A stretch of DNA of 64,000 nucleotides from Candidatus Bathyarchaeota archaeon (GCA_963771885.1 CAVYVF010000023.1:951079-1015078); one strand, 5' to 3'. Numbered from the stretch's first letter, positions 1-64,000 are shown. Notes: a model not told the origin generated them from the sequence alone. Translations and numbers: made by a program.

Positions 1-1437
1 GTGGAGCTTTATCCAACCGAGGCTATCATTGTTGAGCACGATCCACGTGACTGGCGCCTTGTACTGTACGGCAGTGGGCATCTCCTTCATGAACATCTGG
101 AACGCGCCATCCCCCGTCGTACAGACGACGGGTCTCTCCGGTGCGGCGAGCTTCGCGCCTATGCAGCCAGCGACTGCGAGTCCCATGCAGGTCTGCTCTG
201 CGGGCGCCACGCATCCGTCCAGTGCGCCGACCGCCCAGTAAGGCCAATAGTAGCTCCACAGGTCCTGGCTACCGTTCTCGTTGACGAGCACGGTCTTCGC
301 CCCGAAGACGCGACACGCCTCGTAGACGACCCTCTTCGTCTTGATGAGCTTCGACGAGTCATTGCACTCCTCAGCGACCTCGGCGATGTAGGCTGCCGTG
401 GCGTCGATGATCGTCTTGACGCGGGGCATTTTTAACAGGGGTGTCTTCTTCACTCTGCTACTCGTGTATGCGAGCAAATCCTGCAGGAAGAGTTTAGCGT
501 CAGCTGCGATTGCTATGGCGGGCGTGAAGTTCCGCCCAAGCTCGTCTGCGTCGATGTCGACCTGCACGAACGCTGCTCCTTGCGGGTAATAGCGCCACCC
601 CGCGGTCTGGAACTCCTCGTTCTTACTGCCGAGTGAGATGACTAGGTCCGCCGACTGGTACGCTTCCCGGCTGAGCCGTGTCCTGTAAAGTCCTACCTGT
701 CCAAGATAGAGCGGATGGTCCTCGGGGATGACCCCGCGCCCGCTCGGCGTAGTAAGAACCGGTACCCCGAAGAGCTCTGCTAACATGCTAAGCTCCGCTG
801 AGCACCCACTGTAGAGAGCACCACCACCGGAAACGATTACCGGCTTCTCGGCGACGAGCAGCAGCTCTGCTGCGCGCTTCAACGCCTCAGGATCCGGCCT
901 CATCCTTGTGAAGGGTATCGAGTGTGTGTAGCGGTTCTCCTTCACCTTCTCCTGCCCAACGTCGAAGGGGACTTCAAGATAAACGGGTCCCGGTTTCCCG
1001 TTAACGGCTAGGCTGAAGGCGCGCCTCGTTGCCCACGATGCACGATCCGCCCTCGGCACCCTGAAGCCCCATTTCGTAATGCCCCTGAAGACCTCCATCT
1101 GGGGGGCCTCTTGGAACGCGCCTTCTCCCTCATGGCAAAGCGCCGCCGAGCCTCCGAGCGCTAGCATGGGGACACAGCCGCTCCATGCCTCGAGAACCCC
1201 CGGTACGAGGTTCAAGACCCCGGGGCCGGGGCTCGCGAAGCAGACTCCGGGGCTCCGCCTCATTTTCCCGTAGGCGTAAGCCATGAACGCACCCGAGGCC
1301 TCGTGGCGCACAAGGACGGGCTTAATATCCGAATCATAAAGCGAATCATAGAGGGCGTCGGGGTGCCCTGGGAGGCCGAAGACGTAGCCTACCTTCTCCT
1401 CAGACAAACCCCTGACGATGACGTCCCAAGCACGCAC
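1..1437 (-). CDS. Thiamine pyrophosphate-dependent enzyme (acetolactate synthase large subunit-like), 3' end runs off window; missing from ORF track
   Basis: Manual translation from GTG 1437: VFGLPG, VRHEASGAFMA, SPGPG, PGPVYLEVPFDV, and the TPP motif GDGAFQM...VLNNDSLGWI near position 1. Confidence 0.9.
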   Translation of the reverse strand, partial: MRAWDVIVRGLSEEKVGYVFGLPGHPDALYDSLYDSDIKPVLVRHEASGAFMAYAYGKMRRSPGVCFASPGPGVLNLVPGVLEAWSGCVPMLALGGSAALCHEGEGAFQEAPQMEVFRGITKWGFRVPRADRASWATRRAFSLAVNGKPGPVYLEVPFDVGQEKVKENRYTHSIPFTRMRPDPEALKRAAELLLVAEKPVIVSGGGALYSGCSAELSMLAELFGVPVLTTPSGRGVIPEDHPLYLGQVGLYRTRLSREAYQSADLVISLGSKNEEFQTAGWRYYPQGAAFVQVDIDADELGRNFTPAIAIAADAKLFLQDLLAYTSSRVKKTPLLKMPRVKTIIDATAAYIAEVAEECNDSSKLIKTKRVVYEACRVFGAKTVLVNENGSQDLWSYYWPYWAVGALDGCVAPAEQTCMGLAVAGCIGAKLAAPERPVVCTTGDGAFQMFMKEMPTAVQYKAPVTWIVLNNDSLGWIKLH

Positions 1438-1561
1438 ATCAACCAAAACCGTGACCCAGAGAAAATACCTATGGATAAGAAGATAAAACCTAGTCTCGAA
1501 GAGTCAGAACCAACGGAAAAAACTATCCCGTCAGACATCAAACTATACCCGGTGTAGGAAG

Positions 1562-2032
1562 ACGAGCAATGTAGTCTACGAGGACAAGTTCTTCATCGTC
1601 GAGAGCCCTGATCACCCCCTGAACTGCAGGGACGACGGAGGCCACCTCATCATGAGCAAGAAGGAGAGGGTCTTCGACCGCTCCGACATGACCGCTGAGG
1701 AGGCGATCGACTTCATGCGAATATCGATGATGGTAGGTAAATCCATGTACAGAGTCCTCGGCATCGAAAGGATGAACTACGAGGACCTCGCCAACTGGGG
1801 GCTGGACACCCCAGGTGGCCCGAAGATGCACCTCCATTTCTTCGGCAGGGCGAAGAGGCAGATACACCAGATCCGGGGGCAGCACATCGCCCTCTTCCCC
1901 AAGGGTCACCCCATCTACGAGGGCCACCTCAAGCCATTCACGGCGGAGGAGATCATGAATCTTAGGACAGAGATAGATAAGATCTCCCGCGAAGAGAAAT
2001 ACGTGAAAATGGCCGAGTTGGCCGGCCTTTAG
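1562..2032 (+). CDS. HIT-like family protein
   Basis: Frame is open upstream of ATG 1652 and reads VVYEDKFFIVESPDHPLNCRDDGGHL (HIT-like N-terminus); degenerate triad MHLHFFGR; true start uncertain (ACG at 1562). Confidence 0.6.
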   Translation, partial: TSNVVYEDKFFIVESPDHPLNCRDDGGHLIMSKKERVFDRSDMTAEEAIDFMRISMMVGKSMYRVLGIERMNYEDLANWGLDTPGGPKMHLHFFGRAKRQIHQIRGQHIALFPKGHPIYEGHLKPFTAEEIMNLRTEIDKISREEKYVKMAELAGL

Positions 2033-2035
2033 AAC

Positions 2036-2972
2036 CTACTTCTTCTGGGAATGAGGCTTGGGTGAGGACTCTTCATCGTCCTCATCATCGTCATCGCCCC
2101 TGCCGCCGTAGATGAACTGGAGGTCGTCGAAGCTGAGCTTCTCTCCCGCCGCCATCTTGCGTTGAGCCTCCGTGCGTAGCGCCTCGACGCGTGCGTTGAC
2201 CTTCGCCATCTTGTCACGCTCGACCTTTATATCGTCGGCGCGGAGACCATCCCTGATGCCGCGTACCTGCGAGCCATAAGCCGTCGAGTTCCTGCTCAAC
2301 CTTCTTGACCTCCCCAAGGTACTCGACGAACTTGGCGTGTGCCTGGTTCGCCTTCTCCCTTTCATCGTCCGCCTTGCGGTGGAGGAGGAGCATCGACTCG
2401 TGGTGTTTCTGGCTCTCCTCGCGGAGCGTGTTCATCTCGTCGCGTATCTGGCGGATGTTCATCTCCGTCGCCTTGGCTTCGGCGGTCGCCTCCATGGTGG
2501 CCTCCGTGCGCTTCGGCGGCTTCTTGAATGTGCTCAGCCTTCGGCGAAGTGAGTTGGCGCGCTCGACGAGCTCGAGTTCCCTCTCCTTGTCGAGCATGTC
2601 GCGCGTAGGAGTCGTCATGACCTCCCACTCTACTGTGTTGAGGTCGCGCTCGACGCGCTTCTTCTTCGGCATCTCCCTGTAGCCCTGCTGGACCTGCTGT
2701 TCAATGCCGGCGAGCTTCTTCCGCTTCTCGTCGAGTTGGTCGTAGAGTGGTTGTAGCTTCGCCTTTATCTCGGCGACGCGGGCGTTGATCTTGTCCCGCT
2801 CCTCCTTATGCTTTATCGCCTCCTCGCGCATCTTCCGGGCGGACTCGTTTATCCTGTCCCGCTCATCGCGCCAGCGATTGACGTGTTCGAAAAGTTCGCT
2901 CCGCTTCCTGCGGAGATCGGAAGTCATGTTCTCAAGCTGGTCGAGCTTGAGGTCGTTACCGGCCATCAGCAA
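2036..2972 (-). CDS. Archaeal coiled-coil protein (COG1340-like), one frameshift near 2270
   Basis: Long E/K/R heptad-rich ORF 2214..2972 continues in ORF 2036..2365, ending GEKLSFDDLQ as typical of this family. Confidence 0.7.
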
Positions 2973-3187
2973 ATTACACCGCTTAGGGGTCTCAGACCTA
3001 CGCCTACTATTGACCTCGCATCCTATTCAAAAAGGAATCGGCTCCCAGAAGGGTTCGTAGCGGACACAACGAGTTGCATGGGGTGTTTTCAAAGCTTTTT
3101 CGGGGTATTTTACGTTTTCATATGGTTTAACTTATATGTAAAAATACCTAAATATTAAACTGTCCGGCTGTTGAAGCTTTACATTGC

Positions 3188-3442
3188 TTGGAGTCAACAT
3201 TCGGCTTAATCTCGTCACTCGTGACGCTCGCATGCATGCTTATTTTCTTCGTCTATGCAATGAAGTATTACGACTCCAGAACATTACCTTGGCAACGCTC
3301 GGGGGGAAGAGGCAGCAGGTTAACGAAGAAAGGAATGAAGGTCCCGGCGACTGGAGGGATGCATCTCTCGTCTCGCGCGCTAAGCCTGCGCCGTTCCCCC
3401 ACACCAAGTGACCACGTTACTCGTTCCCGAGAACATCGCTGA
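3188..3442 (+). CDS. Possible small membrane protein
   Basis: One hydrophobic N-terminal segment; no recognised family. Confidence 0.25.
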   Translation: MESTFGLISSLVTLACMLIFFVYAMKYYDSRTLPWQRSGGRGSRLTKKGMKVPATGGMHLSSRALSLRRSPTPSDHVTRSREHR

Positions 3443-3637
3443 CATTTCCATGGTCACCCCCTTAACCTCTAAAAGCTCCTTGATCTAAAGATAGTAATTA
3501 AGTTGAAAGGGGTGCCTTAAACGCTCCTTTCAACCAACGAAGCCGTTTTCGCTCTTATGTTTATTATCTTTAATTGGGTAGATTTTGGACTTACCTCGCT
3601 TAGTCTAGGCGAATCAGATTTATCCCTGATACATATC

Positions 3638-5176
3638 ATGGAATTCATGGCCCTCTTAAAGAGGCTGTTAACCGGTCTACTAATCACGGCTGTCATCGCC
3701 GTCCTCGTTCTCGGCTACTTCGGTTTCATCCCCGGCGTCTCCGACCTGATGGGGGCGAACACCCCGCGTGACCTTGGCGTCCAACCCACATCGGCTGTGC
3801 TCGCCTCAGTGAACGCGAAGCTCGGTGTCTCCTACTCGACGCTCCCGTCAAGCGCAACGGGCGCGGCTTCCCTCCAGGAGTCGGGGAGCCAACAGATCAG
3901 CGTCCAGCTCACCTCGGAGGAGGTGACGGCGCTCATCAACGACCACGCCAAGAGGTGGAAGTACTACCCCATCACGGATGTCCAGGTTAAGATAAACGCC
4001 GACAACACAATCGAGCTCTCAGGGAGGCTGCGCGTCGATAGATGGAGCGGATACGCCGACGCTATCGGGCTAACAGAGGAGATCCGGGATCAGTTACGCC
4101 CATATCTGGGCTACGTTAAGACGAGCCCATCCATCTACATGAGAGGGTCGCTGACCCTGCAGGGCTACGCTTCAATTATGACGGAGGAATTACAACTCGG
4201 CAGGGTTCCGGTGCCTGCTGACCAGATCAACGAGTACGACGGCATCCTTGAGTACTTCGTAGAGGAGGTATCGAACCTATACCAACTACAAATAAGCCAA
4301 CTCTATGCCTCTGGTGGATCACTAACAGTCACGGGTAGTATCCCGACGAGTGTGGCTCTTGCGCCACCAGTGGAGGAGCAGGCAGTCATACGCCAGTCAG
4401 CGTTCTGGGCTCCCGACCCTGAGAAGGCTATACAAGCCTTCGGCCTCGTAACCCTCGTCTATGTCGTTGGCAATCTGCTGCGCGCCCAGCTGAGCAACTT
4501 AGGCGAGAAGCTTGGGAGCATGCTCCCAAGCGGTATCCAGATGTGGATTGAGAACTACCTCGGCTCTAAAGGAGAATTATCCGTACAAGCGGGTTTGGGT
4601 TCGGTGTTCAAGCTTACCAGGGTCGAGCTGATAGCTTACGCAATTGCTTTGGTTACGCTGACAGTGGCGTTCGCTTACTCTAGCGCGGCGACGCTGGAGG
4701 AGGTTCTTATCGGTATCCCTATCATCCTTGGTACGAGTATTCTCATCGAGTTCCTAAAGAATTACCTGCTCAACGTCTTCTCGCGTCGTAAGGGGGCGTG
4801 GGTGGAGTATCGCATTTGGGCCCCCGGCTGGTTAATGTTCGCCGTCTCAAGTTTCTTCTTCAAGACCCCCTTCTCCTCTCCGAGTAAGACCGCGAAGCAC
4901 GCGTGTCCCGAGTCAGAGCAGATATGTGGACTCATGGCGGTCTCCTCCGTGGTGCTCGTTCTCCTCTTCGGTGCGGGTTTCTACTATGTGAGCACTCAGG
5001 GAATCTCCGAGATAGGCAACATCGGCCTCGGCATGTGCCTGCTGGCCGCGTTCTTTGATAGTATACCCATCCCACCGCTAAACGGTAAGGACATATGGGA
5101 CTGGAACAAGACTGCGTCGATCCTCCTGCTCGTAGCGACGTTCGCCGCGAACCTCTACTGGCTCATGATGATGTAA
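3638..5176 (+). CDS. Membrane protein: N-terminal anchor, extracellular domain and C-terminal degenerate peptidase M50-like domain
   Basis: Multiple TM segments; FFDSIPIPPLNGKDIWDW resembles the M50 NxxPxxPLDG motif; HExxH position reads IEFLK. Confidence 0.6.
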   Translation: MEFMALLKRLLTGLLITAVIAVLVLGYFGFIPGVSDLMGANTPRDLGVQPTSAVLASVNAKLGVSYSTLPSSATGAASLQESGSQQISVQLTSEEVTALINDHAKRWKYYPITDVQVKINADNTIELSGRLRVDRWSGYADAIGLTEEIRDQLRPYLGYVKTSPSIYMRGSLTLQGYASIMTEELQLGRVPVPADQINEYDGILEYFVEEVSNLYQLQISQLYASGGSLTVTGSIPTSVALAPPVEEQAVIRQSAFWAPDPEKAIQAFGLVTLVYVVGNLLRAQLSNLGEKLGSMLPSGIQMWIENYLGSKGELSVQAGLGSVFKLTRVELIAYAIALVTLTVAFAYSSAATLEEVLIGIPIILGTSILIEFLKNYLLNVFSRRKGAWVEYRIWAPGWLMFAVSSFFFKTPFSSPSKTAKHACPESEQICGLMAVSSVVLVLLFGAGFYYVSTQGISEIGNIGLGMCLLAAFFDSIPIPPLNGKDIWDWNKTASILLLVATFAANLYWLMMM

Positions 5177-5280
5177 CCCGCCGGTCAAACTATACTAGTT
5201 TTTATCAGCAAATACAATGCTCCGGGTACACCTCACCATAAAGTTAAACTTCATAATCCGTGCAAATCTATACGAATATC

Positions 5281-5535
5281 ATGAAAGAGGAAAAACAAGG
5301 AACAAAGGTTCCCAAAAAAGAAAAAGAGGCACCGGATAAGAAGGCGAACAAGAAGAGAGCCGACTATCTCGTAACATACGAGGTGGAGGGGGCCAGATCC
5401 AAGAAACAGAAAGCGAGCGCCTACTCTGAGGAAGAGGCGGAGGAGATAGTGACTAAGAAACTAAACGGGCAGATTGCGAAGGGAGAGATCAACGGCTTCA
5501 AGATCCTCTCAATAGAGATAGATAGTCAGAAGTGA
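5281..5535 (+). CDS. Small basic hypothetical protein
   Basis: Open K/E-rich frame followed by a GC hairpin at about 5555-5582. Confidence 0.5.
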   Translation: MKEEKQGTKVPKKEKEAPDKKANKKRADYLVTYEVEGARSKKQKASAYSEEEAEEIVTKKLNGQIAKGEINGFKILSIEIDSQK

Positions 5536-5833
5536 CTCGTTCACCGAGCCCGTACGGGGGCGTTTTTACAATTCGCGCCCCGATTTATGCCTATTAAAGC
5601 CATCCTTTTTATGCTAACCTTCCCCTATTGATATGGCGAAAGTTTTTGTGTATTTTAAGAGTAAGTACTGTAACGAATTGTAATAAGTGCAAGTCCTCAA
5701 TCAGAACCTATTGTTCGATAAAAAAGAAGGGACACAGTAGGAAGGTTTTCAAGTAGTACATATAGTCTGGGGTTCACACTACGGATTAGATTTAACAACC
5801 CGCTGCCCCACTCCTAGGCATCCGGTGCAGGAT

Positions 5834-6655
5834 ATGGGTAAGATTGGGATAACCCTCGCGACGACCGACCAGGCCGCCGCGAACATATTCGAGATATTCA
5901 AGGAACGAGGCTTCTTCGCTATTCGTGAGGGCGTCTACGCGAAAGGTGACCTGCTCCTTATCCCCATTCCGAGAGAGATCGTACCCGTGGAGGATGAGTC
6001 GGCCCCAATGGTGCCCGACCCATACCCCATCGACTATGACGCCCTCGCTGTTGAACTCGGTATCGACTACTTCGTCGTGGCGAGCCGCCACTGGGCACGT
6101 AGCGGGCAACCAAGCCTCACGGCGCACGCGACGGGCAACTTCGGCGAGGCACTTTTAGGTGGGAGGCCCCACGAGCTCCAGCCCGTTCCCGCAGAGGCTA
6201 TGAGGAACGTCTATGTCGCCTTGAAGAGAAGCCCCCCCGTAGGATTCACTGTCAGCCTAGAGGCAACACACCACAGCCCGACGCAGTTCAGCGTGCCAAT
6301 GTTCTTCGCCGAGGTGGGGAGTAGTGAAGCGCAGTGGGGAGATATCGCCGCCTGCGAGTACCTCGTCGACGCCATACTCGAAGGTGCCGCGTCAAAGGAG
6401 AGGGCTCCTCGGGCGATAGGCTTCGGCGGCGGCCACTACTGCCCCAAGTTCAGCGTCATGGAGGGGGAGTACGCCTTCGGCCACGTCGCCGCCAAGTACG
6501 CCATTCCGAGCCTTAACGACGATTTAATTCGGCAGATGGTAGATAAAACGGGGGGCGTCGAAAGGGCCTTCGTCGAGAGCGGCCTTAAAGGCTCAGAGAA
6601 GCAGATGCTCAAGACAGCGCTTGCCCGCCTCAGCGTCGAGTGCGTTATCGTCTAG
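5834..6655 (+). CDS. dtdA: Archaeal D-aminoacyl-tRNA deacylase (DTD2)
   Basis: SRH...PSLTAHATGNF, LEATHHSPT, FAEVGS, GFGGGHY motifs. Confidence 0.9.
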   Translation: MGKIGITLATTDQAAANIFEIFKERGFFAIREGVYAKGDLLLIPIPREIVPVEDESAPMVPDPYPIDYDALAVELGIDYFVVASRHWARSGQPSLTAHATGNFGEALLGGRPHELQPVPAEAMRNVYVALKRSPPVGFTVSLEATHHSPTQFSVPMFFAEVGSSEAQWGDIAACEYLVDAILEGAASKERAPRAIGFGGGHYCPKFSVMEGEYAFGHVAAKYAIPSLNDDLIRQMVDKTGGVERAFVESGLKGSEKQMLKTALARLSVECVIV

Positions 6656-7905
6656 CGCCGCTTCGATTGGACCGCTTTTTCGTACTTTCTGATCTCCGTC
6701 ATCCACTCGCGGTCACTCGACACGCCTTGCTCCTCGCAGAACATGTTCCAGACAGCTCCGACGGGTAACGCCTTCGTCTCCTCAAGCAGTGCGAGCCGAC
6801 CCGTGTAGTCCCCCGCCTCCTCGAGCCCTACTAAAATCTGATGTGGCTCAAGTAGGGCAGCTAGTAGTGCCTTCTGCGTGGCGCGGGCGCCTATGACCCA
6901 GGCGGCTACCCTGTTAATGCTTGCGTCGAAGTAGTCGAGGGCGAGGTGTACCCTGTTGAGTGCGCCGCATCTGACGACCTCTAGCATCGTGTCGCGTATC
7001 TGGTCGTCGACTACGGGGACGTGGTCACTGTCCCAGCGGACGCCGCGGCTGACATGCAGCATCATCTCGGGCATGTTGAGGAGTATGGAGCTGAGTTTGT
7101 CGCCTATCGACTCGGTTGGGTGGTAGTGGCCCATGTCAATGCAGACCATGAGGTTGTGCCTCAGGGCGTAGGCTAGGTAGAAGTCGTGGCTACCGACGAC
7201 ATAGCACTCGCTGCCGAGTCCGAAGAGCTTCGATTCAACGGTGTCCTTCAGGTGATCGGTGGGGTATTGCTCGGCGTATATCTCGTCGAGCGACTCCATC
7301 AAGAGTTTCCTATACCCGATCCTATCGACGGTGCTGTCCTTCATGCCGTCGGGTATCCATAGGTCGTGTATGCACGGCGAGCCGAGACTCTCGCCAATGT
7401 GCGCGGAGATTCGGCGCGTCTGCTTGACGTGCTCGACCCAGTATCGGCGTATCGCAGGATCCTTGCTGCTGAGGGTGAAGCCGGCATCGGACTTGGGGTG
7501 GCTGAAGACGGTGGCGTTGAAGTCGAGTCCCAGCTTCTTCTCCCTCGCCCAGCCTATCCAGTCTTCGAAGTGCTTGGGGGCGACACTGTTCCTCTCGATC
7601 TTCTCCTCGAAGTCACCGTAGGTGGCGTGGAGATTAACCCTGTGGGGGCCGGGTATGAGGCTCATCGCCTCCTCGAGGTCGGAGCGGAGCTCGGCGGCGT
7701 TCCTCGCCTTCCCGGGGAAGTTGCCAGTCGCCATGATGCCGCCGGTGAGTGCTGCGCCGGGGCTCTCAAAGCCCGAGACGTCGTCCCCCTGCCAGCACTG
7801 GAGGCAGATACTCTTCGCCGCCAGCCTCCTCATCGCTTCCCTCACGTCTACGCCAAGGTCGGCGTATTCCTCAACGGCGAGGTCGAATGCCTTCTCGTTT
7901 TTCAA
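6652..7905 (-). CDS. rhaA: L-rhamnose isomerase
   Basis: CWQGDDVSGFE, WIPDGMKD, ESKLFGLGSE, DMGHYHPTE, HVSRGVRWDSDHV, DYFDASINR. Confidence 0.95.
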   Translation of the reverse strand: MKNEKAFDLAVEEYADLGVDVREAMRRLAAKSICLQCWQGDDVSGFESPGAALTGGIMATGNFPGKARNAAELRSDLEEAMSLIPGPHRVNLHATYGDFEEKIERNSVAPKHFEDWIGWAREKKLGLDFNATVFSHPKSDAGFTLSSKDPAIRRYWVEHVKQTRRISAHIGESLGSPCIHDLWIPDGMKDSTVDRIGYRKLLMESLDEIYAEQYPTDHLKDTVESKLFGLGSECYVVGSHDFYLAYALRHNLMVCIDMGHYHPTESIGDKLSSILLNMPEMMLHVSRGVRWDSDHVPVVDDQIRDTMLEVVRCGALNRVHLALDYFDASINRVAAWVIGARATQKALLAALLEPHQILVGLEEAGDYTGRLALLEETKALPVGAVWNMFCEEQGVSSDREWMTEIRKYEKAVQSKRR

Positions 7906-9359
7906 GACATCTTCTCCTTCAACTCAGTGAACTTATCGTATGCCTCGTCCCACGGCGATGTGTCGCTGGGCGAGTACTCCTCCACCTCAGTGGAGTCCCT
8001 GACTATTTTCCGTATGTGGCGTAGGTCTTTGACCCTTCCGCCAGCCATGGACTGGACGAGGACGTTTCCTATGGCAGTTGCCTCGGAGGGACCCGCGTAG
8101 ACTCGCCTCCCCGTCGAGTCGGCTGCGAGCTGGCTCAGCAACCGGTTGCGCGCCCCGCCGCCCACGATGTGAATTTTGGCAATCCTCCTGCCCGACGCCT
8201 CCTCAAGCTGCGCGAGAGTATGTCTATAAGCCAAGGCGAGTCCTTCGAGGGAGACCCTTATCATCTCGCCCCAGCTACTCGGCGGTTTCTGACCCGTTTT
8301 AGTGCAGAAATCGGTGATCGCCTCAGGCATCGAGGGTGGATTCAGGAAGCCTTGCCAGTCGGGGTCAATTACCGCAACATGTGGCTCCGCCGCCTCCGCG
8401 AGCCTCGTCAGCTCGTCGTAGCTGTAACCTTCACCCCACGCCCTGCGGCACTCTTGAACCAGCCAGAGCCCTGCGATGTTCTTAAGCACCCTGTATGTGT
8501 TGCCGACGCCGCCCTCGTTCGTAATGTTATACTTGTAGGACGCCGTGTTGATGATTGGGCGGGGAGACTCTATCCCTATCAGGCTCCACGTCCCTGAGCT
8601 AATGTATGCGAAGTCGCTGCCCTCAGCGGGGACGGCTGCGACGGCGGAGCCAGTGTCGTGGCAGGCGACGGCGACAACGGGCACCCTCCCTAATCCTGTG
8701 GTGTCGCGCGCCTCCTTCGTCAGGTCGCCGAGGAGAGTCCCCGGTTTGACTATCTCCCCGAAAAGCCGCCTAGGTGCTCCGACCGCGGCGACTATCTCTT
8801 CGTCCCACCCACCAGTATGTGGGTTATAGAGGTGACTCGTCGTGGCGAGCGTGAATTCGTTGGACGCGGCGCCGATGAGCCGGTTGTTGAACAGGTCCCC
8901 AATCATGAGCAGGCGGCTCGCCGAGCCGAACGCCTCGGGCTCGTCCCTCGCCGCGGCGACCAGCTGGAAGAGGGTGTCGAATGTGAGTAACTGTATCCCG
9001 GTTCGACGGTAGAGTTCATCGAGCGGCATCTTCTCGGCGAATGCCTTGACGGCGCCTTCGGTTCGCCTGTCACGGTACGCGTAAGGGGGCGCTAACAAGG
9101 CACTGTTACTGTCCAGGAGCGCGTAGTCGACGCCCCACGTGTCAATCCCAATCGTGTCTGGTTTCCCGCACCTACGCATTCCTTCATGGATCTCGAAGAG
9201 CAGCTTTCCAACATCCCAGCGAAGGTGTCCGCCCGCCTCGACCATCCCGTTAGGGAACCTATGCACCTCGGAGACGGTGAGCCTATCGTCGTCGCCCAGC
9301 TCGCCAAGAATACCTCTCCCACTAGAGGCGCCAAGGTCGAATGCGAGGTGGCGAGACAC
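7902..9359 (-). CDS. rhaB: Rhamnulokinase (FGGY family)
   Basis: DLGASSGR, GIDTWGVDY, CHDTGSAV, SSGTWSL, NEGG, KNIAGLW; overlaps rhaA start. Confidence 0.92.
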   Translation of the reverse strand: MSRHLAFDLGASSGRGILGELGDDDRLTVSEVHRFPNGMVEAGGHLRWDVGKLLFEIHEGMRRCGKPDTIGIDTWGVDYALLDSNSALLAPPYAYRDRRTEGAVKAFAEKMPLDELYRRTGIQLLTFDTLFQLVAAARDEPEAFGSASRLLMIGDLFNNRLIGAASNEFTLATTSHLYNPHTGGWDEEIVAAVGAPRRLFGEIVKPGTLLGDLTKEARDTTGLGRVPVVAVACHDTGSAVAAVPAEGSDFAYISSGTWSLIGIESPRPIINTASYKYNITNEGGVGNTYRVLKNIAGLWLVQECRRAWGEGYSYDELTRLAEAAEPHVAVIDPDWQGFLNPPSMPEAITDFCTKTGQKPPSSWGEMIRVSLEGLALAYRHTLAQLEEASGRRIAKIHIVGGGARNRLLSQLAADSTGRRVYAGPSEATAIGNVLVQSMAGGRVKDLRHIRKIVRDSTEVEEYSPSDTSPWDEAYDKFTELKEKMS

Positions 9360-9392
9360 GTGGAAGAAAACGCCGGATCAGTATTTAACGCG

Positions 9393-10547
9393 TCACTCGA
9401 AGGTCCAGTCGTCCTTCTCCATCCATATCTTCTCAAGAATCTTCCGCGCCTGCCCGGGGGGGAGACTGAGGAAGAACTTGTCTACGTGCTTGCACATGCG
9501 CTTCCTGTCCGTTGTCTTCTTCCAGTCGTCGCAGTCGTGGCGTAGGATCTTGCCAGCGAGGTCTACCTCGATGGCGTAGTCCTTGATCTTTGCCTTGACT
9601 AGGTCCTTCGTGTTAAGGGTGACCTTTACCTCCTCGGGCATCTGCTCGGCTCGTGCGAGGCGCCCGTTGTCTGTGAAGTGGGTGAGCAGATCGGCGACGC
9701 TGAGACCCTCCTCCTGCTCCTTATAGGACTCTAGGGGCTGGACGCCGCCGGGGCGCAGCGCGCCCGCCCTGTGCTCCTTGATCTTTGCGAGTGCGGACTC
9801 CTGCTCCGGCGTAGCGCCGCCCATACCTTGCAGTAGCTCGATCGCGTTCTTTACTGCCGAGGCGTTGAAGTGGTTGTTGAAGTAGCCGTAGGTCCTCTTC
9901 GCCTTCTTTGTCACCTCTTCGATCTTCGGCTTCCACTCCTCGAGCTGGGGCTTGGTGTACTCGTAGTCGTACCAGAGGCGTTTGCCGTGTCCGTGCCAGC
10001 GGATGTAGGCGAAGTCGGCAGTGATGTGTGTCTCCGGTGGGAGAAGTGGCTCGTCTACGATGGTGTAGGCGACGTTGTTCTTCTCCAGCATCTTAAATGT
10101 CTCCTTCCTGAGCCAGCTGTCGTGGCGGAACTCGATGGCCCACTCGTGGTTCTTCGGGAGTATTTCGAGGAACTTTTCGAGGTCGCCGGCGCTCTCCTTG
10201 TATGTGAACATGGGGCGCGTCTGAATGAGTATCGGCCCAAGCTTCTCCGCGAGTGGCTGTATGAGGTGTATGAAGCGCCACATGTCGTCCTCGACGCCCT
10301 CGCTGAGCTTGAGCCACTTATCGTGGGTAATGAGTTGAGGGAGCTTCGCGGCGAATACAAAGCCCGGTGGCGCGGTACGCGTCCAGCCCTCGATGAGACG
10401 CTCAGTCGGGTAGCTATAGAAGGTGCTGTTGATCTCAGACGTGCGGAAAACCTTTGTGTAGTTGGTGAACATGCCCTGCTTCTTGTCGTAGAAAGGGCCT
10501 ATCCACTCGTCGTAGCTCCACCCCGAGGTGCCTATGAGGAGACTCAT
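9393..10547 (-). CDS. DUF72 domain protein with C-terminal SWIM-like zinc finger
   Basis: IGTSGWSY, EINSTFY, IEFRHDSW, YIRWHG, YFNNH; C-terminal HDCDDW...MCKH. Confidence 0.85.
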   Translation of the reverse strand: MSLLIGTSGWSYDEWIGPFYDKKQGMFTNYTKVFRTSEINSTFYSYPTERLIEGWTRTAPPGFVFAAKLPQLITHDKWLKLSEGVEDDMWRFIHLIQPLAEKLGPILIQTRPMFTYKESAGDLEKFLEILPKNHEWAIEFRHDSWLRKETFKMLEKNNVAYTIVDEPLLPPETHITADFAYIRWHGHGKRLWYDYEYTKPQLEEWKPKIEEVTKKAKRTYGYFNNHFNASAVKNAIELLQGMGGATPEQESALAKIKEHRAGALRPGGVQPLESYKEQEEGLSVADLLTHFTDNGRLARAEQMPEEVKVTLNTKDLVKAKIKDYAIEVDLAGKILRHDCDDWKKTTDRKRMCKHVDKFFLSLPPGQARKILEKIWMEKDDWTFE

Positions 10548-10647
10548 GCCGCTCACCAACTCCTCCTCCCCACGACGGCGGTAAAAGGCTTCACCCAAAG
10601 TATGAAATGCGCGCCACCCTCATGCTTCTCCATCGGTGTCATTTGGC

Positions 10648-11034
10648 ATGATCAGGGTTAGGAGACTCAGCGAGGAGCCGGGCGCCCCCGAGGCGGAGAG
10701 CGGGGCGCAGGGCGTAAACTCAATCGACCTAGTCCTCAAGAGGGCGGACCTCAAAGCATTCAGCAGCAGGGTACTCCGAATAGCGCCGGGAGGCCATACG
10801 GCGTTTCACAGCCACGCCCGCGAGCACCTCGCCGTCGTCCTCAGCGGCCGCTGCAGGGTAGAGACAAAGGACGCCAACCAGGAGATCAGGGGTGGAATGG
10901 TCGTCTCCATCCCAACTAATGAGGGGCACAGGTTCTTCAACCCGGGCAGCGACCGACTAGCCCTCCTCGTCCTCAACTTCTTCACAGAGGAAGACAAGCC
11001 CAAGGATCCCGCGCCGGAGGAGCCCCGCCCATGA
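10648..11034 (+). CDS. Cupin domain protein
   Basis: PGGHTAFHSHAREH...LSG and HRFFN metal-binding motifs. Confidence 0.85.
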   Translation: MIRVRRLSEEPGAPEAESGAQGVNSIDLVLKRADLKAFSSRVLRIAPGGHTAFHSHAREHLAVVLSGRCRVETKDANQEIRGGMVVSIPTNEGHRFFNPGSDRLALLVLNFFTEEDKPKDPAPEEPRP

Positions 11035-12047
11035 ATGTACTAGAAGAGGGCAGAGGCGAGCTACTCGCCTGGATGGACCCCGATGACGCCCGTGACTGGA
11101 TGGCGACGAGGAAGAGCAGGAATCCGACTGACAAGTTGATGCCTCTTAGGGAGGCGGTGTCAAAGTTCACCTTCGACGGCGGCTACCTCGCCATGGGCGG
11201 CTTCGGCCACGTCCGAGTTAGCATGGCGGGCATCTACGAGATGATAAGGCAGGGCAGGAAGAACCTCGCCATCGCAGGCAAGACGGCTGTTCACGACGTC
11301 GATGTCCTCATTGCCTCCGGCGTTGTCGACCGCGTTGAGTGCGCCTATTCTTTCGGCCACGAGCTACGAGGCCTCAGCCCCGCCGGGCGCAGGGCCGTCG
11401 AAACGGGTAAGGTTAAGGTGCTCGCTGAGTTGAGCAACGCGGCTTTTCAGTGGAGGTTCAAGGCAGCTTCCATGGGGCTCCCCTGGCTCCCGGCACGCGT
11501 CATGATGGGCACTGATACGTTCAGGCACAGCAGCTCGAAGACCGTCGAGGACCCCTACACGGGGAAGCCGATCTGCCTAATCCCCGCCTGCTACCCCGAC
11601 TTCGCGTTCATACATGTGCACCGATGCGACAAGTTCGGGAATGCCCAGATCGACGGCACCGTCATCGAGGACAGGGAGCTCGCCATGGCGGCCAAGAGGC
11701 TCATAATAACAACGGAGGAGGTCGTATCCGAGGACGAGATCAGGGACGCCCCTGATCGCACAGTCATCCCATTCTTTATGGTGGACGCTGTCTGCGAGGT
11801 TCCGTATGGGTGTCACCCCGGCAATATGCCCCTCATCTACTACAGCGACGAGGAGCACATGGCGGAGTGGCTTAGCCTCAGCAGGAGCGAGGAAGGCGTC
11901 AGGAAATACCTCGATAAGTACGTGTTCCCCGTCAGCGACTTCGCCGAGTACGTTGCCCTCGTCGGCGGTGAGAAGAGGATGGATTATCTGCGCCGTCTTG
12001 AGAGGCTTGAGGAGCCTCTGACGGCGCCGTGGGCGAGGAGGGGCTGA
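11031..12047 (+). CDS. Family I CoA-transferase subunit A (glutaconate CoA-transferase-like)
   Basis: GGFG, RFKAASMGLPW, IHVHRCDKFGNAQI, PYGCHP. Confidence 0.85.
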   Translation: MNVLEEGRGELLAWMDPDDARDWMATRKSRNPTDKLMPLREAVSKFTFDGGYLAMGGFGHVRVSMAGIYEMIRQGRKNLAIAGKTAVHDVDVLIASGVVDRVECAYSFGHELRGLSPAGRRAVETGKVKVLAELSNAAFQWRFKAASMGLPWLPARVMMGTDTFRHSSSKTVEDPYTGKPICLIPACYPDFAFIHVHRCDKFGNAQIDGTVIEDRELAMAAKRLIITTEEVVSEDEIRDAPDRTVIPFFMVDAVCEVPYGCHPGNMPLIYYSDEEHMAEWLSLSRSEEGVRKYLDKYVFPVSDFAEYVALVGGEKRMDYLRRLERLEEPLTAPWARRG

Positions 12048-12049
12048 CT

Positions 12050-12811
12050 ATGGCATACAATCCCACCGAGCTAATGGCGTGTGCCGCCTCTCGCGTGCTG
12101 GAAGACGGTAAGTCCGTTTTCGTCGGCACCGGATTACCAATCATCGTCTCGATGCTCGCGCAGAGGACGCATGCCCCCAACTTGCTCGTCGTATTCGAAG
12201 CTGGCGGTGTAGGGCCAAAGATACCTGCCATCCCCATCAGCGTCGGGGACAGCCGCACATTCCACAAGGCTATCATGGCTGCGAGCATGGACTATGTAAT
12301 GAGCTGCGCCCAGCTCGGCCACATAGACTTCGGCTTCCTCGGCGCCGCCCAGATAGACGCCTACGGCAACCTAAACACCACCTGTATAGGACAGCACGAG
12401 TCGCCGAAGACTCGCCTCCCCGGTAGCGGCGGCGCGAACGACCTCGGCAGTCTTTGCTGGCGTAACATCGTCCTCATGCGTCAGGATACTCGCAAGTTCG
12501 TCGAGAAGCTCGACTACCTCACCACACCCGGTTACCTGAATGGCCCCGGCGCACGGGAGAAGGTGGGGCTTCCACGCAACACGGGCCCTTACCGGGTCAT
12601 AACCCAACTCGGCGTCATGGGATTCGATCCCGAATCGAAGCGGATGACGCTCGTCTCCACCCATCCCAGCATATCGGTGAAGGATGTGGTAGACAACACG
12701 GGGTTCAAGCTCATAATCCCCGATAACGTTCCAACGACGGACATGCCGACTGGCGAGGAGCTACGCCTCCTACGCGAGGAGCTCGATCCCAACAAGATTG
12801 TGATCGGCTAG
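12050..12811 (+). CDS. Family I CoA-transferase subunit B (GctB-like)
   Basis: VFVGTGLP, catalytic Glu in VVFEAGG, FLGAAQIDAYGNLN, RLPGSGGAND. Confidence 0.88.
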   Translation: MAYNPTELMACAASRVLEDGKSVFVGTGLPIIVSMLAQRTHAPNLLVVFEAGGVGPKIPAIPISVGDSRTFHKAIMAASMDYVMSCAQLGHIDFGFLGAAQIDAYGNLNTTCIGQHESPKTRLPGSGGANDLGSLCWRNIVLMRQDTRKFVEKLDYLTTPGYLNGPGAREKVGLPRNTGPYRVITQLGVMGFDPESKRMTLVSTHPSISVKDVVDNTGFKLIIPDNVPTTDMPTGEELRLLREELDPNKIVIG

Positions 12812-13755
12812 AGGCGAGGCTTCACTTTCTCATTGAAGAGCCTTATTCCCTCTATTTCTTCGCCGAAATGGAATCTGAGGATGAAGTGGTCGACGCCAAT
12901 CGCCTTATATTCCTCGATGCGGGCTGCGACCTGTTCGGTTGTACCGACGAGGTTCGGGGGTTGCTTAGCCAGGTACTTCGCGTATGGGGTGTTTTTGTTC
13001 GCCTCGCGTTTCTTAAGAATGGCACTCAGAGCATCCTCGTCCTCCGCCATTGTGATCATGAGTCCGGCGGACTTACGTATGCTTGTGTAGTTTCTGCCGC
13101 GTACATCGCAGTAGCGCCTCAGCTCCTCGAGCTTTGTCTCGAACTTCGGTGGCGGTATGGTCCAGGCAAAGTTGACGGCGTCTGCGTGGCGCGCTGCTAT
13201 TTTCAGGGTGAAGCTGCCTGTGCCTCCGATCCATATGGGTGGGTGGGGCTTCTGTAGGGGCTTCGGGGCGCAGACCGCGTCATGGACGCCGTAGAACCTT
13301 CCCTCGTATGTGGCCTTCTCATCCGTCCACATCCTCTTCGCGATCTCGAGGGCGTCGCCGAGCTGCCTTATCCTTGTGTCGGGTGAGGGGAAGGGGTAAC
13401 CGTAGGCCGCGTACTCGACGTCCTTCCATCCCGCGCCAAGGCCGTAGTTGAAGCGGCCGCCGCTGATGTTGTCGACTGTGGCCGCCATCTTCGCCGCGAG
13501 GGCGGGGTTCCTGTAGCTTTGGGAGGCGACCATTGCGCCGAGGCGCAGCCGCCTCGTATCCCGGGCGAGGGCTGCAAGGGTCATCCAGCACTCGAGGCAA
13601 GGCGTATCCACCGACTCCGGCGTCATGAAGAAGTGATCCGAGACCCAGAGCGACTCGAAGCCGAGGCGCTCCGCCTCCGCTGCGATCCCCCTGATTCCTT
13701 CGTAGCTGAAGCCGTACTGGGGCTCGATCTGTAGCCCGAAGTCGAGGCGAGCCAT
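12808..13755 (-). CDS. LLM-class (probably F420-dependent) oxidoreductase
   Basis: GFESLWVSDHF, YRNPALAAKMAATVDNISGGR, GLGAGW, PPIWIGG. Confidence 0.88.
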   Translation of the reverse strand: MARLDFGLQIEPQYGFSYEGIRGIAAEAERLGFESLWVSDHFFMTPESVDTPCLECWMTLAALARDTRRLRLGAMVASQSYRNPALAAKMAATVDNISGGRFNYGLGAGWKDVEYAAYGYPFPSPDTRIRQLGDALEIAKRMWTDEKATYEGRFYGVHDAVCAPKPLQKPHPPIWIGGTGSFTLKIAARHADAVNFAWTIPPPKFETKLEELRRYCDVRGRNYTSIRKSAGLMITMAEDEDALSAILKKREANKNTPYAKYLAKQPPNLVGTTEQVAARIEEYKAIGVDHFILRFHFGEEIEGIRLFNEKVKPRL

Positions 13756-13850
13756 GTAGGCAGATCGTCGCCGCGGCGATATAACCCATAACGCCTAAAC
13801 CGGCGATAAGAGATAAACGTTAATTGCGGGACACCCGACTGTTTGTTCGA

Positions 13851-14387
13851 ATGGTCGACTACTGGCGCGACTTCCCCGCTGGCCCTGACGTGCCGAGTCA
13901 GGTGTACGTCGTTACCGAGATCACCCGCGGGGGGCGCAATAAGTACGAGTACAAAGCGAAGCAGGGCGTCTTCATGCTCGACCGCGTCCTTTACACTTAC
14001 TACCCCTGCGACTACGGCTTCATCCCCCAGACACTTGACGACGACGGCGACCCCCTGGATGCAGTGCTCCTCATAAACGAGCACACATTCACAGGTTGCG
14101 TCACAGTGGCGAGGCCCGTCGCCAACATAAAGATGTGGGACGACGGCGTACTCGACGATAAGATAGTAACCGTGAGCACGACAGACCCCTTTTACAAGCA
14201 TATAACGAGTCTCGCCGATATACCGAGAAGTGTCATCGACGAGATCAACTACTTCTACAACAACTACAAGAGGCCGGAGAACAAGGAGACGAAGGTCGAG
14301 GCGTGGAACGACGTGGGTGAGGCGAAGGCCCTCATCGAGACGTGTCAGAAGCGTTTTTGGGAGAACTACGCCAAGCTCAAGGCTTGA
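13851..14387 (+). CDS. ppa: Inorganic pyrophosphatase (family I)
   Basis: NKYEY, LDRVL, YGFIPQT, DGDPLD, DDKI. Confidence 0.93.
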   Translation: MVDYWRDFPAGPDVPSQVYVVTEITRGGRNKYEYKAKQGVFMLDRVLYTYYPCDYGFIPQTLDDDGDPLDAVLLINEHTFTGCVTVARPVANIKMWDDGVLDDKIVTVSTTDPFYKHITSLADIPRSVIDEINYFYNNYKRPENKETKVEAWNDVGEAKALIETCQKRFWENYAKLKA

Positions 14388-14429
14388 CCTCAGAAAGATA
14401 TTAATCGCATAGCGCGGCTATGGTGCTAG

Positions 14430-15590
14430 GTGCGCGTTTTGGACCACGAGCGCGAGTTACTCATGATTCCGGGACCGACGATGGTCTCACCCAGGGTCCT
14501 TAGGGCACTCGCTAAGCCGATTTTAAGTCACGGCGCGGCGGAGTTCACCGAGGCATACACGGAGACATTAAAGCTACAGAAGAGCCTCTTTGTGTCGAAC
14601 GGAACGCCCTTCCTCTTAGCGGGGAGTGGGACGCTCGGCATGGAGGCGGCTGCTGCGAACCTTGTCGAGAAGGGTGATAAAGTCCTCACCATTGAGAACG
14701 GCTTCTTTGGCGAGAAGTGGCAGGAAATAGTCCCTGCTCATGGAGGTGTAGCTGACCGCCTCACCTTCGAGTGGGGTAAGGCCGTCGACCTCGGGCTGGT
14801 CAAGGAAAGGATCGCCAAGGGTGGCTACAAGGCCGTCTGTGTCGAGCATGTCGACACGAGCACAGGCATCGCTAATCCCATCGAGGAGATAGGGAGGCTC
14901 GTAAAGGGCACCGACGCCCTCTATGTGGTTGACAGTGTCTGCGGACTCGGTGGCATGCCACTCAAGATGGATGATTGGAGCATCGACTTCTGCCTCAGTG
15001 GAAGCCAGAAGGCGATAGGTGCGCCTCCGGGTCTCAGCCTCTTCTGCGTAAACGAGAAAGCGTGGAAGGCGATAGAGGCTAGGAAGACACCTATTGCTGA
15101 CTACTACACCAACCTCAAGAGGTGGCGCCCTATCATGGACGACCCCAAGAAGTACTTCGCCACACCCGCAACGGGTATGGTCCTCGGGATGCTCGAGGCA
15201 TATAGGATCATACACGAGGAGGGGCTGGAGGCGCGCTGGAAGAGGCACGCACTCTTCAGCAAGGCGTTCCAGGCAGGCATCAAGGCAATGGGGCTAACTA
15301 GCTTCCCTGACGAGAAGAGTCTCGCCCACACACTCAGCGTCCCTAAGCTCCCTGACACGGTCAAGGGCAGCGAGTTCCGAGCCGCCATTGGCAAGTTCAA
15401 CGTAATCACTGCTGGTGGACTCGGGGCAGTAGCTGACAAGACGATACGCGTTGGCCACATGGGCAGCGACATGGTGAACGACATCACCGCCACTCTTGCC
15501 GCTATGGAGATGAGTCTCCACCAGCTCGGCGCGGTTAAGGAGCCGGGCGCCGGCGTAGGTGCAGCGATGAAGGTCTTCGCTAAGGCATAG
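14430..15590 (+). CDS. Class V aminotransferase (alanine-glyoxylate/serine-pyruvate type)
   Basis: LMIPGPT, GSGTLGMEAA, HVDTSTG, PLP lysine in SGSQKAIG, RVGHMG. Confidence 0.9.
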   Translation: MRVLDHERELLMIPGPTMVSPRVLRALAKPILSHGAAEFTEAYTETLKLQKSLFVSNGTPFLLAGSGTLGMEAAAANLVEKGDKVLTIENGFFGEKWQEIVPAHGGVADRLTFEWGKAVDLGLVKERIAKGGYKAVCVEHVDTSTGIANPIEEIGRLVKGTDALYVVDSVCGLGGMPLKMDDWSIDFCLSGSQKAIGAPPGLSLFCVNEKAWKAIEARKTPIADYYTNLKRWRPIMDDPKKYFATPATGMVLGMLEAYRIIHEEGLEARWKRHALFSKAFQAGIKAMGLTSFPDEKSLAHTLSVPKLPDTVKGSEFRAAIGKFNVITAGGLGAVADKTIRVGHMGSDMVNDITATLAAMEMSLHQLGAVKEPGAGVGAAMKVFAKA

Positions 15591-15625
15591 AATCCACATT
15601 TTCGTGGGCTCGACCACCAAACTTT

Positions 15626-16105
15626 TTACACTCCTGCCAGTAGAACGGGCATCTCTGCTTCGGCTTCATCCTGCACAATCAAATTTTCCCACTCCCTGCT
15701 GTAGTCGCGGACGAAGCAGATCGTCGGGTCGCCCCTGATCGTTCCTCTCTTGAAGTCGACGTCGTACTCGTTCATCACATCGCAGACGTCCCACTGGTCC
15801 TTGAACATAATATCTGATACGACGAGCGGCGTCTTCTCGAAGCCGAAGGCGTTCAGGGTCAGTCTCCTTCTCTTCCCGTACTGGAAGAGGTCCTCTCCAC
15901 TCTTGATATATATGGGATGGTGTTCCCAGAATACCCTCCCACGTGGGAAGAAGTCGAAGCTCCACCGCCCCACCTGATACTCATGCCCCATCTCATCCAT
16001 GGAAAGCCCGAGCCATTGGAGATAGCGGAAGCACTGAACCTCCTGGTAGCTGACGAACCTCTCTCCCCTTATCACGAAGCCTAGGTCGTCCCTGAGTATC
16101 TTCAT
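15626..16105 (-). CDS. Hypothetical protein with PD-(D/E)XK-like nuclease signature
   Basis: SYQE...L..LG...HEYQVGRWSFDF...VFWEHH matches the S..E / DF / E layout of DUF559/Vsr-like nucleases. Confidence 0.45.
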   Translation of the reverse strand: MKILRDDLGFVIRGERFVSYQEVQCFRYLQWLGLSMDEMGHEYQVGRWSFDFFPRGRVFWEHHPIYIKSGEDLFQYGKRRRLTLNAFGFEKTPLVVSDIMFKDQWDVCDVMNEYDVDFKRGTIRGDPTICFVRDYSREWENLIVQDEAEAEMPVLLAGV

Positions 16106-16135
16106 GCACTTACCCCTGTCTGGCTTCGTGGGATG

Positions 16136-16259
16136 CGCGGGGATGGCAGGGTTGTGTCTATAATGCGTCGCTGGGGGTTCCCGCTCCTTGGCAGAGTGGA
16201 TTGTCCTCCCGACTCAAATGAATAGTTCCCGGAGCCGAGATAACGTTTGCCACCCCGCG
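16136..16259 (+). ncRNA. Candidate structured RNA/hairpin element 1 (long rod with internal bubble)
   Basis: CGCGGGG-A-TGGCA (16136-16148) pairs with TGCCACCCCGCG (16248-16259); inner GTCG/CGAC and CCGCTC/GAGTGG stems; G-U pairs favour + strand. Confidence 0.4.
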
Positions 16260-16315
16260 AAGGCGACACGGATGATTATTAAGGAGTAAAAACGTCCATC
16301 GACGCCCTGCACTTC

Positions 16316-16377
16316 TTTATACAGGCGGTAAAAAACGGGTATTGTTCAGAATGGTTGGGACATTATTTATACAGGCG
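16316..16377. repeat. 12-bp direct repeat TTTATACAGGCG x2, starts 50 bp apart
   Basis: Exact copies at 16316-16327 and 16366-16377. Confidence 0.8.
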
Positions 16378-16471
16378 TGTCAATAACCGAGCTTGAAAAC
16401 CACCTCAACCCCCATCTCTTGCTTCGCCTATGCATAGAAACTGTAAATACTTTACATACTCATGTTAAGTC

Positions 16472-16603
16472 TGCCCAAGCAACAGCAACCGGGGAACGAA
16501 AAGGCTCGAAGTACCCCGACACTGACTCAGAACGGTGGGCCAAAAGGCTCAAGGGGCTTAGGCTCCTCGGGACCTCACCGCGACGAGGAGAAATGCTTGG
16601 GTA
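16472..16603 (+). ncRNA. Candidate multibranched ncRNA (about 130 nt) with its own promoter-like signal
   Basis: Closing stem TGCCCAAGCA/TGCTTGGGTA, internal hairpins, TATA-like TGTAAATA at 16442-16449, T-rich tract after the 3' end. Confidence 0.5.
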
Positions 16604-16677
16604 CCTCCATTTTATTAAAAAACAGATCACCCCGCTTCTAGCAATCGTTAAAGCTCCGCCATGCTCCACTAGAAACC

Positions 16678-17130
16678 ATGTCCATAGAGGAGAAACTGAA
16701 GAATTTGGGCCTCGAGCTTCCCTCCCCGCCGAACTACAAGGGGAACTACGTAGGCGCCAAGTTCACAGATAGCATCGCCTTCAGCTGCGGTCAGGGTCCG
16801 TTCGCTTCAACGAAGAGGGGAATGGTTGGTAAGGACCTCACAATCGAGGAGGGGTACAAGGCGGCCCAGGAGACATGCCTCAACTGCCTCGCTCAACTCA
16901 AGAGACAGCTCGGTAGCCTCGACAGGATCAAGCAGGTGCTTCAGGTCATCGGCTTCATCAACAGCGCCGAGGGCTTTATGGACCAGCCCAAGGTCCTCAA
17001 CGGTTACACAGACCTACTCGTGAACCTCTGGGGCGACCCAGCGGGGAAGCCGGCGCGCGCGGCGCTGCCTCTCCACCATCCCGGCTGGATCGCCGTCGAG
17101 GCGTGGATGGTCGTCGAGCTTAAGGAGTAG
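16678..17130 (+). CDS. RidA/YjgF-family protein
   Basis: SIEEKLKNLGLELP, GQGP, G.VG.DL..EEGY.AA, V.NG..DLL, PARAA. Confidence 0.88.
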   Translation: MSIEEKLKNLGLELPSPPNYKGNYVGAKFTDSIAFSCGQGPFASTKRGMVGKDLTIEEGYKAAQETCLNCLAQLKRQLGSLDRIKQVLQVIGFINSAEGFMDQPKVLNGYTDLLVNLWGDPAGKPARAALPLHHPGWIAVEAWMVVELKE

Positions 17131-17545
17131 GCTTATTTCCGTCCCTTATCTTTTCGCTAAGGTTTTTGAGCTCCAGTTCCGCATTCTGGAGTATCGTCTG
17201 GAGCTTATCGAGGCGCCAGTCTACGCGCGCCTCAATATAGGCGTCCGCGTCCGGGTAGTTCGCCTTGAGGGGGCAGTCGAGCATCGACGAGCTGTTCAGC
17301 AGCTTCTCGGGGAGGTCGACGGAGAAGAGTTCTTCGAGTTCGTCGGCGGGGTTCCTTTCGCCTGAGTGGATGAGCCTGAGCTTCTTCTTGCAGTCGTCGC
17401 AACCGCGTACGTGGCGGAGGAGGCGTGCCTCGGACTCGACGCTCACCATGAAGCCGATGTACTCCGCCTCCATATGGAGGAGCCAGAGGGGCTCGCAGTC
17501 CTCGGCGAGAGCTGAGAACTTCTTGCCCATGTGTTGGCTAGCCAT
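17120..17545 (-). CDS. Hypothetical protein with HxxxCxxC (anti-sigma-type zinc finger-like) motif
   Basis: HVRGCDDC; C-terminal coiled coil. Confidence 0.5.
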   Translation of the reverse strand: MASQHMGKKFSALAEDCEPLWLLHMEAEYIGFMVSVESEARLLRHVRGCDDCKKKLRLIHSGERNPADELEELFSVDLPEKLLNSSSMLDCPLKANYPDADAYIEARVDWRLDKLQTILQNAELELKNLSEKIRDGNKPTP

Positions 17546-17633
17546 GCACCACCAAGCCGTGAGCCTGTTTAAAACCCATCCGCCCTGCACGGGGAAAGGT
17601 CATTAACCCGACGCGTGGTGGTGGTTTCGATGC

Positions 17634-17894
17634 GTGTTGAGTGTCGAAGATGCCCTTGGTCTCATCGCCGACTCTAAAAAGTTCCTAGAACCCTATAAGG
17701 CGTACGGGAAGATGATCACGGATGGTGTGGCCCAGCTTGATAAGCTGGAGGAGCTCGTGCGGGGAAGATCCTATGCGGATGCTTACAGGATAGTCTGCGG
17801 GATGTGCGATCAGATCTCGACCTACCGAGGCTTTGTCCCCAAGTTAGCGGAGAACCTTGAGAAGACGCGGGAGATACTCAGGGGGCTCTGTTGA
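17634..17894 (+). CDS. Hypothetical protein
   Basis: Compact helical ORF filling the gap between neighbours. Confidence 0.5.
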   Translation: MLSVEDALGLIADSKKFLEPYKAYGKMITDGVAQLDKLEELVRGRSYADAYRIVCGMCDQISTYRGFVPKLAENLEKTREILRGLC

Positions 17895-17896
17895 GC

Positions 17897-18187
17897 CTAC
17901 CATCGTCCCCTCGATACCGTGCCGAAGATTATAGCGAGCCCAATTAGTATTAGGAATCCTGGCCAGAGCCAGTCCCAGAAGCTCCAACCCAAGAGGCTGG
18001 AGACACCGATCGCCAATATGAAGAGCCCTATCATTATCCCCCAGATGCTTCCGTGCCTGTGGTAGCTGTAGGATCGCCTATATGCCCACGGCTCATGGGG
18101 CTGAGACGCGCTCAGAGGCGCACCGCATTTGGAGCAGTTCGCCGAGTCATCCAGGTCCTGTGTCCCACACTTGGTGCAGTATACCAT
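17897..18187 (-). CDS. Zinc-ribbon domain membrane protein
   Basis: YCTKCG...CSKCGAPL followed by two TM helices. Confidence 0.8.
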   Translation of the reverse strand: MVYCTKCGTQDLDDSANCSKCGAPLSASQPHEPWAYRRSYSYHRHGSIWGIMIGLFILAIGVSSLLGWSFWDWLWPGFLILIGLAIIFGTVSRGRW

Positions 18188-18242
18188 GCTCCTCGCCGAT
18201 CTGAGTTCGACGAGAGAATTATAGAAATGTTACGATAGCGGA

Positions 18243-19117
18243 TCAGGCGCTTCTGTCTATCTTGACGCCGCCACGTGGACCTATTGTTGCTTTCGCGTGG
18301 CGGAGCGCCCAGCACCCGATCACAATGCCGACTGGTAAGCTGGCTGGGTGCCTCGCAGCCATCTCTATGTGTATATCGAGCGCCGTCGGTCCCTCACCGA
18401 GCCCCATAGCACCGATACCGAGCTCGTTTATCTTCTCCAGTAACTCCTCCTCAATCGCGGCTATCTTGGGGTTTGGGTTCCTGACCTTGAAGGGCTTTAA
18501 GAGCGCCTTCTTTGCTAGGACCATGCACATGTCCTCGCTGGCGCCGATTCCGACGCCGACGAAGTAGGGTGGGCAGCCTTGCGAGCCCGCGGCGGCGACC
18601 GCCTCAATGACGAACTGCTTCACTCCCTTCAGCCCGAGCCCCGGCTTGAGCATCTTGTGGTTAGCAACGTTGCTACTACCGCCACCCTTGGGCATGGCGA
18701 TGATCTCCAGATTCGTTGCCGGGGATCAAGCTCCCAGTAGATGATTGGGACGTGTGCGCCTGTGTTATCGTTCGTGTTGCCCTTGAGCATATCCACCGCA
18801 TTTGGGCGTATGGGTATCTCGTCCGTCGCGCGCCTTGTCGCCTTTACGAGTATCTCATTCAGCTCCGACCTAAGGGGGAACTTATCTCCAACCTTAACCA
18901 TGAAGGCGACGACGCCTGTGTCCTGGCACATGGGCCAGGAGTTCTCCCGAGCGATGGAGATATTGTCAAGTATACTCTTTAGCTGGGATTTGCCCGTGGC
19001 GCCTTTCGTTTTCTTCGCCAGCTTGTCCATCTCCCTGACGTACTCGACAGGGAGCTCGGTGGCCGAGATCCTTAGGAGCTCGACCGCCGTATCTTCGACT
19101 ATTTTGCTGAGTGTCAT
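18243..19117 (-). CDS. Fe-S fumarate hydratase/tartrate dehydratase alpha subunit, frameshifted near 18710
   Basis: PMCQDTG, PKGGGS, GCPPYFVGVGIG, GIGAMGLG, HPASLPV...CWA. Confidence 0.9.
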
Positions 19118-19118
19118 C

Positions 19119-19715
19119 TTACTTCATCTCCGCGACTATCCTATCCCTGTTGGCATTGACTTTCTTTCCGACGTCAGCAGTAAGGTTGGCACCATGAGTA
19201 TCTATGGTGACGATGAGTGGGCCGAAGTCCTGCGTATCGTAGACCCAGAGGCACTCGGGCATGCCGAGCTCCTCAAGCCAGTAGACGTCCTTGACCTTTT
19301 TTATACCCGCGGCGCCGAGGAGGGCGGCCCCGCCGGTGAAACTTGTGTAGACGCAGCCATACTTCTGGCACGCCTTGGCGGTGCGGTCGCCCATCCCTCC
19401 CTTACCTATGATGACTGAAGGGCGGAACGCCTCGATGAAATTATCCTCAAATATCTCCATGCGGGTGCTCGTCGTAGGGCCGGCGGCTACTACCTCCCAA
19501 CCCTTTCCCTTCTTCCTCATGATTGGCCCGCAGTGGAAGACGCCGATGCCCTTGAAGTCGACTGGTAGCTTCTCACCTTTCTCGTGGAGCTCAAGCGCCT
19601 TATGGTGCGCCTCGTCACGCGCCGTGATGACCGTGCCGGTTAGGTAGACGACGTCCCCAGCCTTCAGCTTCCTTACATCCGCTTCGGGCACGGGCGTCTT
19701 CAGGTGGTACTCCAT
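19119..19715 (-). CDS. Fe-S fumarate hydratase beta subunit
   Basis: TARDEAH, HCGP, AGPTTSTRM, IIGKGGMG, ELGMPE, IDTHG. Confidence 0.92.
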   Translation of the reverse strand: MEYHLKTPVPEADVRKLKAGDVVYLTGTVITARDEAHHKALELHEKGEKLPVDFKGIGVFHCGPIMRKKGKGWEVVAAGPTTSTRMEIFEDNFIEAFRPSVIIGKGGMGDRTAKACQKYGCVYTSFTGGAALLGAAGIKKVKDVYWLEELGMPECLWVYDTQDFGPLIVTIDTHGANLTADVGKKVNANRDRIVAEMK

Positions 19716-19853
19716 AACCTTTCACTCCCACTATCTCAACCCTTCACAATTTAAAACCTGAGACTCCCGTGATTGACTCTTTTTTTACAGGTTCTGTGAA
19801 TCCGAGTCGATTTCTAGAAAAAGTATAATATATACTGCGACTAGGATTGTGAG
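19716..19853. promoter_or_regulatory. Divergent promoter region between the fumarase operon and the hdr/fumarate reductase operon
   Basis: AT-rich, with TTTAAA (about 19750) and TATAATATA (about 19824) TATA-like boxes roughly 25-35 bp from each start. Confidence 0.5.
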
Positions 19854-20273
19854 ATGTCTTCGGAGAAACAGGGGCTCGTCCTCCACCCCTCACCCGCAAA
19901 CAAGGTTTTCCGTGATCGGGTGAAGGAGTTGAGTGGCGAGAAGGTAGAGCTGTGCTTCCAATGCGGGGCGTGCAGCTCAGGTTGCCCCATGACGCAGGAG
20001 ATGGACTACCTACCTAGCAAGATCATCAGAATGGTCCAGCTTGGCCTCGAGGAGGCGCTGGACTCAAAGACCATCTGGGTGTGTACAACTTGTTTCAACT
20101 GCGAGGTCAGGTGCCCTAGGGGCATCGACATCGCCAACGTCATGGAGGCGCTCCGCCAACTCGTGCTCAGGAAGAAGTACGACAGGGTGGCGCTGGATCA
20201 GCTAAGCGACGAGCAGCTGAGGGAGCTGCCCCAGGTCGCGATAATCAGCAGTTTGAGGAAGCTCACGGCGTGA
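19854..20273 (+). CDS. hdrC: HdrC-like 2x[4Fe-4S] subunit
   Basis: CFQCGACSSGCP and CTTCFNCEVRCP. Confidence 0.88.
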   Translation: MSSEKQGLVLHPSPANKVFRDRVKELSGEKVELCFQCGACSSGCPMTQEMDYLPSKIIRMVQLGLEEALDSKTIWVCTTCFNCEVRCPRGIDIANVMEALRQLVLRKKYDRVALDQLSDEQLRELPQVAIISSLRKLTA

Positions 20274-20277
20274 TCCT

Positions 20278-21172
20278 ATGAACATCGCATATTATCCAGG
20301 TTGTACGTTGAAGACGACGGCGAAGGAGTTCGATATAAGCACCAAGGCGTCGGCCAAGGCGCTAGGTATCAACCTCGTCGAGCTCCCACGCTGGAACTGC
20401 TGCGGAACCGTTCACGCCCTCGCGAAGGACGATGTGATGCACCACCTCGCCCCTCTCCGCAACCTGCTCCGGGTTGAAGAAGCGCAACAGAGCGGAATCG
20501 TGGACGAAAAGAAGGTCGTCGCCCTATGCGCAATGTGCTACAACACGCTCAAGCGGAGCAATCAAGCATTCAACTCCGATTCCGACAAGGCGAGCAAGGT
20601 CAAGGAGAATATGAACAACGAGGCGAGCGTCTACAGTGGGCAGGTCGAGGTCGAGCATCTGCTCGAGACGCTCCGTACGCATGGCTGGGACAAGGTCGAG
20701 GCGCGTGTCTCGAAGCCCCTGAAGGGGCTCAAGGTAGCGCCTTACTACGGGTGCCTCCTGCTCCGCCCGCGCGGAATCGGCGTGGACAACGCTGATAACC
20801 CCCGCATCTTTGAGGACCTTTTAAATGCACTTGGGGCGGAGGTCATCGACTTCGGCTACAAGCAGAAGTGCTGCGGCAGCTACCACACCGTCCACATGGT
20901 GGACGTAGTAGCAGATCTGAGCAACAAGATATTGACTCAGGCTCAGGCTGCAGGCGCTGACGTAGTCGCGACGGCTTGCCCCCTTTGCGAGTACAACCTA
21001 GGGAACAGGCAAATTGCAGGTCGCGAAGAAGTATCCCAAGTTCAACGGTATCCCAATCGTTTATTTTACCCAGCTGATGGCGCTTGCCTTCGGGCTCGGT
21101 GAGGATGATACGGCTCTCGGGATGAACAAACCCGACCCGAGGCCAGTGCTCAGGGAGAAGGGGCTGATCTAG
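20278..21172 (+). CDS. hdrB: HdrB-like CCG-domain subunit, frameshift near 21012
   Basis: YYPGC..CCG..CAMC and YYGC..CCG..CPLC; corrected frame gives PIVYFTQLMALAFG and stop at 21172. Confidence 0.88.
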
Positions 21173-21173
21173 A

Positions 21174-21864
21174 ATGACTGAGAACGGCAACAACATGGTC
21201 ACCATCTACGTGATGGGTAAGAAGCAGAGCGTACCCGCCGACCTGACAATAATGAAGGCGATGGAGTACGTCGGACACCAGTTCAGGAGGGGCGCAGGCT
21301 GCAGGGGAGGATACTGCGGCGCCTGCGCCACCGTCTACAGAAAGAAGGGCAGCTACAAGCTACAGGGAGCCCTAGCCTGCCAGAAGATAGTAGAAGATGG
21401 CATGATCATAGCCCAGATACCCTTCAGTCCCCAGGAGAAGAAGACCTACAACGTCAACGAGCTCAAGGCAGAGGCAAACACCTTCCTCGAGCACTACCCC
21501 GAGATAGCCCGATGCCTTGCCTGCAACACTTGTACCAAGGCCTGCCCACAGGACATAATGGTCATGGACTACGTCCAGGCAGCCCTACGCGGCGACGTTG
21601 CCCAGGCAGCGAAGATCAGCTTCGACTGCCTAGGCTGCGGGCTCTGCGCTATGAGGTGCCCAGCCGAGATAGTGCCCTACAACGTGGGTCAGCTCGCGCG
21701 GCGCCTAGAGTCCAAGTACGTCGAGGGGCCGACGGAGCACGTCCTCAAGAGGTGTGATGAGATCAGCATCGGGCAAGTACGACGCCGAAATTGAGGAACT
21801 GAAGAAGATGGACAAGCCGACTCTTCAGAAGAAGTACAATACGAGGGAGATGAAGATCAAATGA
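21174..21864 (+). CDS. Fumarate reductase/SDH-type iron-sulfur subunit ([2Fe-2S] + 2x[4Fe-4S]), frameshift near 21772
   Basis: GCRGGYCGAC...LACQ, CLACNTCTKACP, CLGCGLCAMRCP; ATGA overlap with next gene. Confidence 0.85.
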
Positions 21865-23515
21865 GCGACTACAAGAGCGGCTACCCCGAGTACATGCAGG
21901 AGAGCCTCAGACTCGTCGCCGAGACGCGGGCGGGGAGGTTCGGCAAGGACTTCATCCCTATGACGGCGGAGCAGAGGCAGCAGATACTTGAAAAGTTCCA
22001 CCCCGACTGGAAGCCGGCAGGTGAAGAGAACGCTCGCCATCGGGCCTAGCAAGGGCATGATAATCCCCCACGAGGTCGCCGACATCCTCGAGGCCCACCC
22101 GATGGTGAAGCCAAAGGAGATCGACCTCAGCAAGGTCGACTACGACGTTGACGTGTTGATCATCGGCGCAGGCGGCGCTGGCATGAGCGCCGGTATCCTC
22201 GCAAATGAAAACGGAATCCCCGCCGATAGGATACTCATGGTTCAGAAGCTGCGCCTTGGCGATGCCAACTCGAAGATGGCGCAGGGAGGCATACAGGCAG
22301 CGGATAAGCCGGATGACAGCCCACCCATCCACTACCTCGATATCATCGGCGGTGGACACTATGCGAACAAGCCCGAGCTCGTCGAGGCAATGGTAAGGGA
22401 CGCGCCCGATGTCATCAAGTGGCACGAGAACCTTGGCGTAATGTACGACAAGCTCGCCGACGGCACCATGATGGAGATCGCTGGTGGAGGCACGAGTAGG
22501 CGTAGAATGCACAGCTGCAAGGACTACACTGGTTTGGAGCTTACACGCGTCGTGCTTGATGAGTTCATAAACAAGGGCATTGGATATGTCGAGTTCACAT
22601 GCGCCGTCGACCTGCTAATGGACGATAAGGACCAGGTCGCGGGTGCAGTGCTCTACGACCTCGACTCGAACGAGTACAAGATCGCGAGAGCGAAGTCAAC
22701 TATTCTCGCAACGGGTGGCTTCGGAAGGCTCCACATTCAGGGATTCGCGACTACGAACCACTATGGTGCGACTGGCGATGGAATAGTGATGGCTTACCGC
22801 ACGGGCGCGGTCCTCAGGGACCTCGACTCGACGCAGTACCACCCGACAGGTGCTGCCTACCCCGAGCAGATAGTGGGTCAGCTCGCCACCGAAAAGCTCA
22901 GGGGGCGCGGAGCACAACCCGTCAATAAGAACGGGGAGCTCTTCGTCTACCACCTCGAGCCACGCGACATAGAGTCCTCCAGCTACATCAGGGAGTGCTA
23001 CGAGAGGGAGATGGGCATAACCACCCCGACTGGGATGCGCGCCGTCTGGCTCGACACACCCCAGATCGAGGCCGTCAACGGACCTGGCACGATAGAGCGC
23101 GAGTTCGCCGCAATGTTCCGTACTCTTCAAGAAATTCGGCATCGACATCCGCAAGGAGCCGATGGCAGTCTTCCCGACCCTCCACTACCAGAACGGGGGC
23201 GTCGAGATAAATGCGAAGACCGAGACAAGTGTCCCCGGACTCTTCTGCGCCGGCGAGGTCTGCGGAGGCGTACACGGCAAGAACCGCCTAATGGGAAACA
23301 GCCAGCTTGACATCTACGTTTTCGGCCGCAGGGCGGGCAAGTACGCTGCCGAGAGGGCGAAGACCGCGACAGTCGGTAAACTGACTCTCGCTCACCTCGA
23401 CCGCTACGACAGGTGGCTAGACGAGGCGGGCATCAAGACGGACCGGAAGGCTCCGCTCCTGCTCCCCGAGTATAGGGGACAGAAGACACTCGAGCATAAG
23501 CTGAAGCTGCTGTGA
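21861..23515 (+). CDS. Fumarate reductase-type flavoprotein (TfrA/FrdA-like), frameshifts near 22015 and 23120
   Basis: IIGAGGAG, AQGG, QYHPT, TEKLRG, PRDI, LHYQNGG, HGKNRLMGNS. Confidence 0.85.
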
Positions 23516-23520
23516 TTGAC

Positions 23521-25880
23521 ATGACTGACACGCCTAGGATCGGCGTCTGGCTCTGCGAATGCGGAGGCAACATCGGCGACGTCGTCGAGACAGACACGGT
23601 AGTCGAGACGTTGAAGCCCGAAGTCGCCTTCGTCAAGAAGGAGAGGTACCTCTGCAGCAAGCCTAGCGTCGACGCAATCAAGGAAGCTGTCGAGAAACAG
23701 AAGCTCGACCGGGTAGTACTCGCCTGCTGCACCCCAAAGATGCACAGAGAGACGTTCCTCAGCAACCTCGCGGAGAAGGGGGTCAACCCCGCCTATCTCG
23801 AGATGGTGAACGTCAGGGAGCAATGCAGCTGGGTCCACAAGGAGGACCACGAAGGCGCAACACTGAAGACGATGGACCTGATACGCGGTGCGATTGCACG
23901 CGCCAAAGAGTCAGTCGCCCTTGAGTCGAAGAGGATGAAGGTCATCCCCGAGGCACTCGTCATCGGCGGAGGCGTCGCGGGCATCACGACAAGCCTTCGC
24001 CTCAGCGAGTTCGGGATGAAAGTCCATCTCGTCGAGAAGCGTCCAAGCATCGGGGGGCACATGATTCAGTACCCAAGGTCTTCCCGACCCTCGACTGCAG
24101 CCAGTGCATACTAACCCCGAAGATGGCTTCGGTGAGCCAGAGCAGGAACATCGATCTCCTCACATACGCTGAGGTCGAGGATGTCTCCGGTGTCCCCGGC
24201 GACTTTAAGGCAAAGGTCCGGCTCAATCCGCGCGGCGTTGATGTTTCGAAGTGTATCGGTTGTGGCGCATGTAGCCGGGTCTGCCCGACGAAGGTGCCCG
24301 CAGAGCACGATCAGGGTCTCGGTACACGCAAGGCAGCATACATACCGTTCCCGCAGAGCGTCCCAAGCGTCTACACGATCGACTTCGAGCACTGCATCCG
24401 CTGCGGCGCATGCGCGAAGGTCTGTCCGCGCCAGTGTATCGACCTCGACGACCCCGGCTCCTCGAAGGAGCTGAAGGTCGGTGCGATCGTGATGGCGACA
24501 GGCTTCGAGCTATTCGACCTCTCGGGCTTAGTCCAGTACGGCTACGGGAAGTACCCGAACGTGGTGACGAGCCTCGAGATGGAGAGGATACTCGACGTCA
24601 ACGGGCCGACGGGCAGCCAGCTCATTGTGCCGAAGACTGGGAGACCAGTGAAGACCGTGACCTTCGTCCTCTGCGCGGGTAGCCGAGATACGGAGGTCGG
24701 TAGGGCTCACTGCAGCCGTGTCTGTTGCCTCTACAGCATGAAGCAGGCTCAGCTCCTCAGGGACAGGGGCGTCGAGGTCTGGATCCACTACATCGACATC
24801 AGGTCGCCGGGGAGGCGATACGAGGAGTTCTATAGGACGACGCAGGAGAAAGGCGCCAACTTCGTGAAGGGAAAGGTGACGGAGATCGTCCCCGACGGCG
24901 AGCAGGTGCTCGTGCGCAGCGAGGACATGATGCTCAACAAGATGATCGAGTACCAGAGCGACCTCGTCGTGCTAGCGCCACCAATCGTGACGACGCCTGA
25001 GACGCTAAAGCTCGCGGAGATGCTGCGTGTTCCTGTTGACGAGGATCAGTTCGTCCTCGAGAGGCACCCAAAGCTCGACCCGATGTCGACGAAGCGAGAC
25101 GGAATCTTCGCGGCGGGCACAGTTGTCGGCCCGAAGGACATCCAGTCAACGACGGCAGAGGCTGAAGGCGCCGCAATGAAGGTGGTCAACTTCCTCCACG
25201 TCGACAGGGTCATCGAGCCCAACAAGGCTTGGCTCGCCCACCCCGAGCTGTGCGATGGCTGTGGTAAATGCGTTGAGCCGTGTCCCGAGTCGGCGATCAC
25301 GATGGCCGACGGTAAGCCGGTCGTGAACGAGATTATGTGCACCGGCTGCGGAGCATGCATTCCCTCTTGTCCCAAGAACGCGCTTGACCAGCAAGGGCTT
25401 AGCGAGGCCCAGATCAAGGCCCAGATCAGAGGCGCACTCGAGGGCTCTAAGGCTGAGCTGAAGATACTCGCCTTCGTGGAGAAGGAGGTCGCGTACACGG
25501 CGGTGGACCTCGCGGGGCTCGCACGCCTACCTTACCCGAGCAGCATCAGGATAATCCCGATGCCCTCACTGGCGAGGCTCAAGCTGGAGCATCTCCTCTA
25601 CGCGTTCGCCTACGGTGCGGACGGTGTGATGCTGCTGGAGGCCCCCGCGCATGAGGGTCCATATGGCCACGCCCACGTCCTCGCTGAGGAGAGGGCGGAC
25701 GAGTACAGGTGGGCCCTCGAGGACCACGGCGTCGACAGCAGCAGGATGTGGTTCAGCAGGGTCTACGTACCTGACTGGAGGAAGCTGGAGAGGGTCTTCA
25801 AGACCTTCAATGACATCATCGACGGTGAGGGACCGATCGATGAAGGCGCGAGGAAGAAGCTCCTCGAGGAACTCTCCTAG
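23521..25880 (+). CDS. hdrA: HdrA fused to a cysteine-less MvhD-like domain, frameshift near 24075
   Basis: CECGGNI, CCTP, REQCSWVH, IGGGVAG, KVFPTLDCSQC, ferredoxin inserts, CSRVCCLYSMK; C-terminal DLAG..R..YP...GADGV. Confidence 0.9.
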
Positions 25881-25966
25881 GCCTCAAGTCGGCGCATGAG
25901 GTCGTTTTATTTTTTCATCGGTCTCGTTCTCACTGGCACTCGGGTTTTCGAAGTCCTCGACGAGTG

Positions 25967-26440
25967 TTAATAAGTAGCCTTAATCTTCTCGACAAACGTC
26001 TTCGTAGTCTCCTTAAATGCCCCGGATTTAGCGTCCCCCGTCGTTATCTCTTTTGTAGCGACGGGCGCCTTGCCCACGAGTCCCTCCATCACCTTGAAGG
26101 TCTCGCCCGCCTTGCTGCCCATCGTGCAGAAGAAGGCGACGCGCGGGAATTTGCTCTTCATTGCGGCTAGGTAGCTGCGGACTGGGCTTGAGACGTTCCA
26201 CGCCCAGATAGGGGTACCGACGATGATGATGTCGTATGTCGACGGGTCCGCCTTCGGCGGGTTGATGGGCACGATGGCTCCATCGGATCCCTCCTTGCCT
26301 GACCTTATCCAGCCGAGCGGGCCGCCACGTCCCTTTGGCTCTGTGATCTCCTCGATGTCTGCCCCAAGCTGTGCTTTCAGCTCCTCGGCGACCTTACGGG
26401 TGGCCCCGTCGCGTGAGTAGTAGACGATGAGTATCTTCAT
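25967..26440 (-). CDS. Flavodoxin-like protein
   Basis: VYYSRDGATRKVA, GTPIW, AFFCT. Confidence 0.85.
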   Translation of the reverse strand: MKILIVYYSRDGATRKVAEELKAQLGADIEEITEPKGRGGPLGWIRSGKEGSDGAIVPINPPKADPSTYDIIIVGTPIWAWNVSSPVRSYLAAMKSKFPRVAFFCTMGSKAGETFKVMEGLVGKAPVATKEITTGDAKSGAFKETTKTFVEKIKATY

Positions 26441-26479
26441 GGAGCTGAGTCCCTGGATCGATGATAAAAACGTGCCCGT

Positions 26480-27728
26480 TTACTTGCAGAAGCGCAGAAT
26501 AGTGCGTGCGAGTGTCTTTGTTGCGGTGACTAGTTCACTTATCGGCACGTGCTCGTCTGGTCTGTGGCAGAGCCGGACGTCGCCAGGGCCGAAGAGGACG
26601 CTCGGGGTCTTGCCCACTCTCACGATGTGGCGCATGTCCGAGCCGTAAGTCATTCCCTCGTAGATGGGCTCTGACCTAGTCGTGTCCCGATAGGCGACTG
26701 CTACCGTCTCAACTATCGGGTCGTTAGTTGGCGTTCTGACGGGGGTGAATTGGCCTCCCCGCCACTCTACAGTTGGGGGATGCTCGCGCAGCCACGCATC
26801 CGCAGCGACGGCGTTAGCGACGGCATTCTCAAATGCGATGTGGGCAGAAGTCACGTTCTCATCCACCCCTATTCCGTATCGACCCTCTAGGATGAGCTCC
26901 TCTGGGACCGATGAGGGCCAGTTCCCGCATCTGACGACGCCGAGATTGAGGGGAATTGGGAGCCTGTACCTGGAGTAGAGTGGGTCCTTGACGGCAGCGT
27001 TTCGTGTCTTTTCAAGGTTCATGAGAGCGTTGTAGATTGGCATGAACTTCTCGAGAGCGCTTACACCCTCTTCCCTGACACAGGCGTGGGCGGATTGTCC
27101 CTTGATAGTGATCTTGAAGACGTGGCTGCCCGCCTGGGCGGGGGCGACCTTGAGTTCTGTGGGCTCGACGACGACCGCGCCGTCCGCCTTATAACCCTTC
27201 AGCGCCGTCGCGAGGGCGCCTATGCCCCCGTCCTCCTCCCCGACGACACTTTCGACGAAGACATTTCCCTTGAAGTCGACGCCCGAGTCAATTATCGCCT
27301 TAACCGCGTTTATGGCGCAGCTTAGGCCGCCCTTCATGTCGACGGAGCCGCGTCCGTAGAGCATGCCGTTTTTGACGGTGCCCCTCCAGGGCGGAAAGCT
27401 CCAGTTCGTTTCGTCCCCAGGGGAAACGACGTCAATATGGCCGTTGAGTATTAGGCTCCTCCCCTCCCCTGCACAGAGGCATCCGACGACGCCGAGGCCC
27501 TCCTTCCTATCCACCCCCATGCTGAAGTCGGGGTGCTTCCTCACCTCGGGTATGTCTATCACCCAAACGTCTGTCTCGAGGCCGATACCCTTCATTATTT
27601 TTGCCACATGCCTCTGCGCCTCTGACTCGTCCCCAGTCACGCTGGGGATCTCGAATGAGCTCGCTCGTGGTCTTCACGATGGCGTCCTTGTCGACTTTTT
27701 TCAGAACCTTTCTCTCGATGTCCGTCAT
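26480..27728 (-). CDS. M20 ArgE/DapE-family deacylase, frameshift near 27650
   Basis: LNGHIDVV, GRGSVDMKGG, GEEDGG, EPT, HRPDEH. Confidence 0.88.
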
Positions 27729-27796
27729 ATCAGCCCTCGCTAGCCTGTTTAGGACAGATTGGGCGTGTTTCGGATATAAGGTGACGAGGTCTAAGG

Positions 27797-29897
27797 CTAC
27801 GCACGTGCGGGTTTGACCTGCACGTTGATGGAGTGTGTGCGGGACGCCATGCTGGGGCGCGTCGGCTCGGTTGATGTCAGTACATTCACGGCGCCGACCC
27901 TGTCTACACCCGCCGCGTCGAGCTCTGGCCACACCCCCTCCTGCAGGCAGACAACACCACGCATTATGTCCACAGTTAAATAGACTCGGACAGTCGCCTC
28001 CCCCTCAGGGCTCGTGACGAGCGCAACGTCGCTGTTCGTCAGTTCCCTCAATACCGCGTCTTCGGGGTGAATCCAAAGTCTGTGAGGCTCCCTCTCCCTG
28101 AACCAGGGAATGTTGGAGTTCTGCGAGTGGACTCTGTACCGGGACTTTGGCGAGACGAGCCTCAGCGGGTATCCTTGGATGGTCTGCAGGAACCTCGCCT
28201 CTGGTATGGGCGTTCCCCCCGCTGCCGCGTAGGGCTCTGAGAGCAGTTGAACCTTCCCTGAAGGGGTGTTAAGTGGATTCTTGGCGGGGTCCGCAATGAA
28301 GTCGCTGAAGGCAACTCTCGGATTCGTGGCTCCGAAGTATATTCCTCTCCTCCTGAACTCGTCGAAGTCGCCAATCTCCGACTCCGCCGCGAAGTGGCGG
28401 AGCCACGCCTCCTCATCCCTCCCCTCCGAGAATAGCGTCGAGGAACTCGAGCCTCTCAGCGAGGCCGCAGAATATGTCGTAGTCGTTCCGCGACTCCCCG
28501 ACTGGCTCAGCCACCCTATTCGAAAAGAGCATGTGTCTGCCGCTGCTCGGCGTGACGATGTCGTTACGTTCAAGGAATGTGGTCGCCGGGAGGACGACGT
28601 CGCAGTACCTTGCTGTGGGTGTAAGGAAACGGTCGTGGCACACCGAGAACTCGACGCTCTCGTAGGCGCGTATCACCTTCTTCGTGTCTGAGCTTTGCGC
28701 CACGTAGTCGCCGCCGACGTTGTAGATCGCCTTGACGTCTGTGGGGAATCCGCCCCTCCTCCCCTCCAGCACGACGTCTGCCCAGAGGTAGACGGGTATC
28801 GACGCCTTGGCCGGGTTGGGTGGGACGCCAATCTGAGGCATCTTTGGGAAGGGCAGGGTGCCGAAGGCGAGTGCCCCCGATGAGCCGCCGGGGACCCCGA
28901 GGTTTCCAGTCGCCGTCTGCAGGGCGATCGCCATTCTGATTGCGTCTTCGCCGCCGATGGTCCTCTGTATCGAGAGACCGGGTATGAGCGCCGTCGGGTG
29001 AGTGGCTCCGTATCTCTCGGCGAGCCCAATGATTACACTTGCAGGGACCCCGCAGACTTCCTCCGCCCACCCCGGCGTCTTAGGCACGCCGTCGCTGCGC
29101 CCCATGATGTATGCCTCAAGCTCGCCAAAGCCATGGCTGTACTTCTCGACGAAGTCCCTGTTGACGAGCCCGCGGTTTATGAGAGTGTGCAGGATCGCCG
29201 CCATCATAGCGGAGTCCGTGCCGGGGTAGATGGGTATCCACTCGGTAGCGAGATTCTTCACTGTGAGTGTCCTGCGCGGGTCGATCGCCACAATATCGAC
29301 GCCACGCCTCTTCGCCTCCCTGACGTGCGCCTCCAGCCCGCACTCCATCTTCACGTCGGAGACGTTTGCCCCCCAGAGGATAATCATCTTCGAGTCGCGG
29401 ATGTTCGCAGCATCCATCCCCGCCGCGTATGTTCCGAGGACGTACGGCGTGACGAACAGTGCAGCACCTATACTGTAGCTTGAGTGTCTCTCCGTATAGC
29501 CGCCGAGCATGGCGAGGAACCTCTTTGTCAGGCGGTGTGTGTTGTGAAGCGAGCCCCTGTTTGAACCGGAGCCGCCTAGGTGGATTATCGACTGAGCGCC
29601 GTACTTTCTCTTGGTCTCGGTGAGTCTCTGCGCCACGAGGTCGAGCGCCTCATCCCAGTTCGCCTCCCTGAACTCGCCGCTCCCCCGAGGGCCGACGCGA
29701 ATGAGAGGTTTCTTGAGTCTGTCGGGGGCGTAAAGGACCCTGTGCATCTGGAACCCCTTAACACATCCCGTCATGTAAGGCGCACCGAGTGGGTTGTCAA
29801 TGATCCGGGCTATAACGCCGTCTTCGACGATTGCGAGTAGCGGGCAGCCGCCCCCACAGTCGAGGTTGCACGAGACTGGTAGGTGAACGTGGCTCAA
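27797..29897 (-). CDS. Cytoplasmic molybdopterin oxidoreductase (DMSO reductase family), frameshift near 28435
   Basis: CNLDCGGGC...GCVKG, DRLKKPL, DVVLPATTFLE, TPSGK, RVHSQ, IHPEDA; no TAT signal. Confidence 0.88.
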
Positions 29898-29941
29898 GGG
29901 AATCAGTCTGGATAATGTCCTGCTGTCTATAATGATTGTCT

Positions 29942-30406
29942 TCAAGCGAGGCGCTTCGCCATATGAACCAGCGTGGAACCGCGGAAGGGCTCGCGCTTAG
30001 TCTCTTCGTAACCGAACCATGTGTAGAGGGCGACGTTTTCCTCGAAGAGGGAGTTCGTGTATAGGCGTATGCTCATGAAGCCCCGATTGCGTGCTTCGTC
30101 CTCCGCGAGCCTGAGGAGGAGGAGTCCGAACCCCCGCCCCTGATAGTCGGGGTGGACGGCTACGCTCCAGATGAGTGTCTGCCCATCCTCATGCTTCAGG
30201 ACGAGTACTGCTGCGGGTTTACCCTCGAAGGAGAGGATGTGAATTGGGTGCAAAGTGATCATATCAACGTAATTGACGGTCATGGGCTCGGGCTTGCGCC
30301 CAATGAGGGATATCCACTTTGAATAGGCAGCGTCTGTAATAGCGGACACGATGGCTGAGTCTTCCCGATTGGCCAACCTTATGGTTACGCCGTCTCCTCT
30401 CGACAT
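29942..30406 (-). CDS. GNAT N-acetyltransferase
   Basis: VAVHPDYQGRGFG, LYTN, NVALY..FGY. Confidence 0.88.
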   Translation of the reverse strand: MSRGDGVTIRLANREDSAIVSAITDAAYSKWISLIGRKPEPMTVNYVDMITLHPIHILSFEGKPAAVLVLKHEDGQTLIWSVAVHPDYQGRGFGLLLLRLAEDEARNRGFMSIRLYTNSLFEENVALYTWFGYEETKREPFRGSTLVHMAKRLA

Positions 30407-30601
30407 ACCTCTGAATTCCCCAAGGTGCCCTATAATCGTCGCGCATCGAGTCCCATTTCGAGCTGTTCTGAAAATATCTGCTTCTCACGAATATTGATGG
30501 TAAGTATACCCGGTGTGTAGCCGTTCGGCGCCTAGCGCGTATTTTGCTTACTCATTTCTGTCCTCGTAAGTGTTATCCTTACTTCCCGCACCTTATTTTC
30601 C

Positions 30602-31942
30602 ATGCCCGTCACAAAGGAAGAGCTACTCAAGGAAGCCCAGAAGTGGAGTAAGATCGCGCCACCCTACCACGCCTTCTACCACGGCAAGGTCGAGGTGATG
30701 CCAAAGTGCGCCATACGCACACTTCAGGACTTCAGCATCTGGTACACCCCCGGCGTCGCCCAGGTCTGCAAGGACATTGAGAAGGACAAGGAACTCGCCT
30801 ACGAGGGGACGAGCAAGTGGAACTACGTCGGCGTCGTATCCGATGGGACTCGCGTCCTCGGCCTCGGAGACATCGGCGGCCAGGCCGGCATGCCCGTCAT
30901 GGAGGGCAAGGCCCTCATCTTCAAGTACCTGGGAGGCGTCGACGCCTTCCCCATCTGCCTCGCCACGAAGGACCCCGAGGAGATCATACAGGCGGTCAAG
31001 TGGATCGAGCCCACCTTCGGAGGAATCAACCTCGAAGACTTCTCAAGCCCCAAGTGCTTCTACATACTCGAGAAACTCCGTAAAGAGATGCCCATCCCCG
31101 TCTGGCATGACGACCAGCAGGGAACCGCTGCCGTCATACTCGCGGGCACATATAATGCCCTCAAGGTGGCAGGTAAAAAGCTCAACACGGCAAAGATCGC
31201 CATAGTCGGTGTCGGCGCCGCGAACACACGCACCTACTACGTCCTCAAGTCGGCGGGAGTCAACCCCAAGAACATCCTCATGACAGACTCTACGGGAATC
31301 CTCAGCGCCACTCGCAAGGACTTGGAGGGCAGCTACAAGTGGCAGATCGCTAAGGAGACAAACCCCGACGGCGTCGAGGGTGGCATCAAGGAGGCGCTCG
31401 AGGGCGCCGATATGTGTATCGCCGCCTCAAAGCCGGGGCCGGGCATCATCACGAAGGACGACGTCAGGGGCATGGCGAGCAACTCGATAATCTTCGCATG
31501 CGCCAACCCTATCCCCGAGATATGGCCCTGGGAGGCTAAGGAGGCAGGGGCGAAAGTCGTCGCCACAGGGCGCAGCGACTTCCCTAACCAAGTCAACAAC
31601 AGTCTCGTCTTCCCCGCCATCTTCCGTGGAGCGCTCGACGTGCGCGCTAAGACGATCACAGATGAGATGTGCATTGCATCCGCGAAGGCGCTGGCCAAGT
31701 ACGCCGAGGATAAGGGACTTAACGAGAGCTACATTCTCCCCGGCATGGATGAGTGGGAGATCTACCCACTGCAGGCCACAGAGGTCGCGATGAAGTGCAT
31801 GGAGCAGGGACTAGCGAGGAAGAAGATGACGCGGCAGGAGATACACGACGGTGCAGCCGCCATAATTGAGAGGACGCAGAAGATCGTGAAGCTCCTCATG
31901 GCGCAGGGATTCATTGCCTCGCCGCCCCCGGAGCCTAAATAG
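30602..31942 (+). CDS. mae: NAD(P)-dependent malic enzyme
   Basis: YTPGVA, DGTRVLGLGDIG, PVMEGK, NLEDF, HDDQQGT, ANPIPEI, TGRSDFPNQVNN. Confidence 0.93.
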   Translation: MPVTKEELLKEAQKWSKIAPPYHAFYHGKVEVMPKCAIRTLQDFSIWYTPGVAQVCKDIEKDKELAYEGTSKWNYVGVVSDGTRVLGLGDIGGQAGMPVMEGKALIFKYLGGVDAFPICLATKDPEEIIQAVKWIEPTFGGINLEDFSSPKCFYILEKLRKEMPIPVWHDDQQGTAAVILAGTYNALKVAGKKLNTAKIAIVGVGAANTRTYYVLKSAGVNPKNILMTDSTGILSATRKDLEGSYKWQIAKETNPDGVEGGIKEALEGADMCIAASKPGPGIITKDDVRGMASNSIIFACANPIPEIWPWEAKEAGAKVVATGRSDFPNQVNNSLVFPAIFRGALDVRAKTITDEMCIASAKALAKYAEDKGLNESYILPGMDEWEIYPLQATEVAMKCMEQGLARKKMTRQEIHDGAAAIIERTQKIVKLLMAQGFIASPPPEPK

Positions 31943-32074
31943 GTCTCCTTAATCAAACGCCCCTTTTTCCCAGTAATTATAGTCAATTGTATACATAGTG
32001 ATAAATGGTAAATACCGCGGGGTAGAGGGTAGTAGGATTGGCTCCCCCCGGTATGTTCTCTGGAGGCGTCTAAA

Positions 32075-32554
32075 TTGACAAGGCAGAGTCTACACGAAAC
32101 AGTCAGAAGGATGAACGCCGAGGTATGCGATCAATGCGGCAAGTGCCCTTCGGCGTGTCCCGTCACAGCCCACATCGAGGGCTTCAATCCCCGCCAGATA
32201 ATCGCAAAGGTCAGCCTTGGCAGGGAGGACGATCTCATGGACTCCGGCGTTATTTGGACATGCACTAGCTGCCTCAAGTGCCGCGAGAGGTGCCCCGAGG
32301 AGATCAGTCCATACGACGTCATCCTCGAACTCCGCCGCGAGGCCATTGCCGAGGGGAGACAGCACCCCGCGAGCTATGACGAGGCGGAGAGGGCAGTCAC
32401 GGAGACAGGCGCCGTCCAGCAGCCTCAGCCCGCGAGGACACGCAACAGGGATAGAAAGGATCGCGAAGCCCTAGGTCTACCGCCCGCGCAGAAGCCGAAA
32501 GACCAGGCAAAGTTTACACAAGCCATCAAGGAACTCAAGGAGGCCGAGAAATGA
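32075..32554 (+). CDS. hdrC: HdrC-like subunit
   Basis: CDQCGKCPSACP and CTSCLKCRERCP. Confidence 0.85.
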   Translation: MTRQSLHETVRRMNAEVCDQCGKCPSACPVTAHIEGFNPRQIIAKVSLGREDDLMDSGVIWTCTSCLKCRERCPEEISPYDVILELRREAIAEGRQHPASYDEAERAVTETGAVQQPQPARTRNRDRKDREALGLPPAQKPKDQAKFTQAIKELKEAEK

Positions 32555-33434
32555 AGGTCGCATTCTTCCCCGGCTGCACCGCGCAGGCGGACCAGATAGG
32601 CTACGAGGCAAGCGTCAGGGTCATTATGCCTAAGCTCGGCGTAGAGCTCGCCGAGATGGAAGGCGCCGCCTGCTGTGGTTACCCTCCATACAGCAGTGTC
32701 AGCGAGGCTGCGTGGTTCTACTCCAGCGCACGCGATATGGCGATCGCTGAGGGCATGGGGCTACCCCTATTCACCCTCTGCAACGGTTGCCATCTCAGCT
32801 TCACCGAGACTAAGCACGCACTAGCCAAAGACGCCCCCCTCAAAGTCGAAGATCAACGAAAAGCTCGCACGCGAGGGCTTCCACTATGAAGGCAAAGCTG
32901 AGCTTCTCCACATCTTCGAGCTCCTCCACGACAGACTTGGGAAGGAGAAGATCACCGCGGCGGTCACCAAGCCATTGACAGGATTCAGGTTTGGCGCACA
33001 CCCCGGTTGTCACAGCATACGCCCCAGCCGCCTCGGCCGCCCAGATGACGCCGAGAACCCCGTCAAGCTCGACGACCTCATCAACTGGATCGGCGCACAG
33101 GCCGTCGACTATCCCGGGAAGATCGACTGCTGCGGCTCAAGCCTCGCGTCGGCAAGCGGTAAGACCGTCATGGAGATCGCGGGGGATAAACTCAAAACCG
33201 TCAAAGGCACTCGGCCTCGACGGCCTCGTCACGACCTGCCCCTTCTGCTTCAAAGTCTACGACAACAGGCAGAGGGCAATCGCGTCAACGATCGGAGACA
33301 GGACCCTAGAGGTCCCAGTCTTCTACTACACCCAGCTCCTCGGCCTCGCCATGGGGCTCAAACAGGAGCAGCTGGGCCTCGAACTCAACCAGAGCCCCAT
33401 CGACCCGGTGCTCGCACGAATAGGAGGAGCTTAA
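32551..33434 (+). CDS. hdrB: HdrB-like subunit, frameshifts near 32843 and 33205
   Basis: FFPGC..CCG..CNGC, HPGCH..CCG..CPFC, YTQLLGLAMG. Confidence 0.85.
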
Positions 33435-33435
33435 G

Positions 33436-34743
33436 TTGAAGCCAGTTCTAGTCATAGGTGGCGGAATCGCCGGAATACAGGCGTCGCTCGACCTCGCCGA
33501 CAGGGGGACGAAGGTCCACCTCGTGGAGCGCACCCCGAGCATCGGCGGCGTCATGGCGCAACTCGACAAGACCTTCCCAACGATGGACTGCAGCATCTGC
33601 ATCCTCGCCCCAAAGATGATTGAGTGTTACAGGCACCCGAACATCACCATCCATACTCAGAGTGAGGTCATAGGGTTGGAGGGGTCAGTCGGCGACTTTA
33701 AGATCAAGGTCCTAGAGCACCCACGCAGCGTAGACTCCTCGAAGTGCACGGGCTGCGGACTATGCTCCGAGAAGTGTCCGGTGAAGAAGCCGAGCGTATT
33801 CCAGGCGGGCCTCGGGCAGCGCAAAGCCATCTACCTCGCCTTCCCGCAGGCAGTCCCACTTATAGCAACAATCGACCGCGAAGCATGCCTCTGGTTCACC
33901 AAGGGTATCTGCAAGACCTGCGAGAAGGTCTGCCCCGCAAAGGCCGTGGACTACGAGCAGAAGGAGAACATCGTCGAGCTGAACGTCTCCAGCGTCATCG
34001 CCGCGACCGGCTTCGAGCAGTACAATCCAAAGGACATCGGCGAGTATGGCTACGGGCGATACAAGAACGTGCTCACAGCGCTTGAGTTCGAGCGCCTCGT
34101 CTGCGCCTCAGGCCCAACCGGCGGCGTCCTCAATCGCCCCAGTGACGGAAAGGTGAGCCACAACATCGCATTCATCCAGTGCGTAGGTAGCAGGACGCAG
34201 ACGACTGGTTACCCCTACTGCAGTGCAAGCTGCTGCATGTACGCTACTAAGGAGGCGGTACTCATCAAGGAGCATGAGCCCAGCAGCCACGTAACCATAT
34301 TCTATATGGACCTCCGCACATTCGGCAAAGGATTCCAGGGTTTCGTCGACCGCGCCCAGAGCCACTGGGGAGTCAACTACATCAGGGGACGCCCAGGCGA
34401 GATCAGGGAGGACCCAATCACAAAGGACCTCACCATCCTCTACGAGAACACCGAGGTAGGCAAGGTCGAGCAGATGAAGGTCGACCTCGTCGTCCTTTGC
34501 ACTGCCGCGGTGCCCCACAGGGACAATAGAAAGCTCGGAAGCGTCCTCGGCGTAAAGCTCGACGAGTTCGGATTCTTCGAGGACAAGGACATGCTCACCG
34601 CTCCAGTGGAGTCGAGCAAGCCTGGGATCTACGTCTGCGGCAGCTGCCACGGACCCCGGGACATACCCGAGTCCGTCGCCGAGGCTAGCGCCACCGCGGC
34701 CAAGGCTGCGGAGGACGCCGTGCGCGCGGAGGTGAAGCAGTGA
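33436..34743 (+). CDS. hdrA: HdrA-like flavoprotein, part 1 (FAD domain with ferredoxin insert)
   Basis: IGGGIAG, LDKTFPTMDCSIC, LEFERL, CVGSR, CCMYATK. Confidence 0.9.
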   Translation: MKPVLVIGGGIAGIQASLDLADRGTKVHLVERTPSIGGVMAQLDKTFPTMDCSICILAPKMIECYRHPNITIHTQSEVIGLEGSVGDFKIKVLEHPRSVDSSKCTGCGLCSEKCPVKKPSVFQAGLGQRKAIYLAFPQAVPLIATIDREACLWFTKGICKTCEKVCPAKAVDYEQKENIVELNVSSVIAATGFEQYNPKDIGEYGYGRYKNVLTALEFERLVCASGPTGGVLNRPSDGKVSHNIAFIQCVGSRTQTTGYPYCSASCCMYATKEAVLIKEHEPSSHVTIFYMDLRTFGKGFQGFVDRAQSHWGVNYIRGRPGEIREDPITKDLTILYENTEVGKVEQMKVDLVVLCTAAVPHRDNRKLGSVLGVKLDEFGFFEDKDMLTAPVESSKPGIYVCGSCHGPRDIPESVAEASATAAKAAEDAVRAEVKQ

Positions 34744-36411
34744 TGGCTCCCCGCATAGGCGTCTTCGTCTGCCGCTGCGGCATCAACATCGGCGCATACG
34801 TCGACGTCCCCAAGGTCGTTGAGTACGCAAAGACTCTCCCCGGCGTCGCATATGCGGAGGAGAACATGTACACCTGCAGCAGTGATGGCCTCAATAAGAT
34901 CAAGGAGGCCATCAAGAAGCACAGCCTCGAAGGAGTAGTCGTCGCCTCGTGCACGCCTCGCACACACGAGCCTCTCTTCCAAGCCACATGTGAGGAGGCG
35001 GGCGTCAATAAGTACCTCTTCGAGATGGCGAACATACGCGACCAGTGCAGCTGGGTTCACATGAAGGAGCCCGAGAAGGCAACGGAGAAGGCTAAGGACA
35101 TCGTCAGGATGGCGGTCGCCAAAGCCGCGCTCCTAGAGCCCGGAGAGGAGCCCGAAATAGATGTCAATCCGAGCTACACTCGTCATCGGTGGAGGCGTCG
35201 CCGGTATGCGTGCAGCCCTCAGCCTCGCAGAGCAGGGATTCACTGTCACTATAGTTGAGAAGCAGAAGCAGCTCGGCGGTATGCTTAGGACATTCGATAC
35301 CCTCTTCCCACACAACCAGAAGGCGTCAGATGTCCTCGAGCCACTAGTCAAACAGGTCAAAGGCAACCCGCGGATACGCGTCCTCACAGATTCGAAGGTG
35401 TCCAGCGTCTACGGCTTCATCGGCAACTTCGACATAGGGGTCGAGTCCGCGGGGAAGGAAGAGAAGTTCAACGTCGGCACGATAATAGTAGCCGTCGGCG
35501 CTGAGGCACTCGAGCCGAAGGGTCTCTACCTCTACGGCGAGGACCCGCGCGTCGTTACGCAGGCACAGCTCGAGGAGCTTGTAAAGGTGGGCAGGCGTCG
35601 ACGCTAAGAGGATCGTGATGATCCAGTGCGTCGGCTCCCGCAACGAGGAGCGCCCATATTGCAGCCGCATCTGCTGCAACGAGGCGCTCAAGAACGCCCT
35701 AAACATCGCACCCGGGGAGGGAGGTCTACGTCCTCTACCGCGACCTCCAGACCTACGGCATCCAGTACTCGAAGCTGGAGCAGGAGACGAAGAGGAAAGG
35801 CGTCAGGTTCCTCAAGTATCAGGCGGAGAAGCCGCCGAAGGTCACCGCCGAGGCGGATGCGCTCAACGTCAGCATTCTACAGCCCAACCGTCAACGAGGA
35901 GATGACACTCAAGGCGGACCTCCTCGTCCTCAGCACACCCCTAGTCCCAGTCACGGACGCGAAGGAGCTAAGCCAGATGCTAAAGGTGCCGCTCGACTCG
36001 AACGGCTTCTTCATGGAGGCACACGTTAAGCTGCGCCCCATAGACTTCGCCACGGACGGCATCTTCGTCTGCGGGACGGCACACAGCCCGAAGGACATCG
36101 GTGAGAGCGTTGCTCAGGCGCTCGGCGTCGCGAGCAGGGCGTCCATACCCATGGCGAAGAAGAGGGTACGGACAGCAGCCATCATGAGTCAGGTGGACCA
36201 GACGCGGTGCAGCGGCTGCGGCACATGCATAGACGTCTGCCCATACAACGCCCTCCGCAAGAACGAGAAGGGTCTCGCTGAGACCATCGCCGCCGTATGT
36301 AAGGGCTGCGGAGTCTGCGGTGCAACATGCCCCGAGAAGGCGATAACTATGCACCACTTCACAGACGAGCAGATACAGGCACAGGGCCTAGCCGCCCTCA
36401 AGGAGGACTAA
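34740..36411 (+). CDS. hdrA: HdrA-like flavoprotein, part 2 (N-terminal-type domain + FAD domain + ferredoxin), about four frameshifts
   Basis: [67 protein letters not shown]-like GGAGGTGA upstream. Confidence 0.85.
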
Positions 36412-36413
36412 AC

Positions 36414-37183
36414 ATGAGCACATTCGAGCCAAATATAGTCGGCTTCCTCTGCAACTGGTGCAGCTACGCCGGCGCCGACCTCGCGGGGGTCAGCCGGATC
36501 CAGTATCCAACAAACATGCGCGTCATCAAGGTCATGTGCAGCGGCCGCGTTGAGCCAGGGATGGTCCTCGAGCTTACTCGAGGCGGGCGCGGACGGCGTC
36601 ATGGTCACCGGATGCCACATAGGAGACTGCCACTACATCACCGGTAACCTCCACACGAAGCGAAAGTACACACTACTCCAGAAGCTGCTCGCAAAGACGG
36701 GACTAGAGCCCCAGCGCATACAGGCTTGAGTGGAACAGCGCCGCAGAGGGGCAACACTTCGCAAACCTCGTCAAGGAGTTCACCGAGCAGGTGCGCGCTG
36801 TAGGCCCAACTCCACTCAAAGCGCCGACACCTGACGTGGCGAAGCTACTCAATATCCGTGCTGCTAAAGCAGCCGCGGACGGCTTCAGGCTCCGTGCCCT
36901 AGTCGGAAAGGAGGAGAAGCTCGTCACAGAGGGCAACGTCTACGGCGACAAAGTCGCGCAGAACGAGTTCACAAAGGCGATGGACGAGGCCGTCGAGACG
37001 GAGTTCCAGATTCACCGAATACACATCATGCTACAGGAGAGGCCCAGATCCGTGAAGGACATGGCACGCAAATCGGGCTCACGCCGAAGGCGGTGCTAGG
37101 CTACGTAGTCGCCCTTAGGCAGACGGGGGTGGGTCGACGTAAAGGAGGCCGTGGAGGGTACGCCCCTCTACGCGGCGCAGTGA
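36414..37183 (+). CDS. mvhD: MvhD [2Fe-2S] subunit with C-terminal extension ending in a winged-helix-like domain; several frameshifts
   Basis: [28 protein letters not shown]; tail [29 protein letters not shown]. Confidence 0.8.
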
Positions 37184-37195
37184 GGCTGATCAATC

Positions 37196-40100
37196 ATGGA
37201 AAAGACAGGCAGCGTACTGGTCGTCGGCGGAGGAATAGCGGGTATACAGGCTGCCCTCGACCTCGCCGACAGTGGGTTCAAGGTCTACATGGTGGAGAGG
37301 GAGCCGAGCATCGGCGGCGTGATGACGCAGCTCGACAAGACGTTCCCCACGAACGACTGCGCCATGTGCATACTCGCCCCCAAACTAGTCGGCGCGGGTC
37401 GCCACCCAAACATTAAACTCCTCACCTACAGCGAGGTCAAGTCCCTCGAGGGGGAGGAGGGCAATTTCACCGCCACCATCCTCAAGAAGGCGCGCCGAGT
37501 CGACCCCGCCAAGTGTAAGGGCTGCGGCGACTGCGCCGCAAAGTGCCCCGCATCCGCCATAGACACCTATAACGCCGATCTCAACGACCGGAAGGCGGTC
37601 TACATTCGCTTCAGCCAAGCCGTCCCACTCACATACGCGATTGACAAGGACAAGTGCCTCGGCTGCGGGATCTGCAGCGAGGTCTGCAAGGCCGACGCCA
37701 TCAAATACGATGATGTCGACGAGGAGCTGAAGCTCAACGTCGGTTCTGTCATTCTCGCCCCCGGCTTCGAGGCATTCGACCCGAGCAAACTCTCGGAGCT
37801 CGGCTACGGCAGGTACCCGAACGTTGTGAGTAGCGTCGAGTTCGAGCGCATACTCAGCGCCACAGGGCCATACAGCGGCGTCGTTCTCCGCCCAAGCGAC
37901 GGAGACATGCCGAAGAGGGTCGCGTTCCTCCAATGCGTCGGCAGCCGAGACGCCCGCGTGGGCAACCCATACTGCAGCGGCGTCTGCTGCATGTACGCCA
38001 TAAAGGAGGCGGTCATTGCCCAGGAGCACAACCCTGGCCTCGAGGCGAGCGTCTTCTTCATGGATATACGCGCCTTCGGTAAGGAGTTCGACGACTACTA
38101 TACGCGAGCCGAGCACGAGCACGGCATCAAGTTCATAAGGAGCAGAGTAGGGCACGTCGAGCAGGACCCCGAGTCGGCTGGCCTCTACCTCACCTACGAG
38201 GAGGGTGGCGACGTCAAGCGTGACCGCTACGATATGGTGGTCCTCGGCGTCGGCCTTAACCCGCCGAAAGGCGCCGAGCAGCTCAGCAAAGCGATGGGAT
38301 TCACACTAAACAAGTACGGCTTCGCCGAGACCAAGCTCTTCAGCCCACTCGAGACGAGCAGGAAAGGAGTCTACGTCTGCGGGGCTTTCAGCAGCCCTAA
38401 GGACATCCCTGACAGCGTCGCGCAAGCAAGTGGCGCAGCCGCTAAGGCGGCAAAAGCAATCTCAAGCGTCCGGGGGACGCAGATCAAACCCGTCGAGTTC
38501 CCAGTGGAGCGTGACGTCGCTAACGAGGATCCTCGCGTCGGTGTCTTCGTCTGCTGGTGTGGAATAAACATCGGTGGAGTAGTTAACGTTCCCAGCGTCG
38601 CCGAGTACGCGAAGAAGCTCCCTAACGTCGCCTACGCCGAGGAGAACCTCTACACCTGCAGCCAGGACACACAGGATAGGATTAAAGAACACTATAATCG
38701 AGCACAAGCTCAACCGCGTCGTCGTCGCTTCATGCACGCCTCGCACACACGAGCCTCTTTTTAGGGCCACTCTACGCGAGGCGGGGCTTAACGAGTACCT
38801 CTTCGAGATGGCGAACATACGCGACCAGTGCAGCTGGGTGCACATGCACGAGAGGGAGGCCGCTACTAGGAAGGCGGAGGACCTAGTCAGGATGGCCGTC
38901 GCTAAGGCGAGCCTCCTCCAACCTCTGGAGAAGCATAAGATACACGTCACCCCCGGCGCATTAGTCGTCGGCGGAGGCGTCAGTGGCATGACCGCCGCCT
39001 TAGAGATAGCAGACCAGGGCTTCGAGGTCCACCTCGTCGAGAAGGAGGAGGAGCTCGGAGGCAACATGAAGAGGATTAAGTTCCTCCCCTCTGGTGAGGA
39101 CCCCGCCGCGGAGCTAGCGAAGCTAGAGGCGCGAGTCAAGACCAACCCAAAGATCAGTCTCTACACCGGCACTCAGGTGGCGGAGGTCGACGGATACGTC
39201 GGCAACTTCGAGACCACCCTAGCAAGCCCAACGAAGGAGACGCAGATTAAGCACGGCGTCGTCGTCGTCGCCACGGGCGGCGTCGAGTACACGCCTAAGG
39301 AGTACGCCTACGGAAAGACACCCCGACGTCATGACCCAGTTCCAGCTAGAGGAGAAGCTCCACGCACGGCTACAAGCCCGACACTGTGGTGATGATCCAA
39401 TGTGTGGGCAGCCGTAACGAGGAGCACCCGAACTGCAGCCGTGTCTGTTGCACTGGCGCCGTCAACAACGCCTTAAAGGTCAAGGAGGTGAACCCACGCG
39501 GCCGACGTCTACATACTCTACAAGGACATGAGGACATACGGATTCAAGGAGGACTACTACCGCGCAGCGGCGGACAGGGGCGTCGTCTTCATCAGGTATG
39601 ATGACGAGCACAAGCCCGAGGTCACAGCTGAGGGCGGGCTGAAGGTCAGAGTCCTTGACCCTGTACTCAATGAGAACGTGGTTATCGAGCCCGACGCCTT
39701 CGTCCTCAGCGCGGGCGTGCTGCCTGCCGCCGATAACAAGCGCCTAGCTGGGATGCTCAAGGTCCCCATAAGCAAGGATGGATTCTTCCTCGAGGCGCAC
39801 ATGAAGTTGCGCCCGCTTGACTTCGCGACGGAGGGTGTCTACCTCTGCGGGTTGGCACACGGCCCGAAGACCATCGATGAGTGCATAAGCCAGGCGTGTG
39901 GAGCAGCGTCGAGGGCGCTGACGATCCTGAGCCACGACGAGATCGAGGCAGAGGGAGCAATCGCCAGTCGTAGACGAGGACGCCTGCAGTGGATGCCAGA
40001 TGTGCGCCGCTGTTTGCGAGTTCAAGGCGATAGAGATGGTGAAGAAGGGTGACAAGACCCACAGTCACGTCATCTCCGAGGTCTGCAAGGGTTGCGGAGT

Positions 40101-40200
40101 CTGCGCGGCGACATGCCCGAGCGGGGCGATCACGGTTGGTCACTTCACCGACCAGGAGATACTTAGCCAGGTCAAGGCAGCACTGGAGGCGAGACGATGA
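37196..40200 (+). CDS. hdrA: Tandem (double-FAD) HdrA, about five frameshifts
   Basis: Same domain order as 33436-36411 but fused: [59 protein letters not shown]. Confidence 0.88.
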
Positions 40201-40629
40201 GCGAATACGAGCCAAAGCTCGTCGGCTTCCTCTGCAACTGGTGCAGCTACGCCGGCGCCGACCTCGCGGGGGTGAGCAGGTTCCAGTACCCGACCAACCT
40301 GCGCGTAATACGCGTCATGTGCAGCGGCAGGGTACACCCCGCCCACATTCTTGAGGCTTTCAAGGACGGCGCTGACGGCGTACTAGTCGCCGGGTGCCAC
40401 ATCCCGACGGACTGCCACTACATCTCGGGCAACTTCAAGGCGCAGCGCCGAGTCGCCATGGTCAAGAAACTCATGGAGCAGCTCGGTATAGAGCCCGAGC
40501 GCCTCCGCCTAGAGTGGATAAGCGCAGCGGAAGGCGACAAGTTCGCAAAGACGATACGCGAGATGACGGAGGACTCTGAAGAAGCTGGGCCCGAGCCCCG
40601 TGGCGAAGGTCCTCAAGGAGGCCAACTGA
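40197..40629 (+). CDS. mvhD: MvhD [2Fe-2S] subunit, frameshift near 40575
   Basis: [39 protein letters not shown]. Confidence 0.92.
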
Positions 40630-40630
40630 C

Positions 40631-41143
40631 ATGGCACAAACAGAGATCAGGATCACAACCGAGGGCAAGGAGTTCCGCAACGAGGTCATGGCGACCCACG
40701 GCGCGGACAAGCTCATGCACTGCTACCAGTGCGGCACATGTACCAGCGACTGCCCCGTCGCCAAGCGCGTCCCTGAGTTCCGCCCACGAAACATCGCCCG
40801 CCTTGCCATTTACGGTCAGAAGGATCGCCTCCTAGACGGAGACCTCGTCTGGCTCTGCGCTGGTTGCTACACATGCTACGAGAGGTGCCCACAGAAGGTC
40901 CACGTCAGCGAGATAGTAAGCGCCCTCAGGCAACTCGCTCTCAGGGAGGGTAAGATACACCCTACAATCAAGTCCATAGTCACAACAATCCCCAAGCATG
41001 GCTACATCAGCGAGATCGGGGAGTTCGAGAACGAGATGCGCGGCGAGGACGGGCTACCACCTGCGCCCACACCCGCAACTGAGGAGATCAAGGCTATTAT
41101 GAATAAGACCGGCATTCTCGGCCGCGTCGGAGGCGAGAAGTGA
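40631..41143 (+). CDS. hdrC: HdrC-like subunit
   Basis: CYQCGTCTSDCP and CAGCYTCYERCP. Confidence 0.9.
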   Translation: MAQTEIRITTEGKEFRNEVMATHGADKLMHCYQCGTCTSDCPVAKRVPEFRPRNIARLAIYGQKDRLLDGDLVWLCAGCYTCYERCPQKVHVSEIVSALRQLALREGKIHPTIKSIVTTIPKHGYISEIGEFENEMRGEDGLPPAPTPATEEIKAIMNKTGILGRVGGEK

Positions 41144-42004
41144 TGAAGTACGCATTCTTCGTCGGTTGCACAGTGCTAAGCAGGCTCCCTGGCTATGAGA
41201 AATCTGCCCGGAAGGTAGCGGAGAAGCTGGGGGTCGAGCTCGTCGACATGCCCGGCTCAAGCTGCTGCGGTACAACCTACATGGAGACACTCGACAGGAA
41301 GACAGCCCTCGCCCTCGCCGCCCGCAACATTGCAATCGCGGAGGAGATGGGTCTCGACATCGTCACGGTCTGTAACGGCTGCACCGAGAACCTCACCAAG
41401 ACTAATAAGGCCCTCAAGGAGGACCCCGCGCTCCTCGCCGAGGTTAACGAGATACTCAAGGAGACCGGCAAACAGTTCAAGGGCACCGTCAAGGTCAAGC
41501 ACTATGTCCGGATGCTCAAGGAGGACGTCGGCCTTGACAAGGTTAAGGCGGCGAGCGTAAAGCCCTTCAAAGGGCTCAAGGTCGGCGCCCACTACGGGTG
41601 TCACCTCCTCAAGCCGAGCGACGAGATGCTCTTCGAGGACCCCAACGACCCCAAGGTGCTCGACGATCTCGATCGACGCAACCGGGGCGGAGAGCGTCGA
41701 CTACCCGAGTAAGACCGAGTGCTGCGCCGGTCCAGTGATGGGCATCCGTGAGAAAGTTACCTGGGATGTCGGCATGGATAAGGTCCAGACATTGAAGAAG
41801 TACGCTGATGCAATGGCAACCTGCTGCCCCTTCTGCTACATAACATACGAGAGGTGCCAGTTCATGACCGAGACCAACCCTAACCTACCCGTCGTACACA
41901 TCCCCCAGTTGCTCGGCCTAGCGATGGGCCTCACAGCCGACGAGGTCGGCCTCAGCACTAACAAGGTGGACGCCAGCTCCCTGCTGGCGAAGCAGGAGGC
42001 ATAA
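41140..42004 (+). CDS. hdrB: HdrB-like subunit, frameshift near 41670
   Basis: FFVGC..CCG..CNGC, HYGCH, ECCAG, CPFC, QLLGLAMG. Confidence 0.88.
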
Positions 42005-42006
42005 AC

Positions 42007-42976
42007 ATGGAGAAGCTCAAGTTCGGCTTCTACTGGGCCGCGAGCTGTGGAGGATGCGAGATCGCTGTCCTAGACGTCGATGAGAAGATTCTCGACGTCC
42101 TGCAGATAGCGGACGTCGTCTTCTGGCCCGTCGCCATGGACGTAAAGTACAAGGACGTGGAGGCGATGGCGGATGGCTACATGGACGTCTGCTTCTTCAA
42201 CGGCGGCATACGCAACTCAGAGCAGGAGCATCTAGCGAAGCTACTCCGTAAGAAGGCGAAGTATATGGTCGCCTTCGGCGCTTGCGCCCAGCTAGGCGGT
42301 GTTCCCGGCCTCGCCAACCTCAGTAACCCCAAGGACATCTTCGAGAGGGTCTACCATACGACTGAGTCGACGGACAACGAGGCTGGGACGGAGCCGCAGG
42401 TGAAGCACACCCTCCCCGAGGGAAGCTCTGAGATATCCTGTCTTCCAAGCGTCCGTGAGACCCCTCGACCAAGTCATCGCTGTCGACTACTACCTCCCCG
42501 GCTGCCCGCCGCCACCCAAACTCATCTTCAACGCCATCGACGCCATCGCAAAGGGGCAACTACCCCCAAAAGGCAGCATACTCGCACCCGAGCTCGCCGT
42601 CTGTGATGAGTGCCCACGTAAGAAGGAGGAGAAAAAGGTCGCACACATCAAGAGGGTGATCGACTTCACCCCCGAGCCAGAGAAGTGCCTGCTCGAGCAG
42701 GGGCTAGTCTGCATGGGGCCGGCGACGCGTGGCGGCTGCGATGCAAAGTGCCTCGGCGCCAACATGCCGTGCACAGGCTGCGGAGGCGCGTGCCCCGGAG
42801 CCATTGAACAAGGATCAGCGATGATCAGTGCACTCTCGACAGTTCTCGGGTTAGCCGGCGAGAAGGGGGAGGAATACGACGTCGACGCGGTCATGGCGCA
42901 GCTGAAGGATCCCGTAGGAACCTTCTACAAGTACGCGCTTCCCGCCTCCATAATCGGCAGGAGGGTAAAGAAATGA
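42007..42976 (+). CDS. mvhG: [NiFe]-hydrogenase small subunit (MvhG), frameshift near 42430
   Basis: ASCGGCE, FGACAQLGGVPG, LPGCPP, CLLEQG..CMGPATRGGC...CTGC. Confidence 0.92.
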
Positions 42977-44428
42977 AGACCATAACCATCGACCCCATCA
43001 CGCGGCTTGAGGGCCACGGCAAGATCAGCATCTTCCTAAACGACGCGGGCAACGTGGAGAACGCGTACCTTCAGATCCCGGAGCTCCGCGGCTTCGAGAA
43101 GTTCTGCGAGGGGCGCCGCGCTGAGGACATGCCCATCATCACGCCCCGCATCTGCGGGGTCTGCCCCGTCGCCCACCACTTCGCTGCCACGAAGGCGCTT
43201 GATGCCTGCTTCGGCGTCGAGCCCACCGAGACGGCGAAGAAGCTCCGTGAGCTCATGTACGTCGGCTACTACGTCTACGACCACACCCTCCACTTCTACT
43301 TCCTCGGTGGACCCGACTTCGTCGTCGGCCCCGACGCACCCGCCTCGGAGCGTAACATCTTCGGCGTCCTCAAGCGCGTCGGCCTCGACGTGGGTAGGGA
43401 GGTCATAAAACACCGCGCCTACGGGCAGAGGATCACCGAGATCATCGGCGGTAAGGCGACCCACCCAACATGCGGTGTCCCCGGAGGCATAAGCAAGGGA
43501 CTTAACGAGGAGGAGCGCCAGAAGATTGAGGAGATGGCGCGCAGCAGCGTCGAGTTCGCCAAATTCACCCTCGGCGTCTTCAACGACATCGTCCTCAAGA
43601 ACAAGCAGTACGTCGACATGATACTAAGTGACCCCTACCGCCTCGACGCCTACAATATGGGCCTCGTCGACGCGAACAACCACGTCAACTTCTACGACGG
43701 CGACGTACGCGTAACTGACCAGAAGGGGAAGGAGTTCGACCGCTTTAAGGGTGGGGACTACCTCGACCACATAGCCGAGCGCGTCGAGCCGTGGACATAC
43801 AGCAAGTTCACCTACCTGAAGAAGGTGGGGTGGAAGGGGCTCACTGCTGGTCCGGAGAGCGGTGTCTACCGCGTCGGCCCGCTTGGGAGGCTCAACGCAT
43901 CGGAGGGCATGGCGACGCCCCTCGCCAACGCCGAGTACAAGCGCATGTACGAGACACTTGGTGGTAAACCCGTCCAGTCGACGCTCGCCTTCCACTGGGC
44001 ACGCCTTGTGGAGCTCCTCTACGCGGCTGAGCGCGCCGTCGAACTAAGCACTGACCCATCCGATCACCAACACCGATCTACGCAACCCCGTTGGTAAGCC
44101 CGGCGAGGGCGTGGGTGTAGTCGAGGCAGCCCGCGGCACACTCTTCCACCACTACAAGCTCGACGAGGAGGCTATGGTCAAGAAGGCCAACCTCATCGTC
44201 GCGACAACAAACAACTACGCCGACATCTGTTGTAGCGTACGGGATGCCGCCAAGGGTCTTATCAAGAACGGTGAGGTCACGGACGGCCTCCTCAACAAGG
44301 TCGAGATGGCGTTCCGCGCATACGATCCCTGCTTCGGATGTAGCACACACACCCTACCCGGCGAGGGGCCGTTAACCGTGGAAATAGTGGATTCGACTGG
44401 AAGAGTCATGAAAAGGCTCTCCCGGTAA
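42973..44428 (+). CDS. mvhA: [NiFe]-hydrogenase large subunit (group 3c, MvhA), frameshift near 44060
   Basis: TRLEGH, RGFEKF, L1 RICGVC, EAARG, L2 YDPCFGCSTH plus cleavable tail. Confidence 0.93.
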
Positions 44429-44632
44429 TTACTCTTCTTTCTCATCCCAGAGGAACAGCTCGTCTATCGACGCCCCGAGGGAGACCGCCACGTCGTGGGC
44501 GAGCTTGAGGGAGGGATTGTATTTTCCCTTCTCGAGGAAGACTATCGTCTCCCTGCGGACGCCAACCTTCTGGGCGAGGTCCGCCTGCGTCATGTCATGA
44601 CGTGCCCTGTACTCCTTTATTCGCGTCCTCAT
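44429..44632 (-). CDS. XRE-family HTH regulator
   Basis: [32 protein letters not shown]. Confidence 0.92.
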
Positions 44633-44638
44633 ATGTCC

Positions 44639-44981
44639 TCACGCGTCCTCTTTGCCGTTGTAGTAGTACCTGAGTGCTAGGAAGGTGCATCCGCCTATGA
44701 TTAGCGCCGAGTTGATCACTATCATTGACTCGAGCTGGACCCCTCCGAGGAACTCGATGGCGATAATATTGTAGAAGTTGAGGGCGATTAAGTAGTAGAA
44801 GGTGAGTAGCATTGTAACTAGCGCCGCTTTGCCCTGTATCCTCTTCGTCCGCTCGTCCTCGAGCGGGTAACCAGACTTCGCCTGCATTACCGTATAAGTA
44901 AGGATACGCCGCGATGCCCACTATTACAAGGGCGATCGCGGGTATCGAATACTGCCATACGCTCATCCAAACATCACTCAT
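44639..44981 (-). CDS. Small membrane protein (DUF2178-like), frameshift near 44890
   Basis: EDERTKRIQGKAA motif plus TM helices; a typical partner of this HTH family. Confidence 0.7.
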
Positions 44982-45081
44982 GTTACATCCACCACACAAT
45001 ATGTTGTGTTATTCTAACACTGTGTTAGAACTACCACACTAAAGATATAAGCATTATGGTGAAGAGGCGAAAACCCAGGTC

Positions 45082-45914
45082 TCATCGCGGCGAGACGAAG
45101 CTGATTGTATAGGCTGCGCCGTCCAGCGGAGACGTTTGAGATGTCTACGAGGTCGTTAGCCATCCTGCCTCGTAGGTAGACGATGCTATGGGGGAAGCCC
45201 GTGATGCCCCCTGTTCTACCCTCGACGGTTGCGGAGCAGTCGGTGAACGTCAAGTTGCCGAAGTTGGCGAGGGGGTATTGGACGCGGTTGATAGTTGGCC
45301 TCTCGACTATCCACTCCGCCGAGAGCATTGTCGAGTTGTACTGGAAGCTTCTCTGGTAGGCTTGGTTATTCGATAGGTTTCTGATTCTCGACAAGCCACG
45401 TGTCCGATGCAGAGTCTTGTAAGGTCACGGAGGCTGTTACGGCGTCTCCGGGGGTGAGGGTCATGTTGAGGTAGACGGCGTCTGCGGGGAGGAGTTCGTA
45501 CCATGCTAGGTACCTCGCCTGTCCGTTCACCCAGCTGTGCTCTGTCCCCGTCTGGATGAGTGATTCGTCGTATTGCCCGCCTATACCAACCCAGGCGGCG
45601 GAGTAGCTTTCAGCGGAGGCGCTGACCTCGGGCACCGTCCACGAGCCCCTAACGGCTGTGACCACAGGCTGGGGTGAGGCGAGGTCTGATGATACCGTGT
45701 AGCCAGCCCAGTCGGCGCTAACGAGCTGTTGGCTCGGGTAGAATATGAGGATCGGCGTACTCGTGTTGAACCTCAGGAACCATACGGCAGCCCCAGCGGC
45801 AAGAAGGATTACGAAGAGGATCAGATAGATTGCTGTCCGATTGCCTGTCTTCGGGGGTGGCAAAGGCTCTGGGACGACGGGAGGCGTTGGCTCCTGGGCT
45901 GGCACTTCTGACAT
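45082..45914 (-). CDS. Membrane-anchored G1 (glutamic) peptidase, frameshifts near 45385 and about 45128
   Basis: SADWAGY, AAWVGIGG, LIQTG (catalytic Q), AWYELLP, SAEWIVERP (catalytic E). Confidence 0.85.
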
Positions 45915-45973
45915 GTCGTGGCTTCGCTGGAAACGGCTAATCTTTAACCTTCTCTGCGAAGAGTGTCTTTGTC

Positions 45974-46426
45974 ATGAGGAGCCTCGTCGTCGGCGTCGGC
46001 AACCTGCTTTGCACGGACGATGGCGTGGGTATACACGTTATCGAGAGGCTCGACGCACTGCACCGTGGGGTTGAGACCATCGACGCGGCGATGGGCAGCA
46101 TCGAGATTATCGAGGCAATGAGGGGTTACGACCGGGCGATCATAGTTGATGCGATCCAGACGGGTGCAGATCCCGGTGACATACACAGGGTGAACTTGGC
46201 TGCGGGTGAGAAGCCTCCCAGGTTAACTCACAGCCACGGTACAGATATCCTAACCACGATCCAGCTTGGCTACCGTCTCTACGGGGGGGAGATGCCGCGT
46301 GAGATCACGCTCATCGCTGTCGAGGCGGAGGACATGACCACCATAAGCGACAAATTAACGCCAATGGTCGAGAAGGCAGTCGCCGAGGTCATCAATATCA
46401 TACTGGGTCTCGTCGGCGTTGCCTGA
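45974..46426 (+). CDS. Hydrogenase maturation protease
   Basis: GVGNLLCTDDGVG, IIVDAI, HSHG. Confidence 0.92.
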   Translation: MRSLVVGVGNLLCTDDGVGIHVIERLDALHRGVETIDAAMGSIEIIEAMRGYDRAIIVDAIQTGADPGDIHRVNLAAGEKPPRLTHSHGTDILTTIQLGYRLYGGEMPREITLIAVEAEDMTTISDKLTPMVEKAVAEVINIILGLVGVA

Positions 46427-46466
46427 TTCTAAAATATTAATAACCGTAAAGGCACTACAACCACCT

Positions 46467-46898
46467 ATGGTTAAGCTAGAAGGGTTCGATTTCCCCGACG
46501 ATCTATACTTCCACCGTGAGCACATGTGGGTCAAGGTCGAGGGTGACAAGGTCCGCGTCGGCTACAACGACTGGGCGCAGAAGGCGGCTGGCAAGCTTCT
46601 CAGCCTAAAGACGAAGCGCCCCGGTGCCCCGGTGGAGATGGGCAAGACTCTGGGCAGCATCGAGTCTGGAAAGTGGGTCGGCAGCCTCAAGGTTCCCGTC
46701 ACCGGGGAGCTCGTACAGCTCAACGAGGACGTCCTTAAGACGCCGAACCTGATTAACAGCGACCCTTACGGTAAGGGTTGGGTCGCAATGATCAAACCCA
46801 GTAAGTTGCAGGATGAGCTCAAGATGCTCATCAGCGGTAAGGATGCTGCTGGGCTCGAGGCTTGGCTGAAGGAAGAGCGCGCCAAGGCGAAGGCATAG
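46467..46898 (+). CDS. Lipoyl-carrier protein, GcvH fold, LbpA-like
   Basis: FPDDLYF..EHMWV, lipoyl-lysine in IESGKWVG, INSDPYGKGW. Confidence 0.88.
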   Translation: MVKLEGFDFPDDLYFHREHMWVKVEGDKVRVGYNDWAQKAAGKLLSLKTKRPGAPVEMGKTLGSIESGKWVGSLKVPVTGELVQLNEDVLKTPNLINSDPYGKGWVAMIKPSKLQDELKMLISGKDAAGLEAWLKEERAKAKA

Positions 46899-46910
46899 GG
46901 GTCTGAGACC

Positions 46911-48002
46911 ATAGAGAACTGGAGACTCGTCGACCTAGGTCACCCTGAGCCGCTCATAGCGCAGGCCTTTTACGAGTCAGTCGCCGAGGCTGTGGAGCGG
47001 GGAAGCAGCCCTAATACCCTGATCATGCTTCAGCCGGGCGCGCCTTACGCTTGCGTCGGATACCACCAGGACCTGGAGAAGGAGCTCGACCTCGATTATT
47101 GTAAAAGTGTTGGGTTACCCATCATCCGCAGGAGTCAGGGGGGAGGGGCGACGTACCTCGATGGTAGTCAGGTCTTCTACCAGATTGTCGCGAAGAAGAC
47201 AGGCGCATTCCCCAAGGCGGTCGACGAGATGTTCAAGAAGCTCCTCACCGTTACCATCGAGACCTACCGCCACTTCGGCGTCCCGGCGGAGTTCAAGCCT
47301 CTGAACGACGTCGTTGCTAGGGGCAAGAAGCTGAGCGGTAACGGCGCGAGCATGAACGGCTCCACCTCTATCATGGTGGGGAACGTCATCCTCGACATGA
47401 ACTATGAGATGATGGCGCGCGTCCTCCGGGTCCCAGATGAAAAGTTCAGGGACAAGATGGCGAAGAGCATGAGGGACTGGGTGAGCAGCCTCAAGGCTGA
47501 GTTGCCCAACCCCCCAGACGGCGAGGAGGTGAAGCGCGTCTACCAGAGGGCGTTTCAGGAGCTCCTCGGCGTGAAGCTATCGAAGGCGGAGCCTACGGCG
47601 GAGGAGTGGCGCATCTACGATACGGAGACGAAGCCCCGGAACCTGAGTCACGAGTGGCTCTACATGGAGGCGCCTTATTCGACCCGTAAGCCGGGGAGAG
47701 CCGTAAAGATCGCGCACGAGGTCAAGGTCGTCGAGGTTGACCACAAGGCGGGTAAGCTGATACGCATCAGGACCGAGACGAAGGGCGATGAGATACTCGA
47801 CATTAGGATAACTGGCGACTTCTTCACAATCCCAAAGGAGGCGATATTCCACCTTGAGGATGCTCTCAGGGGCAAGCGCCTCGAAGAGGAGACGCTACGC
47901 GCAGCGGTAAAGGGATTTTACGATGATGAGAAGCCGGAGATGCCCGGTGTCGGCCCCGAGGATGTCGTGCAGGCGCTCCTAAAAGTCAAGGCGCTGCTCT
48001 AG
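46911..48002 (+). CDS. Lipoate-protein ligase with C-terminal LplB-like domain (sLpl(AB)-like); probable ATA start
   Basis: WRLVDLG, VGYHQ, RRSQGGGATYLD, KKLSGNG, IRITGDFF. Confidence 0.88.
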   Translation: MENWRLVDLGHPEPLIAQAFYESVAEAVERGSSPNTLIMLQPGAPYACVGYHQDLEKELDLDYCKSVGLPIIRRSQGGGATYLDGSQVFYQIVAKKTGAFPKAVDEMFKKLLTVTIETYRHFGVPAEFKPLNDVVARGKKLSGNGASMNGSTSIMVGNVILDMNYEMMARVLRVPDEKFRDKMAKSMRDWVSSLKAELPNPPDGEEVKRVYQRAFQELLGVKLSKAEPTAEEWRIYDTETKPRNLSHEWLYMEAPYSTRKPGRAVKIAHEVKVVEVDHKAGKLIRIRTETKGDEILDIRITGDFFTIPKEAIFHLEDALRGKRLEEETLRAAVKGFYDDEKPEMPGVGPEDVVQALLKVKALL

Positions 48003-49489
48003 TTTTTTAGGCTGGCCTCTGCTAGGCAGAGTTTCTCCTCGGCCTGCCTCAACTTCTCGAGCCGGGCTTCGCGCCGCTTCTCCTGCTTCCCGACGCCGAT
48101 GTTCAGGTTCTTTATCATCTTGAGTACGGAGCTGGGGGCTGGTCCGCCGATGGTGTCGCGCCTCTTGAGGTTCTGGATTGGGTCTAGGGCGGATCTGATG
48201 TCTGCCTTTGATACCGTGATTTGTTTGCCGATCACCTTTCCGGATGCCTCCTCGATCATCTCGGGCGAAATATCCTCCGCCTTCTTGCCACTCTGGAGCG
48301 CCATGAGGACGACCTCGACGATGATGTCGTGTGCCTGGCGGAAGCTGAGGTCGTGGCTCCTTACGAGGGCGTCTGCGAGGTCGGTGGCGGTTGTGAAGCC
48401 ATCCCTGAGGTTCTTCATCATGACCTCCTTCTTCGGGATGAGGGTTGCGACGGCACCCGCCATGACGTTGGTGCTGCCGACGGCAGTGTCGACGGCGACG
48501 GGCTCGACGAGGAGCCTATCCACCGTGTTAGTGTAGGTTATCCCCTTGACGGATGTGACGGCGGTGACAAGGTTTCCTATTGACTCAGCGGAGTAGCCCT
48601 TTATGTACTCGAACTCGAGGGGGTTCTTCTTCTGCGGCATTATGCTGCTGGTCCCCGCATATGCTTCGTCGAGGTCTATCATGTTGTATTCGTCGCTGCT
48701 CCAAATCTGGAGGTCCTCGGCGAGGCGTCCGAGCTGCGTCATGTGGATCGCGATGGCTGAAGCGAGCTCGATAGCGTAATCGGTGGTGGCGACGGAGTCG
48801 GTGGTGTTCTCGCATAGTTCGTCGAAGCCGAGGAGTTCCTTGACGCGGTGGCGGTCCACGCCCCAGCTCGTGCCCGCGAAGGCGGCGGAGCCCATCGTAC
48901 TCAGGTTCGCGCGACTGTAGACACCCTCTAGGCGGTCAACGGTGCGTGCCGCGGCCTCGACGTGGGCGAGTATATAGTGGGCGAGTGTGACGGGTTGGGC
49001 TTGTCTGATGTGTGTGTAGCCAGGCATCAGCGTGTCAACGTTGTCCTCCGCTTTCTCGATGAGCCTCCGCTGGAAGGCGATGACGGCGCCGATGAGGCGC
49101 TCCGTCTGGTCGCGCAGGAAGATGCGGCGCTGGGCGTGGCCGAGATCGTTCCGGCTCCTTCCTATGTGCATCTTGCCGCCGACGTCGCCGACCCTCTTTA
49201 TCAAGGCGGTCTCGGTGGACATGTAGCCTACGAGGCTCGGGTCGCCCTCAGCCACCTTCGCCACAGCCTTGATCCCCTCTAGGATCGTCCTTGCCTCTTC
49301 CCGTGTGATGATGCCCTGCTCGGCGAGCATCGCTGTGTGGGCGCGGTGAATCTTTACCTGTCCGTAGTAGCTCGCCACGTCGAAGCTACGCGGGTTCCGT
49401 CTCCACATGTTCAGTTCGGTTATCTCGGGGGCCTCCGCTTTTCTAGCGCGCCCGAATCGTTCCCAATCCGCTTTAGGCTGCTTGCTCAT
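47999..49489 (-). CDS. Argininosuccinate lyase-family enzyme (divergent)
   Basis: GRSRND, MPGYTH...AQP, GTSSIMPQKKNP, ATDLAD, SFRQAH. Confidence 0.85.
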   Translation of the reverse strand: MSKQPKADWERFGRARKAEAPEITELNMWRRNPRSFDVASYYGQVKIHRAHTAMLAEQGIITREEARTILEGIKAVAKVAEGDPSLVGYMSTETALIKRVGDVGGKMHIGRSRNDLGHAQRRIFLRDQTERLIGAVIAFQRRLIEKAEDNVDTLMPGYTHIRQAQPVTLAHYILAHVEAAARTVDRLEGVYSRANLSTMGSAAFAGTSWGVDRHRVKELLGFDELCENTTDSVATTDYAIELASAIAIHMTQLGRLAEDLQIWSSDEYNMIDLDEAYAGTSSIMPQKKNPLEFEYIKGYSAESIGNLVTAVTSVKGITYTNTVDRLLVEPVAVDTAVGSTNVMAGAVATLIPKKEVMMKNLRDGFTTATDLADALVRSHDLSFRQAHDIIVEVVLMALQSGKKAEDISPEMIEEASGKVIGKQITVSKADIRSALDPIQNLKRRDTIGGPAPSSVLKMIKNLNIGVGKQEKRREARLEKLRQAEEKLCLAEASLKN

Positions 49490-49542
49490 CGTGTGTCAAT
49501 ATGGGGTTCGCCGACAGCGTTTAAAACTGGGGCTTACTCGGG

Positions 49543-50193
49543 GTGAGTTTTAATACGTGGCACTCCCCCCGATTGTCTGTGCCTTATGACTTCGACTTCG
49601 ACCTGTCGCGGCTACCGAGGCAGTTCTTCGGGGAGCTATCGCGGGTCGCGGAGGAGAAGCAGCTACATAGAAGATTCGGGCTGACGGCGAGGGAGCTTGC
49701 GGAGAGGTTCAGGTTGAGCGAGGCGACGGGCCTCGACGTCCAGACTCTTCTCTTCCTCATGGAGGACCTCGCCGACGTCCAGATAATGAACCTTAATCAC
49801 AGGAAGAAGTTCGTGGCTTCCAGTAAAAGAGCACTCTTCCTACCTCACTGCGCCCGCGCGCACATGGACAGCGGCTGTAAGGCGGAGTTCGACGCGAGTG
49901 TGCCGTCGTATCGGTGCGCCCACTGTTCTGGTGACTGCCTCGTGGGGCAGGCGGCGGCGCTTGGCGAGAAGAAAGGCTACTCCGTCTTCATCGTACCCGG
50001 AGGTTCCTGCATACCTAAGATTATCAAGGCGGGGGGCTTCGAGGGCGTCGTCGGCGTCGCCTGCGGTATGGAGCTCGCGCCCGCGCTGAAGATCATGCAG
50101 AAGTTCGACCTCCCTGGGCAGGCTGTCCCGCTGATAAAGAATGGCTGCGCGAACACTGCCTTCAACTTGCACATCCTAGAGTCCGTGCTCTAG
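49543..50193 (+). CDS. DUF116 domain protein
   Basis: LFLPHC..C..CAHC..DC, IVPGGS, VGVAC, GC.NT. Confidence 0.8.
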   Translation: MSFNTWHSPRLSVPYDFDFDLSRLPRQFFGELSRVAEEKQLHRRFGLTARELAERFRLSEATGLDVQTLLFLMEDLADVQIMNLNHRKKFVASSKRALFLPHCARAHMDSGCKAEFDASVPSYRCAHCSGDCLVGQAAALGEKKGYSVFIVPGGSCIPKIIKAGGFEGVVGVACGMELAPALKIMQKFDLPGQAVPLIKNGCANTAFNLHILESVL

Positions 50194-50237
50194 CTGTGTG
50201 AAAAGTATCTTAAGGAGTAGTCATCTACCCTTGGGCG

Positions 50238-51122
50238 GTGTCTATGCTAGTCGAGAAAAGGTTCCGCGTTGGCGACGCGACGCTCAACTACGCCGAGGGT
50301 GCTGGAGGTAACCCTCCGATAGTTCTCACGCACGGGTTGACGGACCGTTGGCAGTACTATCTGCCCATTATGCCGTGGCTTGAGGCAAGGTGGCACGTCT
50401 ACGCCCTCGACTTCAGGGGGCACGGGCAATCGAGCAGGACGCCGCCGTACAGGTATCGGGACCACATCGCCGACGCGACTGGCTTTATCGAGGGGTGTGT
50501 CAGGGAGCCCGTTGTTCTCTTCGGCTCCTCGATGGGGGGCATGGTTGCGCTTATGGTGGCGGCGAGGCGCCCCGACCTTGTCAAGGCGGTCGTCTTCGGC
50601 GACTCCAGCATAAAGACTGACAGGACGCGCGCCGTAATGAGGGATTTCCACAGCTACTGGGCGGGTTGGGAGAAGCTCGCTAGCTATAAGGGACCGTTCA
50701 GTGAGCTAGTGAAGTTAGTCGCGGAGATGCCCGTTAACGTTCCTGGGCAGGGAAAGAAGACCTACGGAGAGGGCCTTGACACGATAGCCTTGATGAACAA
50801 GGCAAACTATCTCCGCTGCGTCGACCCCGCCGTTCTCAAGGACTGGGCTGCTGGCGCAGAGGACGACGAGGCGTATAACCGCGTTATCGAAGGTTATGAT
50901 CACGAGGAGCTCAAGAACATCAGGTGCCCTGTCCTACTGATTCAGGGTAACCCTAAGAAGGGGGGCATATTCACCGACGAGGCGGTTGCCTTCGCCAAGG
51001 CGAACATAGGGAACCACTACCATGTCTACATCCCAGAGTACGACCACAACCTTGGGCTTTACAGCTGGGACACGGGTAAGCTCCTGCAGGCTGTCAACGT
51101 CTTTCTTGAGGCTCAGCGGTAG
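50238..51122 (+). CDS. Alpha/beta hydrolase
   Basis: THG, DFRGHGQS, GSSMGG nucleophile elbow, DH. Confidence 0.88.
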   Translation: MSMLVEKRFRVGDATLNYAEGAGGNPPIVLTHGLTDRWQYYLPIMPWLEARWHVYALDFRGHGQSSRTPPYRYRDHIADATGFIEGCVREPVVLFGSSMGGMVALMVAARRPDLVKAVVFGDSSIKTDRTRAVMRDFHSYWAGWEKLASYKGPFSELVKLVAEMPVNVPGQGKKTYGEGLDTIALMNKANYLRCVDPAVLKDWAAGAEDDEAYNRVIEGYDHEELKNIRCPVLLIQGNPKKGGIFTDEAVAFAKANIGNHYHVYIPEYDHNLGLYSWDTGKLLQAVNVFLEAQR

Positions 51123-51226
51123 CCTCCCCAGGCGAATTTTTGATACCGGGGAACCCTTATTTCATACCGTGACCAATCACCACCGCCTGAAGACCCGCGT
51201 CGACGGGTCCTCGGAGGTGAAAAGAG

Positions 51227-52612
51227 ATGAGGACAAACAGTTGGACGGACGAGCTTGAGAAGTTCATATTCCAGAGGATGACCGAGTCTGGGATAGTCGG
51301 CCTGAGCATTGCGACTATACGGGGCGGTGAGGTCAACTATCAGCGGGGCTTTGGGTTCCGCGACTTCCAGAAGGGTTGGAGTGCGACCCCTGAGACGATC
51401 TACTGCATAGGGAGCGTGACGAAGAGCTTCACGGCTCTCGCCATCATGCAGCTGATGGAGGCGGGGAAGCTCGGGCTCGAGGACCCCGTGGAGCAATGGC
51501 TCGACTTCAGGGAGCGCCCGATGGGTGAGAAGGTGCTCATTAAGCATCTGCTTAGCCACACGAGCGGCTTGTCGGCTCTAGGCTACGCGGAAGCGACGCT
51601 CGCCGCCGTGACGGATAAGCCTGATATCTGGCTCCCCATCTCGGACGCTGAGGACCTACTCGTCTTCGTCAGGGGTGCTGATGAGTGGGCTCTCGCGAAG
51701 CCGGGGGAGAGGCATGCATACCTCAACGAGGGTTACATTATGCTCGGCTCGATAGTGGAGAAGGCGTCTGGCCTCGACTATGCGGATTATGTGAAGGAGA
51801 AGATACTCACCCCTCTACACATGTACAGGAGCAGCCTCGAGGAGGACGACGTCGAGGGGGACGAGGACCTCGCGGTGCCCTACATTACGAACAGCGCGGG
51901 GGGCAAGGTGGCGACGCGGTACCCCTATGGGCAGATGATAAGCGACGGTGGGTTGATGAGCAGCGCCTCCGATATGGCGAACTACCTGAAGATGCTGCTC
52001 GGTAGGGGTGCCTTCGAAGGTAATCGCCTCGCCTCCGAGGAGTCGGTTATTGCGATGTGCTCTCCGGTGATTAAGATGCTCGACGAGCCGTTGAACGGCA
52101 TGGATTATCGTTACTACGGTTTCGGGCTTAGGATTAAGGACGGCTTCCTAGGGCACCGCCTCATCCAGCACTCGGGTAGCGTCTTCGGATCGAGCGCTTA
52201 CATCAACTTCGTCCCAGATGCGGGGGTAGGCGTCGCCATCCTCGCAAACGGAGGCTACTACCTCGAGGACATGGGTGAATACGCCACCGCCCTCCTCCTG
52301 GGTAGAAACCCGATGGATATTCCCCACTTCAAGAGGGGTGGGATACTCGACTCCCTCGTGGGGACGTACCGGACCTTCAAGGACACTTCCTCGTACAGGG
52401 TTCTTAGGAGCGGGGGGTTGCTGCAGCTTGAGCAGAAGTGGGGGGAGAGGGTCTTCACGACGCCGATGGTACCCATCGACATTGAAGGTGAAGTGAAGAT
52501 ATTCCGCACATACGGGGTTGACACGGTGACACCCACCGAGTTCTACACCAGGGATGGGGAGACCTTCTTCATCTACGAGAGGAACCTCTGCAGGCGCGTC
52601 GGCGAGGCCTAG
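51227..52612 (+). CDS. Serine hydrolase, beta-lactamase-like (Pab87-type peptidase)
   Basis: GSVTKS, LLSHTSG, YLN, HSG; no signal peptide; extra C-terminal domain. Confidence 0.85.
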   Translation: MRTNSWTDELEKFIFQRMTESGIVGLSIATIRGGEVNYQRGFGFRDFQKGWSATPETIYCIGSVTKSFTALAIMQLMEAGKLGLEDPVEQWLDFRERPMGEKVLIKHLLSHTSGLSALGYAEATLAAVTDKPDIWLPISDAEDLLVFVRGADEWALAKPGERHAYLNEGYIMLGSIVEKASGLDYADYVKEKILTPLHMYRSSLEEDDVEGDEDLAVPYITNSAGGKVATRYPYGQMISDGGLMSSASDMANYLKMLLGRGAFEGNRLASEESVIAMCSPVIKMLDEPLNGMDYRYYGFGLRIKDGFLGHRLIQHSGSVFGSSAYINFVPDAGVGVAILANGGYYLEDMGEYATALLLGRNPMDIPHFKRGGILDSLVGTYRTFKDTSSYRVLRSGGLLQLEQKWGERVFTTPMVPIDIEGEVKIFRTYGVDTVTPTEFYTRDGETFFIYERNLCRRVGEA

Positions 52613-52651
52613 TTCGGGTAGTTGTTTTATCCCTGATGGTCCCCTCTACGC

Positions 52652-53662
52652 ATGATTTCATTGATCGTGGATTCTCACGCCCACGTATTCGCTGCGGAGG
52701 CGATGGCGGGTCTAGAGGAAAAGTACAGGAAGTATGCACCTCAGCTGCGTGTCGAGGCTGGCAGCCACGTCATCGTGACTGGAGACAGGTCGAGCGGGCC
52801 GATGTCCTATATGCCCGGCTTCAGCGACGTCGGCGAGCGGCTCGCAGTGATGGAGAAGATGGGCGTGGACCTTCAGGTTGTCTCGGTGACGCCGGGGAAC
52901 TTTTGCTACGAGGCGCCGGTGGAAGCTGGAAGGGCGATCTCGGCTGCTCAGAACGACGCGATAGCGGAGATGGTCGAGGCACACCCCGATAGATTCGTGG
53001 GCTGCGCGACTGTGGCGCTGCAGGATCCGGAGTCGGCGGCGGCTGAGTTGAACAGATGTGTTCGTGACCAAGGGTTCAGAGCGGTTGAGATAGGGACGAA
53101 CGTCGCGGGGGTTAGCCTTGACTCGCCGGGGCTCGCGCCGTTCTACGCGGAGGCGGAGAAGTTGGGCACCCCGATTATAGTGCATCCGATTAACAACGCT
53201 GGAGCGGAGCGGATGCGTAGCTACTACCTTGGGAACATCGTTGGAAATCCGGCGGAATCGACGCTGGCGGTCGGCTGCGTCGTTTTCGGGGGCATCTTAG
53301 ACAGGTATCCCGGGTTGACCTTCTGCTGGAGCCATGGCGGGGGCTTTTGGCCTTATCAGGTGGGGCGCTTTGACCACGGCTACGATGTTCGCCCTGAGCC
53401 CAAACAATACATCTCTCGGCACCCGAGTGAGTACGCGTCGAGGATGTACTACGATACGATCACCCACAACGAGGGGGCGCTAGGCTTCCTTATCTCCTCT
53501 ATGGGGGCGAGTAATGTGATCTATGGGACGGACTTTCCCTGGGACATGGGGCAGTACGACTCGATACCCGTGATCAAGTCCTCGAAGCTTATCAAGAATG
53601 GGGATAAGGGAAAGATACTTGGGGAAACGAGTGCCCGCCTCTTCGACATTAATGTGAAATAA
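52652..53662 (+). CDS. Amidohydrolase_2 family (ACMSD-like decarboxylase/hydratase)
   Basis: DSHAH, IVHP, SHGGG, YYDT, GTDFP. Confidence 0.85.
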   Translation: MISLIVDSHAHVFAAEAMAGLEEKYRKYAPQLRVEAGSHVIVTGDRSSGPMSYMPGFSDVGERLAVMEKMGVDLQVVSVTPGNFCYEAPVEAGRAISAAQNDAIAEMVEAHPDRFVGCATVALQDPESAAAELNRCVRDQGFRAVEIGTNVAGVSLDSPGLAPFYAEAEKLGTPIIVHPINNAGAERMRSYYLGNIVGNPAESTLAVGCVVFGGILDRYPGLTFCWSHGGGFWPYQVGRFDHGYDVRPEPKQYISRHPSEYASRMYYDTITHNEGALGFLISSMGASNVIYGTDFPWDMGQYDSIPVIKSSKLIKNGDKGKILGETSARLFDINVK

Positions 53663-53699
53663 CTAGCTCCGATTTGGGGCGGAGCTGGGTTCCTCTATG

Positions 53700-54450
53700 G
53701 TGTGCTTTTAATTGTTGATGGGTGGTGCTATCACGAGAAGAACGCTATTATTTCGGAGAGCGATCCCTGGAAAATCTTAACGGTATCATTTGTAGTGTTG
53801 GTGTTGTAGAGCGTGAATTTTGTGATCAGACGGTTTTGCGTTGAATAGTGGTTGTAATATATGCCCATCTCAGATGCTGCAATCTTGGATACGGTGTGGG
53901 TGCCTTCATGAGTCCAGTATCTTTCCGCTGCGTCCAGAATCGTTACCTGTCCATTTGCAGCAGGTATGAAGATAGCTGCTCCTAGTCTAGTGCATTGCAC
54001 TGTACTACCTGCTGTTAACCGCCACCTTTGTCGCTATTCAGCCAGAAAATCTTGGTTTCCGGATCATCCGAATGGTTGTAAAGTTATTCCAAGGGAACTC
54101 AAAAGTGGAGCGAGTTAATCGAAACATCAACCTGTATTGAAGGAGTTATGATGTCAGTTTAGATAACTGAGAAGACTCCCCATGATTAAAGGTTCCCACA
54201 CTGGAGACGTTGGAGGAACCTAACACGCAAATTTATTGGTGATTCAAGAGTCTATGACTGGCAATCGGCGGCACTAACAAGCCAACTTCGTCATATAGTG
54301 ACAACTTTTATCGGTAGTCTATATTGTATGATTCTTGTTTACAATTCTACTACAGCCTGTTACCTGAAATCGATACTGGTTATCGTATAATGCACTATAG
54401 AACTGTTGTTGACTTTATCCGAACTAGTCAATATAATACTTGGTAATCAG
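53700..54450. other. Compositional discontinuity: GC-rich segment joins an AT-rich Nitrososphaeraceae-like segment
   Basis: Abrupt change in GC, codon third positions and gene density. Confidence 0.8.
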
Positions 54451-54453
54451 ATA

Positions 54454-54593
54454 ATGCCAGTAGAATAATAAAAATCTTCGAATGCGAGTTTATTCATTGC
54501 GGTTACAAGTGGATAAATTGGATTAATGGAAAAGAACGCCCTGTGCCAAGAAATTGCCCCAAAAGTAGACAGCGGGTATCGGGACGGGAATAA
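54454..54593 (+). pseudogene. Remnant of a small zinc-ribbon-like gene
   Basis: Broken frame reading ECEFIHCGYKWI...PRNCPKS. Confidence 0.3.
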
Positions 54594-54677
54594 AAGTAAG
54601 AAACGGCCTGACCGAACACTCATTTGGCATGCGGATTCCACTCAAGAAGTATGTCACTGTCAACGCCGAAGATACTC

Positions 54678-55160
54678 CTAATGAATACTTCTGGCAATCG
54701 TAAGACTCTTACTCGCAGTACAAAGCCCCAATAGCATAGGCGCCACTCCGTAATTTTTGGGTATGTGTTTTCTGAGATACAATGCCAAGTCACTCGTCGT
54801 GATCACGCCTACCAATTCCTTATTTTCCTTATCTTCTACCGCTATGTGTCTTACCCTATATTCCACCATCAATTTAGCTGCGTCTTCGATCGACGAATTC
54901 TTGTCAATTGTAAGTAAAGGTGTGGACATAACGGAGATGGCATCAATCCCCTGACCAGAAAGGTTTTTACTGCATATCTCCCTAAGAAGATCTCTTTCAG
55001 TAATTATTCCCACGATTTTGTCAGTCTCGTCAGTTAGCAAGATTGAACTAATCTTGCGTTCTAGCATTTTTTTGGCTACTTCAAGTGCGTTGCTTTGAGA
55101 AGACATACTAACGATATTTTTACTCATGTAATTCTCTATTAACGATGTATTTGACTCCAA
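54678..55160 (-). CDS. CBS-pair protein
   Basis: IVGIITERDL, VMSTPL, VGVITTSDL. Confidence 0.88.
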   Translation of the reverse strand: MESNTSLIENYMSKNIVSMSSQSNALEVAKKMLERKISSILLTDETDKIVGIITERDLLREICSKNLSGQGIDAISVMSTPLLTIDKNSSIEDAAKLMVEYRVRHIAVEDKENKELVGVITTSDLALYLRKHIPKNYGVAPMLLGLCTASKSLTIARSIH

Positions 55161-55392
55161 ATATGTTTGAATTTCACAATAATTTCATTATATATTTAAC
55201 TGATAGTTTGTGGCGGACGTACTTTGCGGTAGGCTTAGATTATCACCATGAAGGCAGGCCACAAATAATGGCTGGAAGAACAGAGAACCTAATTTTTTCT
55301 TCAAGGCAAATTAGGATTATATTTTCTCAAAAGAAGCAAATGAGGTAAATTAATATTTTATTAATCTCATAAGTGATGATAGATGGTTGAGT

Positions 55393-57042
55393 ATGTCCGC
55401 ATATCAACAAGGTAGAGTTCCAATTCTTCTTTTAAAAGAAGGTGCAACTGAAACAAAAGGTAAAGATGCAAGAAAGAACAGCATCACAGCTGCAAAATTA
55501 ATTGCACAAGTTATTCGTTCGAGCTTAGGTCCAAGAGGCATGGACAAGATGCTGGTGGGTTCTACGGGCGATATAACAATAACTAATGACGGTGCTACTA
55601 TCCTTAAGGAAATAGATGTTGAGCATCCTGTAGCCAAGATGATGGTGGAAGTTGCAAAATCTGTAGATAATGAAGCAGGAGATGGAACCAAATCCGTAGT
55701 TGTGCTTGCCGGCGCTTTGATTGAAAATGCTGAGGAACTTTTCAATAAAGATGTTCATCCTACAATAGTTGTAGAAGGTTACAGAGAAGCTTCAAAGAAG
55801 GCTATCGAATTTCTTAAAAAAATATCCATTGAGGTAGACCCCAAAGATAAGGCATTTCTAAACAAAATTGCCATGACATCGATGGCGTCCAAATTGGTGA
55901 CTACAAATTCTCAGGTCTTATCTGATATTGTGATTGATGCGGCTTTGAACGTGGCAGAAGAATTAGAGGAAAATAAATTCAAAATTGATTTAGATAACAT
56001 TAAGGTTGAGAAGAAAGTTGGTGCCTCTCTTCATGATAGTCAGCTTATACAGGGCATTGTGATGGACAAGGAGATTGTACATGCCGGAATGCCAAAGAAA
56101 ATTCAGGGAGCCAAAATTGTTTTGCTTAACTCTGCTTTAGAAATCGAGAAAACAAAGTTTGACGCCAAACTGGATATCAGCTCTCCAGACCAAATGCAAA
56201 ATTTTCTAAATGAGGAGGAAAGGATGCTCAAATCCATGGTTGACAAGATTTCTGCATCGGGAGCAAACGTCGTAATCTGTCAGAAAGGAATAGACGATAT
56301 AGCTCAACACTATCTAGCTAAAGCAGGAATAATTGCACTCAGAAGAATTAAAGAAAGCGACATGTCAAAACTTGCTAAAGCTACAGGTGCAAGGATAGTT
56401 ACTAACACAGATGAGCTATCTAAAGATGATATTGGTCATGCAGAGCTGGTAGAGGAACGTAAAGTAGAAACTGACAAATGGGTATTCATTGAAGGCTGCA
56501 AAAATCCAAAATCAGTTACTATCTTAATACGTGGTGGTTCTCAGACACTCGTTGATGAGGCTGAAAGGTCTATCCATGACGCATTAATGGCTATCAAAGA
56601 CGTTGTAGAATATCCTTACGTTGTTGTGGGCGGAGGTGCATCTGAGGCCATTGTTTCTCGAAAGTTGAGAGAATGGTCCGCATCTCTTGCAAGCCGGAAG
56701 CAATTGGCAGTTGAAAAATATGCCGATGCGGTAGAATCTATTCCATTAGTCTTGGCAGAAAACGCTGGGATGTCTGTGATAGATACGCAAGCACAATTGC
56801 GAACCAAAAGTAAGGAGGCTGGAAAAGCAAGATATGGTATAGATGTATTCAAGGGAAAAATTGCTGATTTATCGTCTAGAGATATCTATGAGCCCCTTTC
56901 AGTCAAAAATCAAATCATAAATTCTGCAACAGAGGCAGCCTGCATGATATTACGTATAGACAATATAATATCTGCAGGTGCACCCAAAGGTGGCGCTCCT
57001 CCACCAGGAGGCGGGGGCTATGGGGGCATGCCAGAATACTAG
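55393..57042 (+). CDS. ths: Thermosome subunit (group II chaperonin)
   Basis: SLGPRGMDKML, TNDGATIL, GDGTKS, CQKGIDD, ILRID, Gly-rich tail. Confidence 0.95.
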   Translation: MSAYQQGRVPILLLKEGATETKGKDARKNSITAAKLIAQVIRSSLGPRGMDKMLVGSTGDITITNDGATILKEIDVEHPVAKMMVEVAKSVDNEAGDGTKSVVVLAGALIENAEELFNKDVHPTIVVEGYREASKKAIEFLKKISIEVDPKDKAFLNKIAMTSMASKLVTTNSQVLSDIVIDAALNVAEELEENKFKIDLDNIKVEKKVGASLHDSQLIQGIVMDKEIVHAGMPKKIQGAKIVLLNSALEIEKTKFDAKLDISSPDQMQNFLNEEERMLKSMVDKISASGANVVICQKGIDDIAQHYLAKAGIIALRRIKESDMSKLAKATGARIVTNTDELSKDDIGHAELVEERKVETDKWVFIEGCKNPKSVTILIRGGSQTLVDEAERSIHDALMAIKDVVEYPYVVVGGGASEAIVSRKLREWSASLASRKQLAVEKYADAVESIPLVLAENAGMSVIDTQAQLRTKSKEAGKARYGIDVFKGKIADLSSRDIYEPLSVKNQIINSATEAACMILRIDNIISAGAPKGGAPPPGGGGYGGMPEY

Positions 57043-57390
57043 AAGACTGATTAGCTATGATGGATAAATAATACCGACATAATTCCCATAGAAATGGATT
57101 TTTAAAATTATCATTCATATTTTTCCTACAAATCTTTTCCGCCATTGACAATAGGTTCACTTATGAAGAAATGTCATCCGACCCTCGAACGTTAGGTGTA
57201 ATGGTCAACTAAGTAATTTTCTATTAGTCAGTAGATTGAGGGACCGATAATTTTGGAATCTTGTCTACAGGTACATTTATTACAGACAGTTGTAGTTTCC
57301 GATGCTTTTCTAGCACCACTTGCTGTCGAGACTTGTTTTGATTACGTCAGATTAAGTGGATAATCTTGGTAACTGTGGTATAGGTTTTCA

Positions 57391-57909
57391 TCATAAAAGA
57401 TATTCATTTGGATATTTCCTGACAGGAGAATCATAAGGTATTCCTTCAAATCTGTAGGATTCTTTTCGTCTCCTCATAAAAGAAGGTGCCGATTCAACAC
57501 CTGCACAATAGATTAAATCCCATCTTGCAAATAGGTCAATTTGATAGAAGTGGCTCTTTCTAATTTCTGGACTAGTTAGACCATCCCGGGTTTCTACCGC
57601 AATGCTCTTGGCAGCATCCAAGCACCCTGACCAAAGACGTAGAATAACATTTTTCTTTGATGCTTCAGTTGGTATGTCTAAAAGAAAGGAATTTGCAATA
57701 CCTAAGACCTTGTTGAGACGAAATTCCCTTTCGTCTTGAGACATATATTCGAGTAATAAGTTTGCAGTATTATTCTCAACAGTAAGTGGCATATCTATCT
57801 TATCTATCAAAATAGCTCTTGTTTCTACATCTTTTAGTGATGTTGGCAATACTTCGATTGAAAGTCTACAAGCCCAAAAATAAGCATACAACATATTTGA
57901 ATCGGGCAA
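57391..57909 (-). CDS. Hypothetical protein
   Basis: 172-aa open frame in AT-rich DNA. Confidence 0.5.
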   Translation of the reverse strand: MPDSNMLYAYFWACRLSIEVLPTSLKDVETRAILIDKIDMPLTVENNTANLLLEYMSQDEREFRLNKVLGIANSFLLDIPTEASKKNVILRLWSGCLDAAKSIAVETRDGLTSPEIRKSHFYQIDLFARWDLIYCAGVESAPSFMRRRKESYRFEGIPYDSPVRKYPNEYLL

Positions 57910-58131
57910 TTATACCACGAATTGAGTAAGGTTCTAGATAAGTAATTCTCCAGTATTGTTAAGAAGTAATCACAAATTCATTATCTGTAGGTTGAAATGG
58001 GTCTCTTTTGTAAATTCGTACCCATGTTTAAGAAACTCCTGCAATTTGTTAATGTTTGAACGTTATACGTGGATTCTTCTTTTCTTTGCCACCTCCTTCA
58101 ATTAGTATTGTTATCTCTTGTTATTACTCTG

Positions 58132-58971
58132 TTAAGTTACTGTCCGCAAACTGAATTCGTCTGTTAATGGAGTTTCTGGAGGCCTACCATTTATTGCAGA
58201 TATTTCTGATGTTATAGTATAATTGGCGTTCTCAGTGAAGATTGGTCCTTCAATATGATATGCTCCAGTGCTGCTAAAGTCAGGTCCATAAGTTATTGTT
58301 TTGTTTTCACCTCTTACCAATTCAAGTGGAAGCTTCTCTCCTGGAGTAACAAAGGTCTTTGAGAATATCTTATTATCATCGCCAGTGCCATTCGTGTAGA
58401 TAGTGATATTATAAACAAGCGGAGTTGTCCTGTCTAACGGCACAGTTCGTGGTTCAAAACTAAGCAGTGTTCTGAAATCTTTAGAAAAGTTCCAGACAGG
58501 TCCCGTTCCGTATGCTAATTCAAAATTGGTCCCTCTTGCTATCGAGTCGCTTACGGACACTGTTGCCACTCGCCATGGATGTATTATGCAATAGTATGAG
58601 AAATCCCCACGGCTATCAAATGTGTACTGAAAGAGGGAATTTGCGGTTGCGGGCATTAAGCCTGAGTTAAATAAATTATTGGGCGTTCCGGGAACTCCAC
58701 TAGTTACTGTGTGTGGTTGACCAAAATCATTGTTAAACCATGCAATTGTAGTGTGTGCTGGGACGGCAATTGCTGGTGGAAAGTAATGATACGTACTATC
58801 TTTTTGAGCTGCCCCTGGCACTATGCTTACCGCATAGGTAGCAAGTATATTTTGCAATGTGGCCATACTTCCGGGCTGTGCGGTCACATTTAATGTGGAT
58901 GTGAATCCTACAGAAACAAGCATTGTCGTAATTAACGATACGGCGGCAACAGCAAGTCACTTTGTTGTCAT
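58132..58971 (-). CDS. Secreted cupredoxin-domain protein; in-frame TGA in the signal peptide
   Basis: PHTVTSG, FNSG, YYCIIHPWR; upstream MTTK*LAVAAVSLITTMLV signal-like sequence. Confidence 0.82.
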
Positions 58972-59287
58972 GCATAAGCCTCTTATATAGAAAAGTCAAC
59001 TATAAAAGCAATTCTTGTGTTGTCCACGTAATATCGTACTTGGCAGTTAACTGCATAATAGAAGGATATCTAATACTTAGGGTTTACCTCATTTTTGACA
59101 AACCCTACCTCCACGCACCCACATTTGTGGACACAATTTTTATAATCTTTTCAAAGAACATTATTTTTCAATAAGAAAGAAGATAGATTTTCTGATAGTC
59201 TATCGTAATAATTGTACGAGTCATCTTTCACAGCTGATGGGTTACAAATTCCCAAGGCAGTAAGAAATAATAAATAATTTGGGAAAC

Positions 59288-59728
59288 ATGTTACAAATGT
59301 CAAAGAATACAGACCACCCTGTCATCCGTAAAATCTTGGTAGCCGTTGATGGGTCGGAAACTTCTTCCAAGGCTGCGGAGAATGCTTCTGAGCTTGCAGA
59401 AAAATATGGAGCAGACCTTATTGCGCTATATATTGTTCCTCCCAACATAAAATCCAGCGAAATTTTTGACCTCGCAAAGCAATATGGACAGAAAATCGTT
59501 GATGAAGTAAAGCATGAAGCATCTGCTAAAAAGGTAAATGTACAAACTGAAGTTCTCTGGGATGTTGGCTCGGTAACAAAAGCAATTGTGGAATATGCGG
59601 AAAACAATAATGTTAATTTGATTGTGTTAGGAACTAGGGGAATCACCGGAATCAAGCGGATGCTATTAGGGAGCACAGCTTCGGGAGTAGTCACGTATTC
59701 CCATTGTCCCGTAATGGTCGTTAAGTGA
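59288..59728 (+). CDS. Universal stress protein
   Basis: KILVAVDGS, LIVLGTRG...LLGSTA, HCPVMVVK. Confidence 0.92.
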   Translation: MLQMSKNTDHPVIRKILVAVDGSETSSKAAENASELAEKYGADLIALYIVPPNIKSSEIFDLAKQYGQKIVDEVKHEASAKKVNVQTEVLWDVGSVTKAIVEYAENNNVNLIVLGTRGITGIKRMLLGSTASGVVTYSHCPVMVVK

Positions 59729-60160
59729 ACAAACGTTTCCGGCCATAGAGCCCTTAAACCGTAAATCGTTCTGGGCTGTCTAACTTAATTCGATGATTAA
59801 CCACGTCGGAATCTCTGGTGAACGATGCAAATATTCTGTCTTGTTATTAAGGTGGGGGTCTTGTCTTGCCTAATATCAAATTAAATTTATAGCCAGCCAG
59901 CTTGGTCCCGGCCTTTATTGAGGTGAAGACCTTCATCTCATTATGCAGTATTTGATTTTACATAAGCTATTTCAAAAAACGGTAGAAGGATTGCTTAAAG
60001 TATCTGGACCGAAAAACTATCCTAAGCATTGGTGTTTTGCTTGTGTTTATGAAAAGGGTTTGGTTGATTACAACGAACGTAACATAGAGTAGTGCAAATA
60101 TGACGGTAGTTTCACATACTTAGTCAAACTACCAATACGAAATCTGATTAAGAAGATGCA

Positions 60161-60349
60161 TTACCACCCACTACTGTGTTGTCTATGTTTATCAGAAAAT
60201 TTCCTGGCCATATCGTCATATTTTTGAGGGTTCCTGTCGAAGGACATTTTACACGCTTCTGAACAGAAATAATATTTTGTTCCAGCATATTCCTTAACAA
60301 AAGGCGTATTTTCTTCCACATGCATGCTACAAACGTGGTCTCTTGCCAT
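60161..60349 (-). CDS. YHS/TRASH domain protein
   Basis: DHVCSMHV...YYFCSEACK.SF..NP.KY. Confidence 0.85.
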   Translation of the reverse strand: MARDHVCSMHVEENTPFVKEYAGTKYYFCSEACKMSFDRNPQKYDDMARKFSDKHRQHSSGW

Positions 60350-60417
60350 ATGCCACATACTTTTAGTCCAATGGTAATAAAGCTATACTCAAGTGTGAAG
60401 CTAGATAATCAAAAGAT

Positions 60418-60871
60418 TCACTTTACTACAAGTACAGGACAGTGTGCATAAGTTACAACTTTAGATGCTACACTTCCAAGCAAGAGCTTCTTAAAACCAG
60501 ACCTTCCCCTAGTCCCGACCACTATTAGGTCAACATTTTCATTTTCGGCATAAATGATTATAGAATCTGGTACAGGAGAAGGTCCACCAATAACTTTTAT
60601 TTCTGTTTGAATACCCTCGTTCTCACATTTCTTCTTAATCGCATCCAGCCACTCCAGGACTGCTTTATGCAGTTCATATTCTTCCAAACCGTAGGTTGGT
60701 GCCGTAATAATAGAAGAGGATACTTGCTTTGCCGTATCTGTCAAGTATATTCAACACCGTTATACGGGAATTATCTTCTTTCTTGGCTAACTCGATTGCA
60801 TAATCCACTGCTTTAATGGACTATTAGGAGCCATCTATTGCAAGAAGGATTGAAAAATTCTTCGTCGACAT
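60418..60871 (-). pseudogene. Universal stress protein pseudogene
   Basis: MSTKNFSILLAIDGS then TAA TAG in frame, a frameshift near 60745, then intact DLIVVGTRG..LLGSV..HCPVLVVK. Confidence 0.8.
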
Positions 60872-61239
60872 ATCTTAATTCTAAATGCCACAGAATAAAA
60901 CTTGAATAAGGGAATCCAATAGATACGGTGTCGAAAGACTCTCCCTTATCATTCCAAAGCAATATTTTAGACAAAGATACAGAGTTATAATGTCAGAACA
61001 AAGAGAAGAAATCCGGACTTTTGAAGGCAGTTCAGTCTAATAGGCATAGAAATAGATTACAGAAGAGACGAATGTTAAATAAATGAACAAATATTTGGAA
61101 ATAATAATCATAATAGCAATTTTATCAGTTGTGCTAGCATCGTTGAAATTGATTCTTGGATAGGATTTTATTTTGGGGTTGAACTAATTTAAAATACTGA
61201 TTCAAAAAGTTGATGGGATTTCTTCGTAAAAGTTCCTTA

Positions 61240-61551
61240 TTACAGTTTCTTTAGATTTTGCTTGGGATTAGAATCAGAATCGGACGACTCCGACCTCACG
61301 GAACCGTTATCTTTTCTAGGCTTCATTACCTTTTCGACTTCTTTGTCATAAAGTTTTACCAAGTCTGATATAGTAACGATTCCAAGTACTCTGTTACCTT
61401 CATTGGATACGACAGGCATCTCTTGGAGTTCGTTAGACGAGAGCCTAACAAGAGCATTATGAAGAGAGTCTGTTATGTAGGCAAAGAATGGGTCTTTTAT
61501 CATAATACTATCCAGTTTGACAGTCTTACGACAAATCCTATTAGAATCCAT
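61240..61551 (-). pseudogene. Isolated CBS-domain fragment (possibly the tail of a truncated transporter)
   Basis: MPVVS..VLGIVTISDL; upstream frame broken. Confidence 0.55.
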
Positions 61552-61689
61552 TTTCGAAAGTAACTAAAGTCGAGGTAATTCCACTTGTTATGTCTAATGT
61601 TTTTTATTGCCTTAATTATTCTGGAATAAGGTGGTGGATTACTATTCACTTTCTATCTCGCTAAATTTATAAAGTATAATCAAATCTAA

Positions 61690-62522
61690 ACTCATTCAAT
61701 CCAACATCTTCATTGGATGATTCATCTTAAAGAAGTGCAAAATCTATCATCTGCTTCTATTACGCTGTATTGCACAAGCCTTATGCCACGTTGATGACAT
61801 GAATGATATTACTGGACTAAATTGGAAGAAGATTAGTAGTTTTATTGGCGAGAATATAAAGACAGTAAAGGACAGGCCGTACACGAGAAGAGGTCCGTAA
61901 ACTACTCGACGTCTGCTCAGGACAGGAGGCTCCGGTCTAAGGATTGGAAGCCTCGGTGGCCTGAAACTGCAAAACCTCCAACGAGTACCTAACTATGGCA
62001 TTTACCAAATAACAGTCTATCAAAATACCAAAGAAGAATATTTCACTTTTTTGTACGCCAGAATGCGCCTCGGCTATAGATTCATACCTCGAATTTAGGA
62101 AGAGAGATGGAGACCAGCTAAGGCCCTCCGAGCCATTGCTGGATGAGTTTGACTTTAATGACCAAATTAGGGCTGCAAGCCCCAAAACCTTGTCAACATT
62201 TGGTCTGCGTGGTCGTGTCTTCAGATTATTAGTATCGAGTGGAGTAAGGGAAAGATAACCACAGTTAGAAAGAGTGCGAGATGGGAAGAATCAGATACAA
62301 AGTAGCAGTATGACCGACGCGAGGTTATGCAGTGTCACGGATTTCGCAATTTTTTTCCACCACTTGTACTTTCAAGGTTTGCCTCCCCTCACAGTGAAGC
62401 TCCTATTGGGACATAAGGCGTTGGGAATAACCGGAGTTTATTTCAAGCCTACGCCAAATGATTTGTTGGAAGGAAATGACAAAATGTTGGGCTATGCTCA
62501 AGTTACTGTATCCTGGAGATAA
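61690..62522 (+). pseudogene. Decayed tyrosine recombinase/integrase
   Basis: Fragments across frames: MND...NWKKI, DRPYT, SGLRIG, YFTFCTPECASAIDSYL, HGFR, LLGH...YFKPT. Confidence 0.8.
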
Positions 62523-62921
62523 TTATGTAAGGGACTTTAGCGGAACTACGAACCCAACAGACACAATCGAGGCGCAAATAGTGGCTTCAGGATATGAAAC
62601 ACAACAGGCAAGAAGCGCGTTTCAAATAACTGAAGGTTGGGGATTTGCCCACCAAGACTGGTCCCCAAGCCTTGCAAGTTTATGAAGTAATAGGAGGTTA
62701 CTCCTAAATGCTTGTTTCCGATGAAGTTAGTTATAGATATACCACTTCATCAAAAATAAAGATTTCTGACGTTTTACTTGGCTTTTTAATTTCACTCGCA
62801 TAATATTGGAGTCGCAGAGTAGATAGATTATAACGACAGTTATATACGGTGACTTTATCACTCTATCCTTCGCTTTACTCTCGCAAGGCTTTCATTTAGC
62901 AATTGAAATTGTAAAAATGCC

Positions 62922-63432
62922 ATGCAAAGTCCAAAAGGTGGGAAACCAAGAAAGGTAATAAAGTCTTTGACTAGCGAAAGACCTTTTGGAGAGGTTTTTG
63001 ATTTCTTTGAAATGTGAAAAATATGGAAAGTGGTGGTGCACTGAAGTCAATCACGAAAGGAGCTGATGGATGGTGGGAATGTGATACTCCTGTAGGTAAA
63101 GCAAAAATTAAGACTCTGCCGAACAGAGAATCTGGTATTCTCGATCATTTTTTATAGGTGGAGGAATAGAATGTAAAGTATTCGTCAGAATAGTTCCAAA
63201 CCAAGAAGGATCAACAACAACTTGGACTTTCATTAAACCAGATAGCTTGACCGAGAATCAATTTGAGGAACTGCTCAAAAATTTTGATATAGAAATAATG
63301 GGGCGGAAAAGACTCTTGAGCGTACACATAATTAAAATAATATATCAAACTATCATCGACTCCAAAGTAAATGGCTTATCGTCAAGGCTTTTCCATCCCT
63401 GTTCCTCAGAACCAATCACTTATGTTTCATGA
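62922..63432 (+). pseudogene. SRPBCC/polyketide cyclase-like gene with two frameshifts
   Basis: GWWECDTPVG, GILDH, VFVRIVPN.EGSTTTWTF. Confidence 0.5.
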
Positions 63433-63475
63433 AATCTTCTTGACAACATAGCAAAAATCCTGTTTGACCGTCACA

Positions 63476-64000
63476 CTACTCATATGGTAACGATTTGATT
63501 ATTGGACCTAAACTGTTTAAAGCATCTTTTATTGGATGTGCAGTGGAGTAAATTAACATCGTATTATCTCCAGCGATGTCTTTTTGAACCGACTCGGTAA
63601 CGAAATTATGTTCCGAGAGGACATCGAATCCAGCCTTAGAAAATTGTGATTTGCAGTCTGACAATTGATCAGTTGGACACAAGAACCCGCCTACTGTCAG
63701 AGCTCCAGTAGATTTTTCAGAAGTAACTACAATTTTTCCTTCCATCGGAGGACTGTATTCTTTGTCTGAAATGCCATATGGAGATCCAGTCGAACTGAGT
63801 GATTTTATATCTGAGCCATCGGGATATTCTACCGCCGTCGTAGTCCATGCTGCATTTCCATCCTTGTCTTTGATTATTCCAACATGTACATGGCTTGGAT
63901 CATCATGAACAAAGGCTACTTCAGTTCCTTCTGGAATTTGCAGAGTTGTTGGAAGATAATTAGGGTTCTTTGGGCTTATTGTCTTGTCGTCCGAAGCAGG
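63476..64000 (-). CDS. Partial protein with a degenerate cupredoxin-like domain; 5' end off window
   Basis: Frame open to the edge: YLPTTLQIPEGTEVAFVHDDPSHVH...PPMEGKIVV. Confidence 0.55.
   Translation of the reverse strand, partial: PASDDKTISPKNPNYLPTTLQIPEGTEVAFVHDDPSHVHVGIIKDKDGNAAWTTTAVEYPDGSDIKSLSSTGSPYGISDKEYSPPMEGKIVVTSEKSTGALTVGGFLCPTDQLSDCKSQFSKAGFDVLSEHNFVTESVQKDIAGDNTMLIYSTAHPIKDALNSLGPIIKSLPYE

Follow-up and report, generated by a model that had tools for sequence, protein, structure and literature searches.

Gene content of the locus

The window is a 64,000-nucleotide stretch of DNA from a Candidatus Bathyarchaeota archaeon (GCA_963771885.1, CAVYVF010000023.1:951079-1015078). 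It is assigned to Bathyarchaeia, and the source genome is 92% complete with 6.7% contamination. All of the genes named in a first-pass annotation of the region between positions 18243 and 48002 were found in the order given there, and four corrections were added (Table 1). The two fumarase genes (fumAB) lie together on the minus strand at 18243-19715. Together with the adjacent hdrC, hdrB, Fe-S subunit, flavoprotein and hdrA genes and a malic enzyme gene they make up what we call module A. Positions 32075-44428 hold another Hdr cluster, which contains mvhG and mvhA, two mvhD genes, two hdrCB pairs and two double-domain (type II) HdrA proteins, one of which is split into two genes. We refer to this intact Mvh-Hdr, plus the GcvH-like carrier and ligase genes that come after it, as module B.

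The region is not a single operon: at 25967-30406 and 44595-45914 it is broken by genes on the opposite strand. The content of both insertions varies between relatives, and the first lies outside the conserved module. Single base pair indels split at least 12 genes of the region. The genes broken here are unbroken in relatives, and the indels at 21765, 22023, 23121, 24071, 35593, 35711, 35872, 37065 and 37122 are absent from close-strain contigs. The frame breaks therefore look like assembly errors, and the genes of the region are real.

Table 1. Features of the region, in window coordinates
Feature	Coordinates	Strand	Remarks
Fe-S fumarate hydratase alpha subunit	18243..19117	-	Frame break near 18715; NF004885 (intact relative 310 bits, cut-off 276)
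Fumarate hydratase beta subunit	19119..19715	-	TIGR00723, 210.7 bits, above cut-off
HdrC, module A	19854..20273	+	
HdrB, module A	20278..21172	+	Both CCG Cys sets; YYGC-L; one frame break
Fe-S subunit, module A	21174..21864	+	[2Fe-2S] and 2x[4Fe-4S] motifs, no CCG domain; single frame break near 21765
SdhA/FrdA-family flavoprotein	21861..23515	+	550 aa in relatives; two frame breaks
HdrA with fused MvhD-like domain, module A	23521..25880	+	Frame break near 24071
Variable antisense insert	25967..30406	-	Flavodoxin, M20 peptidase, DMSO-reductase-family molybdoenzyme, GNAT
Malic enzyme	30602..31942	+	Immediately 3' of hdrA in many relatives
HdrC and HdrB, pair 2	32075..33439	+	HdrB Cys-His motif kept
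Split type II HdrA, then MvhD	33436..37183	+	435 + 557 aa in relatives; MvhD with C-terminal extension, cysteines intact
Type II HdrA and MvhD	37196..40630	+	HdrA about 1005 aa, two thioredoxin-reductase-like domains; MvhD cysteines intact
HdrC and HdrB, pair 3	40631..42004	+	Nearest to methanogen HdrB; Cys-His motif kept
MvhG and MvhA ([NiFe] hydrogenase)	42007..44428	+	Both CxxC metal-binding motifs
Hydrogenase maturation protease	45974..46426	+	TIGR00072, above cut-off
GcvH-like 'KW' lipoyl carrier	46467..46898	+	Lipoyl Lys in ESGKWV, no Cys
Lipoate-protein ligase	46911..48002	+	Catalytic and C-terminal domains; start approximate

Module A: an Hdr-linked flavoprotein

Module A is conserved throughout the order and in many anaerobes. 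The Fe-S gene accompanies the flavoprotein at all 20 loci of relatives, HdrA, HdrB and HdrC together at 18, fumarase at 17 and malic enzyme at 14. Among 53 distant loci the corresponding counts are 46 for the Fe-S gene and 28 for HdrA+B+C, and KOR (16), SucCD (7) and mvhA (5) also occur. The synteny in relatives exceeds chance, and the earlier proposal of a genetic link between Hdr and a soluble enzyme of the fumarate-reductase type is borne out. The cultured Ilyobacter polytropus carries the same Fe-S-flavoprotein pair (56% identity) after hdrBCA and flxDCBA-like genes, adjoined by aspartase.

The flavoprotein has an N-terminal extension of about 90 amino acids and lacks both the covalent-FAD histidine and a C-terminal helical domain. 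It contains the catalytic residues of fumarate reductases: H327, E344, R368, H441 and R475 are invariant in 12 aligned relatives and match what we take to be the FrdA/SdhA catalytic residues in numbering and role. The best NCBIfam match is TfrA (NF004900, 314.6 bits for an intact relative against a cut-off of 718), and the protein falls below every curated cut-off. Its description in the first-pass annotation as Tfr-like thus stands for the chemistry, but not for membership of the family. With an Fe-S subunit, no CCG domain or membrane anchor, and synteny with hdrABC and fumarate-forming enzymes, the pair appears on gene criteria to match a hypothesised class, the Hdr-linked soluble fumarate reductases. 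No FeS-CCG fusion was found among 15 longer Fe-S homologues, which is weak evidence.

The scores below cut-off, including that against NadB (264.9 bits, cut-off 452.75), could also be read as a sign that the flavoprotein acts on L-aspartate or another enoate and that the fumarase link is regulatory; distant homologues (40-45%) are present in aerobes that lack Hdr. However, the dicarboxylate-site residues are conserved, fumarase, malic enzyme, aspartase, SucCD and KOR recur as neighbours, and a relative, G021, has a true NadB at another site (532 bits). We regard a different substrate as extremely improbable.

The HdrB of module A keeps both CCG cysteine sets. The histidine following the second-site cysteine, which is present in three PDB alignments and is presumably a cluster ligand, is replaced in every module A sequence compared. 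The HdrA has a full set of Fe-S and FAD motifs, with the bifurcation residues K408 and E355 invariant in 26 sequences, and scores 806.8 bits in the HdrA2B2C2 comparison (cut-off 1100). Its fused MvhD-like domain is well-folded and cysteine-free. None of the five [2Fe-2S] ligands is retained in 24 of 33 copies and two are retained in the other nine; the window copy and 18 order-level relatives have none. The cluster-less domain also occurs in two HdrA genes from other contexts, and so is not exclusive to module A, while two HdrA-MvhD fusions near the genome's second Mvh keep all five cysteines. Because the VhuD/MvhD cluster is described as the connection to the bifurcating FAD (PMC13518236), a domain without these ligands leaves no textbook-style hydrogenase feed into module A HdrA. 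HdrA2B2C2 of Methanosarcina acetivorans shares the HdrA-MvhD fusion, but its MvhD domain is reported to hold a [2Fe-2S] cluster (PMC5296606) for which the module A copy has no ligands.

Clusters resembling module A have been published as Hdr-linked 'tfrAB' or 'novel fumarate reductase' in tubeworm symbionts and Thioflavicoccus (PMC6315080, PMC11636981), as a succinate operon of the Hdr-linked fumarate reductase type in Pseudoclostridium thermosuccinogenes (PMC7282089), and as a TFR-OGOR-Fum-SCS-Mvh-Hdr cluster in Ca. Celaenobacter (PMC8542988). In all of them the soluble FeS-flavoprotein is encoded by two genes that adjoin HdrABC and rTCA-branch genes. Bifurcation to ferredoxin with fumarate as the sink has been proposed for them, either direct or with a thiol or a carrier protein in between. 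One Ca. Celaenobacter locus is among the module A matches and Ilyobacter represents the Flx form; for P. thermosuccinogenes and the tubeworm symbionts the comparison made here covers gene layout. Module A differs from the published clusters in having neither Flx nor an intact MvhD, and the hydrogenase-Hdr here is a separate type II HdrA cluster with the KW carrier next to it.

Module B: Mvh-Hdr with a lipoyl carrier

Module B contains the MvhA [NiFe] CxxC motifs, the MvhD [2Fe-2S] cysteines, the HdrA cluster motifs with Lys and Glu, and the HdrB cysteine sets. It shares with methanogen MvhADG-HdrABC (PDB 5ODC; PMC13518236 and PMC5861303) the NiFe motifs, the MvhD cysteines, the Lys/Glu of the first HdrA domains and the HdrB Cys-His motif, but differs in its type II HdrA, two hdrCB pairs and lack of methanogenesis. 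What Mvh-Hdr does in Bathyarchaeia has been termed unclear (PMC9534799).

The lysine of the KW carrier aligns with the lipoyl lysine of solved H proteins. The carrier forms a branch separate from canonical GcvH, and 28 of 30 carrier ORFs have no cysteine (two have one). The protein does not qualify as a canonical glycine-cleavage GcvH: it scores below the TIGR00527 cut-off (92.2 against 115.85 bits; just above that of the broader NF002270) and is not linked to gcvT/P. A canonical GcvH lies with gcvT on another contig. The KW carrier lies within 7 kb of an HdrB/CCG gene at 18 of 24 Bathyarchaeia loci, which are kin and collapse to about six gene contexts, compared with 0 of 5 other GcvH-like loci. 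This proximity supports a link between lipoyl and Hdr, and agrees with the earlier suggestion of a lipoyl carrier. At seven loci of the window's genus, mvhA and the protease gene are succeeded by those for the carrier and ligase. LipA was not found in the genome and motif scans gave no obvious LipS1/S2 radical-SAM candidate, so the carrier would rely on salvaged lipoate.

A GcvH-like carrier with its own ligase near hdr genes is also seen in LbpA of sHdr and in the Culexarchaeia GcvH, which lies in an Ehe-SdhA-HdrA2B2C2 cluster (PMC6067878; PMC9723716). LbpA shares the lipoyl lysine; however, its two conserved cysteines near the termini, missing from some archaeal LbpAs (PMC6067878), are absent from the KW carrier. 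In the window, unlike in these systems, no lipoate-synthesis genes adjoin and the partner is an Mvh-type hydrogenase. A lipoyl disulfide has already been suggested as the HdrB partner where CoM/CoB synthesis is absent (PMC9723716).

The earlier statement that the window has no mcr, CoM/CoB-synthesis or dsrC genes was in line with genome-wide searches: mcrA and dsrC were not found, and comA and, above cut-off, comD were found in none of 41 genomes, although these absences rest on incomplete MAGs. The CoM/CoB search comprised comA, comD and mcrA. The same searches revealed gcvP and gcvT as part of a complete glycine cleavage system away from the window (GcvP, GcvT, canonical GcvH), along with E2 and Lpd.

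The thiol:fumarate reductase TfrAB of Methanothermobacter, reportedly described by Heim et al. in 1998, resembles module A in that a single cluster holds a soluble SdhA-type flavoprotein, an Fe-S subunit and a CCG protein. It differs in that the module A flavoprotein has the N-terminal extension and no C-terminal domain, in that TfrB joins Fe-S and CCG domains in one chain, and in that CoM/CoB markers were not found in the window's genome.

Two apparently separable modules

Module B adjoins module A at 7 of 20 relatives' loci, all in the window's genus, the only genus in which this adjacency was seen. Neither a KW-type carrier nor a ligase occurs at any of 73 other module A loci, where the two gcvH matches belong to canonical gcv operons. 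In G021, a single contig that is 92% complete with some stretches masked, module A is present and MvhA and the KW-type carrier were not found. The best GcvH-like match was inspected for 30 of 46 distant genomes bearing module A and was KW-type in 15 and of another type in 15; in the 16 genomes beyond these 30, matches are weak or absent. The two modules thus look separable, and module A does not appear to need module B or the carrier. Synteny accordingly upheld the conservation of module A, but not the earlier idea of a single dedicated, co-conserved system.

The counts above weigh against a coupled cycle, in which module B would bifurcate H2 electrons to ferredoxin and the oxidised lipoyl carrier, and module A HdrB would re-oxidise the carrier and reduce fumarate, as do the Cloacimonadota with mvhGA in the cluster, whose GcvH-like matches are weak (30-37% identity). 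Several observations nevertheless speak for such a cycle. Mvh cannot feed module A directly, so a diffusible shuttle would be needed; CoM and DsrC markers were not found; and the carrier and ligase stand behind mvhA and the protease in the window's genus. For 2 H2 + fumarate + 2 Fd(ox) overall, the computed energy change is -24 to -45 kJ at 10-100 Pa H2, in keeping with the earlier view of fumarate as a sink for H2 electrons, and fumarate could hold the lipoyl pool oxidised. We judge an obligatory cycle of this kind unlikely, though worth serious consideration.

Direction and electron donors

We tentatively favour, at a little short of an even chance, a pair of soluble enzymes that can be separated but lie side by side in the window's genus; their substrate, direction, donors and the carrier's role we infer from sequence. 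Module A would be a quinone-independent fumarate reductase whose FeS-flavoprotein pair reduces fumarate supplied by malic enzyme and fumarase, with electrons arriving via its own HdrA-HdrC-HdrB and none directly from the hydrogenase. As the MvhD domain cannot bind [2Fe-2S], electrons would enter from a thiol at HdrB or, at HdrA, from either reduced ferredoxin or F420H2, the latter being an option since cofE is present in the genome. Together with succinyl-CoA synthetase and KOR (SucCD and KOR are encoded elsewhere in the genome), module A may form a linear branch from pyruvate to 2-oxoglutarate that also serves as an electron sink. Citrate synthase was found in one of 41 genomes and in none of the window's order, and no isocitrate dehydrogenase scored above cut-off; neither was found in the window's genome, which fits a linear branch. 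Module B would be a genuine Mvh-Hdr. The KW carrier encoded behind it, once lipoylated, is its likeliest disulfide partner, and through this carrier A and B may swap electrons in the window's genus. Against such a partner, lipoamide sits at -290 mV, poorly suited as the high-potential acceptor when H2 electrons are bifurcated (+17 to +38 kJ at 10-100 Pa H2, equimolar couple).

Alternatively, in a peptide fermenter running glutamate via 2-oxoglutarate and succinyl-CoA to succinate, module A could oxidise succinate to fumarate, confurcating with reduced ferredoxin, while module B vents dihydrolipoyl/NADH and ferredoxin electrons as H2. The genome encodes several 2-oxoacid:ferredoxin oxidoreductases, Lpd, E2 and glycine cleavage, and the computed values, taken in reverse, make dihydrolipoyl + Fd(red) -> 2 H2 favourable when H2 is low. 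However, the flavoprotein lacks the covalent-FAD histidine, an absence that favours reduction, the Ilyobacter pair adjoins aspartase, and succinate + Fd(red) -> lipoyl disulfide would cost 22-31 kJ. Peptide-fermenting Bathyarchaeota can make reduced ferredoxin without Mvh-Hdr (PMC9534799) and succinate oxidation has been proposed for the SdhA-Hdr-GcvH cluster (PMC9723716), but P. thermosuccinogenes, with the same operon layout, produces succinate (PMC7282089). The oxidative direction seems to us distinctly unlikely.

The invariant K408 and E355 would also suit an inverted Hdr, in which a low-potential dithiol donates at HdrB and the HdrA FAD splits the electrons, one to ferredoxin and one to fumarate through an FeS-flavoprotein docked at the former MvhD cluster site. 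The FeS-flavoprotein genes often lie directly 3' of mvhD or hdrA, and the reaction is feasible with dihydrolipoyl (-22 to -31 kJ), not with CoM/CoB (+26 to +36 kJ). We found no precedent, though; the KW carrier is not evident in many genomes bearing module A, and cluster-less HdrA also occurs apart from the flavoprotein. This arrangement is very doubtful.

Implications

Hdr-coupled fumarate reduction and a GcvH as the Hdr disulfide are already-published hypotheses (PMC6315080, PMC8542988, PMC7282089, PMC9723716). As the concept is in print for other lineages, the gain here is a sharper test and not a new idea. The question at stake is what substitutes for CoM-S-S-CoB in the Hdr enzymes of non-methanogens. 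The locus supplies two systems that could be expressed for such a test. One is the small lipoyl carrier, a candidate substrate of HdrB, together with its ligase; the other is a widespread and probable soluble fumarate reductase in which HdrA no longer has the usual electron entry point. It is a long shot that the lipoyl group of the KW carrier is the Hdr thiol/disulfide of Bathyarchaeia and that module A sends dihydrolipoyl electrons to fumarate and ferredoxin as an inverted Hdr. If so, each H2/fumarate cycle would contain two steps that reduce ferredoxin, with Mvh-Hdr recharging the carrier, and none that involves a quinone, CoM or the membrane. Should the carrier prove functional, abundant sediment archaea would have in lipoate a protein-bound counterpart of CoM/CoB.

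State of the assembly

Gene calls and domain scans recover the whole set of genes named in the first-pass annotation, in the order it gave. The region is not a single operon, as two antisense inserts interrupt it. Single-base indels break at least 12 window genes. Because the same genes are unbroken in relatives, and the indel is missing from close strains' contigs at nine listed positions, we treated the breaks as assembly errors, and residue-level tests were run on intact relatives instead of the broken window copies. The source genome has a completeness of 92% and a contamination of 6.7%, and the closest named records of the flavoprotein in a database search are Bathyarchaeia MAGs. Likeness between the window and the relatives' loci ends at ~53.6 kb; the low-GC stretch beyond is probably a chimeric join with another archaeon's DNA.

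Locations of the features discussed (C, contigs of the window's own genome; L, fetched loci)
Feature	Location	Remarks
Module A	window 18243-31942	fumAB (divergent), hdrC-hdrB-FeS-flavoprotein-hdrA, malic enzyme
Module B	window 32075-44428	second Hdr cluster, mvhG/mvhA; then protease, KW carrier and lipoate ligase to 48002
Antisense inserts	window 25967-30406 and 44595-45914
Extended MvhD	window 36414-37183	120-residue C-terminal extension, no Pfam family; kept in genus and family
Argininosuccinate-lyase-family gene	window 47999-49489	convergent with ligase; position kept in genus; second member at C2:114278
Contig end	window 53700-64000	GC drops from ~58% to ~39%; second, divergent thermosome, 52-56% identity to genome's other copy
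Second Mvh-Hdr	C2:119994-141855	two HdrA-MvhD fusions, cysteines intact; no adjoining hdrBC
Three further HdrB genes	C7:75591-79674; C23:764946-766312; C20:171-1549	one comes after NuoEFG-like genes
Third GcvH-like gene (L033)	C23:382823-386060	apparent arsenite-efflux/arsenate-reductase pair on one side; two DGC-domain genes and an OsmC-like gene on the other
kor operon	C23:895794-900349	followed by three DsrE-like genes
Facing Hdr genes	L210:8996-14507	hdrC-hdrB-ligase facing carrier-hdrA; MvhD domain of that HdrA also cluster-less
KW carrier	L096:7106-10380 (also L095, L097, L099, L100)	directly after NarI-like membrane subunit, HdrD-like CCG protein and UbiA-family prenyltransferase
Distant FeS-flavoprotein homologues	L199:7219-10822; L200:7261-10827	aerobic Proteobacteria; 40-45% identity; NuoF-like gene next in place of Hdr

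A putative soluble fumarate reductase

When aligned, the module A flavoprotein retains the catalytic-residue positions of FrdA/SdhA and has no histidine for covalent FAD. It has an N-terminal extension of 90 residues and no C-terminal helical domain, and its structure model is of low confidence (pLDDT 61.6). Its scores fall far under the cut-offs of both the TfrA and NadB models, as might those of an enzyme acting on another substrate. The retained catalytic positions point the other way, and we consider that reading very improbable.

The FeS subunit contains [2Fe-2S] and two [4Fe-4S] motifs. Domain and motif scans found no CCG domain (the HdrB-type cysteine domain) in it, and therefore, unlike TfrB, it would be unable to oxidise thiols alone. 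Its longer homologues (15 matches) consist of FeS joined to FlxA-like, flavoprotein or truncated HdrA genes; they resemble assembly read-throughs rather than true fusions, and are thus evidence of gene order only. A predicted complex of the FeS subunit with module A HdrA scored 0.00 in a run without controls and was weighed neither way.

Module A HdrB retains both cysteine sets. The histidine of solved HdrBs, which also occurs in the window's other two HdrBs, is absent from every module A copy read. An SdhE-like assignment was rejected, as the other two HdrBs match that model equally well (166, 171 and 175 bits).

Module A HdrA retains its clusters and the bifurcation Lys/Glu, and its model (pLDDT 87) aligns with solved HdrA across ~640 residues. 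The C-terminus is an MvhD-like domain, well folded in the model, without [2Fe-2S] ligands; no MvhD chain is among the structural matches listed for the HdrA model. Among 33 HdrA-MvhD fusions (a duplicate and an HdrA lacking the fused domain were excluded), 24 have none of the five cysteines and nine have two. As an internal control, both fusions adjoining the genome's second Mvh have all five. Two copies of the cluster-less fusion were also seen apart from the flavoprotein. By contrast, published HdrA-MvhD fusions bear a [2Fe-2S] cluster, according to the available parts of PMC5296606 and PMC12054007. Since the MvhD/VhuD cluster joins hydrogenase to the bifurcating FAD (PMC13518236, available part), module A should not be able to take electrons from H2 in the textbook way.

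Distribution of module A

A flavoprotein match (E < 1e-100) occurs in 27 of 33 genomes searched of the same order, counting the window's own, and in no genome of the eight searched from other orders of the class. We fetched 20 of the order's loci for neighbourhood counts; the flavoprotein is accompanied by FeS in all 20, HdrA+B+C in 18, fumarase in 17 and malic enzyme in 14. Scanning species genomes yielded 58 loci, of which five from Bathyarchaeia (82-100% identity) were dropped so that close kin were not counted twice. The remaining 53 span other Bathyarchaeia, Thermoplasmata, Cloacimonadota, WOR-3, Marinimicrobia, Anaerolineae and others. In these loci, many of which are short contigs, we found FeS (46), HdrA+B+C (28), intact-type mvhD (16), the 2-oxoacid:ferredoxin oxidoreductase KOR (16), SucCD (7), fumarase (6), malic enzyme (6) and mvhA (5).

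Members of the large FeS-flavoprotein family occur in gut Clostridia, among others. In Ilyobacter polytropus, a bacterium in culture, the pair (56% identity) follows an aspartase gene, hdrBCA and flxDCBA-like genes. The arrangement in aerobic Proteobacteria suggests an NADH-fed version. RNA-library contigs from two studies match parts of module A at ~95% identity, although such contigs are no proof of transcription.

Module B and the KW lipoyl carrier

Module B comprises a pair of type II HdrA, one of them split, two MvhD whose cysteines are intact, two hdrCB pairs, and MvhG/MvhA carrying both NiFe motifs. The genome's second Mvh-Hdr lies between a por-type operon and NfnAB-like, glutamate dehydrogenase and group 4 hydrogenase genes, in that order. 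The argininosuccinate-lyase-family gene beside the ligase reaches 248 bits against the XcbC CoM-synthesis model, whose cut-off is 575.

The window's GcvH-like protein is cysteine-free, has its lipoyl lysine within ESGKWV (the KW carrier) and forms a branch separate from canonical GcvH. It is an extra copy, because the genome also has a canonical GcvH adjoining gcvT, as well as GcvP, E2 and Lpd. LipA was not found in a genome search and motif scans revealed no obvious LipS1/S2, so lipoate would need to be salvaged.

Among Bathyarchaeia, the KW carrier has an HdrB/CCG gene no more than 7 kb away at 18 of 24 loci, compared with none of five other GcvH-like loci. The automatic tally was 16 of 23, to which we added two missed CCG neighbours and one truncated, neighbourless KW carrier. 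These loci fall into roughly six settings: Mvh-Hdr, a NarI-like and HdrD-like pair, HdrB with group 4 hydrogenase, hdrCB alone, hdrCB-ligase-carrier-hdrA, and CCG-bearing dehydrogenases. In this kin-biased sample, the proximity lends real support to a link between lipoyl and Hdr.

The NarI-like and HdrD-like pair is a possible membrane HdrDE-like partner of the KW carrier. DsrE-like genes flank KW carriers at three loci (L168, L169, L172). The third GcvH-like gene is a lipoyl-type carrier within a probable arsenic-resistance cluster. At six loci of other Bathyarchaeia (L104, L105, L179, L180, L183, L185), a VKAV-type GcvH-like gene adjoins, instead of gcvT, a flavoprotein that by sequence appearance is CoA-disulfide-reductase-like.

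Relationship between the modules

The first-pass annotation united both modules in a single dedicated system, which the synteny survey does not bear out. Module B genes do adjoin module A in seven of 20 relatives' loci, every one of this genus. Neither ligase nor KW carrier was seen in any of 73 module A loci, where the two gcvH matches are canonical gcv operons. For 46 distant module A genomes, the best GcvH-like match was read in 30, with 15 of KW type and 15 of other types; the other 16 gave weak matches or none. The relative G021 (one contig, 92% complete, parts masked) has module A, and neither MvhA nor the KW carrier was found in it. Given the genus-only adjacency, the carrier-free loci and G021, the modules look separable, and a dedicated cycle through both is somewhat unlikely.

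Genome context and energetics

Beyond the window, mcrA and dsrC were not found in the genome, and comA and comD were found in 0 of 41 genomes each (comD above cut-off). Citrate synthase occurs in one of 41 genomes and none of this order, IDH in none above cut-off in the genomes searched, and KOR and SucCD are present, which argues for a linear pyruvate-to-2-oxoglutarate branch rather than a full rTCA cycle. As cofE is present (above cut-off in 26 of 41 genomes), F420H2 stays a possible donor at HdrA.

Potentials were taken from the available parts of PMC5861303 and PMC6067878, and the ferredoxin potential was set to -450 or -500 mV by assumption. At 10-100 Pa H2, the reaction of 2 H2 with fumarate and 2 Fd(ox) is computed to yield -24 to -45 kJ. 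With an equimolar lipoyl couple as acceptor, bifurcation of H2 costs +17 to +38 kJ at 10-100 Pa and yields -7 to -17 kJ at 1 bar; at the lower pressures it would thus need a pool held oxidised, or run towards H2. The latter would suit an oxidative role, succinate use with H2 evolution, which we judge unlikely. Bifurcation to fumarate and ferredoxin is feasible from dihydrolipoyl (-22 to -31 kJ) and not from CoM/CoB (+26 to +36 kJ). The former is compatible with an inverted module A performing thiol-fed bifurcation, which seems quite unlikely.

Proposed function

Related systems have been proposed, according to the available parts of the following papers. PMC6315080 suggested Flx-Hdr bifurcation towards OGOR as well as a thiol:fumarate reductase, directly or via thiol, to which PMC11636981 added co-expression and the option of a DsrC-like carrier. 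PMC7282089 covers the succinate operon of P. thermosuccinogenes and refers to a preprint about the enzyme. An H2/Mvh version is given for Ca. Celaenobacter (PMC8542988), and Tfr-Hdr synteny for Mnemosynellales (PMC9635834); GcvH-bound lipoyl is proposed as the disulfide of HdrB in a cluster that also encodes SdhA (PMC9723716).

By the features tested, the region does not belong to TfrAB, HdrA2B2C2 or LbpA, the sHdr lipoyl carrier. The reading we tentatively favour as the most likely is that module A is a putative soluble fumarate reductase and module B a Mvh-Hdr that would act on the lipoyl carrier. Electrons would enter module A from a thiol at HdrB, or from ferredoxin or F420H2 at HdrA; coupling of the modules would be possible in this genus, and optional. 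The region is a real, conserved arrangement whose putative function resembles that of the Hdr-linked fumarate reductases already hypothesised in print, and of which it would be a variant.
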